64,000 nt of DNA from Candidatus Omnitrophota bacterium. Lineage in GTDB: Bacteria > Omnitrophota > Gorgyraeia > S143-82. Below are positions 1 through 64,000 of this stretch, piece after piece. The notes beneath the pieces were generated by a model. The model saw only the letters and a program-made list of their open reading frames with translations, was not told the DNA's origin and did not search any database. The DNA lies in assembly GCA_015494465.1 (NCBI GenBank), contig WGBD01000004.1:68627-132626 (forward strand). Direction: 5' to 3'. Within the stretch, counting starts at the first letter, position 1. Each line of letters starts with the position of its first letter. The translations under genes and the position numbers were made by a program.

Positions 1-2
1 AT

Positions 3-1043
3 CAGGGCTATCTGTCCCCTTACTTCATCACCGATCCGGACAGGATGGAGTGCGTATTGGAGGATCCTTACATCCTGATACACGAGAAGAAGATATCCTC
101 TTTGAAGGACCTTCTGCCATTGTTGGAGAAGGTGGCCCGTTCGGGGAGACCGCTCTTGATCATAGCAGAGGACGTGGAAGGCGAGGCCCTTGCAACCTTG
201 GTGGTCAACAAACTGAGGGGGACCTTCCAGTGCTGTGCGGTAAAGGCCCCGGGTTACGGCGATCGTAGGAAGGCCATGCTTCAGGACATAGCCATCCTCA
301 CGGGTGGTAGGGCCATTACCGAGGATCTCGGTATAAAGCTCGAGAACGTGGAGCTTGAGGACCTCGGTAGGGCCAAAAGGGTAAGGATAACCAAGGACGA
401 TACCACCATAGTGGAGGGTGCAGGCAAACCTGAGGACATAAAGGCCCGCATCAACCAGATAAAGAAGCAAATAGAGGAAACCGACTCTGATTACGATAGG
501 GAAAAGCTCCAGGAGAGGCTTGCCAAGCTCGCTGGAGGCGTTGCGGTGATCAACGTAGGGGCGGCAACCGAGACTGAGATGAAGGAGAAGAAGGCACGGG
601 TGGAGGACGCCCTCCACGCGACCAGGGCTGCGGTCGAGGAAGGGATCGTGCCCGGTGGAGGCGTGGCCCTCATAAGGTGCCAGAAGATCTTGGAGGATGT
701 AAAGGCCGAAGGTGACATAAAGACCGGTGTGGATATCGTCAAGAGGGCGATAGAGTTTCCGCTCAGGCAGATCGTCTACAACGCGGGCCTTGAGCCTTCG
801 GTTATCGTACAGAAGGTCAAGGAGGCCAAGAAGGTAAGCGAGGGCTTCAACGCTGCAACCGAAGAGTTCGTGGACATGTTCGACGCCGGTATAATCGATC
901 CTGCCAAGGTTACTCGCACCGCACTTCAGAACGCTGCTAGTATAGCGTCGCTGATGCTCACGACCGAGGCCTTGGTGGTAGAAAAGCCAGAAAAGGAGAA
1001 GAATAACCCTATGCCGGGTGGCGGGTACGGTGACATGTACTAA
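3..1043 (+). CDS. groEL: Chaperonin GroEL (60 kDa), C-terminal ~346 aa; 5' end lies outside the window
   Basis: Translation from nt 3 reads [26 protein letters not shown]...; the equatorial/apical GroEL motifs are conserved; the glycine-rich C-terminal tail is [10 protein letters not shown]. Confidence 0.95.
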
Positions 1044-1068
1044 TCCCGGATAGGGGGAGAACATGGAT

Positions 1069-1101
1069 GGGGACGGCCAACCACGCCGTCCCTTTTTTAT
1101 T
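1069..1101 (+). terminator. Rho-independent terminator candidate downstream of groEL
   Basis: A 7-bp GC-rich stem (GGGACGG, 1070-1076, pairing with CCGTCCC, 1086-1092) is followed by TTTTTTATTT. Confidence 0.5.
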
Positions 1102-1196
1102 TCTCCTCGCTGAGGATTTGTTTTTAGAGAGGGAGCATTTGCATTATAATATCAATAATAATTCGCTGGTAGGCTACAGAATCCGGGAGGTCGCAG

Positions 1197-2786
1197 ATGG
1201 GATATAAGATCCTCATAACTGATCCTTTAGCGCCAGCAGGGATCGAGGTGCTCAAGCAGATTCCAGATGTGGAGATAGTAGAAAGGATAAAGGTCTCTCC
1301 TGACGAGCTCAAGGAGATAATCGGTGGCTACGATGTTCTGTTGGTAAGAAGTGGGACCAAGGTAACCGCGGATGTACTGGAACATGCCCACAGACTCAAG
1401 TTCATTGGCAGAGCGGGGGTGGGACTTGACAATGTAGATCTCGAGTATGCCACCCGTCGAGGGATTATCGTGATGAACACCCCGGGAGGCAACACGATAT
1501 CTACCGCAGAACACACCCTATCATTACTCTTGGCCCTGGCCAGGAACATACCCCAGGCCTATCAGTCGTTGAAAGAGAGGAGATGGGATAGGAAAAAGTT
1601 CATGGGAGTAGAATTATACGGAAAGACGCTGGGGATCATTGGCTTGGGGAGGATCGGTCGGGAAGTGGCCAAGCGGGCTCAGGCCTTCGGCATGAAGATA
1701 CTAGGTTACGACCCTTATCTTCCAGTGGAGAAGTTTAACGAATTGGGTATCCAACCTTCGGATGTGGACGAGATATGCGAAGAGGCGGACTTTATAACCG
1801 TCCACACCCCGTTAACCGACGAGACCAGACACCTTATAAACGAGAAACGATTGAAGAAGATGAAACCCACTGCCAGGATAGTGAACTGCGCCAGAGGTGG
1901 AATCGTTGACGAAAAGGCCTTGGTAAAGGCCCTTAAAGAGGGTTGGATTGCAGGTGCTGCCCTGGATGTCTTCGAAAACGAACCTCCGGTGGACTGGGAG
2001 ATGTTTGACTTACCCAATCTCATCGCCACACCCCATCTAGGGGCCTCCACCAAAGAGGCACAGGAGAAGGTCGCGGTGCAGATAGCCGAACAGATAAGGG
2101 ATGCCCTTACCGGCAAAGGTATCTTCAACGCAGCCAACTATCCCTCCATCGATCCGGCCTTGTACAAGATACTTGCACCCTACATAGATCTAGCCGATCG
2201 ACTGGGCAGGTTTATATCACAGATTATGGAAGGAAGGCTCAAGTCCATCCACATAACCTACCGGGGAGAGCCCTTAGTCTCTCAAGACACCACTGCGGTC
2301 AAGATGGCGGTCCTAAAAGGAGTCTTGTCAGGGATAGTCCAAGACAGCGTAAACTTCGTCAATGCCAAGGTAATAGCCGAGGAGCGTGGGCTAGAGGTCA
2401 AGGAAGGTAAGACCTCCAACCTGGAGGACTACGCAAATCTGATAGAGATCTCTCTGAAGACGGACAAGAGGATATTTTATGTGGCAGGTTCTATATTCAA
2501 AAAAGACGAACCGCGCATCGTGAGGATAGACGAGTTCAATCTCGAGGCTGTCCCTAGAGGCCACATGTTGATCACCTACAATCAGGATCGCCCAGGATTG
2601 ATTGGGCTCCTTGGAACTGTATTGGGTGAGGCCGGAGTAAACATCGCAGCGATGACTTTTGGTAGGGAAAAACCCATGGGATCTGCTATAATGGTATTGA
2701 ATCTGGATTCGGAAGTACCGGCAAGCGTACTAGAAAGATTAAAGCAGATCCCAGACATACACGACGTTAGGTCGGTAAGGCTGTAA
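1197..2786 (+). CDS. serA: D-3-phosphoglycerate dehydrogenase (2-hydroxyacid dehydrogenase catalytic and NAD domains plus C-terminal ACT domain)
   Basis: 529 aa; NAD-binding motif GIIGLGRIGREVA; long PGDH-type C-terminal extension ending in an ACT domain; GGGAGG ribosome-binding site 9 nt upstream. Confidence 0.9.
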   Translation: MGYKILITDPLAPAGIEVLKQIPDVEIVERIKVSPDELKEIIGGYDVLLVRSGTKVTADVLEHAHRLKFIGRAGVGLDNVDLEYATRRGIIVMNTPGGNTISTAEHTLSLLLALARNIPQAYQSLKERRWDRKKFMGVELYGKTLGIIGLGRIGREVAKRAQAFGMKILGYDPYLPVEKFNELGIQPSDVDEICEEADFITVHTPLTDETRHLINEKRLKKMKPTARIVNCARGGIVDEKALVKALKEGWIAGAALDVFENEPPVDWEMFDLPNLIATPHLGASTKEAQEKVAVQIAEQIRDALTGKGIFNAANYPSIDPALYKILAPYIDLADRLGRFISQIMEGRLKSIHITYRGEPLVSQDTTAVKMAVLKGVLSGIVQDSVNFVNAKVIAEERGLEVKEGKTSNLEDYANLIEISLKTDKRIFYVAGSIFKKDEPRIVRIDEFNLEAVPRGHMLITYNQDRPGLIGLLGTVLGEAGVNIAAMTFGREKPMGSAIMVLNLDSEVPASVLERLKQIPDIHDVRSVRL

Positions 2787-2823
2787 GGTCTCGCAAAGGG
2801 GGGCGCAACTTTCCATCGTTAAT

Positions 2824-5800
2824 ATGAGGGGTGGGATCGAACCTGTATACATAGATGACCTCACCGGAGTACTTAACCGCAGATACCTTTACGATCGTCT
2901 CCATTACGAGGTGGAGGTGGCCGAGAGAGAGAACACCTCGTTGTGGATGGCGGTCATAGACATCGACGACTTTAAGGCCATAAACGACACTTACGGCCAC
3001 CTAGAGGGAGACAACATCTTAAGGGAAGTGGCCTCTATCTTCCGCCGGTCGGTAAGGGCCACTGATAAGGTAATCCGGTTTGGTGGGGACGAGTTCGTTA
3101 TCCTCCTTACGGGAGGGGGATTGATATCAGCCCTCTCTGTGTTGAAGAGGGTCCGAGAAAACATCGCCCGCCACAGATTCTCCACCGGGATAACTGGCTT
3201 GACCATCGAGTTGACCATAAGCGTGGGATTAGCTGGCTATCCCGACGATACATCCGATCCCGAAAGGCTCCTCAGTTTGGCTGATGAGGCCCTTTACATG
3301 GCCAAGAACAAGGGTAAGGCAGGCATTGCCTTGGTATCGGACATACCTGCGGTGACTTTGCTCAGCAGAGAAATACTGGAACTGTTTCCCTCCAAGAGGA
3401 TCGTCGCAAGGGATCGAGAACTGGAAAAGGTCAAGGCCTTCTTGGGCTCCAGGGACGATCGCGTCCTGGCGGTAAGCGGTGATTTCGGCGTTGGTAAAAG
3501 CAGATTCTTAAAGGAGATAGAGCAGATCGCTCCAATGTATTCATTCGTTCCCTTCTTTGCCACTACCTATGGGAGAAGGGCTCCTACTTTGTACGACATG
3601 TGGCGCCACTTTGAGCATAATTACCTAGATGTGTATCCAGATCTCATCTCCCAATTCTCTCCTCAGGCCTTGGAGAACATACAGGATTCTATGGCCTTGG
3701 TGCAGGACAGGCGAATTCTTTCCTCGATTGACCAATTCATCCGCAAGGTAGCCCAGAACTACCCAGTCGTGTTTATCCTTGACGACCTAGTATACAGCGA
3801 CGAAGAGAGCCTCTGGGCAATAGTTAGGCTGATGAGCAACTTTGGGCCCAATGCGAAATTCATCTATTCCACCGACTCGGACACATCCTTTGAACACATA
3901 AAAACCTATTCTTCTATATTTTCGGACAGGTTTACCGTCACCTCTATTGCCTTGCACCCACTCGACAGGGAAGGGGTGGAAGAGTTCATCAACTCCGTCT
4001 TGGCGAATCCACTTATGGATGGAGGGATACCCGAGCTATTGTTAGAGGTTAGCAAGGGAAATCTGATGTTCCTTGAAGAACTCTTAAAGTACATGATTGC
4101 CAAGCGCATGGTATATAAATCCCACCAAAACTGGATCTTCCGCTCTTCTCGGGAGATAAGAAACGAGATAGAAGGCATTGGATTTTTTGAACTCATGCTA
4201 AAGCGGGTTCATACCCTAGAGGCGATGTTGTTCAAAGAACTGCACCAGCTAGCTTCCCAGGGAAAGAGCGTCTCTGAGATATGGAAACAAGAGATAGGTG
4301 TCGTCAGAAAGGGTTATCTTCTGGACATCGTGAAGGCCCTCCACAAGGAAAAACTTCTACGCAATCGGCGGTTCTATGTGGAAGACTATCCTAATGTGGC
4401 AGTGAAGGAGATATACAGCATTCTCCTGGAAAAGAACAAAGAGATACGGAGCGATTCCGTTGAATTGATCCACAAAGGTCCAGCCTCACAGACTTCTATA
4501 GTAGATAGATTGTCCTCGCTTTTTTCGTATCCTAAGCTGAATTTGAACGATCCGGAGCCGTATTCGTTTATCTCAGAATTTTGGCAGGGAATGAGCAGTC
4601 TATTGGAGATAGAAAATCTTCAAGAGTTGTCTCGGAGGGTGAGTGAATTCTCCGAAAGACTTTATCCCAAATTGAAGAAGTTGTTCTCCTCGGTTACTCT
4701 GATTACCTTTAGCGTAAACGAAGAGGGACTTTTAGTCAACGAGATCCCGGTGTCCTTTCTGGAAAAAGGAATCGTGGAAAGTATCCGTAGACTCTTTGAG
4801 CTGATGGACAAAGAGGCCATAACGATTTTGGGTTCTATCTCTGAGGACGATTTTCGCTACCTGATCTGGTATCTTATCCTGGTCTCCATGGGGGTTTCCA
4901 CTGTATATCTAAGATCGGAATCGGTGCTCTTTAACAAAGTATCCCCCCATAAGCTCAGAGAGATCTTCTACCAGTCATCGAATGAAATCCCAGCTTCCGC
5001 AGATGCCAAGCAAGATAGGTCTCAATCGGTGGAGTTTTACAGGGCCCAACAGATGGTGATCTATACATACCTATTCGTAGATCCTAAGGATTACGATTCC
5101 ACAAGTGCCTTGAAAGAGCTCTTTACGGATAACGCCTCTCTGCTCAGGCTTTGGCTCCTTGGAGTCTCTCTTAATTACTATTCTTGGGGGATCCCTAAGT
5201 TGGTGAAAACGGCATTAGCCGATCTGCATCCCGGCCAATTGGCGGAGAACTTGGATCTTCTGTATCAGAATAAACTCATCCCGAGACAATTCATACAGAT
5301 CCTCTTGGAGGTTTTGCCTTCCCAAGTACAAAAGGAGTGTTACGAGTCCTTACCTGAAGAACTCCGCATGCAAGTCCTGGGCAAGGCTGAAGACGGAGAG
5401 CAAATGTATAAGTCTCTCCTCTCCCTTTCTGACCTTGACAGATGGGGAGAAGCCCTCTATCAGGGGGTCGGAGACTTCATAGAGGGCCTCCGTTCAGATG
5501 AGAACGTGCTATATCTCTTTATGGATTCCCTCGAGATGAGCCTTGGGGAAACCTCTATCTTCTGGACCCTGTCCCCTCTGATTCCCCAGATGGTAAGGGC
5601 ATTATACCAAAAAGAGATGGACTTGATGGCCCAAAAGGTGATCGATACCTATCTGGCCTCGTTGGTCGCCCAGGGTTTTCAACACGATAGATTCCTGATC
5701 TTTGCCAAATCCGTCGTCTCTGCTATGCTCCAGTACGAAAAGAATAGCTCCTACATAATGCGCGTAATAACCATGCTGAAAAGGTGGAACAACATCCCTT

Positions 5801-6372
5801 ATGCCCGTATTCTTTCAGATGTGGAGATCATGGTAGATACCTTCTACTTGGTAGAAAGGTTCTTCACCATGGTCTCCAACGGTGAGGGGGAGGACGGGAC
5901 CTTGGTTAGGATTATATTTACGGTCGGGGAACTCCCCATGCGCTACTTCCTGCGCAGGTTGATCATCTCCGAAGACATAAGCTCTTTTGGATACTTCGAC
6001 CTGTTCCTCGCCCGGAGGGTGGTAGGGATGAATGTGCCCCCGGAGAGGAAACAAGAGGTGGTTAATCTCATCACCGCCTATCTTAAGAGCGATGTGTGGT
6101 ATGTGGTACGCAATGCTATGGAGCTTTTGTCCTACATTATATCGCCTAACGAAGTAGACATATTCAGACCTTTGCTTTACTACCCCAACGAAAGGGTCCT
6201 AAAGCGTCTGGTCTTTATCCTGTCACGATTAAAAGGCCCGCTGGCAGAAAAGATGCTACTAGAGCTCCTAAAACAGCCCAACCTGAGCAAGGACATACAG
6301 GAGAGGATCTACAAGGTACTGCGCAAGTCGAAGGATCCGGAACTGCTTGCGGAACTGAATGCTTTAATCTAA
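2824..6372 (+). CDS. Multidomain signalling protein: N-terminal GGDEF diguanylate cyclase (intact GGDEF motif plus RxxD I-site), central P-loop STAND/AAA-like NTPase, and C-terminal alpha-helical (HEAT/ARM-like) repeat region
   Basis: 1182 aa. GGDEF domain: LTGVLNRRYL...RATDKVIRFGGDEFVILL (nt ~2860-3330). Walker A VSGDFGVGKSRF (nt ~3480-3505) and Walker B VVFILDDLVYSDEE. The remaining ~750 aa is helical-repeat-like, e.g. PNERVLKRLVFILSRL. Confidence 0.8.
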   Translation: MRGGIEPVYIDDLTGVLNRRYLYDRLHYEVEVAERENTSLWMAVIDIDDFKAINDTYGHLEGDNILREVASIFRRSVRATDKVIRFGGDEFVILLTGGGLISALSVLKRVRENIARHRFSTGITGLTIELTISVGLAGYPDDTSDPERLLSLADEALYMAKNKGKAGIALVSDIPAVTLLSREILELFPSKRIVARDRELEKVKAFLGSRDDRVLAVSGDFGVGKSRFLKEIEQIAPMYSFVPFFATTYGRRAPTLYDMWRHFEHNYLDVYPDLISQFSPQALENIQDSMALVQDRRILSSIDQFIRKVAQNYPVVFILDDLVYSDEESLWAIVRLMSNFGPNAKFIYSTDSDTSFEHIKTYSSIFSDRFTVTSIALHPLDREGVEEFINSVLANPLMDGGIPELLLEVSKGNLMFLEELLKYMIAKRMVYKSHQNWIFRSSREIRNEIEGIGFFELMLKRVHTLEAMLFKELHQLASQGKSVSEIWKQEIGVVRKGYLLDIVKALHKEKLLRNRRFYVEDYPNVAVKEIYSILLEKNKEIRSDSVELIHKGPASQTSIVDRLSSLFSYPKLNLNDPEPYSFISEFWQGMSSLLEIENLQELSRRVSEFSERLYPKLKKLFSSVTLITFSVNEEGLLVNEIPVSFLEKGIVESIRRLFELMDKEAITILGSISEDDFRYLIWYLILVSMGVSTVYLRSESVLFNKVSPHKLREIFYQSSNEIPASADAKQDRSQSVEFYRAQQMVIYTYLFVDPKDYDSTSALKELFTDNASLLRLWLLGVSLNYYSWGIPKLVKTALADLHPGQLAENLDLLYQNKLIPRQFIQILLEVLPSQVQKECYESLPEELRMQVLGKAEDGEQMYKSLLSLSDLDRWGEALYQGVGDFIEGLRSDENVLYLFMDSLEMSLGETSIFWTLSPLIPQMVRALYQKEMDLMAQKVIDTYLASLVAQGFQHDRFLIFAKSVVSAMLQYEKNSSYIMRVITMLKRWNNIPYARILSDVEIMVDTFYLVERFFTMVSNGEGEDGTLVRIIFTVGELPMRYFLRRLIISEDISSFGYFDLFLARRVVGMNVPPERKQEVVNLITAYLKSDVWYVVRNAMELLSYIISPNEVDIFRPLLYYPNERVLKRLVFILSRLKGPLAEKMLLELLKQPNLSKDIQERIYKVLRKSKDPELLAELNALI

Positions 6373-6381
6373 TATAAGATC

Positions 6382-6837
6382 ATGGACTGGTTAAAGGCCT
6401 TATCTGGTAAGAAGAAGCAATTGATAGGGCAGATCGTGCGTCGAAAGGGCTACGTAACTGAAGAGCAGATAAGGGAGGCGCTTAAGTATCAACAAGAACT
6501 GTCGGAAAAGCTTCCACTCGGTGAGATCCTCATCCTAAAGGGTTTTATAGACGAAGACAAGCTCTTGGGTGCAATCTCGGCCCAATCGGGAGTGCCTTAC
6601 CTGTCACCCTTCGACTACGATGTCGATAAACGGCTGTTTTTGTTAATACCTAAATCGGTGGCAGAAAGGTATGTCATATTCCCGTTAGATAAAAAGGCGG
6701 ACCTGCTCTGGTTGGTCGTGAGCGATCCCTACGATCGAGAGATGTTCCTCCACATAAGGGACTTAACGGGTTGCAAGATCATGCCGTTCTTGGCCACAAA
6801 AGATGAGATACGCAAGGCGATAGAAGAGTTTTATTGA
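6382..6837 (+). CDS. Standalone T2SSE_N / MshEN-like domain protein (putative c-di-GMP receptor)
   Basis: 151 aa with two tandem ~24-residue motifs of the MshEN type: LIGQIVRRKGYVTEEQIREALKYQ and PLGEILILKGFIDEDKLLGAISAQ. These are followed by the GspE-N-like beta region (YVIFPLDKKADLLWLVVSDPYD). There is no ATPase domain. Confidence 0.7.
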   Translation: MDWLKALSGKKKQLIGQIVRRKGYVTEEQIREALKYQQELSEKLPLGEILILKGFIDEDKLLGAISAQSGVPYLSPFDYDVDKRLFLLIPKSVAERYVIFPLDKKADLLWLVVSDPYDREMFLHIRDLTGCKIMPFLATKDEIRKAIEEFY

Positions 6838-6854
6838 TCAAAAAGGAGGGAAGA

Positions 6855-8060
6855 ATGCCCAGATTTATCTATTACGCCAAGGACAAAGACGGGAAGACCA
6901 CTCGAGGGATAGTAGAGGCCAAGGACAAGGCTATGGCCCTAGATATACTCCATCGCCGAGGTATGGTCATCTTGAGATTGGAAGAGGAATTGGTCAAGGG
7001 CAAAAAACCCGGATGGGGGCAATCGGTTCCACTGATGGACCTGGTCCTTTTCACTCGCCAGTTAGCTACTATGATAGATTCGGGTATTCCCTTACCCCAG
7101 GCCTTTGAGATATTGTACGAACAGGTCAGCAGGCCTTACTTTAAGAAGGTGATATACGCTGTCAAGGAAGACATAGAGGCAGGTGAGAGCCTTTCCAATG
7201 CCCTTTCTAAATTCCCGACGGTATTCTCACCATTGTACATCCACATGATAAAGGCAGGTGAGGCCAGTGGTGCGCTGAGTGAGATCATGGAAAGATTGGC
7301 TAGTTACCTAGAGAGTGCCAATACCCTCGCTACCAAAGTAAGGTCTGCCATGGTCTACCCGGTGGCGGTCTTGATCGTGGCCTCCTTGATCACCGCGGGA
7401 TTGTTGATATTCGTTGTCCCTATATTTAAGGATCTGTTCGAAAGCCTAGGGGGTGAATTACCGCTTCCCACCCGGATCCTTATGGCCACCAGCGACATCC
7501 TGAGACATTACGCCCTGATCGTGGCAATCGTTATCGGTATATTGGTCTTTGCCTTGCTGAAGGCGATAAACACCGAAAAGGGAAGGTACATCTACGACAG
7601 TCTACTATTGAAGTTGCCAGTGATAGGTGACCTCTTGAAGAAGGTCGCTATAGCCAAGTTCGCCAGGACCTTTGCTACCTTGATGAAGAGTGGGGTTCCG
7701 ATCTTGGATAGTTTGGAGATAGTGGCTCGAGTCAGCGGGAACAAGGTGATCGAGCAAAACCTATTGAGGGCCAAGGAAGGGGTAAAGGAAGGCGAAAGCA
7801 TATCTAAGCCACTGGAGAAGGCGGGCATCTTTCCTCCCATGGTCTACCGAATGGTAGCGGTGGGTGAGCAGACCGGTGAGTTGGAGAAGATGTTGAACAA
7901 GATATCGGACTTCTACGAGGAACAGGTCAACGCAGCGATAGAGGCCTTGACCTCGGTGATGGAGCCGATTATCATGGTAGTCTTGGGTGGGCTCATCGGT
8001 GGTATCGTCATATCGCTGTATCTGCCCGTCTTCAACATCAGCAAGCTGTTACAGCAGTAA
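6855..8060 (+). CDS. Type II secretion / type IV pilus platform protein (GspF/PilC family)
   Basis: ~401 aa from the ATG at 6855 (ribosome-binding site AAGGAGGG). It has two GspF repeats with three transmembrane segments, e.g. GIPLPQAFEILYEQ... and GVPILDSLEIVARVSGN. The TTG at 6834 offered by the ORF track is a less likely start. Confidence 0.85.
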   Translation: MPRFIYYAKDKDGKTTRGIVEAKDKAMALDILHRRGMVILRLEEELVKGKKPGWGQSVPLMDLVLFTRQLATMIDSGIPLPQAFEILYEQVSRPYFKKVIYAVKEDIEAGESLSNALSKFPTVFSPLYIHMIKAGEASGALSEIMERLASYLESANTLATKVRSAMVYPVAVLIVASLITAGLLIFVVPIFKDLFESLGGELPLPTRILMATSDILRHYALIVAIVIGILVFALLKAINTEKGRYIYDSLLLKLPVIGDLLKKVAIAKFARTFATLMKSGVPILDSLEIVARVSGNKVIEQNLLRAKEGVKEGESISKPLEKAGIFPPMVYRMVAVGEQTGELEKMLNKISDFYEEQVNAAIEALTSVMEPIIMVVLGGLIGGIVISLYLPVFNISKLLQQ

Positions 8061-8082
8061 ACGGAGGGGAAAGAGAAGGACC

Positions 8083-9396
8083 ATGGGAAGGAAGGCACTG
8101 GTAATAGGATCTGGAGGAAGGGAACACGCCATCGTTTGGGCGTTGAGGTACCGCAGTCTAGATGTGGAGGAGATCTATTGCGTTCCTGGCAATGCAGGGA
8201 TATCAGAGATCGCTACCTGCCTGCCGACGATGGATTGGAAGGACTTCGCCGGCCTGATAGACCTTGCAAGGGACAAAGAGATCGACCTCACGGTGGTAGG
8301 GCCGGAGGCGCCTTTGGTGGCTGGTATAGTAGATGCCTTCAACGAGGCCGGTCTTACCATATTTGGCCCCGGCAAGGTCGCTTCTCAATTGGAGGGGAGC
8401 AAGGTCTGGGCAAAAAAGCTGATGAAAAAGTACGACATTCCCACCGCAGAGTTTGAGACATTCGACGATCCCGAAAAGGCCCTGGTGTACATCCAAAAGA
8501 AGGATACATATCCCATAGTGGTAAAGGCGGACGGTTTAGCTGGGGGGAAAGGAGTAATGATCGCGGAGACTTTCGATCAGGCCAAGGAGGCAATAGAGGA
8601 GATAATGCTCCGCAGGAGGTTTGGAAGCGCTGGCGAGAAGGTGGTGGTGGAAGAGTACCTCCAAGGGGAAGAGGTATCCATAATAGCGGTCACGGACGGG
8701 GAGTACATACTTCCCATGCTCTCTTCTCAAGATCACAAGGCCATATACGATGGGGATAGAGGACCGAACACCGGGGGGATGGGGGCCTATTCCAGCGCCC
8801 CGATCGTGGACTACTCCTTGAGCAAGAGGATAGAGTCGGAGATCCTCTTCAGGTTGTTGGAGGGCCTAAAAAAAGAGGGGATAGAGTACAAGGGGGTAAT
8901 CTACGCCGGCCTTATGATCACTGAGGACGGGCCGAGGGTCCTGGAATTCAATGTGAGGTTTGGGGACCCAGAGGCTCAGGCGATACTGCCTAGATTCCGA
9001 GGGGACTTCTTCGACCTGCTCTTGGCCTCTGCAACCCAAGGCATAAACAAGCAAGTAGTCAACTGGGATCCACGGCAATGCGTTTGCGTAGTGCTTGCCT
9101 CTCGAGGCTATCCCGGCAAGTACGAGACCGGGAAGGTGATATACGGCCTAGAAAAATTCACTGACGAAGACGACATACTCATATTCCACGCGGGAACGAA
9201 ACGAGACGACCAGGGAAGGATAGTGACAGCAGGAGGGCGAGTGCTGGGAGTAACCGCCCTAGGCAAAGATCTAAAAGAGGCAAGGGACAAGGCCTATTCC
9301 GCAGTGGAAGAGATCAACTTCGAGGGCAAGTACTATCGGAGAGACATCGCGGAGAAGGGGATACGGAGGCTGGAACAGACGCAAAGAAGCGGATGA
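8083..9396 (+). CDS. purD: Phosphoribosylamine--glycine ligase
   Basis: MGRKALVIGSGGREHAIVWAL...; ATP-grasp fold; GGAGGGG ribosome-binding site before the ATG at 8083. The upstream extension to 7987 in the ORF track overlaps pilC and is not supported. Confidence 0.9.
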   Translation: MGRKALVIGSGGREHAIVWALRYRSLDVEEIYCVPGNAGISEIATCLPTMDWKDFAGLIDLARDKEIDLTVVGPEAPLVAGIVDAFNEAGLTIFGPGKVASQLEGSKVWAKKLMKKYDIPTAEFETFDDPEKALVYIQKKDTYPIVVKADGLAGGKGVMIAETFDQAKEAIEEIMLRRRFGSAGEKVVVEEYLQGEEVSIIAVTDGEYILPMLSSQDHKAIYDGDRGPNTGGMGAYSSAPIVDYSLSKRIESEILFRLLEGLKKEGIEYKGVIYAGLMITEDGPRVLEFNVRFGDPEAQAILPRFRGDFFDLLLASATQGINKQVVNWDPRQCVCVVLASRGYPGKYETGKVIYGLEKFTDEDDILIFHAGTKRDDQGRIVTAGGRVLGVTALGKDLKEARDKAYSAVEEINFEGKYYRRDIAEKGIRRLEQTQRSG

Positions 9397-9400
9397 TCCT

Positions 9401-9898
9401 TTGCAGGAGGAGGTCATGCAGGTAGCGATAATAATGGGAAGCAAGTCCGACTATCCCTTGGTCAAGGAGGGTGAGGACCTTTTGAAGGCCTTTGATGTGT
9501 CTTACGACGTAAGGATCCTCTCCGCTCACCGCACCCCGGAGGCCTTGGTGGAGTATGTCAAGTCGCTGAAGGACAACGGGGTGAGGGTAGTAATCGCAGT
9601 AGCGGGCAAGGCCGCTGCCCTGCCCGGGGTAGTGGCAGCACATACCACCCTGCCGGTGATTGGGGTGCCGGTAGAGACGAAGCTGTTGGGCCTGGATTCG
9701 CTGTTTTCGATCTGTCAGATGCCTGCCGGAGTCCCGGTTGCGACCATGGGGATAGGCAGATCCGGGATGATTAACGCGGTACTCTTTGCCATACAGATCC
9801 TTGCGGGGGAGGATCCAGGATTGGAACAGAGGCTGTTGGCCTACCGCGAGGAGATGGCCCAGAAGGTACTTCTCTCCGAACGCGAGATCAAGCCTTGA
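9401..9898 (+). CDS. purE: N5-carboxyaminoimidazole ribonucleotide mutase (PurE)
   Basis: MQVAIIMGSKSDYPLVKEG...SAHRTPE...VAGKAAALPGVVAAHTTLPVIGVP. The start may instead be the ATG at 9416. Confidence 0.9.
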   Translation: MQEEVMQVAIIMGSKSDYPLVKEGEDLLKAFDVSYDVRILSAHRTPEALVEYVKSLKDNGVRVVIAVAGKAAALPGVVAAHTTLPVIGVPVETKLLGLDSLFSICQMPAGVPVATMGIGRSGMINAVLFAIQILAGEDPGLEQRLLAYREEMAQKVLLSEREIKP

Positions 9899-10983
9899 GG
9901 ATATACGAGTTGGATCAAAACAACCCCGATAAAGGGGTGCTGTACGAGATAGCCACGATCCTCAAGGAGGGAGGGATCGTCGCCTTACCTACCGAAACCG
10001 TTTACGGCCTTGCGGTGTGCGTAGACATACCGGAGGCGGTAGAGAGGTTGCGCCGGATAAAGAACCGTCCGGGGGACAAACCCTTCCCGATCCAGATCTG
10101 GCCTAGTAAGAAGGTCTTTTCTCTTACCCCGAAGGACAAGATAGCCCCTAATGCCTACCGCCTTATCCAGAGGTTTTGGCCGGGGCCTTTGACGGTGATC
10201 TTCCCCGCAATGGATAAGGAAAGATTCGGAGAGAAGGTAGGGATCAGGGTCTCCGCGCACAGGGTAGTGCAAGAGTTATTAGGACTGGGGGACTTGGTGG
10301 TCTACATGCCCTCAGCCAATCCCTCGGGGAGTCCACCTGCCCAGAGTTTGCAGGAGGTGATCTCTTACTTCCCAAAAGGGCTGGATGCGGTGGTTGCCTC
10401 TGGGGGGGTTGAAGGGAAGGCCTCGACGGTGGTGGACATCACCACCTCACCTTGGAAGATAGCAAGGGAAGGGGCAGTTCCCGCTCAGGAGATACGAAGG
10501 GTGGAGCAGAGCAGACGGATCGTCTTCGTCTGCACCGGCAACTCCTGCAGGTCGGTTATGGCAGAGTACTATCTAAAAAAGCTCCTGTCCCAGCGGGAGG
10601 GAACGGAAGAGGTGGAGGTCTATTCCTGCGGGATCATGGTGGTGGACGGTATAGGTGGTGCCACGCCAGTGGTGGTGGAGATGCTTGCCCGGGAGGGGAT
10701 GGACGCCTCCAGGCATGTCCGGAGGGCGATAAACGAATCCCTCCTCTTGGGAGCGGATCTCATCTTCGTAATGGAGCGCTATCACGAGGATGTGATATTG
10801 AGGTACCTACCGTTCCTAAGGGGCAGGATATACCTGTTAGGGGAATTCATAGAAGATCTCTCCACGGACCCCGAGATACCCGACCCGATAGGTGGGAGTT
10901 GGGAGGTTTACGAAGAGACCTACTCTAAGATCAAGAAGGCGGTAAATCGAATACTCGATCTAATAACGGGAGGTAAGAAATGA
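9895..10983 (+). CDS. Fusion protein: N-terminal L-threonylcarbamoyladenylate synthase (YrdC/Sua5 domain) joined to a C-terminal low-molecular-weight protein tyrosine/arginine phosphatase (LMW-PTP)
   Basis: The N-terminal domain has ALPTETVYGLAVC and a KxR-type YrdC fold (nt ~9895-10500). The C-terminal domain has the P-loop IVFVCTGNSCRSVMAEYY and a DPIGG motif (nt ~10500-10983). The apparent TTG start overlaps the purE stop. Confidence 0.8.
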   Translation: MRIYELDQNNPDKGVLYEIATILKEGGIVALPTETVYGLAVCVDIPEAVERLRRIKNRPGDKPFPIQIWPSKKVFSLTPKDKIAPNAYRLIQRFWPGPLTVIFPAMDKERFGEKVGIRVSAHRVVQELLGLGDLVVYMPSANPSGSPPAQSLQEVISYFPKGLDAVVASGGVEGKASTVVDITTSPWKIAREGAVPAQEIRRVEQSRRIVFVCTGNSCRSVMAEYYLKKLLSQREGTEEVEVYSCGIMVVDGIGGATPVVVEMLAREGMDASRHVRRAINESLLLGADLIFVMERYHEDVILRYLPFLRGRIYLLGEFIEDLSTDPEIPDPIGGSWEVYEETYSKIKKAVNRILDLITGGKK

Positions 10984-11798
10984 GCCTAAAAGAGAGGATC
11001 CAAGAGACTCGCGACTTCGTCCTCTCCTCCACATCGGTGCGTCCTAGCATAGGCATAGTCCTGGGGACAGGACTTGGGGACCTGGCGAATTATGTAGAGG
11101 TGGAGACGAGGCTCGACTACAAAGAGATCCCCCACTTTCCTTACTCCACCGCACCCGGCCACAAGGGAGAACTCCTGTTAGGCACTTTAGAGGGCAAGCA
11201 GGTGGTGGTTATGGAGGGCAGGTTCCACTACTACGAGGGCTGGTCCCTCGAGCAGATAACCTATCCCATCCGAGTCATGAAGGCCATTGGGGTGGAGACA
11301 CTGATCATCTCCAACGCTGCCGGGGGACTGAATCCGCTCTTCAAGGCAGGAGACATCATGCTCATAGACGATCACATCAACCTGATGGGCGTAAATCCCC
11401 TCATCGGGCCAAACGACGAGGAATTGGGGCCCAGGTTCCCGGACATGTCCGAGCCCTATTCCCAGCAGCTCATAGAGGTAGCGGAGAAAGTTGCCTTGGA
11501 GGAGAAGATACCGGTCAAAAAGGGCGTCTACATCGCGGTAACCGGTCCCAATCTGGAGACGCGCGCGGAGTACAGGTTCTTCCGCATCATAGGGGCGGAT
11601 GCGGTGGGCATGTCTACGGTGCCGGAGGTGATCGTAGGGGTGCACGCGGGATTGAAGATACTGGGTATAAGCGTTATCACCGACATGTGCCTTCCCGACG
11701 CCCTGGAGCCGGTGTCGGTTGAAAAGATAATCGCCACCGCCTCTGCCAGCGCGGACAAACTCCTGCGTCTGGTAAAGGGCGTAGTGCGGAGTATTTGA
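10980..11798 (+). CDS. punA: Purine nucleoside phosphorylase (PNP/MTAP family I, PunA-type)
   Basis: 272 aa; IGIVLGTGLG...; phosphate-binding and purine-binding motifs are present; ATGA start/stop overlap with the upstream gene. Confidence 0.8.
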   Translation: MSLKERIQETRDFVLSSTSVRPSIGIVLGTGLGDLANYVEVETRLDYKEIPHFPYSTAPGHKGELLLGTLEGKQVVVMEGRFHYYEGWSLEQITYPIRVMKAIGVETLIISNAAGGLNPLFKAGDIMLIDDHINLMGVNPLIGPNDEELGPRFPDMSEPYSQQLIEVAEKVALEEKIPVKKGVYIAVTGPNLETRAEYRFFRIIGADAVGMSTVPEVIVGVHAGLKILGISVITDMCLPDALEPVSVEKIIATASASADKLLRLVKGVVRSI

Positions 11799-11819
11799 TC
11801 GCCATCGTGGAGGTGGATT

Positions 11820-12785
11820 ATGGGAATCAGGTTGGGTGAGCTCTACTCAAAGGCGATAGAGGTCGGTCTGGAGAACGACCCTCGCTCACGGGAGGAGATA
11901 GACGAACTCCTGAAGAGGGAAAGGAGGCGATTTGAAGGCCTCTCCGATAAGGAGAAGGAGTTTTTTGATAGGCAACTCTTGGAGCATCCGTTTGCAGACA
12001 GCAGGATACTGAACGGCAACCCGGACAGCGAACTAAACAGGGTGATGGTGGGAATAGACATAGACACCGCAGAGCTCCTTCTGGCGGACAGGCTCTCTGC
12101 CAGCGGAAGGAAGATAGACGCGGTGATATCCCACCATCCCTCCGCAAGGGCCTGGGCCCAGTTTTACGAGGTGATGGACATGCAGGTGGACATCCTACAG
12201 CAGTTGGGGGTAAATCCCGTGCTTGCGGAAAAACTCCTTCAGGAAAGGAAGGAGGCCGTCCGCAGGAAGGTGATGCCCGCCAACCACCACAAGGCCCTGG
12301 ACTGCGCAAAACTGTTAGGCATCTCTTGGGTCTGTATGCACACCCCTTCGGACAACTGCGTTTACTCGTACCTTAAGAGATACTTCGAAGAGAACCACTA
12401 CCGCACCGTAGGCGATGTGATAGATCTGCTCTACGAGATACCCGAGTACCAGGAAGGCGCCCGCCGGGGCACGCCACCGGTGATACTCCTGGGCAGTAGG
12501 TCCTCGCTTGCGGGCAGGATCGCCCTGGAAATGACCGGTGGGACCGAGCCTTCGGTCGAGAACTACCGGCACCTGGTAAACGCAGGGATCGGCACCATCG
12601 TTGGCATGCACTTCAGCGAAGAGCACTACAAAAAGGCGAAAGAGGCCAAGCTGAACCTCGTCGTTGCCGGGCACATGTCCAGCGACACCTTAGGGATGAA
12701 CCTGTTGCTGGACGAGGTGATGCGCAGGCTCGGGCAGAGGTTAGAGGTGATCGCGGTATCGGGATTCTATCGGGTGGAGAGATAA
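11820..12785 (+). CDS. NIF3-family (YqfO/YbgI-like) dinuclear metal-centre protein, with a divergent N-terminus
   Basis: Family motifs DAVISHHP and VVAGHMSSDTLG (GHxxTE-like) are present; GGAGGTGG ribosome-binding site. The N-terminal ~90 aa is atypical, so the call is tentative. Confidence 0.5.
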   Translation: MGIRLGELYSKAIEVGLENDPRSREEIDELLKRERRRFEGLSDKEKEFFDRQLLEHPFADSRILNGNPDSELNRVMVGIDIDTAELLLADRLSASGRKIDAVISHHPSARAWAQFYEVMDMQVDILQQLGVNPVLAEKLLQERKEAVRRKVMPANHHKALDCAKLLGISWVCMHTPSDNCVYSYLKRYFEENHYRTVGDVIDLLYEIPEYQEGARRGTPPVILLGSRSSLAGRIALEMTGGTEPSVENYRHLVNAGIGTIVGMHFSEEHYKKAKEAKLNLVVAGHMSSDTLGMNLLLDEVMRRLGQRLEVIAVSGFYRVER

Positions 12786-12812
12786 ACTTCGGATAATGTA
12801 TATTATGTTAAA

Positions 12813-13616
12813 TTAAGCCTGGCAGGTCGGGCAGTAGTAAGTGCCTCGCCCACCGAGGGTTACCTTGACCACCTTACCCCCGCAGACCGCGCAGGGCTCG
12901 TTCTCCCTGCCGTAGACCAGTAGTTTCCCGCTGAAGTCGGGATGGGACTTTCCGTCGTAGAAGTACTTCTTCAACACCGCTCCGTGCCGGATAGAATCCT
13001 TCACCACCTCTTTGATGGCCTCGTATAGTCTTTCGATTTCCTCATCGGTCAGGCTGTTTGCGGGTCGGTCCGGCCTTATCCGGGCCCGGAAAAGGGCCTC
13101 AACCGCGTAGATGTTCCCGATACCAGCGACGAACTTCTGATCCATCAACAGGGGTTTTATCTTGGTCCTCGACCTCTTGATCTTGTCCCGAAAGTATTCC
13201 AAGGTAAACGAACTATCCAGCACATCCGGGCCCATCTGCTTGAAAAACGGCTCCTCGTCAAGGTCAGTGGTAAACCTCACTTCCGCCAATGCCCGCCTAT
13301 CGCACACATAGAGGTTCTTTTCTGCACCTTCAAAGACGAGTTCCACTAAGGCATAAGGGAGTTGTTTGGTATCCAGACATATCTGCCCGTTTATCTTGAG
13401 GTGGATTATCAGGAAGCCCTTTGGGAACTCCAGGATTATGGCCTTGCCCCGGCGCTGGATACCCTTCAGTCCCTGATTGAGGATCGCCTTGAGGATGGTC
13501 TGAGGATTGGTCTTCACCGCCTTCTTGGAGATGGCACGAAAAGAGGTCAAGGTCCTGCCCTCGAACAGAGGGCGCAGACGCCTGACTATGACCTCTACCT
13601 CGGGTAATTCAGGCAT
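12813..13616 (-). CDS. mutM: Formamidopyrimidine-DNA glycosylase (Fpg/MutM)
   Basis: N-terminus MPELPEVEVIVRRL (catalytic Pro2/Glu3); H2TH domain; C-terminal zinc finger CAVCGG...CPTCQA. The ORF-track start at 13628 adds MDLY, which is implausible for Fpg. Confidence 0.9.
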   Translation of the reverse strand: MPELPEVEVIVRRLRPLFEGRTLTSFRAISKKAVKTNPQTILKAILNQGLKGIQRRGKAIILEFPKGFLIIHLKINGQICLDTKQLPYALVELVFEGAEKNLYVCDRRALAEVRFTTDLDEEPFFKQMGPDVLDSSFTLEYFRDKIKRSRTKIKPLLMDQKFVAGIGNIYAVEALFRARIRPDRPANSLTDEEIERLYEAIKEVVKDSIRHGAVLKKYFYDGKSHPDFSGKLLVYGRENEPCAVCGGKVVKVTLGGRGTYYCPTCQA

Positions 13617-13636
13617 GTATAAGTCCAAAAGTAATC

Positions 13637-13709
13637 AGCCGGCGAGAGGACTCGAACCTCCAACCTACTGATTACAAGTCAGTTGCTCTGCCAATTGAGC
13701 TACGCCGGC
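13637..13709 (-). tRNA. tRNA-Thr (anticodon UGU)
   Basis: Minus-strand sequence GCCGGCGTAGCTCAATTGGCAGAGCAACTGACTTGTAATCAGTAGGTTGGAGGTTCGAGTCCTCTCGCCGGCT. The 7-bp acceptor stem, D-loop, anticodon loop CTTGTAA and T-loop GGTTCGAGTCC are all canonical; CCA is not encoded. Confidence 0.85.
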
Positions 13710-13726
13710 CTGAAGACCTATTATAC

Positions 13727-16072
<2,346 letters not shown>

Positions 16073-16106
16073 TCAATAAAGGCTGGACACACTTTCAGCA
16101 ATTATA

Positions 16107-16448
16107 TCAACCCTTTTCCTCTATAGCAAGACTATCGTCTATCCAGTGCAGGAAACCTTCGTATCCCTCTTTTATCTCTATCGCTATCACGCAGGGGCAT
16201 TCGTAGGGATGGATTTCCAGCACCCTTTTCTCCAATGCGGGGAAGACATCTCTTCGCGTCTTTGCTATCAGGACTACTTCCGAGTCTTCTTCTATCCTGC
16301 CCTGCCACCAGTACATAGAATGTATCTTTGGTATAATGTTCACGCAGGCGCAGAGCCTTGCCTCCAAGAGGGACCTGCCTACCTTTTTGGCGGAATCCTC
16401 GTCGGGAGCAGTGATGTACACCAATATGTATTCCCTAGTCCTATCCAT
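16107..16448 (-). CDS. cutA: Divalent-cation tolerance protein CutA
   Basis: 113 aa; trimeric CutA1 fold motifs (YITAPDEDSAKKVGRSLLEARLCACVNI...YWWQG). Confidence 0.8.
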   Translation of the reverse strand: MDRTREYILVYITAPDEDSAKKVGRSLLEARLCACVNIIPKIHSMYWWQGRIEEDSEVVLIAKTRRDVFPALEKRVLEIHPYECPCVIAIEIKEGYEGFLHWIDDSLAIEEKG

Positions 16449-17037
16449 TCTCTTCAGCGAGGCGGTTGAACAGTTCCCGCTTCAATGCGTCCAGGTTGGC
16501 CTCCAGCATGGCCTCGAGGTCCAACCTTATCAATATTCCGCTCTCGGGGGCCTCCATGATTATCCCAAATTCTACGGAATCGTCCACTTGAATCCGCAGT
16601 GTGCAGTCCTGGTAGTGGGCCTGGATTACCCTCTGAAGGAGTTCGGCGTCTGCAGGGTGGATCCTGACCACCGCATCCCCTTGGCATTTGGGCATAGCGT
16701 GGTTCAGGAGCCTTAAGAGTATCTGGGAGTACCTGCCCTGATCCGATTTTACGCTCAGCATTGCCTGTCGCAGTCGGGGATAGAAGTCCTGCCATATCTC
16801 TTCCTTGGTCTGGCTCAGGGCAAGGGTCATCTCCTTATAGGCCTTGGCCTTGTATCGGGCAACGAGGGCTATCTTCTCGTGGAGGAATTCGCGCATCTTC
16901 GCCTCTTGCCACTCCTTCAGCTGGGCCTTTGCCTGAGAAAGTTCCCGTTCTTTCACCAGATTGGCCCTGCGGAGGATCTCTTCTACCTGCTTTTCTACCT
17001 TGTCCTTTATGTATTTTTTGAGTTCGTTAACCCCCAA
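16441..17037 (-). CDS. V/A-type ATP synthase subunit E (peripheral stalk)
   Basis: 198 aa. The N-terminal ~110 aa are charged coiled coil. The C-terminal globular part (GIIMEAPESGILIRLDLEAMLEANLDALKRELFNRL) matches the subunit-E pattern xVxNSLxxRLDxxW. It overlaps the upstream F-like gene by 11 nt. Confidence 0.6.
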   Translation of the reverse strand: MGVNELKKYIKDKVEKQVEEILRRANLVKERELSQAKAQLKEWQEAKMREFLHEKIALVARYKAKAYKEMTLALSQTKEEIWQDFYPRLRQAMLSVKSDQGRYSQILLRLLNHAMPKCQGDAVVRIHPADAELLQRVIQAHYQDCTLRIQVDDSVEFGIIMEAPESGILIRLDLEAMLEANLDALKRELFNRLAEENG

Positions 17038-17329
17038 GATTTACCCCCACCACCTCTGCTATAAGTCTGTTCGCGTCTATCTCTACATCCTTACGGACAT
17101 CCGGGATTATTACCACGATACTACCGCTATATTTCTTTTGCCAGTGGGTCAACTCCTTCTCTATCTCCCCAGCAACGCTCTGGGTCAAAAGAACGATATT
17201 GTTGCGGTTTTTCAGGAGGTCTTCCACCTTGCCCAACAGATCGGTGCGTCCCTCAGCTATTATAGGTTCAGCCCCAACCATACTCAGGGCGTAGACCGTC
17301 AGGCTGTCTCCCACGCAGACCAGTCTCAT
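17027..17329 (-). CDS. V/A-type ATP synthase subunit F
   Basis: 100 aa; Rossmann-like pattern MRLVCVGDSLTVYALSMVGAE...IVLLTQSVAGEI typical of V-ATPase F; 4-nt overlap with the gatB stop. Confidence 0.55.
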   Translation of the reverse strand: MRLVCVGDSLTVYALSMVGAEPIIAEGRTDLLGKVEDLLKNRNNIVLLTQSVAGEIEKELTHWQKKYSGSIVVIIPDVRKDVEIDANRLIAEVVGVNLGG

Positions 17330-18759
17330 CCCACACCCTCTTCCAAGAGTCGCTCCAGCAACTGTCGCACCTTCTGGGGATTAGCCTTGCCCCGCGTGGC
17401 CTTCATAACCTGCCCTACGAGGAACATCACCGCATTCTTCTTCCCCGAACGATAGTCCTGGACCACCTTGGGATTCTTCTCTATCGTCTCTCGGGCTAGG
17501 CCCTCGAGCATACCCTCATCCGAGACCTGTGCCAGCCCCTTCTCCTCCACTATGGCGCCGGCAGGTTTGCCAGTCTCTATCATCTCCTCCAAGACCTGCT
17601 TTACCACCAAGTTGTTGATCTTGCCCTCGTCCCACAGGTTGACCAGTTCGCTTAACTGTTCAGGAGAGACGGCCAGGTCCTTTACGGAGATACCTCTCTG
17701 ATTCAACTGCTCTGCTAGGATGCTTATCATCAGGTTAGCGCACTTCTTGGGGTTCTTCACCAACCGTGCGGTCTCTTCAAAGTAATCCGCAAACTCCTTC
17801 TCCAGGCAAAGGACCTTGGCGTCGTATTCGGTTATCTTGTACTCCTCAACCAAGCGCCTGCGCCTTGCCTTGGGCATCTCGGGCAGTTCCGAGCGCAGGG
17901 ATTCTATCGTTGAGGAGTCCACCTTTATAGGCAATAGATCCGGTTCGGGGAAGTAGCGGTAGTCGTGCGCCTCCTCCTTACTGCGCATACTCTGGGTTAT
18001 CCCTTTGTTGGCATCCCACAGTCGGGTCTCCTGCTGGATAGTCTCACCCGACTCCAGGGCGGATATCTGGCGCCTTATCTCGTACTCCAGAGCGGACTTT
18101 ACCCCCTTGAAGGAGTTGAGGTTCTTTATCTCGGTCTTGGTACCCAGTTTCCCTTCCCCTCTTCGCCGGACCGAGACATTGGCGTCGCACCTCAGAGAGC
18201 CCTTTTCCATGTCGCAGTCGGAGACGCCCAGATACTGCACGATCTGCTTCAAAGTGGTCAGGTATTCGTAGGCCTCCTCGGGTGAGGATATGTCGGGCTG
18301 GCTGACTATCTCCAGAAGGGGCACGCCCGCCCGGTTGTAGTCCACATAGGATGCCCCTTCACCGTGTATCAACTTCCCCGCGTCTTCCTCCATGTGGACG
18401 CGCTTTATGCCTATCTTTTTGGGGCCGTTTTCGGTGTCTATCTCTATCCATCCCTCCGTTGCTATTGGCATGTCGTACTGGGATATCTGATAGGCCTTGG
18501 GCAGGTCGGGATAGAAGTAGTTCTTGCGGTCAAATTTGGTGTACCCTGCTATCCGGCAGTTCAGGGCCAGACCGACCTTTATCGCGTATTCCAGGACCTT
18601 CTGGTTGAAGACCGGCAGTACTCCGGGGAATCCGAGGCACACGGGGCACACATTGGTATTGGGCTCTGCCCCGAATTCGTTCCTGCATCCGCAGAATATC
18701 TTGGTATTGGTGTTCAGTTGGACGTGCACTTCCAGACCGATGACCGCTTCCCAGTCCAT
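17326..18759 (-). CDS. gatB: Aspartyl/glutamyl-tRNA(Asn/Gln) amidotransferase subunit B
   Basis: MDWEAVIGLEVHVQLNTNTKIFCGC... with a C-terminal GatB/YqeY domain. The true start is probably the M at 18759; the ORF-track extension to 18828 overlaps gatA. Confidence 0.9.
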   Translation of the reverse strand: MDWEAVIGLEVHVQLNTNTKIFCGCRNEFGAEPNTNVCPVCLGFPGVLPVFNQKVLEYAIKVGLALNCRIAGYTKFDRKNYFYPDLPKAYQISQYDMPIATEGWIEIDTENGPKKIGIKRVHMEEDAGKLIHGEGASYVDYNRAGVPLLEIVSQPDISSPEEAYEYLTTLKQIVQYLGVSDCDMEKGSLRCDANVSVRRRGEGKLGTKTEIKNLNSFKGVKSALEYEIRRQISALESGETIQQETRLWDANKGITQSMRSKEEAHDYRYFPEPDLLPIKVDSSTIESLRSELPEMPKARRRRLVEEYKITEYDAKVLCLEKEFADYFEETARLVKNPKKCANLMISILAEQLNQRGISVKDLAVSPEQLSELVNLWDEGKINNLVVKQVLEEMIETGKPAGAIVEEKGLAQVSDEGMLEGLARETIEKNPKVVQDYRSGKKNAVMFLVGQVMKATRGKANPQKVRQLLERLLEEGVG

Positions 18760-18769
18760 AACTCCTCCT

Positions 18770-20185
18770 CTATTCAAACCTCGGGAACTTGGTGTGCCAC
18801 GGCGTTGCCTGTTCGTAGGCGTAGGCAACCCGGAACAAGGTCTTTTCGTCGAACGCCTTGCCTATAAACTGGACCCCTATGGGGAGTTTTTCGCTGTGCA
18901 GTCCGCAGGGCAAGGATATCGCAGGTAGCCCTGCCAGGTTTGCGGATATCGTGAAGACATCGGAGAGGTACATGGCCAAAGGATCGTTTATCTTCTCCCC
19001 TATACGGAACGCAGGCGTAGGTGAAGTCGGCGTCATTATTACATCGTATTCGGTGAAGGCCTGATCGAAGTCGCGTTTTATGAGTGCCCTAACCTTCTGC
19101 GCCCTTAAGTAGTAGGCATCGTAGTATCCGGAAGAAAGGACATGGGTCCCGAGTATGATCCTGCGCTTGGCCTCGGGCCCGAACCCAGCCTCCCGGGTGC
19201 GCAGGTACATATCCAATAGGTTTCTGCCCTTTATCCTCAATCCGTACTGGACACCGTCAAACCGGGCCAGATTGGAACTTGCCTCTGCGGTGGCAACGAT
19301 GTAGTAGGTGGCAACGCAGTACTTTGTGTGGGGCAGGGATATCTCCTCACACCTCGCCCCCAGATCCTGCAGGACGACCCTTACATTGTTCACGAAGTGC
19401 CTTACCTCGGGATCTATGCCCTCTTCAAAGTATTCCTTGGGCACGCCAACCTTTACCCCTTTCAGGTCCTTGCTGAGGTATTGTAGATAGTTGTCCACCT
19501 CTACCTCTGCAGAGGTGGAATCCATCTCGTCGTATCCCGCTATTACCTGCAGGACTCGGGCGCTGTCCTCCACATTGCGAGAGAAGACCCCTATCTGGTC
19601 CAGACTGGAGGCAAAGGCTATCAGGCCATAGCGGGATACCCTCCCGTAGGTCGGCTTCAGCCCCACCACCCCGCACAGGCTGGCGGGCTGTCTTATGGAT
19701 CCCCCGGTGTCCGATCCCAAGGCCACGGGGACCATCCCACTGGCGACCGCAACTGCAGATCCACCGCTGGATCCCCCCGGCACCCTTTCCTTGTCCCAAG
19801 GATTGCGGGAGGGATAATAACAGGAGGTCTCGCACGAGGATCCGAATGCAAACTCGTCCATGTTGGTCTTTCCTATCAACACCGCCCCCGCGGACTTGAG
19901 GCGCTTTATCACCGTCGCGTCGTAAGGCGGGCGGAATCCCTCCAGTATCCGGGAACAGCAGGTGGTAAGTTTGCCTTCTTCGCATATGTTGTCCTTAATC
20001 GCTATCGGGACGCCGTAGAGAGACCCGGAATCTGCCTCCGGTTCGGCGTCGGAGAATATGCCATTGGGGATAAAGGCCTTCAACTCCTCCTGCAGTTGGT
20101 CGATACGCCTCAGAAACGAGTCCCGTATTTCCTTCCAATCCCCACCGGATCTTAACCTGTCCTGTATCTCAGAGATGGTCATCAT
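18770..20185 (-). CDS. gatA: Glutamyl-tRNA(Gln) amidotransferase subunit A (amidase signature family)
   Basis: 471 aa; amidase signature [33 protein letters not shown]. Confidence 0.9.
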
Positions 20186-20202
20186 AGATTCATACCTCGC
20201 AG

Positions 20203-20487
20203 TTATTCTATCACCTTCGGCACCACGAAGAATCCGTCCTTTGCCTCCGGGGCATTGGACAGGGCCTTGTCCCTATCCAGCGAGGGTCTTACCTCGTCCT
20301 TCCGAAAACGGTTGGTAATCGGCAAGGGGTGATACATCGGCTCCACCCCGGAGATGTCCACCTCCTTGAGCTGTTCTACATAACCCAGTATGTCCCCAAG
20401 TTGAGATGAGAACAGTTCCTTCTCCTCCTCGCTCAACTCTATCCTTATCAAGCGGGCAAGGTAATCCACCTTATCGAACTTCCCCAT
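20203..20487 (-). CDS. gatC: Glu-tRNA(Gln) amidotransferase subunit C
   Basis: 94 aa; begins [24 protein letters not shown]...; position immediately upstream of gatA. Confidence 0.85.
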
Positions 20488-20499
20488 ATTCGCCTCCGC

Positions 20500-21114
20500 C
20501 TATTCCTCCTTCATCAATTCCAGTTCCCTAAGGACCTGACGGGCGAACTGCTCCGCAGCAGACGGACCGGAGCCGGTAACTATACCACCGTCGGAAACCA
20601 CCGCCTCTGCCCGGTACTTTGCTCCCTTCTCCTCTATCCTGCGGGCCTCGGAGTGCCACACCGTCGCCTCCTTCCCCTTCAGCAGGCCCGCATTGGCCAG
20701 GGTCACCGGGGACAGGCATATAGCGGAGACCAGTTTACCTTGTTTGTAGAACTCGTTCAACAGGTCCTGCACCTTCTTGTCGTTGAAGTAGGTCTGGGCC
20801 CCGACGCCTCCCACCAAGACCACAGCGTCGAACCCCTTGGGATCTATCTCGTCTATGGTGATGTCCGGCATGACCTTTGCCCCCAGCATTCCCACGCAGG
20901 TCTTCTTCTCCCGGGAGGCCACCACGACCTCGTAGCCTGCCTGTTGGAATATCCTCTTGGGTACCAATAGCTCCTCGTCCCGGAAGTTCTTGGGGGCGAT
21001 TATCATTAAGATTCGGCCCTTGGATGATCCCTTGGCAGAGGAATCCATCGCACTCCAACCCGGCAGTGCAACCAGCATGGCAATCGCCAGTCCCGACAAC
21101 CAATTCCACCTCAT
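20500..21114 (-). CDS. DJ-1/PfpI (ThiJ) family protein with an N-terminal signal peptide
   Basis: 204 aa. Hydrophobic leader MRWNWLSGLAIAMLVALPGWSA; the DJ-1 fold contains the nucleophile-elbow Cys in LVSAICLSPVTLANAG. Confidence 0.8.
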   Translation of the reverse strand: MRWNWLSGLAIAMLVALPGWSAMDSSAKGSSKGRILMIIAPKNFRDEELLVPKRIFQQAGYEVVVASREKKTCVGMLGAKVMPDITIDEIDPKGFDAVVLVGGVGAQTYFNDKKVQDLLNEFYKQGKLVSAICLSPVTLANAGLLKGKEATVWHSEARRIEEKGAKYRAEAVVSDGGIVTGSGPSAAEQFARQVLRELELMKEE

Positions 21115-21129
21115 AATCCACCTCCCCCT

Positions 21130-22146
21130 TTACGCGGAGCTTGCCAATACTCTCTCTTCTACCTCGTCAAAGTGCCTGCGCAGTTCCTCCACCGAGCAGG
21201 TAGCCACGCCCACCTTACCCACCACCACGCCTGCGGATATGTTGGATATCACCGCCGAGCGGACAGGATCCAGGCCCACTGCCCTTGCCAGCGTAAACGA
21301 GGCTATCACCGTATCCCCCGCTCCGGAGACATCGTAGACCTCCAGGGCAGCGGTGGGTATGTGAACCGACCTCCTCGGCAAGTACAACTTCATCCCCAAT
21401 TCGGACAAGGTCACCAATAATCCCTTCAGAGAAAGCCGGCGCATAAGGGCGCGGGCGGATTTGTCGACATCCGCCATGGTCTTAAGGGGCCTGCCGGCCG
21501 CCTCTGCCAGTTCCTTGCGGTTGGGAGTTATCACATCAACATTGCGGTAGAAGGAGAAGTGGTCCTTCTTGGGGTCTACGCTCACTATCTTCCTCTGCTT
21601 GTGGGCGTAGGGTATGATCCTGCTCAAAAGGGAGCGGGTAATCACGCCCTTGCCGTAATCCTCTATTATCACCGCATCCGCCTCGTCAATGGCAGCCTTT
21701 GCGAGTTGTAACAGGCGCTCTTCGTATCTGCGCTCAAGATCCGACGGATCCTCCCGATCTATCCTGACGACCTGCTGGCTATGGGCAACCACCCGGGTCT
21801 TGACGGTGGTGGGCCGGTCGTCTACCTCAAGGATCCCGTTGGTGTCCACGCCCGAGTCTCCCAACATCTTCCTAAGGCGCCTCCCCGCCGAGTCTTTACC
21901 CACTATCCCGCACACCATCGCCCGTCCACCGAGGGCGGTGATGTTCCGAGCCACATTCGCCGCTCCACCCGGCATAAAGGATTCCCGCTTAACCCATACC
22001 ACCGGGACCGGCGCCTCGGGAGATATCCTGTCCACCTCCCCCCATACAAACTCATCGAGCATCAGGTCGCCCACCACGAGCACCTTTGCCCGGGGAAATG
22101 CGGATATCGCCTCCTCCAACTCCGCCCTAGTGAGCAATCTCCTCAC
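21130..22146 (-). CDS. PfkB-family sugar kinase of the RfaE/HldE domain-I type (D-glycero-beta-D-manno-heptose-7-phosphate kinase-like), standalone
   Basis: 338 aa with [29 protein letters not shown] and a C-terminal GAGDT motif. The C-terminal adenylyltransferase domain seen in bifunctional HldE is absent. Confidence 0.75.
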
Positions 22147-23434
22147 TGGACACCTCCCTGACCCACTCCGGATAGAGCGGGAAGGCCTTGGTGAGTTCCA
22201 GGACCTTCTTCTTCACCTTGGCGATAGTGCCCTCCGTAGGATCACTGAGGACCTCGTCTATCAGGCGGGCGATCTGTCTCATCTCCTCTTCTTTCATCCC
22301 TCGGGTGGTGACTGCGGGGGTCCCTATTCGTATCCCGCTGGCAACCATCGGCGAGTTTTTGTCAAACGGGATCAGGTTCTTGTTTACGGTTATGCCCGCC
22401 TGATCGAGGTAATTTGCTGCGTCCTTTCCGGTGATGTTCCTCGAAGAAAAGACATCTATCATAAACAGGTGGTTGTCGGTTCCTCCCGAGACCAGACGAT
22501 AGCCCATGCCCAGAAACTCCTCCGCCATAGCCTTGGCATTCCTGACTATCTGCCTCTGGTAGTCCTTGAACTCCTCGCTAAGGGCCTCCTTCAGGGCAAC
22601 CGCCTTGGCAGCGATCACATGCATAAGTGGTCCGCCCTGTATTCCCGGGAACACCCGGCTGTTCAACCTCTTGGCGAACTCCTCCTTGGCCATCACCATT
22701 CCTCCCCGCGGACCCCGCAGGGTCTTGTGGGTGGTGGTGGTCACGAAGTGGGACACCGGGATGGGAGACGGATGCACCCCTGCTGCCACCAGTCCCGCTA
22801 TGTGGGCCATGTCCACGAACAGATAGGCCCCCGCCTCGTCTGCGATCTCCCGAAAGCGCTGGAAGTCTATAACCCTCGGATAGGCCGATGCCCCTGCCAG
22901 TATCAACTTGGGCCTGTGTTTGCGGGCCAAGTCCCTTATCTCATCGTAATCCAAGGTCTCGGTCTCAGGATTTACCCCGTAGGAGACGACATTGTATATC
23001 CGCCCGGAGAAGTTCAGGGGATGGCCGTGGGTCAGGTGCCCTCCGCAGGCCAAGTCCATCGCCAGGACGGTGTCCCCGGGATCCAACACCGCCATGTAGA
23101 CCGCCATGTTGGCCTGAGAGCCGGAATGGGGCTGGACATTCACATACTCCGCCCCGAACAGCTCCTTTGCCCTCTCTATGGCCAATCGCTCCACCACATC
23201 AACATACTCACAGCCGTTGTACCACCTCGCAGAGGGATAGCCTTCCGCGTACTTGTTGGTCATCACCGATCCCTGGGCCTCCATCACCGCTATGGAGGCG
23301 AAGTTCTCGCTGGCTATCAACTCTATGTTGCTTTCCTGCCTGATCAACTCCTTTACCAGTGCGGAGTACACCTCCGGATCCGTGCGTTTGACATGTTCCC
23401 ACAACATCAGTTCCCTCCGTCTATTCTCCGGCAC
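22127..23434 (-). CDS. glyA: Serine hydroxymethyltransferase
   Basis: PLP-lysine region [15 protein letters not shown]. The start is either the M at 23434 or MLWEH at 23407. Confidence 0.95.
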
Positions 23435-23901
23435 CTTGGCACCGGGGCCCTTTCCTCTATAGAACCGTCCTCTATCCAGGAGATCTCTCTCACCCTGCGG
23501 GCGTGCCTGCCCTTTTGAGGAATCGCCTTCAGGAAGGCGGATATTATCTTCTCGGACATCTTTGGTGAGACGAACATCGCCCCCATCACCAGTATGTTCG
23601 CGTGGTTGTGCTCTCGCGTCAGGGTTGCCCCTTCAGGGTTGTGACAGAGACCAGCACGGATGCCCTTGACCTTGTTGGCAGCGATTGCGGACCCTATCCC
23701 GGTCTTGCATATCAGGATACCAAACCGCGCCCGCCGGCTAGTCACCGCCTTGGCTACCGCGTAACAGAAAAACGGATAGTCGCAGGACTCCTCGGAATCG
23801 GTCCCGCAATCGAGGACCGTTATCCCCTGAGAGAGCAAGAAGCCCTTCACATGTTCCTTGAGGCGAAAACCCGCGTGATCACTCCCTATCGCTATCTTCA
23901 T
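23407..23901 (-). CDS. rpiB: Ribose-5-phosphate isomerase B (RpiB/LacAB family)
   Basis: [18 protein letters not shown]...CGTD...[16 protein letters not shown]. Confidence 0.85.
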
Positions 23902-24298
23902 CCCTTATGTACTCCCTCTCTACGGTGGTGCGTATGCCACCCCGGATGTTAAAGACGCCCTTGAGTTTGAGATACCGGGGCCTGCAGGCCTTCACCAGAT
24001 CGTCGACGATGCGATTGACTACATGCTCGTGGAATATCCCTATGTTCCTGTAGGCGGTCAGGTAGAGCTTGAGGGACTTCAACTCGATGCACCACCTGTC
24101 CGGGACATAGTCCAGTTCGAAGGTGGCAAAATCCGGCAGTCCTGTCTTGGGACAGACGCAGGAAAACTCCAGTATGTCCAGATGGATCCTGTAGTCTCTA
24201 TCGGGGTACTTGTTCTCCCACACCTCTATGGGAGGCAGTTTCATCGTGCGGACATATTCCTGGCGTCCTTCGTAATCGCTCTTCCTTCTCCTCGGCAT
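23879..24298 (-). CDS. queF: NADPH-dependent 7-cyano-7-deazaguanine (preQ0) reductase, unimodular type
   Basis: 139 aa; catalytic Cys in EFSCVCPKTGLPDFATF; T-fold; located downstream of queDCE. Confidence 0.8.
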   Translation of the reverse strand: MPRRRKSDYEGRQEYVRTMKLPPIEVWENKYPDRDYRIHLDILEFSCVCPKTGLPDFATFELDYVPDRWCIELKSLKLYLTAYRNIGIFHEHVVNRIVDDLVKACRPRYLKLKGVFNIRGGIRTTVEREYIRDEDSDRE

Positions 24299-24301
24299 CT
24301 C

Positions 24302-24991
24302 CTATTCCACCCCCAGACACCTATGGACCTGAGGAACGATCCTCACCTCGTGCGGAAATATCCTCAACAACCGGCGCTGCCAGTCCAAGAGCAGGGGGAC
24401 CGTCTCCTTCTCCCTCCCCCAGACCGGCTGTAGAACAATAATCATATCACGGTCCACCTGCAACAACAAGGCCTCAAACCTCTCCCTGTCCTCCTCTGAG
24501 ACCTCCTCTGAGACGACCACCTTCACTATCAGGTTGACTCCATCCGGCACCTGTCTCACAAACTCCTCGTGGACCTTCCACTGAGGAGGGACCTTTGCCA
24601 CCGAAGGCAGTTTCACATCCGTGGCCACCCAGTGCAGAAAATGGGCGACCTCGGAGAGTTGATTGGGCAGTGTCCCGTTGGTCTCAAGATAAACCCTCAC
24701 TCCTAGATCCTTGAGTGCCGGCAGGAGCTGGAGCAGGAACCTCACCTGCAAGAGGGGCTCTCCTCCGGTGAGGGCTACTGAGTGAACAGGGAGGCTCTCC
24801 GCGACGAAGTCGTATATCCCCTTCCAGTCCAAGTGGAGCCTCGCCGAAAAGTCGGTGTCGCAATAGGAACAGGCCAGATTGCACCCCGCAAACCTGACGA
24901 ATACCTGCCGGACGCCAACCAGAGGACCTTCCCCCTGAACCGAGACGAAGAGGTCAGACAGATCTGCGCGCAGAAGACAACAGTGGGTCAT
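24302..24991 (-). CDS. queE: 7-carboxy-7-deazaguanine synthase (radical SAM)
   Basis: CNLACSYCDT radical-SAM cluster motif; 229 aa. Confidence 0.85.
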   Translation of the reverse strand: MTHCCLLRADLSDLFVSVQGEGPLVGVRQVFVRFAGCNLACSYCDTDFSARLHLDWKGIYDFVAESLPVHSVALTGGEPLLQVRFLLQLLPALKDLGVRVYLETNGTLPNQLSEVAHFLHWVATDVKLPSVAKVPPQWKVHEEFVRQVPDGVNLIVKVVVSEEVSEEDRERFEALLLQVDRDMIIVLQPVWGREKETVPLLLDWQRRLLRIFPHEVRIVPQVHRCLGVE

Positions 24992-25643
24992 CTATCCCCG
25001 CCTCACGGAATCCCTTTGCCCGCAGACGACAACTATCGCACCTGCCGCAGGGTCTTTCCCCTCCCGCGTAGCAGGACCAGGTCAATTCGTAAGGTACACC
25101 CAACGATGTGCCTATCTTTATAATCTCTGCCTTGGTGAGGGTTACGAACGGGGCAATAACCTTTATCGGATGACCCTCCACACCCGCTTTGGTCCCAACC
25201 CTTATCATCCGATTAAAGGCCCTTATGAACTCCGGACGACAATCGGGATAACCGGAGTAGTCTATCGCGTTGACCCCTATAAATACCTTATCTATCCCGT
25301 AGGCCTCCGCGTAAGCGAGGGCCAGAGAGAGGAACACGATGTTGCGGGCGGGGACATAGGTAATCGGGATCTTATTCGTCAGACGGGAGGGGAGTTTCAA
25401 CTCCGGTTGCAGGAGCGCACTCCCGACCTCCGGGAAGGGGACCTTTACCTTCTTCACCTTCACCCCCGCCTTGCGGGCAACTGCCAGAGCAGAGTCCAGT
25501 TCCCGCCTGTGCCTCTGCCCGTAGAGAAAGACCATGGCAAGGGGCTCGGGAAATTTTCTGCGGACATAGTAGAGCAGGGTCGCGGAGTCCAACCCCCCGG
25601 AAAGCAGGACTATGGACGAGAATGTATCCCTACTCTTCCTCAT
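24954..25643 (-). CDS. queC: 7-cyano-7-deazaguanine synthase
   Basis: PP-loop VLLSGGLDSATLL; C-terminal zinc-binding cysteines CYAGGERPCGRCDSC. Confidence 0.9.
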   Translation of the reverse strand: MRKSRDTFSSIVLLSGGLDSATLLYYVRRKFPEPLAMVFLYGQRHRRELDSALAVARKAGVKVKKVKVPFPEVGSALLQPELKLPSRLTNKIPITYVPARNIVFLSLALAYAEAYGIDKVFIGVNAIDYSGYPDCRPEFIRAFNRMIRVGTKAGVEGHPIKVIAPFVTLTKAEIIKIGTSLGVPYELTWSCYAGGERPCGRCDSCRLRAKGFREAGIDDPLLSSARRSV

Positions 25644-26019
25644 CCTCGCTGTAGATCGCGCAGGAGTTCTCGTTCTCCCACACCTCCACCGAATGGGCCT
25701 CTACATTCAATATCCTCGCCTCCCGCAGGCGACGGTTTACCTCCTTTAAGATGTACCTGGCGATGTTCTCTGATGTGGGATTCGTCTCTTTAAATGGGGG
25801 GAGGTCGTTCAGGTACTTGTGGTCCAGCCCGTTCAATATCTCGTTCAGCCATTCTCTTGCCCTGCGGAAGTCGAAGAGCATGCCCGTCCCGTCCAAACGC
25901 TTGCCTCTTAATGTGAGTTGGACCACCCAGTTGTGACCGTGCAGGTTCTCGCAGGATCCCGCGTAGTTGCGCAGGTTGTGTGCGCTGGAAAAGTAGCCCC
26001 TTACCTTTATGTAAAACAC
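25630..26019 (-). CDS. queD: 6-carboxy-5,6,7,8-tetrahydropterin synthase (QueD/PTPS)
   Basis: 129 aa; the CENLHGHNW Zn-binding histidines and catalytic Cys of the PTPS family. Confidence 0.85.
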   Translation of the reverse strand: MFYIKVRGYFSSAHNLRNYAGSCENLHGHNWVVQLTLRGKRLDGTGMLFDFRRAREWLNEILNGLDHKYLNDLPPFKETNPTSENIARYILKEVNRRLREARILNVEAHSVEVWENENSCAIYSEDEEE

Positions 26020-26816
26020 ATCTGACTCCTTCTTACGCTGACGCCTTCCAACCTTTCTCCCAAGAACATCTCCGCCAATTCCTCAAATCCATCCGGGACA
26101 TCGGATACGAAGATCCTCAAGGTTCCCCTGCCCTTGCGCCTCTCCCTTTTGAGGCCTAGGTCCCGCAAGGTTCTCTCCACCGCCTGGGCGGTGTAGTGGG
26201 CGGAGGAGACCACCTCGCACCCCAGAAACCTCCGTATCTGTCCCTCTATTATAGGGTAATGCGTGCATCCGAGCAACAGCAACTCGGGGGAAAAGGCCTT
26301 GACCTCCTTCAACTGGTGACGGATCACCTCCTCCCCTATTTCCTCCCTGAAGGCACCCGTCTCTATAATCGGAACCAGCAAGGGGCAGGGCTGGGCCATC
26401 ACCCTGCAGTCTGGTAGGAGGCGATGTATCAACTCCTGATAGACCCCACTGCGTATGGTTGCCGAGGTACCTATCACCGCTACCTTCCGGTAATTCTTCT
26501 TCCTCAATGCAGTTTCCATAGGCGATATCACCCCAACGATGGGGACGGAGAATAGTCGGCTCAGGAAGTCCAAGGCCAGAGAAGAGGCGGTGTTGCAGGC
26601 CACCACGATGAGTTTCACCCCTTTCTCTATCAGGAAAAGGGAGTTCTCTACCGAGAACCTCCTGATAGCCTCTGGAGACTTGTTCCCGTATGGCAGACGG
26701 GCGATGTCTCCGAAGTAGACCACATCCTCTCCGGGCAGGAGCGAGCGTACCTCCTTTACCACCGTCAACCCGCCCAGACCGGAATCAAACACCCCAATGG
26801 GTGAGTGCTTACCCAC
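26007..26816 (-). CDS. murI: Glutamate racemase
   Basis: IGVFDSGLGGLTVVKEV...VVACNTAS...LGCTHYP (the two catalytic cysteines). Confidence 0.9.
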   Translation of the reverse strand: MGKHSPIGVFDSGLGGLTVVKEVRSLLPGEDVVYFGDIARLPYGNKSPEAIRRFSVENSLFLIEKGVKLIVVACNTASSLALDFLSRLFSVPIVGVISPMETALRKKNYRKVAVIGTSATIRSGVYQELIHRLLPDCRVMAQPCPLLVPIIETGAFREEIGEEVIRHQLKEVKAFSPELLLLGCTHYPIIEGQIRRFLGCEVVSSAHYTAQAVERTLRDLGLKRERRKGRGTLRIFVSDVPDGFEELAEMFLGERLEGVSVRRSQMCFT

Positions 26817-27846
26817 CGCCTTCCCTTTCCCTCCGCAGTTCCTCGAAATAGGATATCAATCCCTCGAATATCGCTCGGGCGATCTTCTCCCTGTAGGCAG
26901 GGTCTGCCAGTTTGCGTGCCTCCTGGGGATTGGAGATAAAACCGACCTCTATCAGGACCGAGGGCACATTCGTCCACTTCAGGACATAAAACGGTGCCCC
27001 CTTTGCCCCCCGATTCGGGCTGTGCATAATCCGGGCTATGTTGTGGGCGAGGGCCTCTGCGAGTCTTCGGGATTCCGCCCGGTTCTCGGTGTGGATTATG
27101 TCCCATACTATCACCTTGACCTTGTCGTTCTCCGTACCTTCGAAACGCAAGGCAGCGTTTTCCGCTGCCACCACCGCCCGGGTGGAGTCGTCCACCTTCT
27201 CGCTGACATAGTACACCTCTATCCCCTTGGCGGTCTTGGACCGGCTGGAGTTGGCGTGGATACTTATAAAGACATCGGGCATAACCTTGTTGGCCATCCT
27301 GGCCCGGCCCCGCAAGGAGATGAACACATCTTTGTCCCGGGTCATGTATACTTTCACACCTGATGCCCGCAGTTGCCTCGCCAGGCGCCGGGCGATGTCC
27401 AAGACTATGTCCTTTTCCTTCAGCCCGTTGCCCATCGCCCCCGGATCCTTGCCCCCGTGGCCCGGATCTATCATTATCTTTATCTGTTCCCCCTCCCGGA
27501 TGGTGCCCATGTTCTTCACATAGGAAAAGAGGGCAGGACTCACCCAGGTCTTCTCCCCCTCGCAGGCCACGGACCCAGGCAGGCGGACGATGTGGTTCTC
27601 CACCAGTATCCATTCGGAGTTGCACAGGAGGCGCACGCTCTTTCCCGCTATCAGGTATTCCCGTATGTATCCGGTGGAGTCGGTGGAGATCAGGGGATAC
27701 CGATCCCCAGACAACAGGACCTTCTCCTCTTTCTCGACGACGGTTGGGGTAGTCTTGGAGACCCTATGCCTGAGCGAAGGACCGCATCCGGATATAGCAA
27801 TCGAGAAGAGGAGCCATAAAAAGATGTGGTGAATCCGCACCTTCAT
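26809..27846 (-). CDS. N-acetylmuramoyl-L-alanine amidase (Amidase_3 family), predicted lipoprotein
   Basis: Leader [21 protein letters not shown] (lipobox-like). Amidase_3 catalytic region KIMIDPGHGGKDPGAMG...SIHANS. Confidence 0.85.
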   Translation of the reverse strand: MKVRIHHIFLWLLFSIAISGCGPSLRHRVSKTTPTVVEKEEKVLLSGDRYPLISTDSTGYIREYLIAGKSVRLLCNSEWILVENHIVRLPGSVACEGEKTWVSPALFSYVKNMGTIREGEQIKIMIDPGHGGKDPGAMGNGLKEKDIVLDIARRLARQLRASGVKVYMTRDKDVFISLRGRARMANKVMPDVFISIHANSSRSKTAKGIEVYYVSEKVDDSTRAVVAAENAALRFEGTENDKVKVIVWDIIHTENRAESRRLAEALAHNIARIMHSPNRGAKGAPFYVLKWTNVPSVLIEVGFISNPQEARKLADPAYREKIARAIFEGLISYFEELRREREGGG

Positions 27847-28382
27847 ACCAGTTCCGACAACCTGAACAGCGAACGCAGGCTTATCCCCTCCCGGGCCAGA
27901 GACTCCTCCGCACCTTCCTCCCTGTCGACCAAAACCATCGCGGAATCCACCTTCAGGCCCGCAGACCGAAGCACCTCCACCGCCTTTAAGATAGACCCTC
28001 CGGTGGTCGCTACATCGTCAACGACCAGCGCGCGCTCACCTTCCCGAAAGGATGGGCCCTCTATCTGGCTCCTGAGACCGTGGCCCTTGGGCTCCTTGCG
28101 CACTATCAATCCCCGCACCTCTCTGCCCTTCATCCCCGCGCAGGTGATAACCGCCCCTACGATGGGATCCGCTCCCATCGTCAGGCCGGCGACTATGCCT
28201 ATGCCCTCTGACTCCACAACTTCAAGGATCGCGGAGCCTATGAGATAGGCAGTCCTCGAATAGAGACTCACCTTCCTTCCGTCTATGTAGTAAGGGCTGA
28301 TCCGACCAGAGGCGAGTCTGAACTCACCTCTCACCAGCACCGACTTCAGATAATCCCTCAACTCATCCAGGTCAGGTCTCAT
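27843..28382 (-). CDS. pyrE: Orotate phosphoribosyltransferase
   Basis: [34 protein letters not shown]...; PRPP-binding motif [12 protein letters not shown]. The start ATG overlaps the atpB stop (ATGA). The ORF-track extension to 28622 lies inside atpB and is rejected. Confidence 0.85.
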
Positions 28383-29779
28383 AGTCCCGGGGTCCCCTGA
28401 TAATACTTCTCTATAAACTTGGACTTTATCCTGTGCAACTGGCTGGCAGGCAGGATGGAGAGGACCTCCCAGGCGATGTTCAAGGTCTGCTCTATGGAGC
28501 GGTTCTCGTCTTTCCCCTGGGCCAGAAAGCGCTCCTCGAATGCGGAACCGAACTCCAGAAACTTCTTGTCCCTCTCGCTCAACTCCTCTTCCCCTATGAT
28601 GTCCGCAAGGCTCCTTATCCACTGGACCTCGGCATAACTGGCGTACAACTGGTTTGCGACATCGGGGTGATCCTCCCGCGTGCTCCCCTCACCGATCGCG
28701 TCCTTCATCAATCGGGAAAGGCTGGGAGGGAGGTCTATCGGCGGATATATGCCCCTCTGGTGAAGTGCCTGAGACAGAACGATTTGTCCCTCGGTTATGT
28801 ATCCGGTCAGGTCGGGTATGGGATGGGAGATGTCCATATTGGGCATCGTGAGAAACGGTATCAAGGTGATGGATCCCTCTTTCCCCTTCACCCGACCGCA
28901 CCTCTCGTAGAGGTTGGCGAGGTCGGTGTACATGTATCCGGGATAGCCCTTTCGGGACGGGACCTCGTCTCTGGAGGCGGACAACTCCCGTAAGGCCTCG
29001 CAGTAATTGGTCATGTCCCCGATTATCACCAGGACATGCATGTCCTTCTCAAAGGCAAGAAACTCCGCCAGAGTCAGGGCGCACCTGGGGGTGATTATCC
29101 TTTCCTCCGGGGGATCGTCAGCGAGGTTCAGGAACATCGTCACCTTGTCCATGTTGGCGGTGTTCTCCAATACCTCCCGGAAGAAGAGGGCCTCGTCGAA
29201 CCTTATCCCCATCGCAGCGAATACTATCGCAAACTTCTCGGTCTTTCCCGAGACCGTCGCCTGACGAATTATCTGGGCGACTATCTCGTTGTGAGGCAGG
29301 CCCGCCCCCGAGAATATCGGCAGTTTCTGACCCCGCACCAATGTGTTCATACCGTCTATAGCGCTGATACCGGTCTGGATGATGTCCCGCGGATAGTCGC
29401 GGGACATCGGATTTATCGCCAGCCCGTTTACATCCAACTCCTTCTCCGAAACCGGCATAGGATAGCCGTCTATGGGCTTGCCCAATCCGTTAAACACACG
29501 ACCAAGCATCTCTGCAGAGACCCCGAGCATAAACGGCCGTCCGAGAAACCTGACCCGTGCGCTTTCCGGCGATATACCTGCGGTCCCCTCGAATATCTGG
29601 ACCACGATGGCGGACTTGCCTGCCTCCAGGACCCTCCCCAGCCTCTTGGAACCGTCCCCCAATTCCACCTCCACCATCTCACCGTAAAAGACCCCGGGCA
29701 GGGGTGATAGCACCGCTATGGCCCCGCGCAACTCCTTGAAACTCTGGGTCTCCTTTAGCCCCTTAAAAACCGCTTCCAT
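28379..29779 (-). CDS. V/A-type ATP synthase subunit B (non-catalytic)
   Basis: 466 aa; the V-type B family pattern is conserved throughout (...[27 protein letters not shown]...). It is adjacent to and overlaps the subunit-A gene. Confidence 0.9.
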
Positions 29780-31544
29780 ACCTTGCCTCCAACTGAGAGA
29801 ACGCCTCCCGCATCTCCTCCATAAACTCGTCGAACTTCTCCAGTCTGTCGTTGGGGATCTCCTCCTTGAGGCGCATTATTCTGCTGAAGACCTCCATCTC
29901 CAATATCGTCAGTATGTGTATACCCATTGCCAGGAGGCTGCTAGCCCGATCGTAGAACTCCAAAATCACCTCTATTATCTTCGTCGCCTTCTCCGGGGTG
30001 CAGAAGCTGTCCACCTCGCTGTAGGCATTCTGCTGGAGGAATCCCGTGCGGATGAGACGGGCGGTCTCAATGACCAGGCGCTGGGCATCGGGCAGGGCGT
30101 CCACGCCGATTAATTGGGCCACCTTCTCCAGCCTGTCCGCCTCCTGAAGTATGGAGGATATGCGGGTGCGCATCTGACTCCAGGACAGGCCCTTGACCTG
30201 CTCGTCCCACCACTTCGCCAGGTCCTCTACATAACCGCTGTAACTCTCCATCCAGTTTATCGACGGGAAGTGCCTCTGACCGGCCAGCTTCTTATCCAAT
30301 GCCCAGAAGGTCCGCACGAATCGTTTGGTATGCATCGTCACCGGCTCGGAGAAGTCTCCACCGGGGGGAGAGACGGCCCCTATCACCGTTATCGATCCAT
30401 TATTCCCCGAAAGGGCCTCTACATATCCCGCCCGCTCGTAGAACTCGCCCAAACGCGAGGCCAGATAGGCGGGATAGCCCTCCTCGGCGGGCATCATCTC
30501 CAGCCTCCCCGCGATCTCCCGCAGGGCCTCTGCCCACCGACTGGTGGAGTCTGCCATCAAGGCCACATTGTAGCCCTGATCGCGGAAGTACTCTGCTATG
30601 GTGATACCGGTGTATACGCTCGCCTCCCGGGCAGCCACCGGCATGTTAGAGGTATTGGCGATGATAATCGTGCGCTCTATCAGGGGTTTACCACTGCGGG
30701 GATCGTGGAGGTGAGGGAATTCCTCCAGGACCTGGGTGATCTCGTTGCCCCGCTCACCGCAACCTATGTATATGACGATGTCTGCAGATGCCCACTTGGC
30801 CAACTGGTGCTGGGTAATCGTCTTGCCGGTGCCAAATCCACCGGGGATTGCGGAGACCCCTCCCAGGGCCACCGGGAAGAGGAAGTCTATGACCCGCTGT
30901 CCGGTAATCAAAGGTATGGTAGGCTTGAGCCTCCTCCGGACCGGCCTCTTCTTGCGCACCGGCCAGCGCTGGAGCATAGAGACACCCACTGTCTTGCCCT
31001 CACTCGTCTCCAGCTTTAAGACGACATCCGTTATCCTGTACTTCCCCTGCCCAGCGACCCAGATCACGCGCCCCCTTAATCCCACCGGTAGGAGAACCCT
31101 GTGCACCACGAAAGAGGTCTCCTGCACCTCGCCGATAATCTGGCCCTCCTCCAACTCATCTCCTTCGGAAACCTTGGGCACGAATTCCCAGAAGCGAGAC
31201 CTGTCCAAAGGATCGGCCTGCACCCCATTCTCCACGAATATTCCGCTCTTCTCCCGTATTACCTCCAGCGGGCGCTGGATACCGTCGAAGATGTTGCCCA
31301 TAAGACCCGGTCCAAGTTCCACCGATATAGGGAATCCCCTATCCACGACCGCATCCCCGGGCGTTATCCCGGTGGTATCCTCGTAGACCTGAATTATCGT
31401 CTTGTCCCCCCGGACTCCTACTACCTCTCCAACCAGACCGATGTCTCCCACGGATACCTGATTGCCAACCGGGGTAGAGCGCAGACCGGTTGCGATGACC
31501 ACCGGCCCGTTTACCGACCAGACCTCCCCTACAGCACTTGGCAA
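29763..31544 (-). CDS. V/A-type ATP synthase subunit A (catalytic)
   Basis: 593 aa; Walker A GGFGTGKT; characteristic V-type non-homologous insertion region; no intein. Confidence 0.9.
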
Positions 31545-31636
31545 GACCTTACCTCCGTATTAATCGTTCCACCTGTCCCGGATACGAAGTACAAGGTTAT
31601 ATTTTATAACTCAATTTCCGGATCCTGAACAGCAAA

Positions 31637-32740
31637 TTAAGCGCGGACCCTCGCGAATCTGAGCAAGCCTTTTAAGGCAAGACGCTTGTTCCCCTTCTCC
31701 GTCTTTATCTGCCCCACCAAGCGGTTCAGTTCCTCTATCACCGAATCGTAGTGCCTGCGCTCTATCGGATAAGGATGGCCGTCCTTGCCTCCCACCGCGT
31801 AGGAATAGCGGGCAGGGTCGCGGAAGCTCAGGGGTTTAGATTCTATCAGGTCGGCTATAAGGGCCAGGGCCCGAAGGGTCTTTGCACCTGTTTTGGTTTC
31901 CAAGAGCATAGTTTCAAAATTCTCTGGTTGCCTTTCGTAGGTGCCAAGGAGAACTTGATGGATCCGACGGGGATCGATATCTTGAAGCAAGATGTAGTGT
32001 CTCTTCGGAAGCGAACCCATCTCCTGCAGGCGGGAAAGGGCCCTTATTACTCGGGAAGGTTCTTGCCTCGCCAGTTCGACCATCACATCCCGGGTCTCCT
32101 CTATCTCCGAATCGGCAAGATTCAAGACTAGGGCAGGGCGACCCGTAGAGACGATCCCCGCGTGGGGATCGGAAAGAAAGTCCTTGCTGACGCGCGAGCT
32201 CATCCAGTGATAACGCCTTGCCATCGCCCTCCGATCGTCGGACATGCCCTGCTGGATGACCGCCCAGGAACCGTCCCTGCCCACAAACATGGTGTGGTGG
32301 TATATGGTAAAACCGTCCTGGACGCAACTGTTGTCCACCTTAGCGGTGAGTTTTGAGATGCGGACGAGGTCCTCTGGATCTGAGACGAGGCTCCCCAACT
32401 CCCCCGCCTGCCGGATCTCCTCGGGGGTCTGACGGGCGAACCTTCCCTTGCCCCCGCAGACCACGACCGGAGAGTCGGGTATCTCGGAGCAGGCCTTCTT
32501 CAGGGCAAAACACACGGTAGTAGTCAGACCGGAGGAGTGCCAGTCGAAGCCCAGGACGCACCCCAACCCCTGAAACCAGAACGGATCCGACAGCCTTTCC
32601 AGCACCTGCCGGGGAGAGTAGAGACCAAACATCACCTCTAGGATCGCCCGGGATAACCTTATCATCCGGGTCAGCAACCAGCGCGGGGCCTTGCCACCGT
32701 GCAGGGGCAGGTCCAGAGAGCGGTGAAGATAGGTCCCCAT
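31637..32740 (-). CDS. Conserved hypothetical protein (367 aa), coupled to the upstream acyl-CoA synthetase gene
   Basis: A long intact ORF with coding-like composition and a 4-nt gap to the fadD-like gene. I could not assign a family from sequence alone. Confidence 0.6.
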   Translation of the reverse strand: MGTYLHRSLDLPLHGGKAPRWLLTRMIRLSRAILEVMFGLYSPRQVLERLSDPFWFQGLGCVLGFDWHSSGLTTTVCFALKKACSEIPDSPVVVCGGKGRFARQTPEEIRQAGELGSLVSDPEDLVRISKLTAKVDNSCVQDGFTIYHHTMFVGRDGSWAVIQQGMSDDRRAMARRYHWMSSRVSKDFLSDPHAGIVSTGRPALVLNLADSEIEETRDVMVELARQEPSRVIRALSRLQEMGSLPKRHYILLQDIDPRRIHQVLLGTYERQPENFETMLLETKTGAKTLRALALIADLIESKPLSFRDPARYSYAVGGKDGHPYPIERRHYDSVIEELNRLVGQIKTEKGNKRLALKGLLRFARVRA

Positions 32741-32744
32741 CCGC

Positions 32745-34286
32745 CTAATCCAATCCCTCCTTTAGCATCGCCAGCAATCGGTCCTTCTGCACCTTACGCA
32801 GGGTATTCTTGGGCAACTCATCCAACAATATGATCCGCTGGGGCACCTTGTAATCTGCCAGTTTGGACTTCAGGTAGGCCTGGATCTCCCGAGGCGACAG
32901 GTCCCAGCCCTTCTTGAGGACCACGAAGGCATAGGGGACCTCTCCTTTGGTGCGGTGCTTCACCCCCACCACCGCGGACTCCTTGACCCCGGGGAGTTTG
33001 TTGAGGACCGCCTCTACCTCCCGGGGATATACATTCAGGCCCCGGACGATGATCATCTCCTTCTTCCTGCCTACGATGTAGATGTACCCGTCCCTGTCCT
33101 TGTATCCCAGATCCCCGGTCCTCAGCCATCCGTTCCTTATGGTCTCCCTGGTCTCGAGGGGCCTGCGATAGTATCCCAACATCACATTCGGTCCCTTTAC
33201 CAGTATCTCCCCTACCCTCCCCGCAGGGCACTCCTGCCCGTGCTCGTCCACTATCTTCACCTCCACATCCTTTATCGGCAGGCCAACCGATCCCGATCGG
33301 GGGGCAGAGATCGGATTCAAGGAGACCACAGGGGATGCCTCGGTGAGGCCGTAGCCCTCTAGGAGAGGTATGCCGTACTTGTTCTGGAACCTCTCTATAA
33401 TCCCTGGATCCAGAGCAGACGAGCCGGATATGGCAACCCGTATCGGCAGGATCCACCTTATAAGAAACCTGGGTAATTTTGGGAGTTTCGCATCCGCCAT
33501 TATGGAGAACAGAGGCGGTATACCTACAAGGATGGTTGCCCGTTCCTTTATGAGTCCCTTTACGATCGCCTTTACCCCTTGAGCGGGGTTGACGAAGACG
33601 ATCCGGGCTCCCACTGCCACTGGGGTAAGGGCACAGACCGTAAGTCCGAAGGAGTGGAACAAAGGGAGTAGACAAGGCACGCGATCCTTGCGGGAGAATG
33701 AGATGGCCAAAGAACACGACGCGATGTTGCTTAAGATGTTGTGATGGGAGAGCATTGCCCCCTTGGGCCTGCCAGTAGTACCGGAGGTGTAGATTATCAC
33801 CGCACACTGGTGTTCTTTGACCAAGGCAGGATCTGGGATGGGGTAGATCCCCTCCTTCTTTGCAACCGATTCCACATCTACAACATGTCGGATCCTACGA
33901 TTTTCCGACCTCAGCCCCTCCACCATCACGAATCGCTGAGAGTCGGTGAGGATTACCGCACTCCCACTGTCCTTGACCACATATCCCAATTCCTCTCGTT
34001 TCCACATGTAGTTGACCGGGACCGCGGTCGCCCCCAGTCTCCATATCGCAAAGTAACTGGCCAGGAATTCTATCGAATTGGGTAGGTACAAACAGACATT
34101 GTCCCCTGGCCTTACCCCCAAGAAGTGCAAGAAGGCCGAGAGGTGATCGACCTCCTCGGAGAACTTGGCGTAAGAGATCCTCCTGCTCCCCCCTACTAAG
34201 GCCAAGGCATTGGGGAACTCCTCTGCAGAGCGCTCTAAAAGTTGATATAGTCCCGCGTACTCGAATCCCCGGATCTCGACCGGCAT
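32745..34286 (-). CDS. AMP-dependent acyl-CoA synthetase / long-chain fatty-acid--CoA ligase family
   Basis: AMP-binding motif IIYTSGTTGRPKGAMLSH; GYGLTE and the C-terminal lid motif are present; 513 aa. Confidence 0.85.
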   Translation of the reverse strand: MPVEIRGFEYAGLYQLLERSAEEFPNALALVGGSRRISYAKFSEEVDHLSAFLHFLGVRPGDNVCLYLPNSIEFLASYFAIWRLGATAVPVNYMWKREELGYVVKDSGSAVILTDSQRFVMVEGLRSENRRIRHVVDVESVAKKEGIYPIPDPALVKEHQCAVIIYTSGTTGRPKGAMLSHHNILSNIASCSLAISFSRKDRVPCLLPLFHSFGLTVCALTPVAVGARIVFVNPAQGVKAIVKGLIKERATILVGIPPLFSIMADAKLPKLPRFLIRWILPIRVAISGSSALDPGIIERFQNKYGIPLLEGYGLTEASPVVSLNPISAPRSGSVGLPIKDVEVKIVDEHGQECPAGRVGEILVKGPNVMLGYYRRPLETRETIRNGWLRTGDLGYKDRDGYIYIVGRKKEMIIVRGLNVYPREVEAVLNKLPGVKESAVVGVKHRTKGEVPYAFVVLKKGWDLSPREIQAYLKSKLADYKVPQRIILLDELPKNTLRKVQKDRLLAMLKEGLD

Positions 34287-34289
34287 GCC

Positions 34290-37200
34290 TCACTCCTTCT
34301 TTACATACCAGCGAGCACTATATTCCATCGTATCGTAGCCGAAGTCCTGGCTAACCTCCCAAGAGCCTTCCTCGACCGGCAACTCCACCTCAGTCATTAT
34401 CGCGCCCCCCTTCCTGACCAACGACATCACCCATCGCCTGACCGGTAGTTTCTGAGCGTCGTCCAGGTACAATTCTACCACATTGTAGAGGAGCAGGTCT
34501 GCGGGTTTCAGGAAGACCTCCTTGACGATTTCCCGCCAGCCAGGATCGTTGAGGTCGATCGGGATGAAGTGGAACCTGGCCCTCTTTCTCCAGAGCCTTT
34601 GGTCAGGGGTGTACTCGTAGGGGGTGTTGGGTAATCTATGGGGCAACCAGATCTGGCTCTTCGCCTTATCTAGTACGGAAGGTGAGATGTCCAAGAGATA
34701 GAACTCCACATCCAGGTAGGGATGGGTCTTGAGCACTGGGTCCAGTATGTGCATGAGGGTAGCGGTTTCTTCTCCGTAAGACGACCCCACCGAAACGATA
34801 CGGATCCGATTCTCACCTTCAGAGGTGTGTTTTTCGAGTATCTCCGGTAGAAGGTCGTGCTCCAGGAAAAAGTAGGCCCGGGAGTTCCGATAGAAGTCCG
34901 TAGCGTGTACCAACCTGCTTTCCCTGACCCGCAGTTCCGCTACCCTTCTCAAGAGCTCGAGGAGCAGTCTCCGCCAGTTCTTCCGCCATTCTTTACCATG
35001 AGCAGAGACCTCAACCCTCTCTTTGCCCAGCAGTACAGATAAACCGATTTTATCGGCAGGCCCTGATGCCTTTATCTGCGCCAGATCCACCGTTTCCAAC
35101 CTCTCTATCTGGTCCTTCAGCCTCAACACATCCCTAGGGACGAAGCCCAAAAGAAAACCCGGCTGACTAGGTATGTACCCCAGGCCGGTCTGGTACTTGG
35201 AGGCACACCAAAATATGGACTCCGGATAGCTATCCACCTCCATCAGGGCGTTTACCTTCAAGGGACGGAAGTCCGAAACCAGGATGCCGTCCTCCTTGAG
35301 GAGGTCCTTAAAGAGAGCCTCGATGCCAGGCGTCTCTCCCCATAGGTTTTCGGAGGCCTTTAGGAAGGCAACCGAAAACTTTTTGACTCGAGCCATCTCC
35401 CGCAACCTATCCTGAACGCCTAATAGGCCCAGTCGGTGAGAGAGAAATCGCAATCTTCTCAGGGCTTTCTTCCCGGATATAGGGTGCCTCCAACGGAAAA
35501 GGACCTCCACCGCCTCCTCATCCACACGCACTCGTATGTCTTTAGCCCCCAGCAGGTACCTTATCTCGCCCAAGATGTACTTTCCGAGGGCCCCGTTTTC
35601 CCGCAGGCGCTCGCCCAAAAGGAATCCACCTCTCTTCCCAGCGTACTCCAAGTATTCCTGGAACTCGCTAAGAGAGACATCGTCGGGATGATCGCAACTG
35701 CCCCAAGGGATTACATCCACCATGGTGAGCGCCTCGCAATCGAACAGAAAGAAGGGATAAAACACATCCGATCCCGATGCAGGATAAAGAACGGATGAGG
35801 TGTCGTAGTGCTTAAAGTAATCCCAGTAAAGAATCAAAGTAGCCAGTCTTTGTGAAGAAAAGACCGGGACCATCTGGGCCGGCGAGATCTTGGTGAGAGA
35901 AATCAGCTGATCGAACCTAAACTTCTCCAGATCCTCTTGCCTGACGCCAACCGGAGCGATCCTCTCCGTGCGCTCGTAGAACCAAAAAGTGAGAGGTATA
36001 GTCACTCCTACCTTAACTCGCAGGCGCACGACGGTAGGTCTTGCCTCTTTTAATATCTTGATCAAGGCTCGACTGCTCTTTGGGGGCCGTTTGGGTTCCT
36101 TTATCCCGATTATGCTTGCAAACACCTCCTCCAGCTGATCAGCGGTCTTTACCTTCGTCACATCCTTCCAACTCAAACCCGCCCGGGATAACCCGGATTC
36201 GATCTCTATCCTCTCTACCACCTCTTCAGGGATCGCGATGTACTTCTCGTAATAGTGCCTGGTGAAGACCTCCCAGAACCGCTTCAGATACCGCTCGTCA
36301 GATAGGAAGACGAATCTCTCAAAGAGCCGATCCGGTCTAACGCACACGATCTTCCCGGATTCTTTCCTAAATATTCCGGAGATACCCAGCTCTCTGTCCC
36401 AACCGATACCACTACGAAGGAGGAGATCTCGAACCGCTTCCTCCTCCTGCGAATCCAAGGGCCTAGCACTGTCTCGGACCACGGAAAAGTGGAGGACATA
36501 ACCGCGTTCCGTGCGAAGGTATTCCCCGATACGGGCCTTGACCGTTATGTCGTTCTTTTCGAGGAGTTCGACTATCTCCCTTTTGGGCAAGGCATCGAGC
36601 CTGTAGAGTCTGTAGTTTAGGAGGCGATATACATCCTCTTCTCCTTCCACGCTTTGGGCGGGAGTCCTCTTATTGGCGATCTTGATTATCCTCAGGATCT
36701 CCGATCCTTCTTCTCCCGATATAAAGAGGTCGCTAGCCTCAGGCGGTGATTCTAGGGCACCTTTGAGGAGTGCCGTCAGATACTTCACCTGCCACAGTTT
36801 CCACAGCCCAGCTGGCCAAACATAATCCTCATCGTCGTAAAATACGGAGATATTCGGAGGTAAGGTAAACACCTGCAACGCCCCGGCCAGCTGGAGCCTA
36901 AACGCCTTCGGAGACCGCTTGAACAACGAACCCAAGGCCCGATAATAGGCCCCCTTCCTTCGGTGGAAAGGCAACAGGACCACCGCCCTCTTGGCCCCTT
37001 CCGGGAGCTCTCTTTGCATCTTCACGATCCGGTCCATGGGGGAGATCCCCTCGTAGGCCTTTAGTATCGGGGTAGATCTTGAGAGCTCTAGCACCTTACG
37101 AAGGAAGTTCACATCCGCAGGTGTGACCTTTGGCGGGTCCAGGAACGGGAAGTACCTCTCCTTCACCTCCAACAGCTCGGACAGATCCTCCGATTCGGGT

Positions 37201-39197
37201 TGCCTTGGGGGCAGAGAAGATCTTTGGGAGAATAGCTCCCGCTGGACCACGATTCGTATCCACGATTCGGCCCCCTCCCTCGGTGATAAATAGATCTTGG
37301 AAGGCAGACCTGTTTCCCCTACGGATATGTCCACCCTTTTACCTCCGGTCTTGGAAATCACCCTCGCGTACTTGGGGAGCAAGGCCCGCTTACCTTCCCT
37401 CGGTATGTAGAGGTAGTCGCCTTCCAAGACAGACACCTCTACCTCCTTCCCCAAGTCCAGCAACAACTCCCCTGCCTCCCAGGCCAGGGCAAGGGCAAGC
37501 GGGGTGCCTTTTATCCCGATGCGGAGCCTATCCCTACCTCGCATCCACTCCACTATCTCCCGGGTGTCGATCTTGACTCCTTCTCCTTTCAGGAAAGAGA
37601 ACATCTCTGCCAGCATCCCGTTCTTGCCTTTTACCTCGAGATCCACGGGCCGATCCGCGTAATGGGCAGACAAGACCAGTAGAAGGCCTGCGAGGTCCAA
37701 GACCCTATCCCGGGGCAAGTTCAATTCCCTAAGGAACTCCTTTATCGTGCTCCTGGCAAGCTGGATCTGGTGAGAAAAGTAAGAATCACCTGCCTCTTCA
37801 GATGAGATCCGATCTATCATCCGGTCGTACAGCGGGCCGAGTATAGGCAGAATGGCTTCCAGCTCCTCCCCAGAGAGGAAGGAGGCCAGGAATTCCCTGC
37901 CCTTCCCTCCGAGGTACTGCCACTGGATGAAGTTGATCACCAACTCTTCCCAGCTCTCTCCCTCGGAATAGTAGAGCCCCTTAAATCGAGACTCTATCGC
38001 CTCCAGGTCGAGTCGCTCTCGGGTAAGCCTCTTGGCTCGCGGTAGTAGTCCAGCGATCTTAGCATCCGAGGCGATGAGGTGGTGGAGGAGCTCGTGGAAG
38101 TGGACTACCTGAGGCGTGAGATCCAGCCCTGTCTCCTTCCTGAATAGGTCCTGCAACACGGATTCTATCAACGCGATCCTCTCTTCTGGCTCGCCGATGG
38201 ACCTAAGGTAGTCCCGCAACAGCACTGCTCTGGATATCCTCTCGTCCAGATAGCCAACTCCGTGGACAGCGATCCAGTCGATCACCTCCTCCTTCACGCC
38301 CAATCCCTTCAGCCTCTCTATCCATCCTTCCAGTATCGAGAGAGGCAAAGAAAAGGCAGGGTGCACTCGATTGGCCTTGAGCTCTATCCTCCGCCTCACT
38401 AGGTTGGCCCTGGGCAAGAACGAGAGCAATGGCTCCGGGATGAGCTGGGACCTTACCCCAGGAGGCCCTTCGTCTCCGCCTGGAAGAGGGTATATGACCT
38501 TTACCTTTGGGAAGTGCGCCCTCAAGTATCTCTCTATCCTTCGAAGGTGATAGCCACCCAGTACCACTGCCACTCGATCGTGCTTCGAAAGGGCTTGGGA
38601 TATCTGTCGAAGGAAGGCCTTCTCCCTTCGTCTGGAGAAGGAGTAAAAGGCGATTACATCCCTCAAGGCCTCGAGATCACCCCCACCTATGTCCAAAATC
38701 CGATAGAACTCCCCTGGGGTAATACGCAGGAGCACCGCCCTCCGAAAGAGGTCCACATCTATCAGTCCAGTGCGGTAAAGGTAGTCCAGTAGCTCTGTGC
38801 GATGGGAAGTGACCCAATGGAACATCTGGAGGTGGCGCAGATAGGCGTCTTTGTCCTCTAGACCCAGTAGTGTCCCACCCCTTTCGTAGGCCCAAAACTC
38901 CGCCCCGGAGAGCATCCCGCCCTCTACCAGAACCCTGACTTCTCGCGATGTGCAGCCCTTAAGAAAGCTGAGATCCGCCTTTCCCCATCCCCCTTCGCAC
39001 AGGACGACTTCAGGAGATAGCCTTGAGAGGCTGTCCGCTATCTCCAGTTGTACCTTAGGATAGTAGTGGAGGTCTGCGATCAGATAGAGGCCCTTTCTGG
39101 CCCCCCCATAGGCCACCGGAGCAAGCAAAAAGACCAAGCAAAAAAAGAGGCCTAACCGCTTAAAAAACACCCCGCCTCTCAACTGCATACGAGCCAC
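34290..39197 (-). CDS. Giant hypothetical protein (1635 aa) with an N-terminal signal peptide or membrane anchor and a C-terminal CheR-like SAM-dependent methyltransferase domain
   Basis: N-terminus MARMQLRGGVFFKRLGLFFCLVFLLAPVAYGG. The C-terminal region (nt ~34293-35075) carries RIRIVSVGSSYGEETATLMHIL and DLLLYNVVELYL, which resemble the CheR motifs RIWSAGCSTGEEPYS and DLIFCRNVLIYF. The stop lies 3 nt from the fadD-like start. Confidence 0.8.
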   Translation of the reverse strand: MARMQLRGGVFFKRLGLFFCLVFLLAPVAYGGARKGLYLIADLHYYPKVQLEIADSLSRLSPEVVLCEGGWGKADLSFLKGCTSREVRVLVEGGMLSGAEFWAYERGGTLLGLEDKDAYLRHLQMFHWVTSHRTELLDYLYRTGLIDVDLFRRAVLLRITPGEFYRILDIGGGDLEALRDVIAFYSFSRRREKAFLRQISQALSKHDRVAVVLGGYHLRRIERYLRAHFPKVKVIYPLPGGDEGPPGVRSQLIPEPLLSFLPRANLVRRRIELKANRVHPAFSLPLSILEGWIERLKGLGVKEEVIDWIAVHGVGYLDERISRAVLLRDYLRSIGEPEERIALIESVLQDLFRKETGLDLTPQVVHFHELLHHLIASDAKIAGLLPRAKRLTRERLDLEAIESRFKGLYYSEGESWEELVINFIQWQYLGGKGREFLASFLSGEELEAILPILGPLYDRMIDRISSEEAGDSYFSHQIQLARSTIKEFLRELNLPRDRVLDLAGLLLVLSAHYADRPVDLEVKGKNGMLAEMFSFLKGEGVKIDTREIVEWMRGRDRLRIGIKGTPLALALAWEAGELLLDLGKEVEVSVLEGDYLYIPREGKRALLPKYARVISKTGGKRVDISVGETGLPSKIYLSPREGAESWIRIVVQRELFSQRSSLPPRQPESEDLSELLEVKERYFPFLDPPKVTPADVNFLRKVLELSRSTPILKAYEGISPMDRIVKMQRELPEGAKRAVVLLPFHRRKGAYYRALGSLFKRSPKAFRLQLAGALQVFTLPPNISVFYDDEDYVWPAGLWKLWQVKYLTALLKGALESPPEASDLFISGEEGSEILRIIKIANKRTPAQSVEGEEDVYRLLNYRLYRLDALPKREIVELLEKNDITVKARIGEYLRTERGYVLHFSVVRDSARPLDSQEEEAVRDLLLRSGIGWDRELGISGIFRKESGKIVCVRPDRLFERFVFLSDERYLKRFWEVFTRHYYEKYIAIPEEVVERIEIESGLSRAGLSWKDVTKVKTADQLEEVFASIIGIKEPKRPPKSSRALIKILKEARPTVVRLRVKVGVTIPLTFWFYERTERIAPVGVRQEDLEKFRFDQLISLTKISPAQMVPVFSSQRLATLILYWDYFKHYDTSSVLYPASGSDVFYPFFLFDCEALTMVDVIPWGSCDHPDDVSLSEFQEYLEYAGKRGGFLLGERLRENGALGKYILGEIRYLLGAKDIRVRVDEEAVEVLFRWRHPISGKKALRRLRFLSHRLGLLGVQDRLREMARVKKFSVAFLKASENLWGETPGIEALFKDLLKEDGILVSDFRPLKVNALMEVDSYPESIFWCASKYQTGLGYIPSQPGFLLGFVPRDVLRLKDQIERLETVDLAQIKASGPADKIGLSVLLGKERVEVSAHGKEWRKNWRRLLLELLRRVAELRVRESRLVHATDFYRNSRAYFFLEHDLLPEILEKHTSEGENRIRIVSVGSSYGEETATLMHILDPVLKTHPYLDVEFYLLDISPSVLDKAKSQIWLPHRLPNTPYEYTPDQRLWRKRARFHFIPIDLNDPGWREIVKEVFLKPADLLLYNVVELYLDDAQKLPVRRWVMSLVRKGGAIMTEVELPVEEGSWEVSQDFGYDTMEYSARWYVKKE

Positions 39198-39224
39198 ACT
39201 CCGTCCTTTAAAAGGGAGGGCAGA

Positions 39225-39257
39225 GAGGCAAACCCTAGGTGGCGGAGAGTTTGCCTC
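39225..39257. other. Inverted repeat / RNA hairpin in the 150-nt spacer between the two 1.6-kaa giant genes
   Basis: GAGGCAAAC (39225-39233) pairs with GTTTGCCTC (39249-39257) across a 15-nt loop. There is no clean U-tract on the transcribed (minus) strand. Confidence 0.35.
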
Positions 39258-39347
39258 CCGTGGGGGACGATCGCGTTCAACATCTCAACCGTCAGCAGTT
39301 AATAATATAGCCCGATCTGCGAGCTTCGTCAAGTTTATTTAAACATT

Positions 39348-42300
39348 TTAAAAACCTATGTCAATACCTCCGTGCCCTTCCTGTTTCTCTCCGTTTTCTT
39401 CTAGCCAAGCTTCCACCTCGTCCTCAAACTCGAAGATCTCCTCCAAAGCAGACGGTCCGGATTCACTTAAAAGTCCCTCCACCAGAAAGCTCACCAGGGC
39501 CGTTTCCGCTTCCTCTTCTTCGGGCAGGGCCCCGTTGGCCCTAAGCCAGGTGATGAACTTAAGGTGCCTTTCCTTGCGATTCCTCGTCTCGCTAAGACGC
39601 TTCAGAACCCACGGATCCGACAGCACCTTTTCTGCGGTAGGGGGTAATCTGTACAATCCCAGGAAATTCCCCATCTCTTCCTCCAACCCCTTGGCCTTCG
39701 CCAAGTCCCTCACCACTCCTCCAACGGATCTTCTCCCTGCAACTCCCCTAGGAGCTAGTAGCGAGGCGATCCCCTCGTCCATACCTTGACTTAAACGGGT
39801 GCGAATCCTCTCCTCGAACTCGGACTTCAAGGTCCGCAACAGCTCTATCCTGCTCCTCGCAAGCTGAAGTGAGGCGATGTGGACTGCATTGATCAACTCC
39901 ACCCCAGGGAAAGGCCCGTTCAGAGGCCCGAGGTCGTCGGTGTCCTCCCTCCCCTCGAGGTTCCAACGGAATTCAAAGGAGCGCAGGTCCTTCAAAAAGG
40001 CCTCTATTCGGTCCGGAGAGAGGTAGACCAGTCTCTCTTCCAAGGCCTTTTTTATCCTATTTACAGTATCAGGAGTGAACTTATAGACATCGGGGAGCTC
40101 TTCTGAATATTCGAATGCCTCCAAGAGGATAGGGACCAGGTCTAGGGACAACCCCTGCCGTCGAAGGAGTGTTTTGAGGACATCCTCGTGGATGTAGCCA
40201 ACACCCCTGGCGTAGTACAGGAGACGGGGGGCGTCGAACCTGTAAATCGCGACCCCAGGGAACAGCTCCTCGTCTTTCACCTCCAACTTACCCGAAAGCC
40301 AATCCACATAGAGGCGAGAGCAGAAGAGAGACACCTGTCTCCCCAAACTTGTCCAATCAATCCGTTTACGCACCCAGTCTTCGTAGTTCCGGCCCCCTAA
40401 GCCCTCGTAGGCGGTGCGCAGGACCCGTTCCAGCCCCAGTGCTACCTCCTCCGGGTCTTTCCACCATCCGGGATGGTGTTTGTCCAGCCACAGGATGTAG
40501 AGGTTCATCAAGGCGAAAAAGACCTCCCCCGAACGCTTGGCGTACGACTCCCAACTCCCCGGTAGCTCCTCTATCTCCCCGAAGTCCGCCATACCCCCTT
40601 TGCGGAAGTTTCCCCTGGCAAATGCCCTCCTCCAGTTGGTCAGCCTCCCCACCCCGAACCTGATTGCGGGACCAACCTCCCTGCTTCCTCTAATGAACCT
40701 CTCCGGTTCCACGAACAACTCGTACCTCCTGCCCAGTTCTCGATTGTGAAAGGCATTGACTAGACTGCGATAGTAAAGGCCAAGCGGGTAGAGACGACGG
40801 AGGGTGTCCACGCATAACCCCAGGGCTCCCCAGAAATTTCCTTCTTCCAGGTCTTCGGGATAGATGAAGAGATCCGGCGACTCCACCTCGTATACCAGAA
40901 AGGGGATCCCTTCTGCACTTTCGTCCAACTGCAGGGCAGGATTCGACCTCTTTATCCCCGCTCGGACCTTCTCCAAATCCGGACTGTCCCCAGCCAGAGA
41001 GAACAAGATTCCCCCCTTGAAATTCCTCACTAAGTGGGGGATCTCCTGTCTAATACCGAGGATTTCGGCATTTTCCCTGAGAAAGGTTATCACCGCGCCC
41101 TCCTGCCTCAACTCCTCTACTCCTCCGTCCAAGGCAAACTTTATTCGATACCACCTATCCCCTAACTTGAGCGTTAGGTTTCTCCCTTGAAAAGCAACCC
41201 TATCCCACGGGATCTCCCCTAAAACACGAGAAAGCGAGGACACCTTCTCAGGCGGACTGTCGTCTCGGTATCGGGAGATGCTCCCCAGAGAATTCGTCGG
41301 AGGGGACAGATCCTTGCCTAGGTAGTACACCGCAGGGAGAAGCAAGTACATCCAAGAGAAGCCGTCCCCTGCATCCATAAGATCCAAGAATTCCTCCTCT
41401 ATCCTATGCCTCCTCACATACGAGATCACCTTCCTCCAAAATCCTTCCGGCAGTTCCTCACCTTCCAGAAGGGGCCAGTACCTATCCGGGATCCGTATAC
41501 CTAAGTCTGCCAGGCGGGAGATCCCCACCAGAAACTCGGTATCCCTGCCCTTGAAGACCTCTTCACTGCCCGCTAGATCCCTCTTCTCCAGCAGGGACAT
41601 CGCAGTGAAGGCGTAAAGGGCCTTTATCAATTCGGTTATCGGGTAGGGCCCGTTCACCGGGCCGAGGTCTTCCTTCCCCCGTTCTCCGGCTGCATTCCAC
41701 TTCATCTTGTATTCCCCGAATATCCTCTTGGCCCTTTTCTTCAGCTCCTCCGGCCAGTCCATCTCCTCTATCCGCTCGTCAACATCCATCGGAATGAAGT
41801 ACTCTCCCCGCAAGTCACTGCCTAGGATCACATTACCCAACAACTCCTTGCTATCTATCCCCAGCTCCTTGGCGACCTTGTCTATCTCCCGGGAAGAGAT
41901 AGTCCCCCATCCTCTCATCTCTTCGTCCATTTCCTCCCTATCGGCAGGCGTGATAGAGGCCTCTGCAGGATAAGGCAAACCATCTCCACTCCTAACCGCC
42001 TCTCCGTACTCTCCCGAGCAAAAGACGAGCATTTGCCTGGCCATCAGTTCGAAGTCTATGTAGTCCATCACCGCATCGAGGGCCTCTGCACGAGGATTCA
42101 AGACCTGATAGGCATAAGAGAAGATCCTCTTCAAGGACCTCGCCACCTTAGGCGCGTACCGATCCGGATCCCTAAAATACTCCGGATGGTGGTCCAATAG
42201 GTACATAGCGTAGAGGTGGAACCACACGAATAGAACCCTCCCCGTATACTCAGCCCAATCCTCGGGTACTGCCACCGTTTGCAGTTCCTGAAAGTCCCAA

Positions 42301-44315
42301 AACCCACCAACGCGCAGGTTGGGATTCTGCATCCAGAACCTCCAGGCATCCATACGCCCAGCAGACCAAAGGCTCTGCCAACGCCCCTCCGCGAGAAATC
42401 TCCTTAGGGACTGGGACCAGTTATATCCCTCTTCCCGCCTAAGCAGGTTGTGGAACATAGTCGCAACTGCGGGGACCACGATCCTTGCCCGGGCCAACTT
42501 CATCAAGGTGTCTATGTTCTTGATGCTGGCAATAAAGAACTCCTCGTCGTCCTTCGCCTCTTGTAGATAACGGGAGAAGTCCTCCGCGTTCGGGTAGACT
42601 ACGAATACTCCCTCCCGGGAAAAAGCGAATTCCGGATCCCACCTTTTGGCGTCCGCTTCCCCCTTCTCCAGCAGGGCGTATAACCGAGGGTGTTTCTCTA
42701 AATCGATCCGAAACAAGAAACTCCCATTCCGCTCCAAAGGGGCTGGCACCTCTTGAATTATCCCCAATCTCTGCGCATTTTCCCTAAGCCACTTGGCCCG
42801 CAAGGCGTCTAGAATCAGATCTTCGTACCCAGCACCTGCCTTGAGAAACTTTATTCGATAACCCTTGAAGACGACCGTCCTACCTTGCACCTCTGCACCG
42901 CCAACCGAAAAGCCAGGGATCAGCGAAGCCATGTCCTCCACCTCGTTGATCTTTGCCATCCAATTCGATCCCGAAAGCTCCAGTTCCGTTGGAAAGGACG
43001 GATCTGCCTCTGTCAAAGAGGCCAAAGTATCTCCCTCCAGTGCGCCCAAGGCAAGGATCAACAAGTAGGGTGCGCTCGACAGGGCAACCCCACCTCCTTG
43101 GAGCTGGATCGTGATGGGCTCTTTAGAGGTCCATCCTCTGTTAAGGATGGATCCCCCTGCCAACGAGGAGAAGATCTCTCCCATCAAGTAGAGGTGTCTT
43201 TCCCTGGCCTTTATTCTGTCCAGCATCCTCAGGATCTTCTCTGAGACCTTAGGTATGTATCCCGCTGTAGAGAGCTTTCTAAAGTAGTCTCCCAACGAAG
43301 AATTCGGATGGAGCCTTAACCACGCCAGGTAGGTAAGCGAAAGCAGGTGAGGGGCATTCCCGTAGATTTCTTTTTCCGGGGAACTCAGGAGAGAGAGAAT
43401 CTCCCTTGCGAAGACCGTGAGGTCACAGGAAGGCTCAGAGCTGGCGAATACCTCGAGATCCAGTAGGTAAAGGTTGTGGATAAGGTGCCTTAAGGCCTCT
43501 TGGCTGTTCAATATCCCTTGTCCATATCCGGCCCTTATCCAACCTCGCACCATCTCCAAGGCCTTAAGCAATCCCTCGCTGTGATGGACTATCCCGTAGT
43601 TAGTCAACAATTTCTTAGGAGGAGTTGTCAAGATCGCCTCCTCCCACTCCGAAAGCCTCACCTCCACATCCGCACCGTCACAGCGCAGGATGATGCCCCC
43701 CACAGCCCCCTCGCTGAAAAAGACGGACTCAAGATAACTGTCTAGGAGCGACCTCAAAGGCCGATCTCCTTCCCCTCGAGCCGTCAACTCCACCGGCCTG
43801 ACGAAGTATCCCTTTCGCCTTAGCCACTCCGTCCACATCGCCTTATAGAGCAGGCGCAGGTCGGAAAAGGCGTCGGATTCGTTGACCACGCGGGTAAGTT
43901 CCTCTTCCAAGCGCTCTTCTGTGAGGCCGTCACCTATCCCTTCTACCTCCACCCGAAAGGGAGTGCCCTCGAACTCGACCTTACCAGCCCTTATCACAAG
44001 CCTTGGCCTGTTACCGATTATCCAACAGCGAAAGAGCCCTTCCGTTTTCTCTACCTCCTCAAAGGAGGACAACGCCTTCACGGTCTGTCTCTTCAGCTTC
44101 AGGTCTGCGGAGAGCAAAAGGCCGGCCAGATCCTCGGATAGTCCTGGAGAGAATATCCTGCCGTGGGGCCCTACCGGGTGCAGGTCTACCCACACCTCCA
44201 AGTTCTTGAGGGAGCAGATCTGAGGACTGAGAGAAGGCAGGTCTGCCTCAGCCCAGGCAATCGCTCCACCCAGAAGGAGCAAGGATAAACCCAAGCACAA
44301 AAATCCCTTTCTCAT
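39348..44315 (-). CDS. Giant hypothetical secreted protein (1655 aa) containing an internal ~450-510-aa tandem duplication
   Basis: Signal peptide MRKGFLCLGLSLLLLGGAIAWAEA. Repeat copy 1 is roughly residues 480-990 and copy 2 roughly residues 1050-1500. Shared blocks include YRIKF(L/A)..G, HHPE/HHPG...DPD/DPE and DLGPVNGPYP / DLGPLNGPFP. The acidic C-terminal tail is EEEEAETA...EDEVEAWLEE. Confidence 0.8.
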   Translation of the reverse strand: MRKGFLCLGLSLLLLGGAIAWAEADLPSLSPQICSLKNLEVWVDLHPVGPHGRIFSPGLSEDLAGLLLSADLKLKRQTVKALSSFEEVEKTEGLFRCWIIGNRPRLVIRAGKVEFEGTPFRVEVEGIGDGLTEERLEEELTRVVNESDAFSDLRLLYKAMWTEWLRRKGYFVRPVELTARGEGDRPLRSLLDSYLESVFFSEGAVGGIILRCDGADVEVRLSEWEEAILTTPPKKLLTNYGIVHHSEGLLKALEMVRGWIRAGYGQGILNSQEALRHLIHNLYLLDLEVFASSEPSCDLTVFAREILSLLSSPEKEIYGNAPHLLSLTYLAWLRLHPNSSLGDYFRKLSTAGYIPKVSEKILRMLDRIKARERHLYLMGEIFSSLAGGSILNRGWTSKEPITIQLQGGGVALSSAPYLLILALGALEGDTLASLTEADPSFPTELELSGSNWMAKINEVEDMASLIPGFSVGGAEVQGRTVVFKGYRIKFLKAGAGYEDLILDALRAKWLRENAQRLGIIQEVPAPLERNGSFLFRIDLEKHPRLYALLEKGEADAKRWDPEFAFSREGVFVVYPNAEDFSRYLQEAKDDEEFFIASIKNIDTLMKLARARIVVPAVATMFHNLLRREEGYNWSQSLRRFLAEGRWQSLWSAGRMDAWRFWMQNPNLRVGGFWDFQELQTVAVPEDWAEYTGRVLFVWFHLYAMYLLDHHPEYFRDPDRYAPKVARSLKRIFSYAYQVLNPRAEALDAVMDYIDFELMARQMLVFCSGEYGEAVRSGDGLPYPAEASITPADREEMDEEMRGWGTISSREIDKVAKELGIDSKELLGNVILGSDLRGEYFIPMDVDERIEEMDWPEELKKRAKRIFGEYKMKWNAAGERGKEDLGPVNGPYPITELIKALYAFTAMSLLEKRDLAGSEEVFKGRDTEFLVGISRLADLGIRIPDRYWPLLEGEELPEGFWRKVISYVRRHRIEEEFLDLMDAGDGFSWMYLLLPAVYYLGKDLSPPTNSLGSISRYRDDSPPEKVSSLSRVLGEIPWDRVAFQGRNLTLKLGDRWYRIKFALDGGVEELRQEGAVITFLRENAEILGIRQEIPHLVRNFKGGILFSLAGDSPDLEKVRAGIKRSNPALQLDESAEGIPFLVYEVESPDLFIYPEDLEEGNFWGALGLCVDTLRRLYPLGLYYRSLVNAFHNRELGRRYELFVEPERFIRGSREVGPAIRFGVGRLTNWRRAFARGNFRKGGMADFGEIEELPGSWESYAKRSGEVFFALMNLYILWLDKHHPGWWKDPEEVALGLERVLRTAYEGLGGRNYEDWVRKRIDWTSLGRQVSLFCSRLYVDWLSGKLEVKDEELFPGVAIYRFDAPRLLYYARGVGYIHEDVLKTLLRRQGLSLDLVPILLEAFEYSEELPDVYKFTPDTVNRIKKALEERLVYLSPDRIEAFLKDLRSFEFRWNLEGREDTDDLGPLNGPFPGVELINAVHIASLQLARSRIELLRTLKSEFEERIRTRLSQGMDEGIASLLAPRGVAGRRSVGGVVRDLAKAKGLEEEMGNFLGLYRLPPTAEKVLSDPWVLKRLSETRNRKERHLKFITWLRANGALPEEEEAETALVSFLVEGLLSESGPSALEEIFEFEDEVEAWLEENGEKQEGHGGIDIGF
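39816..41168 (-). repeat. Intragenic protein-level tandem repeat, copy 2, within the 1655-aa protein gene
   Basis: Residues ~1050-1500 align with ~480-990 (e.g. ERGKEDLGPVNGPYPITELIKALYAFTAMSLL versus EGREDTDDLGPLNGPFPGVELINAVHIASLQLA). Confidence 0.6.
41346..42878 (-). repeat. Intragenic protein-level tandem repeat, copy 1, within the 1655-aa protein gene
   Basis: See copy 2. The nucleotide sequences have diverged, so this is not a recent DNA duplication. Confidence 0.6.
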
Positions 44316-44330
44316 CCTTCCGTTTCTCTT

Positions 44331-47300
44331 CTAAAACTCCAATCTCAAGAGGAGGTGATCCCTCTTCTTAAACTGGCCCTTTCTCCCTTCGAAGACAGGC
44401 CTGTCCCCTTCAAAGCGATAGACGAACCCATACGGGTGATAGTTTACATGAATTTTAGGGTAGTCTCTCCCAAAGCTATTTATCCTGTCCACTACCGAGG
44501 CCATCTGGCGAAGGCCTTTGACCGTGAGGTCCACGGCGATGTCTACATCTGAAGATTCCCTAAACCTACCTCTCAACAATCCACCGGTGAGGTAGATCCC
44601 CTTGGCTAACCTCTCCAAAACCAAGGGCTCGATCACTCGGAAGTAATACCGCTGAAGCTCTTCCCATATCTGCCCAAGCTCTAAGGGATTTACCATGCGT
44701 GGGAGTCGGTTCTCTGCCCTTACGAAGATCAACGGCTTAGTGACCGTTCCTCGAGAAGGTACATCTATAGAGACTTCGTCGTCAGCGACTATAATCTCAA
44801 ATGGATGGACCTCTCTCAATTGCCCCAAGACATCCTGGAGCGAATACCTCGGACGCACACCAGAGCCTTCACCTACCCAAGGCAAGATCACCAAGATTTC
44901 ACCCCGATCCCTGAGCACCCTGCTGGCCTCGGTAAAGGTGCGAACGATACCCTCTTTATCCAGACAAGACAGACTAAAGGGATAGAGGAGCAGGTCGAAG
45001 GAGGAGTTAGAAAAGGGCAGGTCCAACATGTCCGCCCGTACAACGGTAACTCCTTTTCTCCTCGCAAGCAATGGCATCTTCGGATCTATGTCGAGGCCAA
45101 TCACGAGATTTTTTCGAGCCAAAAGGGACTCAAAGCTCCCCTCTCCTGCCCCTAAAGAAAGGATCCTCTTCCCAACTATCTGCTTCCCTAAGAAATAAGA
45201 TAGCTCTGGATGGGCAGAGATGGAGAGGAGTGGATGAAAATTTCTGTGACCAGTCATAGGTGAGGATGGGGTCTCCGTCCGCTTTAGCACCAAGGAATCC
45301 CCCCACATCCCGACGATCTCGAACCGCAATCCCCTAACTATACCGTCCCAATCTATCTTCTCCACCACATCGAAAAACCAGTCGTCCATAGGCATTCTCA
45401 CATGGACCAGCTCTAGACAATCCGTTATCTCCTCTTGCCTGCGGACTACCGCCTTCACCGCACGGCTGAAGACCCTGGCCAGCAATTCGGGTCTAGTGTC
45501 TGGATGGGCCTTATTTAATTCCAAGTGGACATAAGCCTGCCTTCCATCTGGAGAATACATGACTTGAAAACGGAACAGGGGCTCGGGATAACTAGTCCCT
45601 TTTGGATTCTGGGGACCGTATTGAATAAAGTAGAGCTCGTAGAGCCCGAGAGCGCCTTCTCTGACCGCACGGAGCTCCGTGCGTACAAACGGCACGATCC
45701 TGCCCTTCCTGAGGGAGGAGGAAACTCCCTTCTGCAGTATAGAGAAGTCCTCTCCTCTCACTACCGGCGAAAATTCAGGGCCTAGCATTTCCAACCTATT
45801 CCGCACGAAAGGTTTCTCGAACGGATGGTAGAGCATCAAAAGCGCCCCCGGTCGAAGCGTTTCCTTGAATTTTTTAAACAGCTGATCCTCGTAACCGAGG
45901 TATTCTCCGCCAAAGTACTGATAGCAAGAACAGAGGAAGTAGTATATGCCGTCCGCGTCTGAGAGGTCTTTTTCCAGTGCATTCGCGTTGGAAAATTCTA
46001 CATCGGGCAGGGCTAGTCCTATTTGCCTCCCGAGCTCTCGGCTGAACGAGACCAATTCCCGATCGTACTCTATTCCCACCACCTTTGCTTGCGGAAACGC
46101 CTTTTTCAAGAGGAAGGCAACCCTCCCGTCTCCACTTCCTACCTCGTAAATCCTGCTCAATCTAATCGCGTTGGCAGAAGAGAAAAACCTCAGATCGTGA
46201 AGACCGGGTAATATCTTTAAGAGCCTGGACGGTACGAACCTGCCCATGTCCCTGACCAATCTATCCGAGATCTCCTCGTATTCGTCCAACCCTTGGATCG
46301 TCATCTCTAGCTTGCTGGCGTACTCTAACAAAGCCGGATCGCTGTAGCCAAAGCTCCTGAAGCTCCGGATCTTGACCTGATCTGGGCCCGCGGTCGTTTC
46401 TAGTCCAGAGACGACGTTAGAGAAGTCAATCCTCCCTTGAAGCGTCCGCGGGGACCCCGGCACTGCCACGCGATCCTTGATCCCGAAGGTCTCATACAAG
46501 GATGTCCTGGGCATGAACACCTGAACCGATGACACCTCCTCTTTCAACATCTCCATCAGCGCGAAGGCGAGGATTAATCTACCCAGCCCCTTTCTCCGCC
46601 ATCCGTGATTCACCCAAAAATCGAAATCCCCCCACTCTCCAATGAAAGCCCTGTCCAGATTACCCAACACGGAATACCTAAGGAGCCCGATCCTTCCGTT
46701 GCCCTTCTTCAGGTGGGCGGTTATCCACCTCTGGAACCTACTACTGGAAAGGGAAAGGGATATAGGTATCCCCTGCAAATCCAACTCCGCCAGGTCCCTT
46801 TCTACCAGAGAAGAGGCGCTCTTCTTGCGCATCTCCCGGATCCGCACATTGGAGGGGTCGGTGACCTCGGTAACGAACCCAAGACTCCTGTGAAACCAGT
46901 CCTTCCGCCACCAATTACCCCCGTAAGATAGGATCGAGACTCTATCTTGGTCTATCCCTCGAATCCCAATTCTAGAGAATAGGTCCGTTGGATATAACAG
47001 GAACAATCTAAAGTATGCGGGAGAAAGGACCTCCTTTCTGGTGCTCCCTCGCAGAGGGAGCTCACAGCCCCTCACCGACAGGAATAGATCCGCAGGATTG
47101 AGGAAAACAGCCCTTCTGCCTTCCAAGCAATCGAGTTTGAACTTGGGGACATCCTCGCCTCTTACCCAATCCTTGTTGGCCAGGAAGAGGGTCCTCAAGA
47201 GGAAGTACTTGGATACCTCGCTCTCTATCTCATCCACTAGACGACGAATCAGGGGTATCCTCTGGGAGAACGGCCTTTTGTTTTTATAAAGGGCGGACAA

Positions 47301-50300
47301 CAGATCGATCACCTCAACGTCTTTTTCCCTCAAGAGTTGGCGCATGTATTCCAGACCAGTTTCCCTTAGCTCACCGTCGCCTCCGAGTGCCATCACTCCT
47401 ACGCGCACCGAGTGAGCTTCCCCAATTAATCCCTTCAGCATAACCGCCACATCAAGGCACATAGAATCGGTGTTAGGAGAACGGATGTACCTTTCTGGAT
47501 GGAACTGACGATTGCCATTGCGCAAAGGATAGGGTATACGCATCAGGATGTCCCCACCCATGTCGAGGAATACGAACGAATGTCTCCCCGGGAGGGCGGT
47601 TCGAGCGACACCTGCCAGTCCCTTGGCCAGATCAAATCCAGACCTATTCAGGTCGAATATCACTACCTCAGCATCCTCTCCTGCGGAAGAAAATAGAGCA
47701 TAGACTCTGCTCTCCGCTAGTGGCCTACGATCTCCACCGTTCAGGTAAACATCAGGAGAATTGACTCTATAAAATCCGTCTGCACCACGCCAGCGGGGCA
47801 ATGGCCGGCCATCTCGCGTCTCTAACCTGCGGATGGGATACGGTCCTATCGCCTTCTGCTCGACAGCCCGCTTCAGATTGGGGCTGTACAGGAGGAGCTT
47901 CACATCCCTCCCTTTGGGTATACCAGGTAGGGGAATAAGTCCATCCTTGGCCAGGAGTCCTAGCAAACTGGCCCCCAATATGTCCCCTCCACCGCCCGCA
48001 GATACGATGTGCAGGTAGTGTTTGGTCCTATCCCCGGTTAAGGAGGACGGTCCAAGGTATCGCCTCCTAGAGGTATCCACATACCTGGCAAGACCGACCT
48101 CCAGATCGAGCCACAGCTCCTGCTCCCCCTCCTCTCGCTTTTTCTGTAGGTACTCGTATACCCCTCTATCCAGGATCAGACCTGGACGATACTCCTGGAA
48201 AGCCTCCACCACCCGTGCCCCCTCTAAACGGGTTAGATCAAAGCCGATCCTGAGTTGAGTCCCCTTTCGGGACTGGAGGTAGAGACAGCACTGGGCATCT
48301 CGGTACCTGTCAGGCCAATCCTTACAGAGTTGAGGGCGCCTGTCGTACAGCGCGCACCCGCACTCCACCCACAACAGATCAGGATTGTGAGGGGAGACCC
48401 TGATGTTCACCGACAGCCCTTTGCAAGGGTACTTTATCCCGAAGGTGGAGAGACTGGTATATGTCCGAACTGCAACTGCACGGTTCAACGGGGATATATT
48501 CTGAGAAAACGATCGAATAAGCCCCTCCCTAGCCAAGGCGTATCTTATGGGACCTGGGAAGAGCTCACCGGGATGGAAAAAGCAGCACAGTCCGTCTATG
48601 CAAAGTCTTCGCTCCTCTTTCACAAACGGCCAAAATACCGCTTCTTTCAAGGAGGACGCTTGAGTAGATATCCTGATCTTGCTCATCACCAGATCCTTCT
48701 CACTAACATCCCCAGGGACCCAGCGAAAGGAGGTGATGAGCTCCAGATCTCGTTGGGAGAACTGACTTACTTGCCTTGGAGAAAGACAGACCTCAACGGA
48801 CTTGACCGCCTCGGGATAGAGCAAAACCGCTCCCACAGCACCTATTACCCTCCGTATAGCGTCCCTCCCCTCGAGACCGCTCTGCAGGTAAAGGTTAATC
48901 AATCCCTCACGATATCTGCCCTTTTCGTGGACGGGCACATCCTCGTCTAGGATCCAGCTTCCGCGGTGATAACCGGTGGCCCTGGGGGGGAGCAGTCGAG
49001 AAATAGAGGCCCTCTTTATGTAGTCCGGGCCCACCATCAAGACCTTTTCCTCTTTACCAACTGCCAAGACATCGTCCTCCACCCGCAAGCCAAGCTTTTC
49101 CCCAAATTCGCGGAACTCTGCCTCTACCCGAGATGGATCGTCCATTTTCCTTCCGCTGAGCAGTATCACGCGGTTCCACGGTAGAAGGCCGTCCACATCC
49201 GAACCCGGCAGGGCCCGTTCCCTCACTATCGATCCAGTTAGGTAGATGTCGGACAACTCTACCCCTCCCATCTTCATCCAGTCTATAAACCCCTTTATCC
49301 CCAGTCTCACCAGGTGAGAATACTGCACCAAGAAGGGATCCAGCCAGGTCCATATGTGCTGAGAGCCACCACTTAAGGCCAAGGAGTTGAGGGCAACCAG
49401 GTATCCTAACACATCACCTATCCTCACCGAATCGTAGAGGTTGGAGAATAGTTCGTCCACACTATTGGTTCTAAGCGAGAACAGGCGTCTCATTCGGACA
49501 AAGCTCAGTTTAGTGGACAATAACTCGTAAGGGAAATCCCTGGATGTAATTAGACGGTACCGGCAATTGATAGGGATAGGGCCTATCAGGTTGTCAGGAG
49601 CGCGGTCTTCTTCCAAGATAATCTTGGTACCAAACATGCGCTTTCCACCTTCCCGCAGGACATCGAATACTTCTTTATCTCCTAGGATCCTCCCCAACCT
49701 AATGACATCGTCCCGCTTGGGCAGCAACCACACATACATCGCCTTCTCTAGATCTTCGGGTAAGAATCCGTACTCCAATAAAATCTTACCCAATATAGGA
49801 TTCCAAACCGCTCCCACGAGCACATCTTTGTGAGGGAACTGCGTGCGCGCCAAGGACACTATGTACCTGACGACCCTTCCACCCCACCCCCTACCTCGCT
49901 GGTGGACCTCTAAATAAGGGATAAATATAGCCTCCTTGGTATTCACGATCCCCACGGTGGCAACGGTCCTACCCATCTCGTCAGCAATCTTTAGTTTTTG
50001 GACGAAGGAATTATCGTTCAACGAGGAACTGACCTTATCTACGAACTCCCTAGGGCTCGTCTCTCGGAATATGTCCAGATCTCCTGCTGAGATGTAGCCT
50101 CCCTGCAAGAGGGAAGACCTTACCCAGCCCTTAAAGTGCTTCCACGAACTGTCCGGGAAGAGGTTTACCTCCGAGGCGTGGGATATCTTCTTGGTTTGGA
50201 TAAGCGTAGATACATCCAAGACCGAGTTGAGGGTAAGTATGTCCGGGAGGAAGGCGTATATCCCGCTCTGGGAGAAAGAGGAGACCAACCACTTGCGGGT

Positions 50301-53300
50301 AAAACTGTACTCGTACGGGATCTCCGTACTACTTTTCTTAGTTAGGAGGCGCAGACGCTTACCTACCTGCAACAGGACCCGCTTGTTAGAACGAAGCAGG
50401 TGCTTTATCATCCACTCCGCGGAGGTGTATATCCTTCGATTGTAATAAGTCATTACATCTTCCTTGCTAGGCACCAGGACCGAGACTATCTCGTTAGCAG
50501 GTGCCAGCTTTTGAATCGTCGCATCCGCCCGGAGCACATCTCCCACGAACCTCCACACCTTATCCATACCTGCCCGAGGCGGGAGCGGGGTATTCTTTGA
50601 ATAAAACTCTGCTGAATCCTCCCAGCCCCTGACCGTAGATATAGATCGCAAGCGGATGTGGGCCAGTCGCTTCTTCTCTACCAGCTCGTTGAGGAAGTTT
50701 ACGAAACCGGAGTAGAAAGACTCGTCTAAGAAGGCTATAGGTAAGTGAGGGACCTCTCTGTGCTTGCCCATCGCTAAGACATCTACCACCTCGTTCAAGG
50801 TCCCAAGCCCACCGGGCCCCACAAGCACTGCGTTTGCCAGACGGATGAGTCCCGTCTGCCGAGTGAGGAAGTACTTGCACTTGGTTTGATTTTTGTCCAA
50901 GAGATAGGGATTTTTGGGCTCCCCTGGGATCAGAATCCCTATGCCGCAAGATCGCTCGGGGTTGGCCCTAAACGCCCCTTCGTTGCCCGCCGTCATTATC
51001 CCTGGCCCTGCACCGGTAAGCACATTAAATCCTGCCCGCGCCAGGTAGTGGGTAATCTCTCTTACCGAGGCGTAAGCTCTCTCTTCTGGCTTGACTCGGG
51101 CAGAACCAAAGACCACTAGAGTAGGGCCTTTCATCCTACGACCCAACCTCTCGATGGATCTGAACTCCCGGACCAATCGTCTCTGATTGATAGAAGAGGC
51201 GGACGATTTCGTCTGCAACCAAGTATGCAATTCCTGCATTCTCTTCAAGAGTTCCTGCCTCAGGCCTTCGGGAACTACCTCATCAGAGGCCCTGGCTATC
51301 AATTCCCTCTTCATCCAATCTACACGGTCAGATTCTGGATAAGCCAGCTCCTCCATGATCCATATCGCCCTTTTGACGGCCTGCCTCACCAAAGACCCTT
51401 TGCGGTAAGTACGCAGTATGTACATCACCGTTGGGAGGTGCCTTTGGGCTAACCTGCGCTGTTCTTCGGCGAAACGCTCGTTGCACACCAGGTCCACCTT
51501 CATGGCCTTCAGGCCCAAGGCCCTGCCTATGTATCCAAGACTCTGCAACTCCCACCGCTCTCCGTTCCTCAGGATCCGATCCCCAAAGGGATTCATCCGG
51601 GATAAAGCCCTATTGATCGCCTTCACCACCCTATGTTCCCGAGTGATCCAGGAATCGTGCACCACCAGGTCCAGATCCCCAACCAGGGTCAAAGGTAGAT
51701 GGGTTTCTCCTCTTGGAAGCAGGTACCTTGCACTTCCTACCAGAGTGATTCTTGCGCCCAGGAGGGTACTCGCCCGTTTTAGAGCCGACTCCAGACCAAC
51801 CACATCCAATCCTCGAGAAGAAATTACCCTTCTCAGGGAGCTGGAGGTACCAACCCCAGCCAAAAACTGCCTAGCCAGGCCTATTGCTCTCTTCTGAGCA
51901 ATGTAACCTGGGCTGGTGGCTAATATCACCACCTTTGCCTTGGGGATTAGTTCCTCCACCAGCAACCTGTGCTCCCTCTCTGCCCAGGAGAAGGATTCCC
52001 TTACGAAGTCCAGGTCCACATCCAGTATGTCGATCCACCTTCCTCTGTCGGTCTCTATTCCCCAATCACTGCGGAGTCTGCCAATCAAGGAAGGCCAGGT
52101 CTTCAAGGGGAGGGTGGTCTCACCTCGAAGGTCGTAGTACCTCAGATCCATGCTTGGGAGCTTTACCATTACTCCTCTCCAATTCCTTTCGCTCACCAAA
52201 CCCAAGGTAATGAGCGGTCGAATCCAATTACCCACATCCAGGTTAGACAGCAGAGCTCGATGATGGGCAGCATCGTTAGGCGATAGATCCCTTACAAGGG
52301 CCTCCAGCTCTGGCAAAAGACCGGGATCAGTGAGATCGTTGAGGTCCTTGTGGTCGTCTATGTGGAGCATGTTGGCACCCTGGGGTACGATTCCCCTCTT
52401 GACCGCATAGGAAACGACTCCAAAGCCGTAGTGCTGATCGTCCACCACCGCAATGATCCGCTGGGGCAGTTCGAGCAGGAGATTCTCCTTTAGACCGTAG
52501 GAATACATCTCGGTCGTAGAAGGATCGTATTGGTCAAAGAGACCCTGCCAGAACCTCACCTCCCCTGGATAGATCCCGGCCCTTCCTAAGACTGGATAAT
52601 CCCCAAGCTCCAGACCCTGCACTATCTCCTCTAACGATCCAACCTTGCGCCACATTCGGGCCCTATTCCTCAGGATGGATTCTATCACCCTTTTGTTCAC
52701 CCGATCCCTCAAGGGATCTTCCCTCAACGCCGAGGAGGATCTTTGCCTTTCGATGCTTACATACAACCCCTCTCGACCTAGGTAGGGCAAAATGCGAGCC
52801 TTCCAACGCCCCATTTGGTTGACCCTGTCCACCACCTTCTGCCAGAAAGACAGGGGCTCTCTTCGCGGGACGACCGTGCTCGTCTCTAGCTGTAGGACTC
52901 CCCTATCCTCCGCCAGGGAGAGCAGAGAAAAGAAAAGTTTTTTATCTATTCCCTTGCCTCTGTATGTCTCTTCAACGAATACCTCCCCCACCTTCAGGAA
53001 TGGAGGGATCCCTATCCGGTTGTCCAAACCCAGATCGGAGAGGTGATAGGAGATAAAACCTACGACCCTCTTGCCGGAGAGGGCGAATATCTTATCTCGG
53101 AGCAGGTCCTCCCGCCGGACCACGGGGTAGGACTCGCCAAAGTACTTCTGGGCCTTCTCTACCAGACGGATCGCGGATTCTTTTCGGTCCTCAGGGAGTT
53201 CCGGCCAACTCACCAGTGAGACGCCTTCATCAGCCAAGCTGGAAGAGGTACGGGGAGAAAGGAGTCGGAGTTCTCTTAGGACCGACTCCTCCCAGTCCTT

Positions 53301-56300
53301 CCAACCCTCGAATTTCAGCAGTGCCCTGGATAGGGAAAGGCGGTTGGAGAAGTCTTGATAGGCGCTGTCGTATCGATCGACCAGCTCCATACTTCCAAAC
53401 CGCAGGAGCCATAGATACTGAACGACCCCAAAGATCCCTACCATGTGGCGGATAGCTCTGATCTCGGCTTCCCTCAAACCGAGGCCAAGTTCATCCGCGT
53501 AATAGTGATAGCGGATCAGCCAATCCGCTAGTCCATTCAACACCTCGTTTCTATCCCCACTTCCCCAGCCGTAGAAAGAGTCCGCCCTCACCAGGTCAAA
53601 GATCCGAGTCTCTATCCTGGCGGTATCGAGGTCCGCTACCAGGGCTATCTTCCCATCCCTCCAGAGGAGATTTCGCAAGGCGAAGTCTCCGTGAATAACC
53701 GTCTTGGGCAGAACAGGCCAGATTCCAGGATAGGACTTCCGCAGTCTTTCCACCTCATCCCTGAAGGTTTCCCAGTAATCCAGGAAAAGGCGTTCTCCCC
53801 GGCCAAGATCTTTCTTCGAGGAGATGCGCTGGTATCCCCGAAGTAGCCGAGGAAGACGACGATCGTTCGGCCCCATAAACGAACCTATCCGGTCGTAGTT
53901 CCGCCAGCCTCTCCTCGGTCTGAAGAGGAGCCCGTAGGCGTGGAAGCGGGCCAATACCCTCGCCCCTTCGTTTCTATGAGCCTCGTTAATCTCAGCCAAC
54001 CTGACGCCGTCTACCCAATCGTACAGGAGGAACTTGTCCCCGCTCACGAGAGTAATGGACTGGATCGCCTGATTAAGTCGATATCTGGGTACAGGGAAAG
54101 TTGCATCTATCCTCCGGAAGCTATCCAAAAGCTCCACCTCCCACAGGGCACCAGGATAGTGCCAAGGGGAGTGTTTTAACACGAAGCGCGGAATACCGGT
54201 CTTCTTGTCCACGATTGCAACCACATGGCTGACCCTATCTGAGATGTCCCGGATCCTCCAATCCCGAGGGGAGAGCCCGTACTTGAACATGGCCAACTCG
54301 ATCCTCGTCCTCGGCTCGGGCCTCTTCTCGTCCCTGCTTACCAGGGAGCTAGAGGTGCCACCCGAACGAGGGGAAGGGAGACCCGGATCACCGCTCCCCC
54401 ACGAGACTGCTCCGTCACCCATCGCGGATCTATGCGCAGAACCCGGGCCCCTCGATCCCGTCGTCTCAGCCCAAGCATATATCGGGAGCCTCTTTAAACT
54501 AGAGGGATCCACTATCCGATGTATTATCTCGTCCGTGCGATCGTCCCCAATGGACAGACCCGACAACCCGTATCTACGGCCTACGAAGTCAAGTATTATG
54601 TGAGTCAACTCGTGGGGCACTATTATCCCGGTAAGCGATTGGTCGTAGGGCACCAGGCCCGCCCTGCCCGATACCTTTTCAAACCCCCTGACCTCTACCT
54701 CTATCCTCTTCTCCGGAGTCAACTGGGCCCATCCCCCGTGGTCAAGTGCGGGGTTGAGAACCGCCCTTACCTCCACTTCCTCGGGAAGCTCCTTCTGGAC
54801 CAGCGAATCGGGAAATTCTCTCTTCAAGGACCTTACCACCGAACCCCAATCACTTCCCTCCGCTCCCTTTATCGTCGAGATCAATCTCTGATAATCCCGC
54901 ATAAATCTCGCCTTCTGCCCCACACTCCACCAACTGCTATTGGCCACCTCTTCCAAGGCCCGCAGGAACAACCCTCTGGCGTCCACCTGCTCAATCGTCT
55001 GCCTCTTCAACCAGTAAGTGTATGCCCTGCGAAGTCGCTCAACGGACCTTCCCGTATACTCGTCTCCTGCCCTGTTTACGAGGTAATCTATGCTCGCAAG
55101 TAACCTATGTTCCTGCCCTATGGCCGGCGCCTGCTCGACCATCCTCTCCAGCTCTGCCACCCGCTTGTTCAGATGGGCGTAGTTGCCCTCCTCGGAAGAG
55201 GCAACCCCCGCAATCCAGCGGGATCTCAACACCTCATCGTAATAGGCAAGTTCCGCTAATACCTCTGCCCTCTCTGAGGTTTTGACGGAAACGGGTCTGC
55301 CCTTCTCCAGCCAGTCCAAGAGTTCCCTAACGAAAGCAGTGTCCACTCCCTCTCCCTTACGGGTCAGATCCTGCCTGCGCTTCTTAGCAATGGAAACCGC
55401 CCTGTCTATCCTGCGGTACACCCCACCCCGCAAGACCCGTGATAGGCGATCTTCCTCTACTCTCAGAGAACTTGCCAGTTCCCAGAGCGCCTCCTTATCC
55501 GCGTAAAGCGCTCGTCCTTTAGGATTGGTAAGCGCCCGCCTCACCCCCAGATACGCCTTGGACTTTTTATCTACCGGCAGGCGCAGGAACTCCGCCAGAT
55601 TGCTGGCCCTCTGCAGCACGGTCCTGCGCCGGTCAAATCTGACGAAGGCGGATATCAGGGTCGGAGTGAGCAGGTGGGGATTACGATTTATCTCCTTCGC
55701 AAGGTTCTCGGAAACGAATAGACGATATCCAAAACCGGGGACGACATTTACCTTTGTTTCCGTACCATACAAGGCGGGATCCACCTGGACCAGAACATGC
55801 CCCTTCACCCCGTAATAGTCGCGAAGGAGTCTCGGCACCTCCGCCCTGAACCACCTGCCTGCGTTGAAGTAGACCTCGCCACCTCGGGTAGCAGGTCCCA
55901 ATTCCGCATCGTCCAATAGCGAGATCCCGCTGAACGAGACCTTTTTAACCCTTCCTCCCTTATTCCACACGAGGGCATAACCTCCTTTATCCACAGCAAA
56001 TACCGTATCCTCTCCAACGCTGGAAGGATGCACCTGCCTCAGCCTCCAGGCGGTCTCTACGGCCTCCGCCTCCCAGAGACTGAATGTCGGATGGGAAAGG
56101 GTCCTCTTTAAGGCCTTTATGTGAGCCCTGCGCACCGCCGACCAGAATTCCTCGGCAGAGGAGCCTTTATGCTTCTCCAACCTCCTTAAGTCCTCGGGTG
56201 ACATACGGCGGAAGGCCCTGCCCGTATCCACGAACTCCTGGGCATATCTCGGCAGGGCCAGTCGGTCCTTATTCCCAATGTACTCCAATTCTCTCCGGAT

Positions 56301-59300
56301 CTCTTCCAATGCATAGGCCCCAAGGCCCCTGACTGCCTCAGAAGAAGTACTGGAGCGGTATATCCTCTCCTCGCTCCTGCCCAACTGCAGGTCCATAAGC
56401 GAGGCATAGCCCAATTCCGCATTCTTCCCGGAGAGTATGCGGGCATAGGCGCTCAATTCGGGAGAGTCGGATTCCTCTACATCCCCTTCACTTATCAGGG
56501 AATAGTACAGGGCGATCTCGGGCAGGACCTCCTCTTTTAACAGCCTCCTGCCCCCGAATTCAATCACCGGCGCCTCAGACAGGAGTTCCTCCCGGGAAAG
56601 TTTCTCCCCCAATATCATCCCCATCGCCGAGCGCTGGACCTCGTCCACTCCGTTGAACGGCCCCACCGGTGTGGCGAGGACCTCCGCTACGGTCTCGTCG
56701 TCAATCCCTTCTTCCCTGTACAGTTCAAAGGTCTGCATAATCCGGGCGGTCCTGAATATGTCATCTCCTGCAGTAACCTCCCTCCTGCCGTCTTTCGTAT
56801 CGTATCTGAACCTCGCCCCTTCCGGCAGTCTCAGGACATCGCTCCAATTTCTGAGGACCACCTTCTGGGGAACCCCCGCCTGCGGGCTCTCGTAAGGCAG
56901 GTACAACTCCCCAGCAACGGACCTTCCTTTGGCTATGGCCCGGAATAGAGGTGCCCAGTTGTCGTCCTCGTAGGCGGATCCTCCCGGGGTCATCACTTCT
57001 TCCAGGAGTTCCTGAAGAAACATAGTCCCCGGCACGCCTGCGACCGCAAGGGCGGAGGTCCACGGACTCAAGCCAAGGCCTATCAACTGCTCCGCAACCA
57101 CCTCCTCCATCGTCCCCTTGAGCACCACATCCCGGGCCCTGCCCATCAGGGACAATGCAGGCCTTGGCCTGCCCAACCTCAGGTCCCTAAGCCCAAACGA
57201 ACTCACCGTCTCAAGGGCCTCTCCTGCACTGCGATAGATCCTCCCGAAGTCCCCCTTGCGAATACCCTTCAGGAAGGCCTGAGACGGCCCCATCAACGGA
57301 CCCATCATCAGGGAAAATGCGTAGGCCGAGGGCATAATGTCCCTTACCCCTTTCCCTTTGGCTGTTGAGGTCCCGAATAGAGTCATCCCCAAAGAATAAT
57401 CGAGCAGGCCAAACGCTTTATTTACTATCCCCGGGCGAGACATAACAGTCTTTAGACGCCCGACCGCGGTATCGTCGGAAAATGCAGAGAGCACCCCAAA
57501 CACTCCCCTCTCCACCTCCGAGCGGGCATAAGGCAGGGCATAGCGCCGGTAGAGGTAACTGGTCCCCACCACCGCGGTGTGCAGGGCAGGCATCACCAGA
57601 AACAGGGTAGACGCAGCGGGGATCAGCGTCCTCTCAACCCCGTAGTGGTGGACTAAAGAAGAGATCCTCGCTGCGACCCGGGGAGAGAGCCTCCTCTTCA
57701 CCACCGCATAACCCAACCCCATGCGGGACAGGCCTGCGATTGCCATAACACCGCCCAAGGAATAGAACAGGCCCGCCCAGTCGTCCCTGCCCTTGGCATC
57801 CATGTATACCCCTATACCGAATGGAACGGCAGACTGGAGGAGGTAATCTGCACCACGCATCCGGCTGAGGACCGAGCGATCTCTCTCCGCATACCGCCAC
57901 AGGTCCAGTTCCCTGTAGAATCCGGCCCGCGCGCCCCGGGTATCCGCCAAGATCCACTCCTTTACGCCGGTGAACCCGCCTCGTCCCGGGCTGTAGCGGA
58001 ATCGCCCACCCACCCTGTCCGCTATCAAGACCGAGGTCACCACCAGCGGTGAGGTCAGGAGGATGTAAGGAAGTTCGCTCCTCTCTGCAGAGGACTCCCT
58101 TCCGGTTATCTCCGCAACCTTATTCAGGAGGAGGTTTCTGGTGCCGTAGAACAGAGATGTGGAAGAGGACACCAACAGTGCAGAGTCGCGGGCGTGCTCG
58201 TAGAGGCGCGCAGGGACGGAAAGGGCACGAATCTCTGCCCTGCGGGAGGCGATTATTCGGTTTATACCCAGCCTCCACAGACCACCCACACCAAAGCCAA
58301 TGAGACCGAGGTTGGACAGGAGAACCGAGGCCCGGCGATACTCGGAACGATTGGGAAGGAGGAGACTGCTCCCGTAGGCGAGCGCACCACCGGCCATAAG
58401 GGCGGTAGAGGCCTTCCTCGCCACCTCTGGACGCCGGAAGGAGAGCCGATACACCGGGCTCCTTCTCACAAGTGCCTTTGCATAGCCGATACTTTTAAAT
58501 CCAGAGGCGAACAGGAACTCCCCTGCAAACGCAGATCCCACCAGATCCGTGCCGTTCTGGACCGCAGAAGAAAGGGCCCTCAGGAAGAAGTCGGGATTGG
58601 CACCGGTAAGACCCGACCTCATCGCACTGACCCCGATGTTGAATCCAATCCCCATCAGGACAAGATCCCCGGATGAACGGTAAACCCCACCAAGGTAAGA
58701 CAGCCCTCTCACCTGACCGGCGGAGATCTCCGCCCCCATTGCCCTGTATCCCCTATACGCGCCTGCGAGGAGCCCCGCCAGGTACCCCATCCGGGCCCGG
58801 TCCGCTTCCTCAAGACTGGTGGCGGGGGTGAGGATGTCCCGGAGCGAAGAGAAGAACTCCTTCGTGGACTCCACCGGGTGCCTGGCGAGGAGTATCACCG
58901 GAGAAAGGGATCCGGTTATCACCGAGGCATCCACGATCCCTACCACTGCCCCCGCAAGCGCAGGGGAATTCGCCTTTCGGGAGGCCTGCAGGAGCAGGGA
59001 CAGTTCGAGGTTATTCTTTACCCGATCCTGGCTTATCAAGCGGGCGGGCAGGAAGAACGCCCGGTGCAGGAGGGCCCCACCCGGTGAGACCCTGCCCGAA
59101 CGCAGGTCGGAGATGTAGGTTTCGGAGTCGTACCGGCCCTCAAGCCCCAAGGCCAAGGCAGTGTGAGAAAGACCTGCAACCGCCTTGGGATACCTATAGG
59201 CAACCTTGGAGAGGACCCTGCCCCCGTCGATAAACTCAAGTCCCCTTGCCACCGCAAGGCCAACCCCCTCGTAGCCCTTCAGGGGTAGGGACAGCGTCTT

Positions 59301-62300
59301 TTGGACCATCCGTTTGGTAAGGGACTGCAGTGGCTTTCTCAAAGCAAACCGGGCAGGGAGGGCAACCGCATCGTAGAGGAGAGAGATGTCCAACAGGACC
59401 TCCGCGCTGTCCACCGCCCGAACGAAGAGAGGCTCTGATTCACCTCTCGCACGGGAGACCGCCTCAAACCGGGTCCCGACACTCCCTTCCCTCAAGGCCC
59501 TGACGAGCCCGCTCATCTCCGGAGATACCAAGGAAAGCGGTTGAGAGGCCCAGCCCACCAGCCGGTATCCCAGTCCCGTGGGTCTATAACTGCCCTTCTC
59601 GGGGGAGTATTCCAGCACGCCCTTGCCGTCTGGTCCGTATATCCTCTTGGGCAGTCCCGCTTTTATCCTCGCCAGTTTCCCTCCGGGAGATAAGGAATAA
59701 TACTGCTTATTACTGCCTTCCAAGATGTACCTTGCCAGAAACGATACCTCCCCCGCCCACTCCCTTGCCCGGAAAAACCTCGGCCTGAATATCGGAAGCC
59801 CCCTCTCGTCGCTCCCCAGATACACATAGTCCCTCCCGACCCTATCCTTCCAGGTCCCTCCAAATATGTGGTAATACGATTGACCGGGAGAGGGCAGCAG
59901 GGCACCGTTCCTGACCCGCATCAGCCCGGGCACCACCACCTCTACCGCCGGTACACCCTCAAATGTGTCCTCCAGTGAGACCAATGCCGGGAGATGGGAA
60001 AAGACCTTGGTATCTTTCAGATTAGCGGAAGAGATCCCTTTCTTCCGCCCCGCCTCCGGAAACGAGACTATACCCTGACCGACCTCCACCACCACATCCG
60101 GACTGTAGATTTCCACCTCCACCTCACCGGAATCCGACCTGCCTATACGAGAGGGGAGTCTGAGCATCGCCAGTCCAAAGGGCAGGCCGGAGCCCTCCAC
60201 ATACTGATACTCACCGAGGAACTTCAGGCCCTCCACATCCCCCAAGAGTTTGAACCGCCAACTTCCCTTTGCTCCGTTCTTACCTCCCATTCCAGACCGA
60301 TAAGAACCCTCCCCCCGGAGGCGAAAACCGAGCGTCGGGGCCCAGAAGACCTCCCCGGGCAAGACATAACCCGCCCGGGATAGGGCAATCTTCCGGGAAA
60401 GTGCTTTTGACCTGCCGTGCAAGTCCAAGAAGAGGCTCTCCTTCCCCCGATAGGGATCTATACGCTCCAGTTCAAAGGTAACCCGCCGAAACTGACGGGG
60501 GACGATCCTCTCCAGATCCTTTTTGAGGAGTTGAGCGAGGATCTCTCTCTTCTCCCGGGCAGATATGTTCCGGTCATAGGCCACCCGGGCGAGCATCTCC
60601 GCCAGCCTGTCCCCGTACTTATAACCGTCGGAGAGAATGTGTCGGTTCAGGACTTTGACCGCCTCAGCGTCGCCCAAGCGCAGGGAGTTCCAGACTCGAT
60701 CGAGAAGATAATCCACCACATCCGACCGGGTGGCAAAGAAGATGCGCCTTTCTCCCACCGGGATCCCCGATGACCTGAGGCTATCCAACACCATACCTAG
60801 GTACAATCCCTTGCTACCCAATCCCAATATCCTGTGGTTCAAGTCAATCTCCAGCATCCCGTCCCGCAGGGAAAGACCCACACCTTTCTCCCCCCGCAGG
60901 GCCCTGCGGATACCCTCCCTCTCCTGAGGGGGTAGAGATACATCCACAAGGGAAAGGAATGCCTTCCTCCCCGAAGCACTTTTATACCCCCTGTTCACAG
61001 CCATGTACACCGCGGAGTTGATCGCCACCGGCACCACTGAAGGTATCCCTCTGATACCGGGTGAGTAGTTCTCCTTCTCCACCCACTTACCGTTCTCCTC
61101 AACGAGGGGCAGGGAATACCCCTGAGAGGCATACCACCTGGAGGTGAGAAAGAGCCGTCGGGCCCGACCGGAGGTGTAGAGGGGATAGTCCACGAACAAC
61201 AACGGGAGCCCCATGCCTCCGTTGGGAAGACCCTGCGCATTGACCAGCGGGGCGGAGTGGCTTATCCGTTTCCCGGACCGGCCAAAGCCCTTGGCAAAGA
61301 GCCCGACACCATTGGTGAAGTCCCGGGAACCGAGCATCTCAAACAGGTGAACCACGATAAACGAACTGAACGCACAGTCCTGTTCCTGCATCGCCTTATA
61401 CGAAGAGAAGATCTGAGCAAGGGCCATGTCGTGCAGGGTCTTTTTAGAGATCTCTTTTACCTTATTTGAATAAGGCCGGGGCAAAAACGACCTCATCGCA
61501 GGGGAGGTCTTTGCGATTTCCTTGGAAAGTTCCCTCACCGTCATCTCCTTTATGTCCACCTCCGTCTTGCCCAGCACCCTGGCGATCCGTGCTATCCACA
61601 CAGGTACTATCATCCCTTCTCGCTCGAGATTACCTATCTTCTCGTCGAGCGACCCTCTCATACGATTCAACAAAGGACGGAACTCCTGCAGGAGGAGGCT
61701 ATCCAACAGCGCCTGCACCTTTTCCTCGTATCCGGGCTCTGCGGTATCTATCTTCTTCACCCCCTCCTCAAACCTCTCCATCACCCGCGCCAGTGCCTTT
61801 CGTTCCAGCCCCATCCTCTGCATAACCTTGCCTGCGGGCTCAACCGATCTGGCAGAGATCACCATCCAATCCCCGTCGAACTGCTTTCCCACCAAGGCAT
61901 CCGCAACCCGCTGGACCTTACCCAGCCAGAAGGGGCCAGAATCACCCGCAACCTCCAGCATCCTCTGGCTTTTTGGCTCTAGCCGACCCCTTTCATCGGT
62001 AAATACCCGAAAGACATCAACCAAGACAGGGGAAAACTCCCTTGGCGTGTCCATGTCGTAAAGGTAGAAGGTAGAGATCCTCGGGAAGGTCATCGTGTGC
62101 CTCGCAAAGTCCAAGGTCATCTTCCCGTCCACGGGAGAGATCGCCTTCAGCCTACCGGTGGTATCCCGGAAGAGGTAGACCCCAGTCCGCTCCTTCCTAC
62201 CAAGCCAGGTGGTAAGAGAATACACCTTCTTTATCCCCTCTCCCCGACCGAGATAGCGGATCTTATTCCCGGATAGGGTCACGAAGAAACTGACCCAACC

Positions 62301-63998
62301 CCTGCGGGCGGATACCTGATAGAGATTGGAAAAGTTCCCTATGGGGGTCAAGATCAACTCGGCCTTCACTGGGTAGAGAGGAGATCTCGCCTCTGCCTTT
62401 ATCTCCCGAAGCGGATTCAAGTCCACCACCTCGATCCCTGCTTTGGTAAAGGCGTAAATACCATTCTTCGTCGGCAAGAGAATCGCCTTGGTCTTTACAC
62501 GGTAATGTAGGGAGTTGGTGGAGAGTTCAGCTTCGTAGCTGGCATTCGCCCTAGGGCTTGGGGTAAGTCCGAAAAGGGAAACGCGATTGCGGTCCACCAC
62601 CGCTGCCCAGAACTGCCCACCACTAGCAGGGCAGAATCGATGGGAAAGAGAGGCCTTGCTCCTTCCCTTCAGCTCTAATTCGCCTACCTCCATCCTGCCG
62701 TTGAAGAGGGCCTCGCGGTGCCGAATCTCTATCAATTCCACCTCTTCTCTGGCGGTGATGGGCCTGCTCCAGCGGGCAAGCATGTACCCTTGCGAAGAGT
62801 ACCTGCCCTTCTGGTCCACGAGCAGGCCGTTGCTCATCTCCAGAGAGAGTGGGAGGGAGTGGAGTCTGCCCTTCGCATCGATCCTGTACCTGAAGACCTT
62901 GGAGGCCTTGGAGCTCGCCGGGAGGAGGATGTCCACTGCACCCCTGCGATCCCAGATCACATCCCTGCCCGTCTCGTTGACGATCCGCACATTCCTAAGG
63001 GCCAAGCGGTCGTAGGCCTGCCCCCCGACCCGCTGGACGAATACCGGAAGCCTGTCCGCTATAACCACCCGGGGAAACGGCCCATCGAGGGCATCTTTCA
63101 AGCGGACCTCCAACTGGGTCTTTAGGTGGTCTCCCTTCAGACCTCTATCTTTTTTGGGGAGAGAGGTAAGATAAGGAGAGATAAACGCACCCCGCTCCAA
63201 AAGGTGGACTATCCTGCCGGAGTTGGATAGGCGTTGACCGGATACGGAGGCCATACCTGAGTAGACGAACCGCTCTTTGCCCTTCTCGTCCAAGCGGATA
63301 ACCCTCTGGAATACCCGGGAACTGAACCCCCGAAAGTCTGCATCTATCCCCCGCACCTTTCTCCCCACCAGCTCGTATGCGGTGTAGAGCTGGTCGTACT
63401 TCCGCTCGATCAGGATCGTCTCCTTACCCTCCTTGAGGCTCTGAACGACCAGAGGATCACCCTTAAATCTCTCCCTCCTCAACAATAATGCCCGTTTACC
63501 TCTCAATCCCTCGTCCTGAAACTCCACCCAACCTCCGTTAGACAAGGCCCCGATCCAGGTATCTTGGGCGAGGTGGAACTGTTGGTCTCTGGCAACCTCG
63601 TAGATCCCCCCCTTCCTTTTAGTGACGGTCGGTCTGACGAAGGCCAGCCGTGCCCCATCAGAGAAGTTGGGGGTGAGGGGATCAGCTACCACGAGCTTAG
63701 GCGTGAAGTAGAGGTCCATGTAGGCCCGATTGGTACGGACCCAATCGGGACTTATCACCTCCCGGACCCAGATGGTACGGGGTTTAACGGGGCTCGGGGC
63801 GGATCGCAGTGCGGGAGAAGATGCCCCAGAACGCCCCCTCTTTTTGAATGTATGAGGAGAGGTAAGGAAGAACTCGTCCTCTATCCTCAACCGTATCCGC
63901 CCATCGGAGAAGAGCTCTGCAGAGAACAGCTTGTCAGGGGAAACCTCTCTCTTGACCGCCCCAGGGTTGGGCCTCTTGCTCCTAAACTCGTAGGCCAT
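44331..63998 (-). CDS. Giant multidomain protein of at least 6555 aa, probably 5'-truncated by the window edge. It is a mosaic of modifying-enzyme domains: 3 GNAT, 2 Pol-beta NTase, an APH-like kinase, 2 SAM methyltransferases, a LOG/SLOG domain and an arginase/deacetylase-like domain.
   Basis: A single uninterrupted reading frame of 19.67 kb on the minus strand, ending at a TAA (44331-44333), 15 nt upstream of the next gene's start. Domain motifs are listed in the sub-features below. The first ATG sits 2 nt from the window end, so the true N-terminus is unknown. Confidence 0.85.
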   Translation of the reverse strand: MAYEFRSKRPNPGAVKREVSPDKLFSAELFSDGRIRLRIEDEFFLTSPHTFKKRGRSGASSPALRSAPSPVKPRTIWVREVISPDWVRTNRAYMDLYFTPKLVVADPLTPNFSDGARLAFVRPTVTKRKGGIYEVARDQQFHLAQDTWIGALSNGGWVEFQDEGLRGKRALLLRRERFKGDPLVVQSLKEGKETILIERKYDQLYTAYELVGRKVRGIDADFRGFSSRVFQRVIRLDEKGKERFVYSGMASVSGQRLSNSGRIVHLLERGAFISPYLTSLPKKDRGLKGDHLKTQLEVRLKDALDGPFPRVVIADRLPVFVQRVGGQAYDRLALRNVRIVNETGRDVIWDRRGAVDILLPASSKASKVFRYRIDAKGRLHSLPLSLEMSNGLLVDQKGRYSSQGYMLARWSRPITAREEVELIEIRHREALFNGRMEVGELELKGRSKASLSHRFCPASGGQFWAAVVDRNRVSLFGLTPSPRANASYEAELSTNSLHYRVKTKAILLPTKNGIYAFTKAGIEVVDLNPLREIKAEARSPLYPVKAELILTPIGNFSNLYQVSARRGWVSFFVTLSGNKIRYLGRGEGIKKVYSLTTWLGRKERTGVYLFRDTTGRLKAISPVDGKMTLDFARHTMTFPRISTFYLYDMDTPREFSPVLVDVFRVFTDERGRLEPKSQRMLEVAGDSGPFWLGKVQRVADALVGKQFDGDWMVISARSVEPAGKVMQRMGLERKALARVMERFEEGVKKIDTAEPGYEEKVQALLDSLLLQEFRPLLNRMRGSLDEKIGNLEREGMIVPVWIARIARVLGKTEVDIKEMTVRELSKEIAKTSPAMRSFLPRPYSNKVKEISKKTLHDMALAQIFSSYKAMQEQDCAFSSFIVVHLFEMLGSRDFTNGVGLFAKGFGRSGKRISHSAPLVNAQGLPNGGMGLPLLFVDYPLYTSGRARRLFLTSRWYASQGYSLPLVEENGKWVEKENYSPGIRGIPSVVPVAINSAVYMAVNRGYKSASGRKAFLSLVDVSLPPQEREGIRRALRGEKGVGLSLRDGMLEIDLNHRILGLGSKGLYLGMVLDSLRSSGIPVGERRIFFATRSDVVDYLLDRVWNSLRLGDAEAVKVLNRHILSDGYKYGDRLAEMLARVAYDRNISAREKREILAQLLKKDLERIVPRQFRRVTFELERIDPYRGKESLFLDLHGRSKALSRKIALSRAGYVLPGEVFWAPTLGFRLRGEGSYRSGMGGKNGAKGSWRFKLLGDVEGLKFLGEYQYVEGSGLPFGLAMLRLPSRIGRSDSGEVEVEIYSPDVVVEVGQGIVSFPEAGRKKGISSANLKDTKVFSHLPALVSLEDTFEGVPAVEVVVPGLMRVRNGALLPSPGQSYYHIFGGTWKDRVGRDYVYLGSDERGLPIFRPRFFRAREWAGEVSFLARYILEGSNKQYYSLSPGGKLARIKAGLPKRIYGPDGKGVLEYSPEKGSYRPTGLGYRLVGWASQPLSLVSPEMSGLVRALREGSVGTRFEAVSRARGESEPLFVRAVDSAEVLLDISLLYDAVALPARFALRKPLQSLTKRMVQKTLSLPLKGYEGVGLAVARGLEFIDGGRVLSKVAYRYPKAVAGLSHTALALGLEGRYDSETYISDLRSGRVSPGGALLHRAFFLPARLISQDRVKNNLELSLLLQASRKANSPALAGAVVGIVDASVITGSLSPVILLARHPVESTKEFFSSLRDILTPATSLEEADRARMGYLAGLLAGAYRGYRAMGAEISAGQVRGLSYLGGVYRSSGDLVLMGIGFNIGVSAMRSGLTGANPDFFLRALSSAVQNGTDLVGSAFAGEFLFASGFKSIGYAKALVRRSPVYRLSFRRPEVARKASTALMAGGALAYGSSLLLPNRSEYRRASVLLSNLGLIGFGVGGLWRLGINRIIASRRAEIRALSVPARLYEHARDSALLVSSSTSLFYGTRNLLLNKVAEITGRESSAERSELPYILLTSPLVVTSVLIADRVGGRFRYSPGRGGFTGVKEWILADTRGARAGFYRELDLWRYAERDRSVLSRMRGADYLLQSAVPFGIGVYMDAKGRDDWAGLFYSLGGVMAIAGLSRMGLGYAVVKRRLSPRVAARISSLVHHYGVERTLIPAASTLFLVMPALHTAVVGTSYLYRRYALPYARSEVERGVFGVLSAFSDDTAVGRLKTVMSRPGIVNKAFGLLDYSLGMTLFGTSTAKGKGVRDIMPSAYAFSLMMGPLMGPSQAFLKGIRKGDFGRIYRSAGEALETVSSFGLRDLRLGRPRPALSLMGRARDVVLKGTMEEVVAEQLIGLGLSPWTSALAVAGVPGTMFLQELLEEVMTPGGSAYEDDNWAPLFRAIAKGRSVAGELYLPYESPQAGVPQKVVLRNWSDVLRLPEGARFRYDTKDGRREVTAGDDIFRTARIMQTFELYREEGIDDETVAEVLATPVGPFNGVDEVQRSAMGMILGEKLSREELLSEAPVIEFGGRRLLKEEVLPEIALYYSLISEGDVEESDSPELSAYARILSGKNAELGYASLMDLQLGRSEERIYRSSTSSEAVRGLGAYALEEIRRELEYIGNKDRLALPRYAQEFVDTGRAFRRMSPEDLRRLEKHKGSSAEEFWSAVRRAHIKALKRTLSHPTFSLWEAEAVETAWRLRQVHPSSVGEDTVFAVDKGGYALVWNKGGRVKKVSFSGISLLDDAELGPATRGGEVYFNAGRWFRAEVPRLLRDYYGVKGHVLVQVDPALYGTETKVNVVPGFGYRLFVSENLAKEINRNPHLLTPTLISAFVRFDRRRTVLQRASNLAEFLRLPVDKKSKAYLGVRRALTNPKGRALYADKEALWELASSLRVEEDRLSRVLRGGVYRRIDRAVSIAKKRRQDLTRKGEGVDTAFVRELLDWLEKGRPVSVKTSERAEVLAELAYYDEVLRSRWIAGVASSEEGNYAHLNKRVAELERMVEQAPAIGQEHRLLASIDYLVNRAGDEYTGRSVERLRRAYTYWLKRQTIEQVDARGLFLRALEEVANSSWWSVGQKARFMRDYQRLISTIKGAEGSDWGSVVRSLKREFPDSLVQKELPEEVEVRAVLNPALDHGGWAQLTPEKRIEVEVRGFEKVSGRAGLVPYDQSLTGIIVPHELTHIILDFVGRRYGLSGLSIGDDRTDEIIHRIVDPSSLKRLPIYAWAETTGSRGPGSAHRSAMGDGAVSWGSGDPGLPSPRSGGTSSSLVSRDEKRPEPRTRIELAMFKYGLSPRDWRIRDISDRVSHVVAIVDKKTGIPRFVLKHSPWHYPGALWEVELLDSFRRIDATFPVPRYRLNQAIQSITLVSGDKFLLYDWVDGVRLAEINEAHRNEGARVLARFHAYGLLFRPRRGWRNYDRIGSFMGPNDRRLPRLLRGYQRISSKKDLGRGERLFLDYWETFRDEVERLRKSYPGIWPVLPKTVIHGDFALRNLLWRDGKIALVADLDTARIETRIFDLVRADSFYGWGSGDRNEVLNGLADWLIRYHYYADELGLGLREAEIRAIRHMVGIFGVVQYLWLLRFGSMELVDRYDSAYQDFSNRLSLSRALLKFEGWKDWEESVLRELRLLSPRTSSSLADEGVSLVSWPELPEDRKESAIRLVEKAQKYFGESYPVVRREDLLRDKIFALSGKRVVGFISYHLSDLGLDNRIGIPPFLKVGEVFVEETYRGKGIDKKLFFSLLSLAEDRGVLQLETSTVVPRREPLSFWQKVVDRVNQMGRWKARILPYLGREGLYVSIERQRSSSALREDPLRDRVNKRVIESILRNRARMWRKVGSLEEIVQGLELGDYPVLGRAGIYPGEVRFWQGLFDQYDPSTTEMYSYGLKENLLLELPQRIIAVVDDQHYGFGVVSYAVKRGIVPQGANMLHIDDHKDLNDLTDPGLLPELEALVRDLSPNDAAHHRALLSNLDVGNWIRPLITLGLVSERNWRGVMVKLPSMDLRYYDLRGETTLPLKTWPSLIGRLRSDWGIETDRGRWIDILDVDLDFVRESFSWAEREHRLLVEELIPKAKVVILATSPGYIAQKRAIGLARQFLAGVGTSSSLRRVISSRGLDVVGLESALKRASTLLGARITLVGSARYLLPRGETHLPLTLVGDLDLVVHDSWITREHRVVKAINRALSRMNPFGDRILRNGERWELQSLGYIGRALGLKAMKVDLVCNERFAEEQRRLAQRHLPTVMYILRTYRKGSLVRQAVKRAIWIMEELAYPESDRVDWMKRELIARASDEVVPEGLRQELLKRMQELHTWLQTKSSASSINQRRLVREFRSIERLGRRMKGPTLVVFGSARVKPEERAYASVREITHYLARAGFNVLTGAGPGIMTAGNEGAFRANPERSCGIGILIPGEPKNPYLLDKNQTKCKYFLTRQTGLIRLANAVLVGPGGLGTLNEVVDVLAMGKHREVPHLPIAFLDESFYSGFVNFLNELVEKKRLAHIRLRSISTVRGWEDSAEFYSKNTPLPPRAGMDKVWRFVGDVLRADATIQKLAPANEIVSVLVPSKEDVMTYYNRRIYTSAEWMIKHLLRSNKRVLLQVGKRLRLLTKKSSTEIPYEYSFTRKWLVSSFSQSGIYAFLPDILTLNSVLDVSTLIQTKKISHASEVNLFPDSSWKHFKGWVRSSLLQGGYISAGDLDIFRETSPREFVDKVSSSLNDNSFVQKLKIADEMGRTVATVGIVNTKEAIFIPYLEVHQRGRGWGGRVVRYIVSLARTQFPHKDVLVGAVWNPILGKILLEYGFLPEDLEKAMYVWLLPKRDDVIRLGRILGDKEVFDVLREGGKRMFGTKIILEEDRAPDNLIGPIPINCRYRLITSRDFPYELLSTKLSFVRMRRLFSLRTNSVDELFSNLYDSVRIGDVLGYLVALNSLALSGGSQHIWTWLDPFLVQYSHLVRLGIKGFIDWMKMGGVELSDIYLTGSIVRERALPGSDVDGLLPWNRVILLSGRKMDDPSRVEAEFREFGEKLGLRVEDDVLAVGKEEKVLMVGPDYIKRASISRLLPPRATGYHRGSWILDEDVPVHEKGRYREGLINLYLQSGLEGRDAIRRVIGAVGAVLLYPEAVKSVEVCLSPRQVSQFSQRDLELITSFRWVPGDVSEKDLVMSKIRISTQASSLKEAVFWPFVKEERRLCIDGLCCFFHPGELFPGPIRYALAREGLIRSFSQNISPLNRAVAVRTYTSLSTFGIKYPCKGLSVNIRVSPHNPDLLWVECGCALYDRRPQLCKDWPDRYRDAQCCLYLQSRKGTQLRIGFDLTRLEGARVVEAFQEYRPGLILDRGVYEYLQKKREEGEQELWLDLEVGLARYVDTSRRRYLGPSSLTGDRTKHYLHIVSAGGGGDILGASLLGLLAKDGLIPLPGIPKGRDVKLLLYSPNLKRAVEQKAIGPYPIRRLETRDGRPLPRWRGADGFYRVNSPDVYLNGGDRRPLAESRVYALFSSAGEDAEVVIFDLNRSGFDLAKGLAGVARTALPGRHSFVFLDMGGDILMRIPYPLRNGNRQFHPERYIRSPNTDSMCLDVAVMLKGLIGEAHSVRVGVMALGGDGELRETGLEYMRQLLREKDVEVIDLLSALYKNKRPFSQRIPLIRRLVDEIESEVSKYFLLRTLFLANKDWVRGEDVPKFKLDCLEGRRAVFLNPADLFLSVRGCELPLRGSTRKEVLSPAYFRLFLLYPTDLFSRIGIRGIDQDRVSILSYGGNWWRKDWFHRSLGFVTEVTDPSNVRIREMRKKSASSLVERDLAELDLQGIPISLSLSSSRFQRWITAHLKKGNGRIGLLRYSVLGNLDRAFIGEWGDFDFWVNHGWRRKGLGRLILAFALMEMLKEEVSSVQVFMPRTSLYETFGIKDRVAVPGSPRTLQGRIDFSNVVSGLETTAGPDQVKIRSFRSFGYSDPALLEYASKLEMTIQGLDEYEEISDRLVRDMGRFVPSRLLKILPGLHDLRFFSSANAIRLSRIYEVGSGDGRVAFLLKKAFPQAKVVGIEYDRELVSFSRELGRQIGLALPDVEFSNANALEKDLSDADGIYYFLCSCYQYFGGEYLGYEDQLFKKFKETLRPGALLMLYHPFEKPFVRNRLEMLGPEFSPVVRGEDFSILQKGVSSSLRKGRIVPFVRTELRAVREGALGLYELYFIQYGPQNPKGTSYPEPLFRFQVMYSPDGRQAYVHLELNKAHPDTRPELLARVFSRAVKAVVRRQEEITDCLELVHVRMPMDDWFFDVVEKIDWDGIVRGLRFEIVGMWGDSLVLKRTETPSSPMTGHRNFHPLLSISAHPELSYFLGKQIVGKRILSLGAGEGSFESLLARKNLVIGLDIDPKMPLLARRKGVTVVRADMLDLPFSNSSFDLLLYPFSLSCLDKEGIVRTFTEASRVLRDRGEILVILPWVGEGSGVRPRYSLQDVLGQLREVHPFEIIVADDEVSIDVPSRGTVTKPLIFVRAENRLPRMVNPLELGQIWEELQRYYFRVIEPLVLERLAKGIYLTGGLLRGRFRESSDVDIAVDLTVKGLRQMASVVDRINSFGRDYPKIHVNYHPYGFVYRFEGDRPVFEGRKGQFKKRDHLLLRLEF
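44334..44700 (-). other. Giant-ORF domain: C-terminal minimal nucleotidyltransferase (Pol-beta superfamily)
   Basis: GIYLTGGLLRGRFRESSDVDIAVDL fits the hG[GS]x9-13Dh[DE]h motif. Confidence 0.7.
44770..45255 (-). other. Giant-ORF domain: class I SAM-dependent methyltransferase (Methyltransf_11-like)
   Basis: Motif I ILSLGAGEGSF; acidic end of beta2 GLDID; post-I motif VVRADMLDLPFSNSSFDLLL. Confidence 0.65.
45730..46275 (-). other. Giant-ORF domain: second class I SAM-dependent methyltransferase
   Basis: Motif I RIYEVGSGDGRVA; GIEYD; LEKDLSDADGIYYFL. Confidence 0.6.
46450..46725 (-). other. Giant-ORF domain: GNAT acetyltransferase-like
   Basis: Motif A WVNHGWRRKGLGRLILAFAL (verified on the minus strand at nt ~46600-46645). 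Confidence 0.6.
49030..49365 (-). other. Giant-ORF domain: nucleotidyltransferase (Pol-beta superfamily), internal copy
   Basis: IYLTGSIVRERALPGSDVDGLL. Confidence 0.6.
49690..50025 (-). other. Giant-ORF domain: GNAT acetyltransferase-like
   Basis: LEVHQRGRGWGGRVVRYIVSLA (Q/RxxGxG/A acetyl-CoA-binding motif). Confidence 0.55.
50650..51134 (-). other. Giant-ORF domain: LOG / TIGR00730 (Lysine_decarbox, SLOG) Rossmann-fold domain
   Basis: MKGPTLVVFGSARV...TGAGPGIMTAGNEGA...VLVGPGGLGTLNEVVD (both GGxGxM and PGGxGTxxE motifs). Coordinates verified on the nucleotide sequence (ATG at 51134-51132). Confidence 0.7.
51850..52545 (-). other. Giant-ORF domain: arginase/ureohydrolase- or deacetylase-like fold (tentative)
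   Basis: IIAVVDDQHYGFG ... ANMLHIDDHKDLND (DxHxD) ... WIDILDVDLDFV (SxDxDxxDP-like). The match to the three ureohydrolase motifs is imperfect. Confidence 0.4.
52840..53145 (-). other. Giant-ORF domain: GNAT acetyltransferase-like
   Basis: RVVGFISYHL...VGEVFVEETYRGKGIDKKLFFSLLSLAEDRG. Confidence 0.55.
53350..54225 (-). other. Giant-ORF domain: aminoglycoside-phosphotransferase / protein-kinase-like fold
   Basis: Brenner motif VIHGDFALRNLL (HGDxxxxN) followed by IALVADLDTA (DFG-equivalent Asp); verified at nt ~53665-53700. Confidence 0.6.
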
Positions 63999-64000
63999 TC

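Follow-up and report, generated by a model that had tools for sequence, protein, structure and literature searches.

A giant multi-enzyme gene of an Omnitrophota bacterium, tentatively read as encoding a membrane-anchored carrier of enzyme cargo

A 64,000-nucleotide stretch of DNA from a Candidatus Omnitrophota bacterium (hereafter the window) ends in one minus-strand frame that stays open for 19.67 kb and reads as a mosaic of enzyme motifs. Is this frame a genuine gene and, if so, what would a protein with so many activities on one chain do? The gene and its two large neighbours are arranged as follows:

44331..63998, minus strand: giant gene, 3' 6,555 codons plus stop of an 8,047-aa call (translation; orthologue under purifying selection)
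39348..44315, minus strand: N1, 1,655 aa; signal peptide plus a tandem pair of SidJ-like kinase-fold modules; starts (ATG) 15 nt past the stop of the giant gene
34290..39197, minus strand: N2, about 1,632 aa; hydrophobic segment at the N-terminus, CheR-type methyltransferase domain at the C-terminus (HMM, hydropathy)

Translation of positions 44334–63998 on the minus strand gives a single stop-free frame of 6,555 residues. Calculated from base composition, the probability of finding no stop in 6,555 codons is ~1e-122, and each of the remaining five frames contains 119–380 stops. GC at codon positions 1, 2 and 3 is 0.57, 0.43 and 0.66, resembling the neighbouring genes, and the coding-like bias is kept in every 666-codon block of the frame. 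The uninterrupted, coding-like frame of the original prediction is thus confirmed, as are its normal stop (TAG, 44331–44333) just ahead of N1 and its suspicion that the gene runs past the window edge. On contig JALUEM010000002.1, which is 99.93% identical to the window, the gene call is 8,047 aa (24.1 kb), and about 1,490 N-terminal residues therefore lie beyond the window. Residue numbers below are those of the window ORF; adding 1,492 converts them to full-length numbering.

An orthologue with conserved synteny, which the original prediction had suggested searching for, is present in a sister species on contig L010 (83–85% DNA identity). Its frame is open across all 3,327 codons reached, and the gene order around it is conserved between the two species, in a housekeeping context. 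The two giant proteins are 69% identical, with an overall dN/dS of 0.156 and values of 0.07–0.25 for individual segments where dS is estimable, domain-free segments included. This open frame and its level of constraint indicate a functional gene. In the same comparison, N1 and N2 are 73–80% identical and the housekeeping neighbours 93–98%; fast evolution that is nevertheless constrained, as in the giant gene, N1 and N2, is the pattern expected of interaction proteins. Contig L010 is part of MAG JALVHK, which is classified as p__Omnitrophota;c__Koll11 (PMC9793634, supplement 1) and whose lineage comes from deep-sea vent deposits (PMC9793634). Placement through this sister MAG is indirect but strong evidence that the host is a thermophilic deep-sea-vent member of the Omnitrophota, class Koll11 in the GTDB release used.

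Mis-assembly can produce giant ORFs in MAGs, the sequence stems from short-read metagenomes, and in related assemblies contigs break within or beside the gene. However, the frame is uninterrupted in three independent near-identical assemblies and open in a species that is 17% divergent in DNA (dN/dS 0.16), and the window ORF has no internal repeats able to mislead an assembler. With the negligible chance of a stop-free frame and the coding bias over its full length, these observations effectively refute an artefact of assembly, an array of pseudogenes or an erroneous fusion in the gene call. The window ORF covers the 3' 81% of a gene of 8,047 codons that is genuine and maintained by selection.

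N1 and N2 both start with signal-like segments, in agreement with the proposal that the adjacent large proteins are secreted, and the giant gene apparently forms an operon with these two secreted proteins of ~1,650 aa. The first module of N1 matches the SidJ-related pseudokinase family (E 1.4e-15; 57 bits against a cut-off of 300), and the only PDB matches of N1 are structures of the SidJ kinase-like domain (E 2.5e-6). N1 resembles SidJ, the calmodulin-dependent glutamylase of Legionella, in this domain match, but differs from it in having two tandem modules, 1,655 aa and a Sec signal, and no calmodulin-binding region was identified in N1. As predicted cofactor-dependent enzymes, N1 and N2 would make little sense outside a cell. 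The genes past N2 are housekeeping genes; an adenylating acyl-CoA ligase that follows N2 resembles ordinary FadD and scores 456 bits against the long-chain-fatty-acid-CoA ligase subfamily. The giant gene has no secretion or translocation machinery beside it (PilC/GspF is ~36 kb off), and no integrase or transposase was seen in its chromosomal context.

The N-terminal part of the window ORF is divided as follows:

59022..63998, minus strand: region without detectable relatives, aa 1-1659 (no family or PDB match; no similarity to P0002–P0006, see below)
56859..59021, minus strand: Gly/Ala-rich, weakly hydrophobic, apparently all-helical module, aa 1660-2380 (conserved in other Omnitrophota giant proteins)
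54468..55832, minus strand: module with a stand-alone 536-aa homologue, P0001, aa 2723-3177 (conserved core with HExxH)
54279..54458, minus strand: low-complexity G/S/P/R-rich linker from the N-terminal part to the enzyme array, aa 3181-3240 (sequence composition)

No Pfam or NCBIfam family matches the first ~3,200 residues of the window ORF, and additional scans of aa 1-700 found nothing. Nevertheless, the N-terminal ~3100 residues, originally described as free of recognisable motifs, contain two conserved modules. The module at aa 1660-2380 carries the motifs TLFxVIPxLHxVVEGTS, FAAFWDD, DFGRxFRA, KGTxEEVxxEQ and EIxQEVxSPxG. A simple hydropathy scan places 8 of the 19 moderately hydrophobic segments here, all within aa 1676-2323 and including the three strongest, although they are weak (Kyte-Doolittle 1.3–1.8). 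The density of small-xxx-small motifs is 4.3 per 100 aa in this module versus 0.8–1.7 elsewhere, and charged residues are rarer than in the rest of the protein. Judged by composition and motifs, aa 1660-2380 is probably a glycine-zipper-like membrane-type module of ~700 aa, and the long N-terminal part as a whole appears mostly helical.

We ran an exhaustive phmmer search with aa 2000-3180 against 1.84 billion representatives, which returned six hits. Five are proteins of 1,257–6,788 aa, four of them labelled Omnitrophota or Omnitrophica, and four of these relatives are truncated by contig ends. In this search the membrane-type module is otherwise found only in other Omnitrophota giant proteins, the label of the fifth of these proteins, P0003, ending after 'Candidatus' with the phylum name not shown. 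In P0002 and P0003, which share the module, a TM segment and a C39 peptidase stand at the N-terminus.

The second module, aa 2723-3177, has the conserved core HGGWA...VPHExxHIILxFxG...GLSIGDDxxDxxxHR, in which HExxH is a putative metallopeptidase-like site, and it precedes the 60-aa disordered linker. Neither conserved module is present on viral contigs. A low-confidence AF2 model of the membrane-type module (pLDDT 34) suggests helices and has no fold match, and the model of the HExxH module has a pLDDT of 51, likewise with no fold match; the names 'membrane module' and 'metallopeptidase' are thus based on composition and motifs.

Past the linker, the chain is a succession of enzyme-like domains:

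53520..54254, minus strand: APH/CotS-type kinase, aa 3249-3493 (HMM; HGDFALRN ... DLD)
52881..53093, minus strand: GNAT acetyltransferase 1, aa 3636-3706 (HMM and motif)
51999..52454, minus strand: UPF0489 / arginase-deacetylase-like domain, aa 3849-4000 (HMM; HIDDHKD, DILDVDLD)
50640..51116, minus strand: LOG / TIGR00730 domain, aa 4295-4453 (HMM, PDB match; PGGLGTLNE)
49869..49904, minus strand: GNAT-like RGRGWGG motif (second GNAT), aa 4699-4710 (motif only; invariant in the sister species)
49026..49253, minus strand: Pol-beta-type nucleotidyltransferase (NTase) 1, aa 4916-4991 (HMM; GSx10GSDVDG)
48285..48602, minus strand: Cys-rich segment, aa 5133-5238 (resembles the YkgJ/UPF0153 CxxCxxCC family by motif reading)
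47202..48041, minus strand: DUF1152 domain, aa ~5320-5599 (HMM covers aa 5442-5599; start at ~5320 from motif SAGGGGD)
46482..46697, minus strand: GNAT acetyltransferase 3, aa 5768-5839 (weak HMM; motif RRKGLG)
45831..46154, minus strand: class-I SAM methyltransferase 1, aa 5949-6056 (HMM; best PDB sequence match 5BXY)
44892..45164, minus strand: class-I SAM methyltransferase 2, aa 6279-6369 (HMM and motif)
44517..44606, minus strand: weak MNT-type nucleotidyltransferase 2, aa 6465-6494 (HMM 19.2 bits; motif)

The mosaic character proposed for the C-terminal half (kinase, GNAT, nucleotidyltransferase, methyltransferase, LOG, arginase/deacetylase-like) is reproduced by HMM matches, the individual motif-based calls faring unequally. 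Those for the APH, LOG, methyltransferase, GNAT-1 and UPF0489 domains held up. The APH domain matches with E 2e-17, its best named match being the CotS spore-coat kinase (2e-8), and the two methyltransferases match with E 3e-15 and 2e-14. GNAT-1 has E 7e-9 for a 3,555-aa piece, a score that possibly pools GNAT copies, and 22.8–23.5 bits in tiles against a cut-off of 20.7. UPF0489 reaches 28.3 bits and DUF1152 30.9 bits, each against a cut-off of 27. The LOG domain matches in Pfam (E 1e-16; 56–61 bits against a cut-off of 27), in TIGR00730 (E 8e-23; 81 bits, under the whole-protein cut-off of 96) and among PDB LOG chains (E 4e-23 to 6e-25). With its conserved PGGxGTxxE motif, a Rossmann-type G-rich loop and these family and solved-structure matches, it is a predicted LOG / TIGR00730 family enzyme.

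The other calls fall below cut-off or are weak (NTase-1, 20.6 bits, slightly under 21; NTase-2; GNAT-3, 18.6 bits), and the second GNAT motif, HQRGRGWGG, has no HMM support. NTase-1 is at the same time the most constrained segment of the protein (dN/dS 0.07). All motif strings first read from the translation were found in place and are kept in the sister species, except for the catalytic motif of NTase-2, where DVG in the sister replaces the DVD of the window. Apart from NTase-2 and a deviation of GNAT-1 in the window copy, the cofactor-binding motifs of the array are intact and conserved. The Cys-rich segment has no HMM match; every one of its cysteines is invariant in the sister species. Judging from motifs and profiles, the array comprises at least ten separate enzyme domains (kinase, two to three GNATs, two NTases, two methyltransferases, LOG, UPF0489 and DUF1152), that is, seven types with at most three copies each. 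Glycoside hydrolase, glycosyltransferase, adhesin and SecA domains, present in many of the Omnitrophota giants published so far, were not detected in HMM scans of the 6,555-aa window part.

The original prediction held this architecture to be undescribed, but giant ORFs, similar domain lists and a 'multi-enzyme' class have already been published for Omnitrophota. Giant ORFs of more than 20 kb are a documented hallmark of the phylum; Velamenicoccus archaeovorus expresses a 39,678-aa protein with 42 predicted TM helices, and a role of such proteins in symbiotic or predatory cell contact is suspected (Seymour et al. 2023, PMC10066038). Our protein belongs to the same phylum, has membrane-type segments, few annotated domains over long stretches and poor sequence conservation, and is encoded by an ORF above 20 kb (19.67 kb seen directly in the window; 24.1 kb from the call on the near-identical contig). 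Unlike the V. archaeovorus protein, it is far shorter, shows by simple hydropathy a single cluster of weakly hydrophobic segments against 42 predicted TM helices, comes from a thermophilic vent lineage and lacks adhesin-type domains in its window part.

Methyltransferase, GNAT, Lysine_decarbox/LOG and kinase-type domains have been listed for Omnitrophota giant proteins, some of which carry N-terminal C39 domains (West-Roberts et al. 2023, 10.1101/2023.11.21.568195). The Archaeovorins of that study have at least 30,000 aa, glycosyltransferase, glycoside hydrolase, peptidase, NUDIX and HEAT/TPR domains, a divergent SecA DEAD helicase, a C39/S8 peptidase near the N-terminus and numerous TM helices, and 5BXY is cited for one of their segments (10.1101/2023.11.21.568195). 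The giant protein shares with them the methyltransferase, GNAT and Lysine_decarbox (LOG) mosaic, a long unannotated N-terminal region and 5BXY as the nearest PDB entry for methyltransferase 1; the C39 start is a feature of two of its relatives with the membrane-type module. With 8,047 aa, however, it is below the 30,000-aa threshold, and its 6,555 window residues contain no glycosyltransferase, glycoside hydrolase, NUDIX, HEAT/TPR or SecA-DEAD domain, their peptidase-like content being the unclassified HExxH module. It also differs in having an APH/CotS kinase, Pol-beta NTases, UPF0489 and DUF1152.

A catalogue of long Omnitrophota proteins (at least 10,000 aa, 80% sequence-unique) defines a 'multi-enzyme' class and a C39 architecture cluster (10.64898/2026.06.07.730766). 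As in that class, many distinct Pfam families tile the chain and none dominates by copy number, PF08241 and PF00583 co-occur, and the protein is sequence-unique. It is nevertheless shorter than the 10,000 aa of the catalogue and lacks the sugar-metabolism and histidine-kinase modules of the class.

MARTX proteins are multi-effector toxins with an internal processing protease. By analogy, the giant protein may have a protease module and linker ahead of its cargo, but there is no homology to MARTX repeats or to the MARTX cysteine protease domain. Several unrelated enzymatic 'warheads' on one fast-evolving chain are common to MARTX and to the polyvalent proteins of phages and conjugative elements, for which 2–15 domains are described (Iyer et al. 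2017, PMC5512222). Unlike polyvalent proteins, this one is encoded on the chromosome, among housekeeping genes whose order is kept in two species, has no relatives on viral contigs and matches defence and phage families only through generic folds.

We are highly confident of the identity part of our explanation, namely a real gene for an Omnitrophota giant multi-enzyme protein. The whole statement, in which this protein is a membrane-anchored carrier of enzyme cargo for cell–cell interaction, is tentative, with somewhat less than an even chance of being correct. The N-terminal part would serve as a chassis, anchoring the protein in a membrane or inserting it there where the producer touches a host or prey cell, and the C-terminal array would be polyvalent cargo. 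Since this cargo needs ATP, NTPs, acetyl-CoA and SAM, it could work only in a cytoplasm. We favour the cytoplasm of the target cell, reached after a translocation step that we purely infer, and regard this part as more doubtful than the whole. The HExxH module possibly cleaves at the linker beforehand, and N1, with its two SidJ-like kinase-fold modules, and N2, with its CheR-like methyltransferase, may act alongside. Transfer of giant proteins between species in a bacterial consortium is reported in one preprint (10.64898/2026.03.19.712371).

An unlikely but serious alternative is a tethered regulatory or metabolic multi-enzyme scaffold that acts on nucleotides, proteins or envelope precursors of the producing cell itself. 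There, ATP, NTP, acetyl-CoA and SAM are all on hand, LOG-type enzymes are ordinary enzymes of nucleotide metabolism, the window part shows no secretion signal, and secretion machinery is absent beside the gene. In addition, 46% of long Omnitrophota proteins are 'TM-only', and the methyltransferase/GNAT module is read as cytoplasmic-face content (10.64898/2026.06.07.730766). A scaffold nevertheless leaves unexplained the fast divergence relative to housekeeping genes, the HExxH module before a disordered linker and the tight coupling to two secreted ATP/SAM-dependent enzyme types, and the window part shows no metabolic pathway logic or sugar-metabolism domains. Improbable is a post-translational modification machine that decorates proteins or peptides, with N1/N2 or a RiPP-like product as substrates. 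The weak matches do lean towards such substrates (CotS, 2e-8; peptide arginase FlmR/OhkR, 2e-3; archaeal protein-lysine methyltransferase, 8e-5; daptide RiPP methyltransferase, 6e-4; PDB matches to L11 and protein-lysine methyltransferases), the neighbours are of protein-modifying families (SidJ-like protein glutamylase fold, CheR-type methyltransferase), and an adenylating enzyme lies after N2. However, the named matches are far under family cut-offs and concern very generic folds, the ligase looks like ordinary FadD, and no precursor peptide, RiPP recognition element, cyclase or transporter was found. Moreover, N1 and N2 have Sec-type signals and would therefore leave the compartment in which the array works.

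A polyvalent conflict or defence protein, anti-phage or on a mobile element, would be analogous to polyvalent proteins or toxin-antitoxin modules. GNAT, MNT-type NTase, kinase, SLOG/LOG and methyltransferase domains recur in conflict systems, and the C-terminus weakly matches MntA-type and PDC-S09 models. We consider a role of this kind very improbable: PADLOC gives only a generic methyltransferase (mad2) and two weak PDC-S09 matches (E ~6e-3, C-terminal NTase), PHROGs only generic LOG/DprA-like, acetyltransferase and methyltransferase matches, the conserved modules are absent from viral contigs, gene order is conserved in a housekeeping context free of any integrase or transposase seen, and the second NTase lacks a catalytic Asp in the sister species. 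Fractionally less probable again is a multi-step assembly for the modification or detoxification of antibiotics or glycosides of the aminoglycoside type, an analogy drawn originally from the joint occurrence of phosphotransferase, acetyltransferase and nucleotidyltransferase chemistries. The APH, GNAT and NTase superfamilies are vast and mostly unconnected with resistance. The analogy is not supported: no NCBIfam resistance model matches at E <= 0.01, although the library includes such models (vanH matches SerA), the closest named relative of the kinase is CotS, and an 8,047-aa membrane-associated chassis would be superfluous for detoxification. The analysis gave no support to antibiotic modification, a role in phage defence or an artefactual origin.

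Our preferred, tentative reading is the membrane-anchored carrier of enzyme cargo. Among the three functions originally proposed (small-molecule modification or detoxification, a polyvalent effector or immunity protein, and a processive modifier of a polymeric substrate), the polyvalent effector fits best, though not decisively. The protein is of the 'many different enzymes on one chain' type within the giant-ORF class of Omnitrophota. Since the phylum is already known for giant mosaic proteins, the giant gene is a well-preserved new example of a known, functionally unsolved class.

The giant gene forms a stop-free frame of 6,555 residues on the minus strand (window 44334-63998) that ends in a TAG stop codon at 44331-44333. 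The ATG of N1, the first of two large genes that follow on the same strand, lies 15 nt later and is preceded by a GGAAGG-type ribosome-binding site. At the local base composition, 6,555 stop-free codons would arise by chance with a probability of about 1e-122. Each of the five other frames has 119-380 stops, and the GC content at codon positions 1, 2 and 3 (0.57/0.43/0.66) is coding-like in all 10 consecutive blocks and similar to that of the neighbouring genes, in agreement with the original prediction of a real, uninterrupted frame. GC3 declines steadily along the gene (N-terminal blocks 0.70, C-terminus 0.59, housekeeping neighbours 0.70-0.74); the enzyme cargo may have been acquired later, or codon selection on it may be weaker.

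The ATG at the window edge is not the start of the gene, and the frame runs off the window. N1 has an exact match on NCBI contig JALUEM010000002.1 (781,960 bp), where the upstream gene, at roughly positions 630,700-654,900, is called with 8,047 aa. Since this contig and the window share 99.93% identity and do not differ inside the giant gene, about 1,492 N-terminal residues lie outside the window, and the proposed extension past its edge is thereby confirmed. An ENA scaffold is 99.96% identical to the window, and the frame agrees in all three assemblies. Residue numbers below are those of the window ORF (add 1,492 for full length). Contig scans of genomes and metagenomes with window-ORF residues 1-700 gave no match, and we found neither internal repeats in the giant protein nor similarity between it and N1 or N2.

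HMM scans of overlapping tiles gave the following domain order for the C-terminal part (aa 3241-6555).

Domains of the enzyme array (all encoded on the minus strand)
aa 3249-3493, minus: APH-type kinase, HMM E 2e-17
aa 3636-3706, minus: GNAT, HMM above cut-off
aa 3849-3940, minus: UPF0489, 28 bits (cut-off 27)
aa 4295-4453, minus: LOG, HMM E 1e-16
aa 4699-4710, minus: second "GNAT", RGRGWGG, motif only
aa 4916-4991, minus: Pol-beta nucleotidyltransferase (NTase-1), 20.6 bits, just under the cut-off of 21
aa 5442-5599, minus: DUF1152, 31 bits (cut-off 27), start at about aa 5320 by motif
aa 5768-5839, minus: weak GNAT, 18.6 bits, below cut-off
aa 5949-6056, minus: class-I methyltransferase, HMM E 3e-15
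aa 6279-6369, minus: class-I methyltransferase, HMM E 2e-14
aa 6465-6494 (window 44517-44606), minus: weak MNT-type nucleotidyltransferase (NTase-2), 19.2 bits, below cut-off

Independent matches to TIGR00730 (8e-23) and to solved LOG structures (4e-23 to 6e-25) confirm the LOG domain. The domain calls made earlier from the sequence are largely right, except that the second GNAT remains motif-only and that the GNAT at aa 5768-5839 and both nucleotidyltransferases score below cut-off. All motifs quoted at that time are present and are conserved in a sister species, a related vent Omnitrophota with an orthologue of the giant gene, with the exception of NTase-2, whose catalytic DVD is replaced by DVG in the sister species (contig L012); judged from this substitution, NTase-2 may be decaying or non-catalytic. 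A Cys-rich segment (aa 5133-5238; window 48285-48602, minus strand) reads LCIDGLCC, then ECGCALYDRRPQLCKDWP, then CCLY, and every cysteine is invariant between the two species. By eye it resembles the CxxCxxCC metal-binding family YkgJ/UPF0153; HMM searches gave no support for this assignment. The sole match to a two-species profile of the enzyme half in a metagenome scan is a stand-alone 284-aa UPF0489-like ORF. This ORF (L013:3210-4064, on a JGI metagenome contig) is 25% identical to the corresponding segment of the giant protein (E 8e-19) and contains the MLHIDDH motif.

Related assemblies from other vent samples share about 83.5% DNA identity with the window and keep the gene order giant gene, N1, N2, acyl-CoA ligase, DUF763, V/A-ATPase A and B, pyrE, amidase, murI and queD/C/E/F. 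On JBPNJZ010000046.1, whose end truncates the orthologue (called with 3,870 aa), we read the last 9,985 nt of this gene; the frame is open over 3,327 of 3,327 codons, with 69.2% protein identity. Over these codons the overall dN/dS between window and sister species is 0.156. The domain-free segments are constrained as strongly as the domains: dN/dS is 0.156 for aa 4454-4915 and 0.155 for aa 4992-5441 (81% identity), compared with 0.11 for LOG and 0.07 for NTase-1. Conservation is lowest in aa 6057-6278 (43% identity with the sister species).

Divergence of the neighbouring genes
N1: 73% protein identity, dN/dS 0.17
N2: 80% protein identity, dN/dS 0.20
Housekeeping neighbours: 85-98% protein identity, dN/dS 0.02-0.12

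The low dN/dS, the open orthologue frame and the faster divergence relative to the housekeeping neighbours establish that the giant gene is kept by selection, yet is fast-evolving. An assembly artefact or pseudogene array, which the original prediction had listed as an alternative, is ruled out for practical purposes by the low dN/dS and by a frame that is intact in the near-identical assemblies as well as in the sister species.

The assembly that holds the syntenic sister-species contig (L010), JALVHK000000000, is listed in supplement 1 of Zhou et al. 2022 (PMC9793634) as MAG A1_maxbin2_scaf2bin.396 (d__Bacteria;p__Omnitrophota;c__Koll11, order unassigned; 2.6 Mb, 52% GC, 73% complete), and the window genome is placed in class Koll11 by its close relationship to this MAG. 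The sample codes suggest a deep-sea hydrothermal-deposit origin.

Residues 1-3240 have no match in Pfam, NCBIfam, PHROGs or PDB sequences. When aa 2000-3180 were compared exhaustively by phmmer with 1.84 billion cluster representatives, only six proteins were retrieved (P0001-P0006). Five of these have lengths of 1,257-6,788 aa, and contig ends truncate four of the five; GenBank labels them Candidatus Omnitrophota or Omnitrophica, except that the name of P0003 breaks off at 'Candidatus'. P0002 and P0003 begin with a hydrophobic segment followed by a C39 peptidase domain. A word-indexed protein search gave 0 matches, and there a profile of P0002-P0006 missed these same proteins, which are representatives in that library, so that its negatives carry no weight. 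The giant protein's own cluster is seemingly absent from the search libraries (no self-match), and negative results of these searches are not equivalent to an absence of relatives.

The giant protein and the five large matches share a module of about 700 aa (aa ~1660-2380) at 24-29% identity, with the sharply conserved motifs TLFxVIPxLHxVVEGTS, ERxFxxxFAAFWDD, NIKxxDFGRxFRA, KGTxEEVxxEQ and EIxQEVxSPxG. In a simple hydropathy scan, which is the basis for all topology given here, 8 of the 19 moderately hydrophobic segments of the giant protein, including the three strongest, fall within this module. It is rich in Gly and Ala, contains fewer charged residues and has 4.3 small-xxx-small-xxx-small motifs per 100 aa, compared with 0.8-1.7 elsewhere. 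We read it as a putative glycine-zipper-like membrane module. AlphaFold2 with the six-sequence alignment reached a pLDDT of 34. This membrane-type module is newly delineated, common to Omnitrophota giants and absent from Pfam.

The sixth match, P0001, is a stand-alone protein of 536 aa that aligns to aa 2723-3177 with a pairwise E-value of 3e-46. It is encoded on two short contigs (L004:135-1745 and L005:162-1772), one from the same metagenome and one from another vent MAG (GCA_015520885.1), and has no match in Pfam, PADLOC or PHROG. Its host is a Lys/Ile/Asn-rich, apparently AT-rich organism. The conserved core, HGGWA...VPHExxHIILxFxG...GLSIGDDxxDxxxHR, includes the HELTH motif that had been noticed from the sequence, and this conservation suggests a putative metal-dependent hydrolase site. 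AlphaFold2 with three sequences gave a pLDDT of 51 (core <50), Foldseek found no fold match in the PDB (best E 0.9, TM ~0.1), and sequence and profile searches of the PDB with the dark region and the HExxH core gave no match. Directly after this module, aa 3181-3240 form the protein's only clearly low-complexity stretch, and the enzyme array comes next.

With high confidence, we assign the giant protein to the Omnitrophota giant-ORF class because it fits the published picture and because a homologous module recurs in other Omnitrophota giants. ORFs of >20 kb, with few annotated domains and poor conservation, occur in most Omnitrophota lineages (Seymour et al., PMC10066038). West-Roberts et al. 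(10.1101/2023.11.21.568195) report mosaic proteins that combine methyltransferase, GNAT and Lysine_decarbox domains, as well as many TM segments and unannotated N-terminal regions with C39 peptidases. A 2026 preprint (10.64898/2026.06.07.730766) defines a 'multi-enzyme' class as well as a module in which methyltransferase and GNAT co-occur, and finds 80% of long proteins to be sequence singletons. The architecture, originally thought to be undescribed, thus has precedent in Omnitrophota giant multi-enzyme proteins, and the protein is a new, compact, thermophilic member of this known, enigmatic family. Most examples have 30,000-150,000 aa, are poorly conserved and are hard to study. In contrast, the giant protein, at 8 kaa, is relatively small and of thermophilic origin; its domains are sharply bounded, and its second-species orthologue reveals selection on every segment of the 3,327 codons compared.

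Loci in the neighbourhood of the giant gene
window 39348-44315, minus: N1, 1,655 aa, signal peptide, two tandem ~580-aa modules (30% identity, E 1e-32)
window 34290-39197, minus: N2, ~1,632 aa, hydrophobic N-terminal segment
window 28379-31544, minus: V/A-type ATPase A and B genes alone
window 2824-8060, plus: 1,182-aa protein, N-terminal GGDEF, long unannotated remainder

The first module of N1 matches a SidJ-related pseudokinase family (E 1.4e-15), and a three-sequence N1 profile searched against the whole PDB retrieves SidJ structures only (E 2.5e-6); a contig scan with an N1 profile gave no match. SidJ is a Legionella effector that works inside host cells, and it is unusual for a non-pathogen to secrete a kinase-fold or glutamylase-like enzyme. 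The sole recognisable domain of N2 is a C-terminal CheR-type SAM methyltransferase. N2 and the genes for a FadD-like acyl-CoA ligase and a DUF763 protein are translationally coupled, with gaps of 3-4 nt, and the 150-nt N1-N2 spacer contains a promoter-like site with 10/12 matches. Genes further downstream are housekeeping. The ATPase A and B genes, with no C, D, E, F, I or K subunit genes nearby, are followed by pyrE, amidase_3, murI and queuosine genes, as in the sister species. In the literature, Omnitrophota giant genes often have type II/IV secretion genes close by; here, the closest secretion gene encodes a PilC/GspF-type platform protein about 36 kb from the giant gene, downstream of the GGDEF gene at a similar distance.

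Every recognisable cargo domain uses ATP, NTP, acetyl-CoA or SAM or acts on nucleotides, which argues that the array works in a cytoplasm. With low to moderate confidence, we favour a chassis-plus-cargo model in which the cargo would be active in a partner or prey cell, because evolution is fast yet constrained, the membrane-type module is common to other giants, the putative hydrolase module lies just before a disordered linker, and the apparent operon encodes two secreted proteins of cofactor-dependent enzyme types, of which one is akin to a Legionella effector. The main rival places the array on the producer's own cytoplasmic face as a tethered multi-enzyme, the location that the 2026 preprint proposes for 'TM-only' giants (10.64898/2026.06.07.730766).

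The other readings are poorly supported or unsupported. For a defence or polyvalent conflict protein, defence-system and phage libraries returned only generic fold matches and two weak PDC-S09 matches. Scans for the membrane-type and HExxH modules found neither on viral contigs, no mobile-element genes were seen around the giant gene, and a phage or plasmid polyvalent protein is rejected on these grounds. The antibiotic-modifying assembly of the original prediction finds no counterpart among the NCBIfam antibiotic-resistance models, none of which matched the giant protein; an aminoglycoside-resistance assembly is likewise rejected. For a protein or peptide modification machine, the matches to the named sub-families CotS kinase, peptide arginase and protein-lysine methyltransferase are, like that to MntA, all far under cut-off.

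In its fullest form, the chassis-plus-cargo model would make the giant protein, N1 and N2 an effector system that depends on cell contact and belongs to a thermophilic epibiont or predator of the Omnitrophota, a scheme that we consider unlikely. The glycine-zipper module would serve as a membrane-insertion and translocation device, and the HExxH module would cut the linker. Cleavage would free an enzyme battery of about 3,300 aa (kinase, GNATs, nucleotidyltransferases, methyltransferases, a LOG-type nucleotide hydrolase and an arginase-like domain) into the victim cytoplasm, where it would be fuelled by the victim's ATP, acetyl-CoA and SAM and accompanied by the secreted SidJ-like and CheR-like enzymes.

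Omnitrophota giant proteins are documented, and their function is unsolved. The present example offers a conserved membrane-type module, an HExxH module before a linker as a candidate processing site, and a compact array of individually expressible enzymes beside secreted SidJ-like and CheR-like proteins. If the chassis-plus-cargo model is wrong, this is merely another lineage-specific giant ORF; if it is right, the protein would be a tractable model for giant-protein function, and a true effector role would give Omnitrophota giants a 'chassis plus cargo' logic comparable to that of multi-effector toxins.
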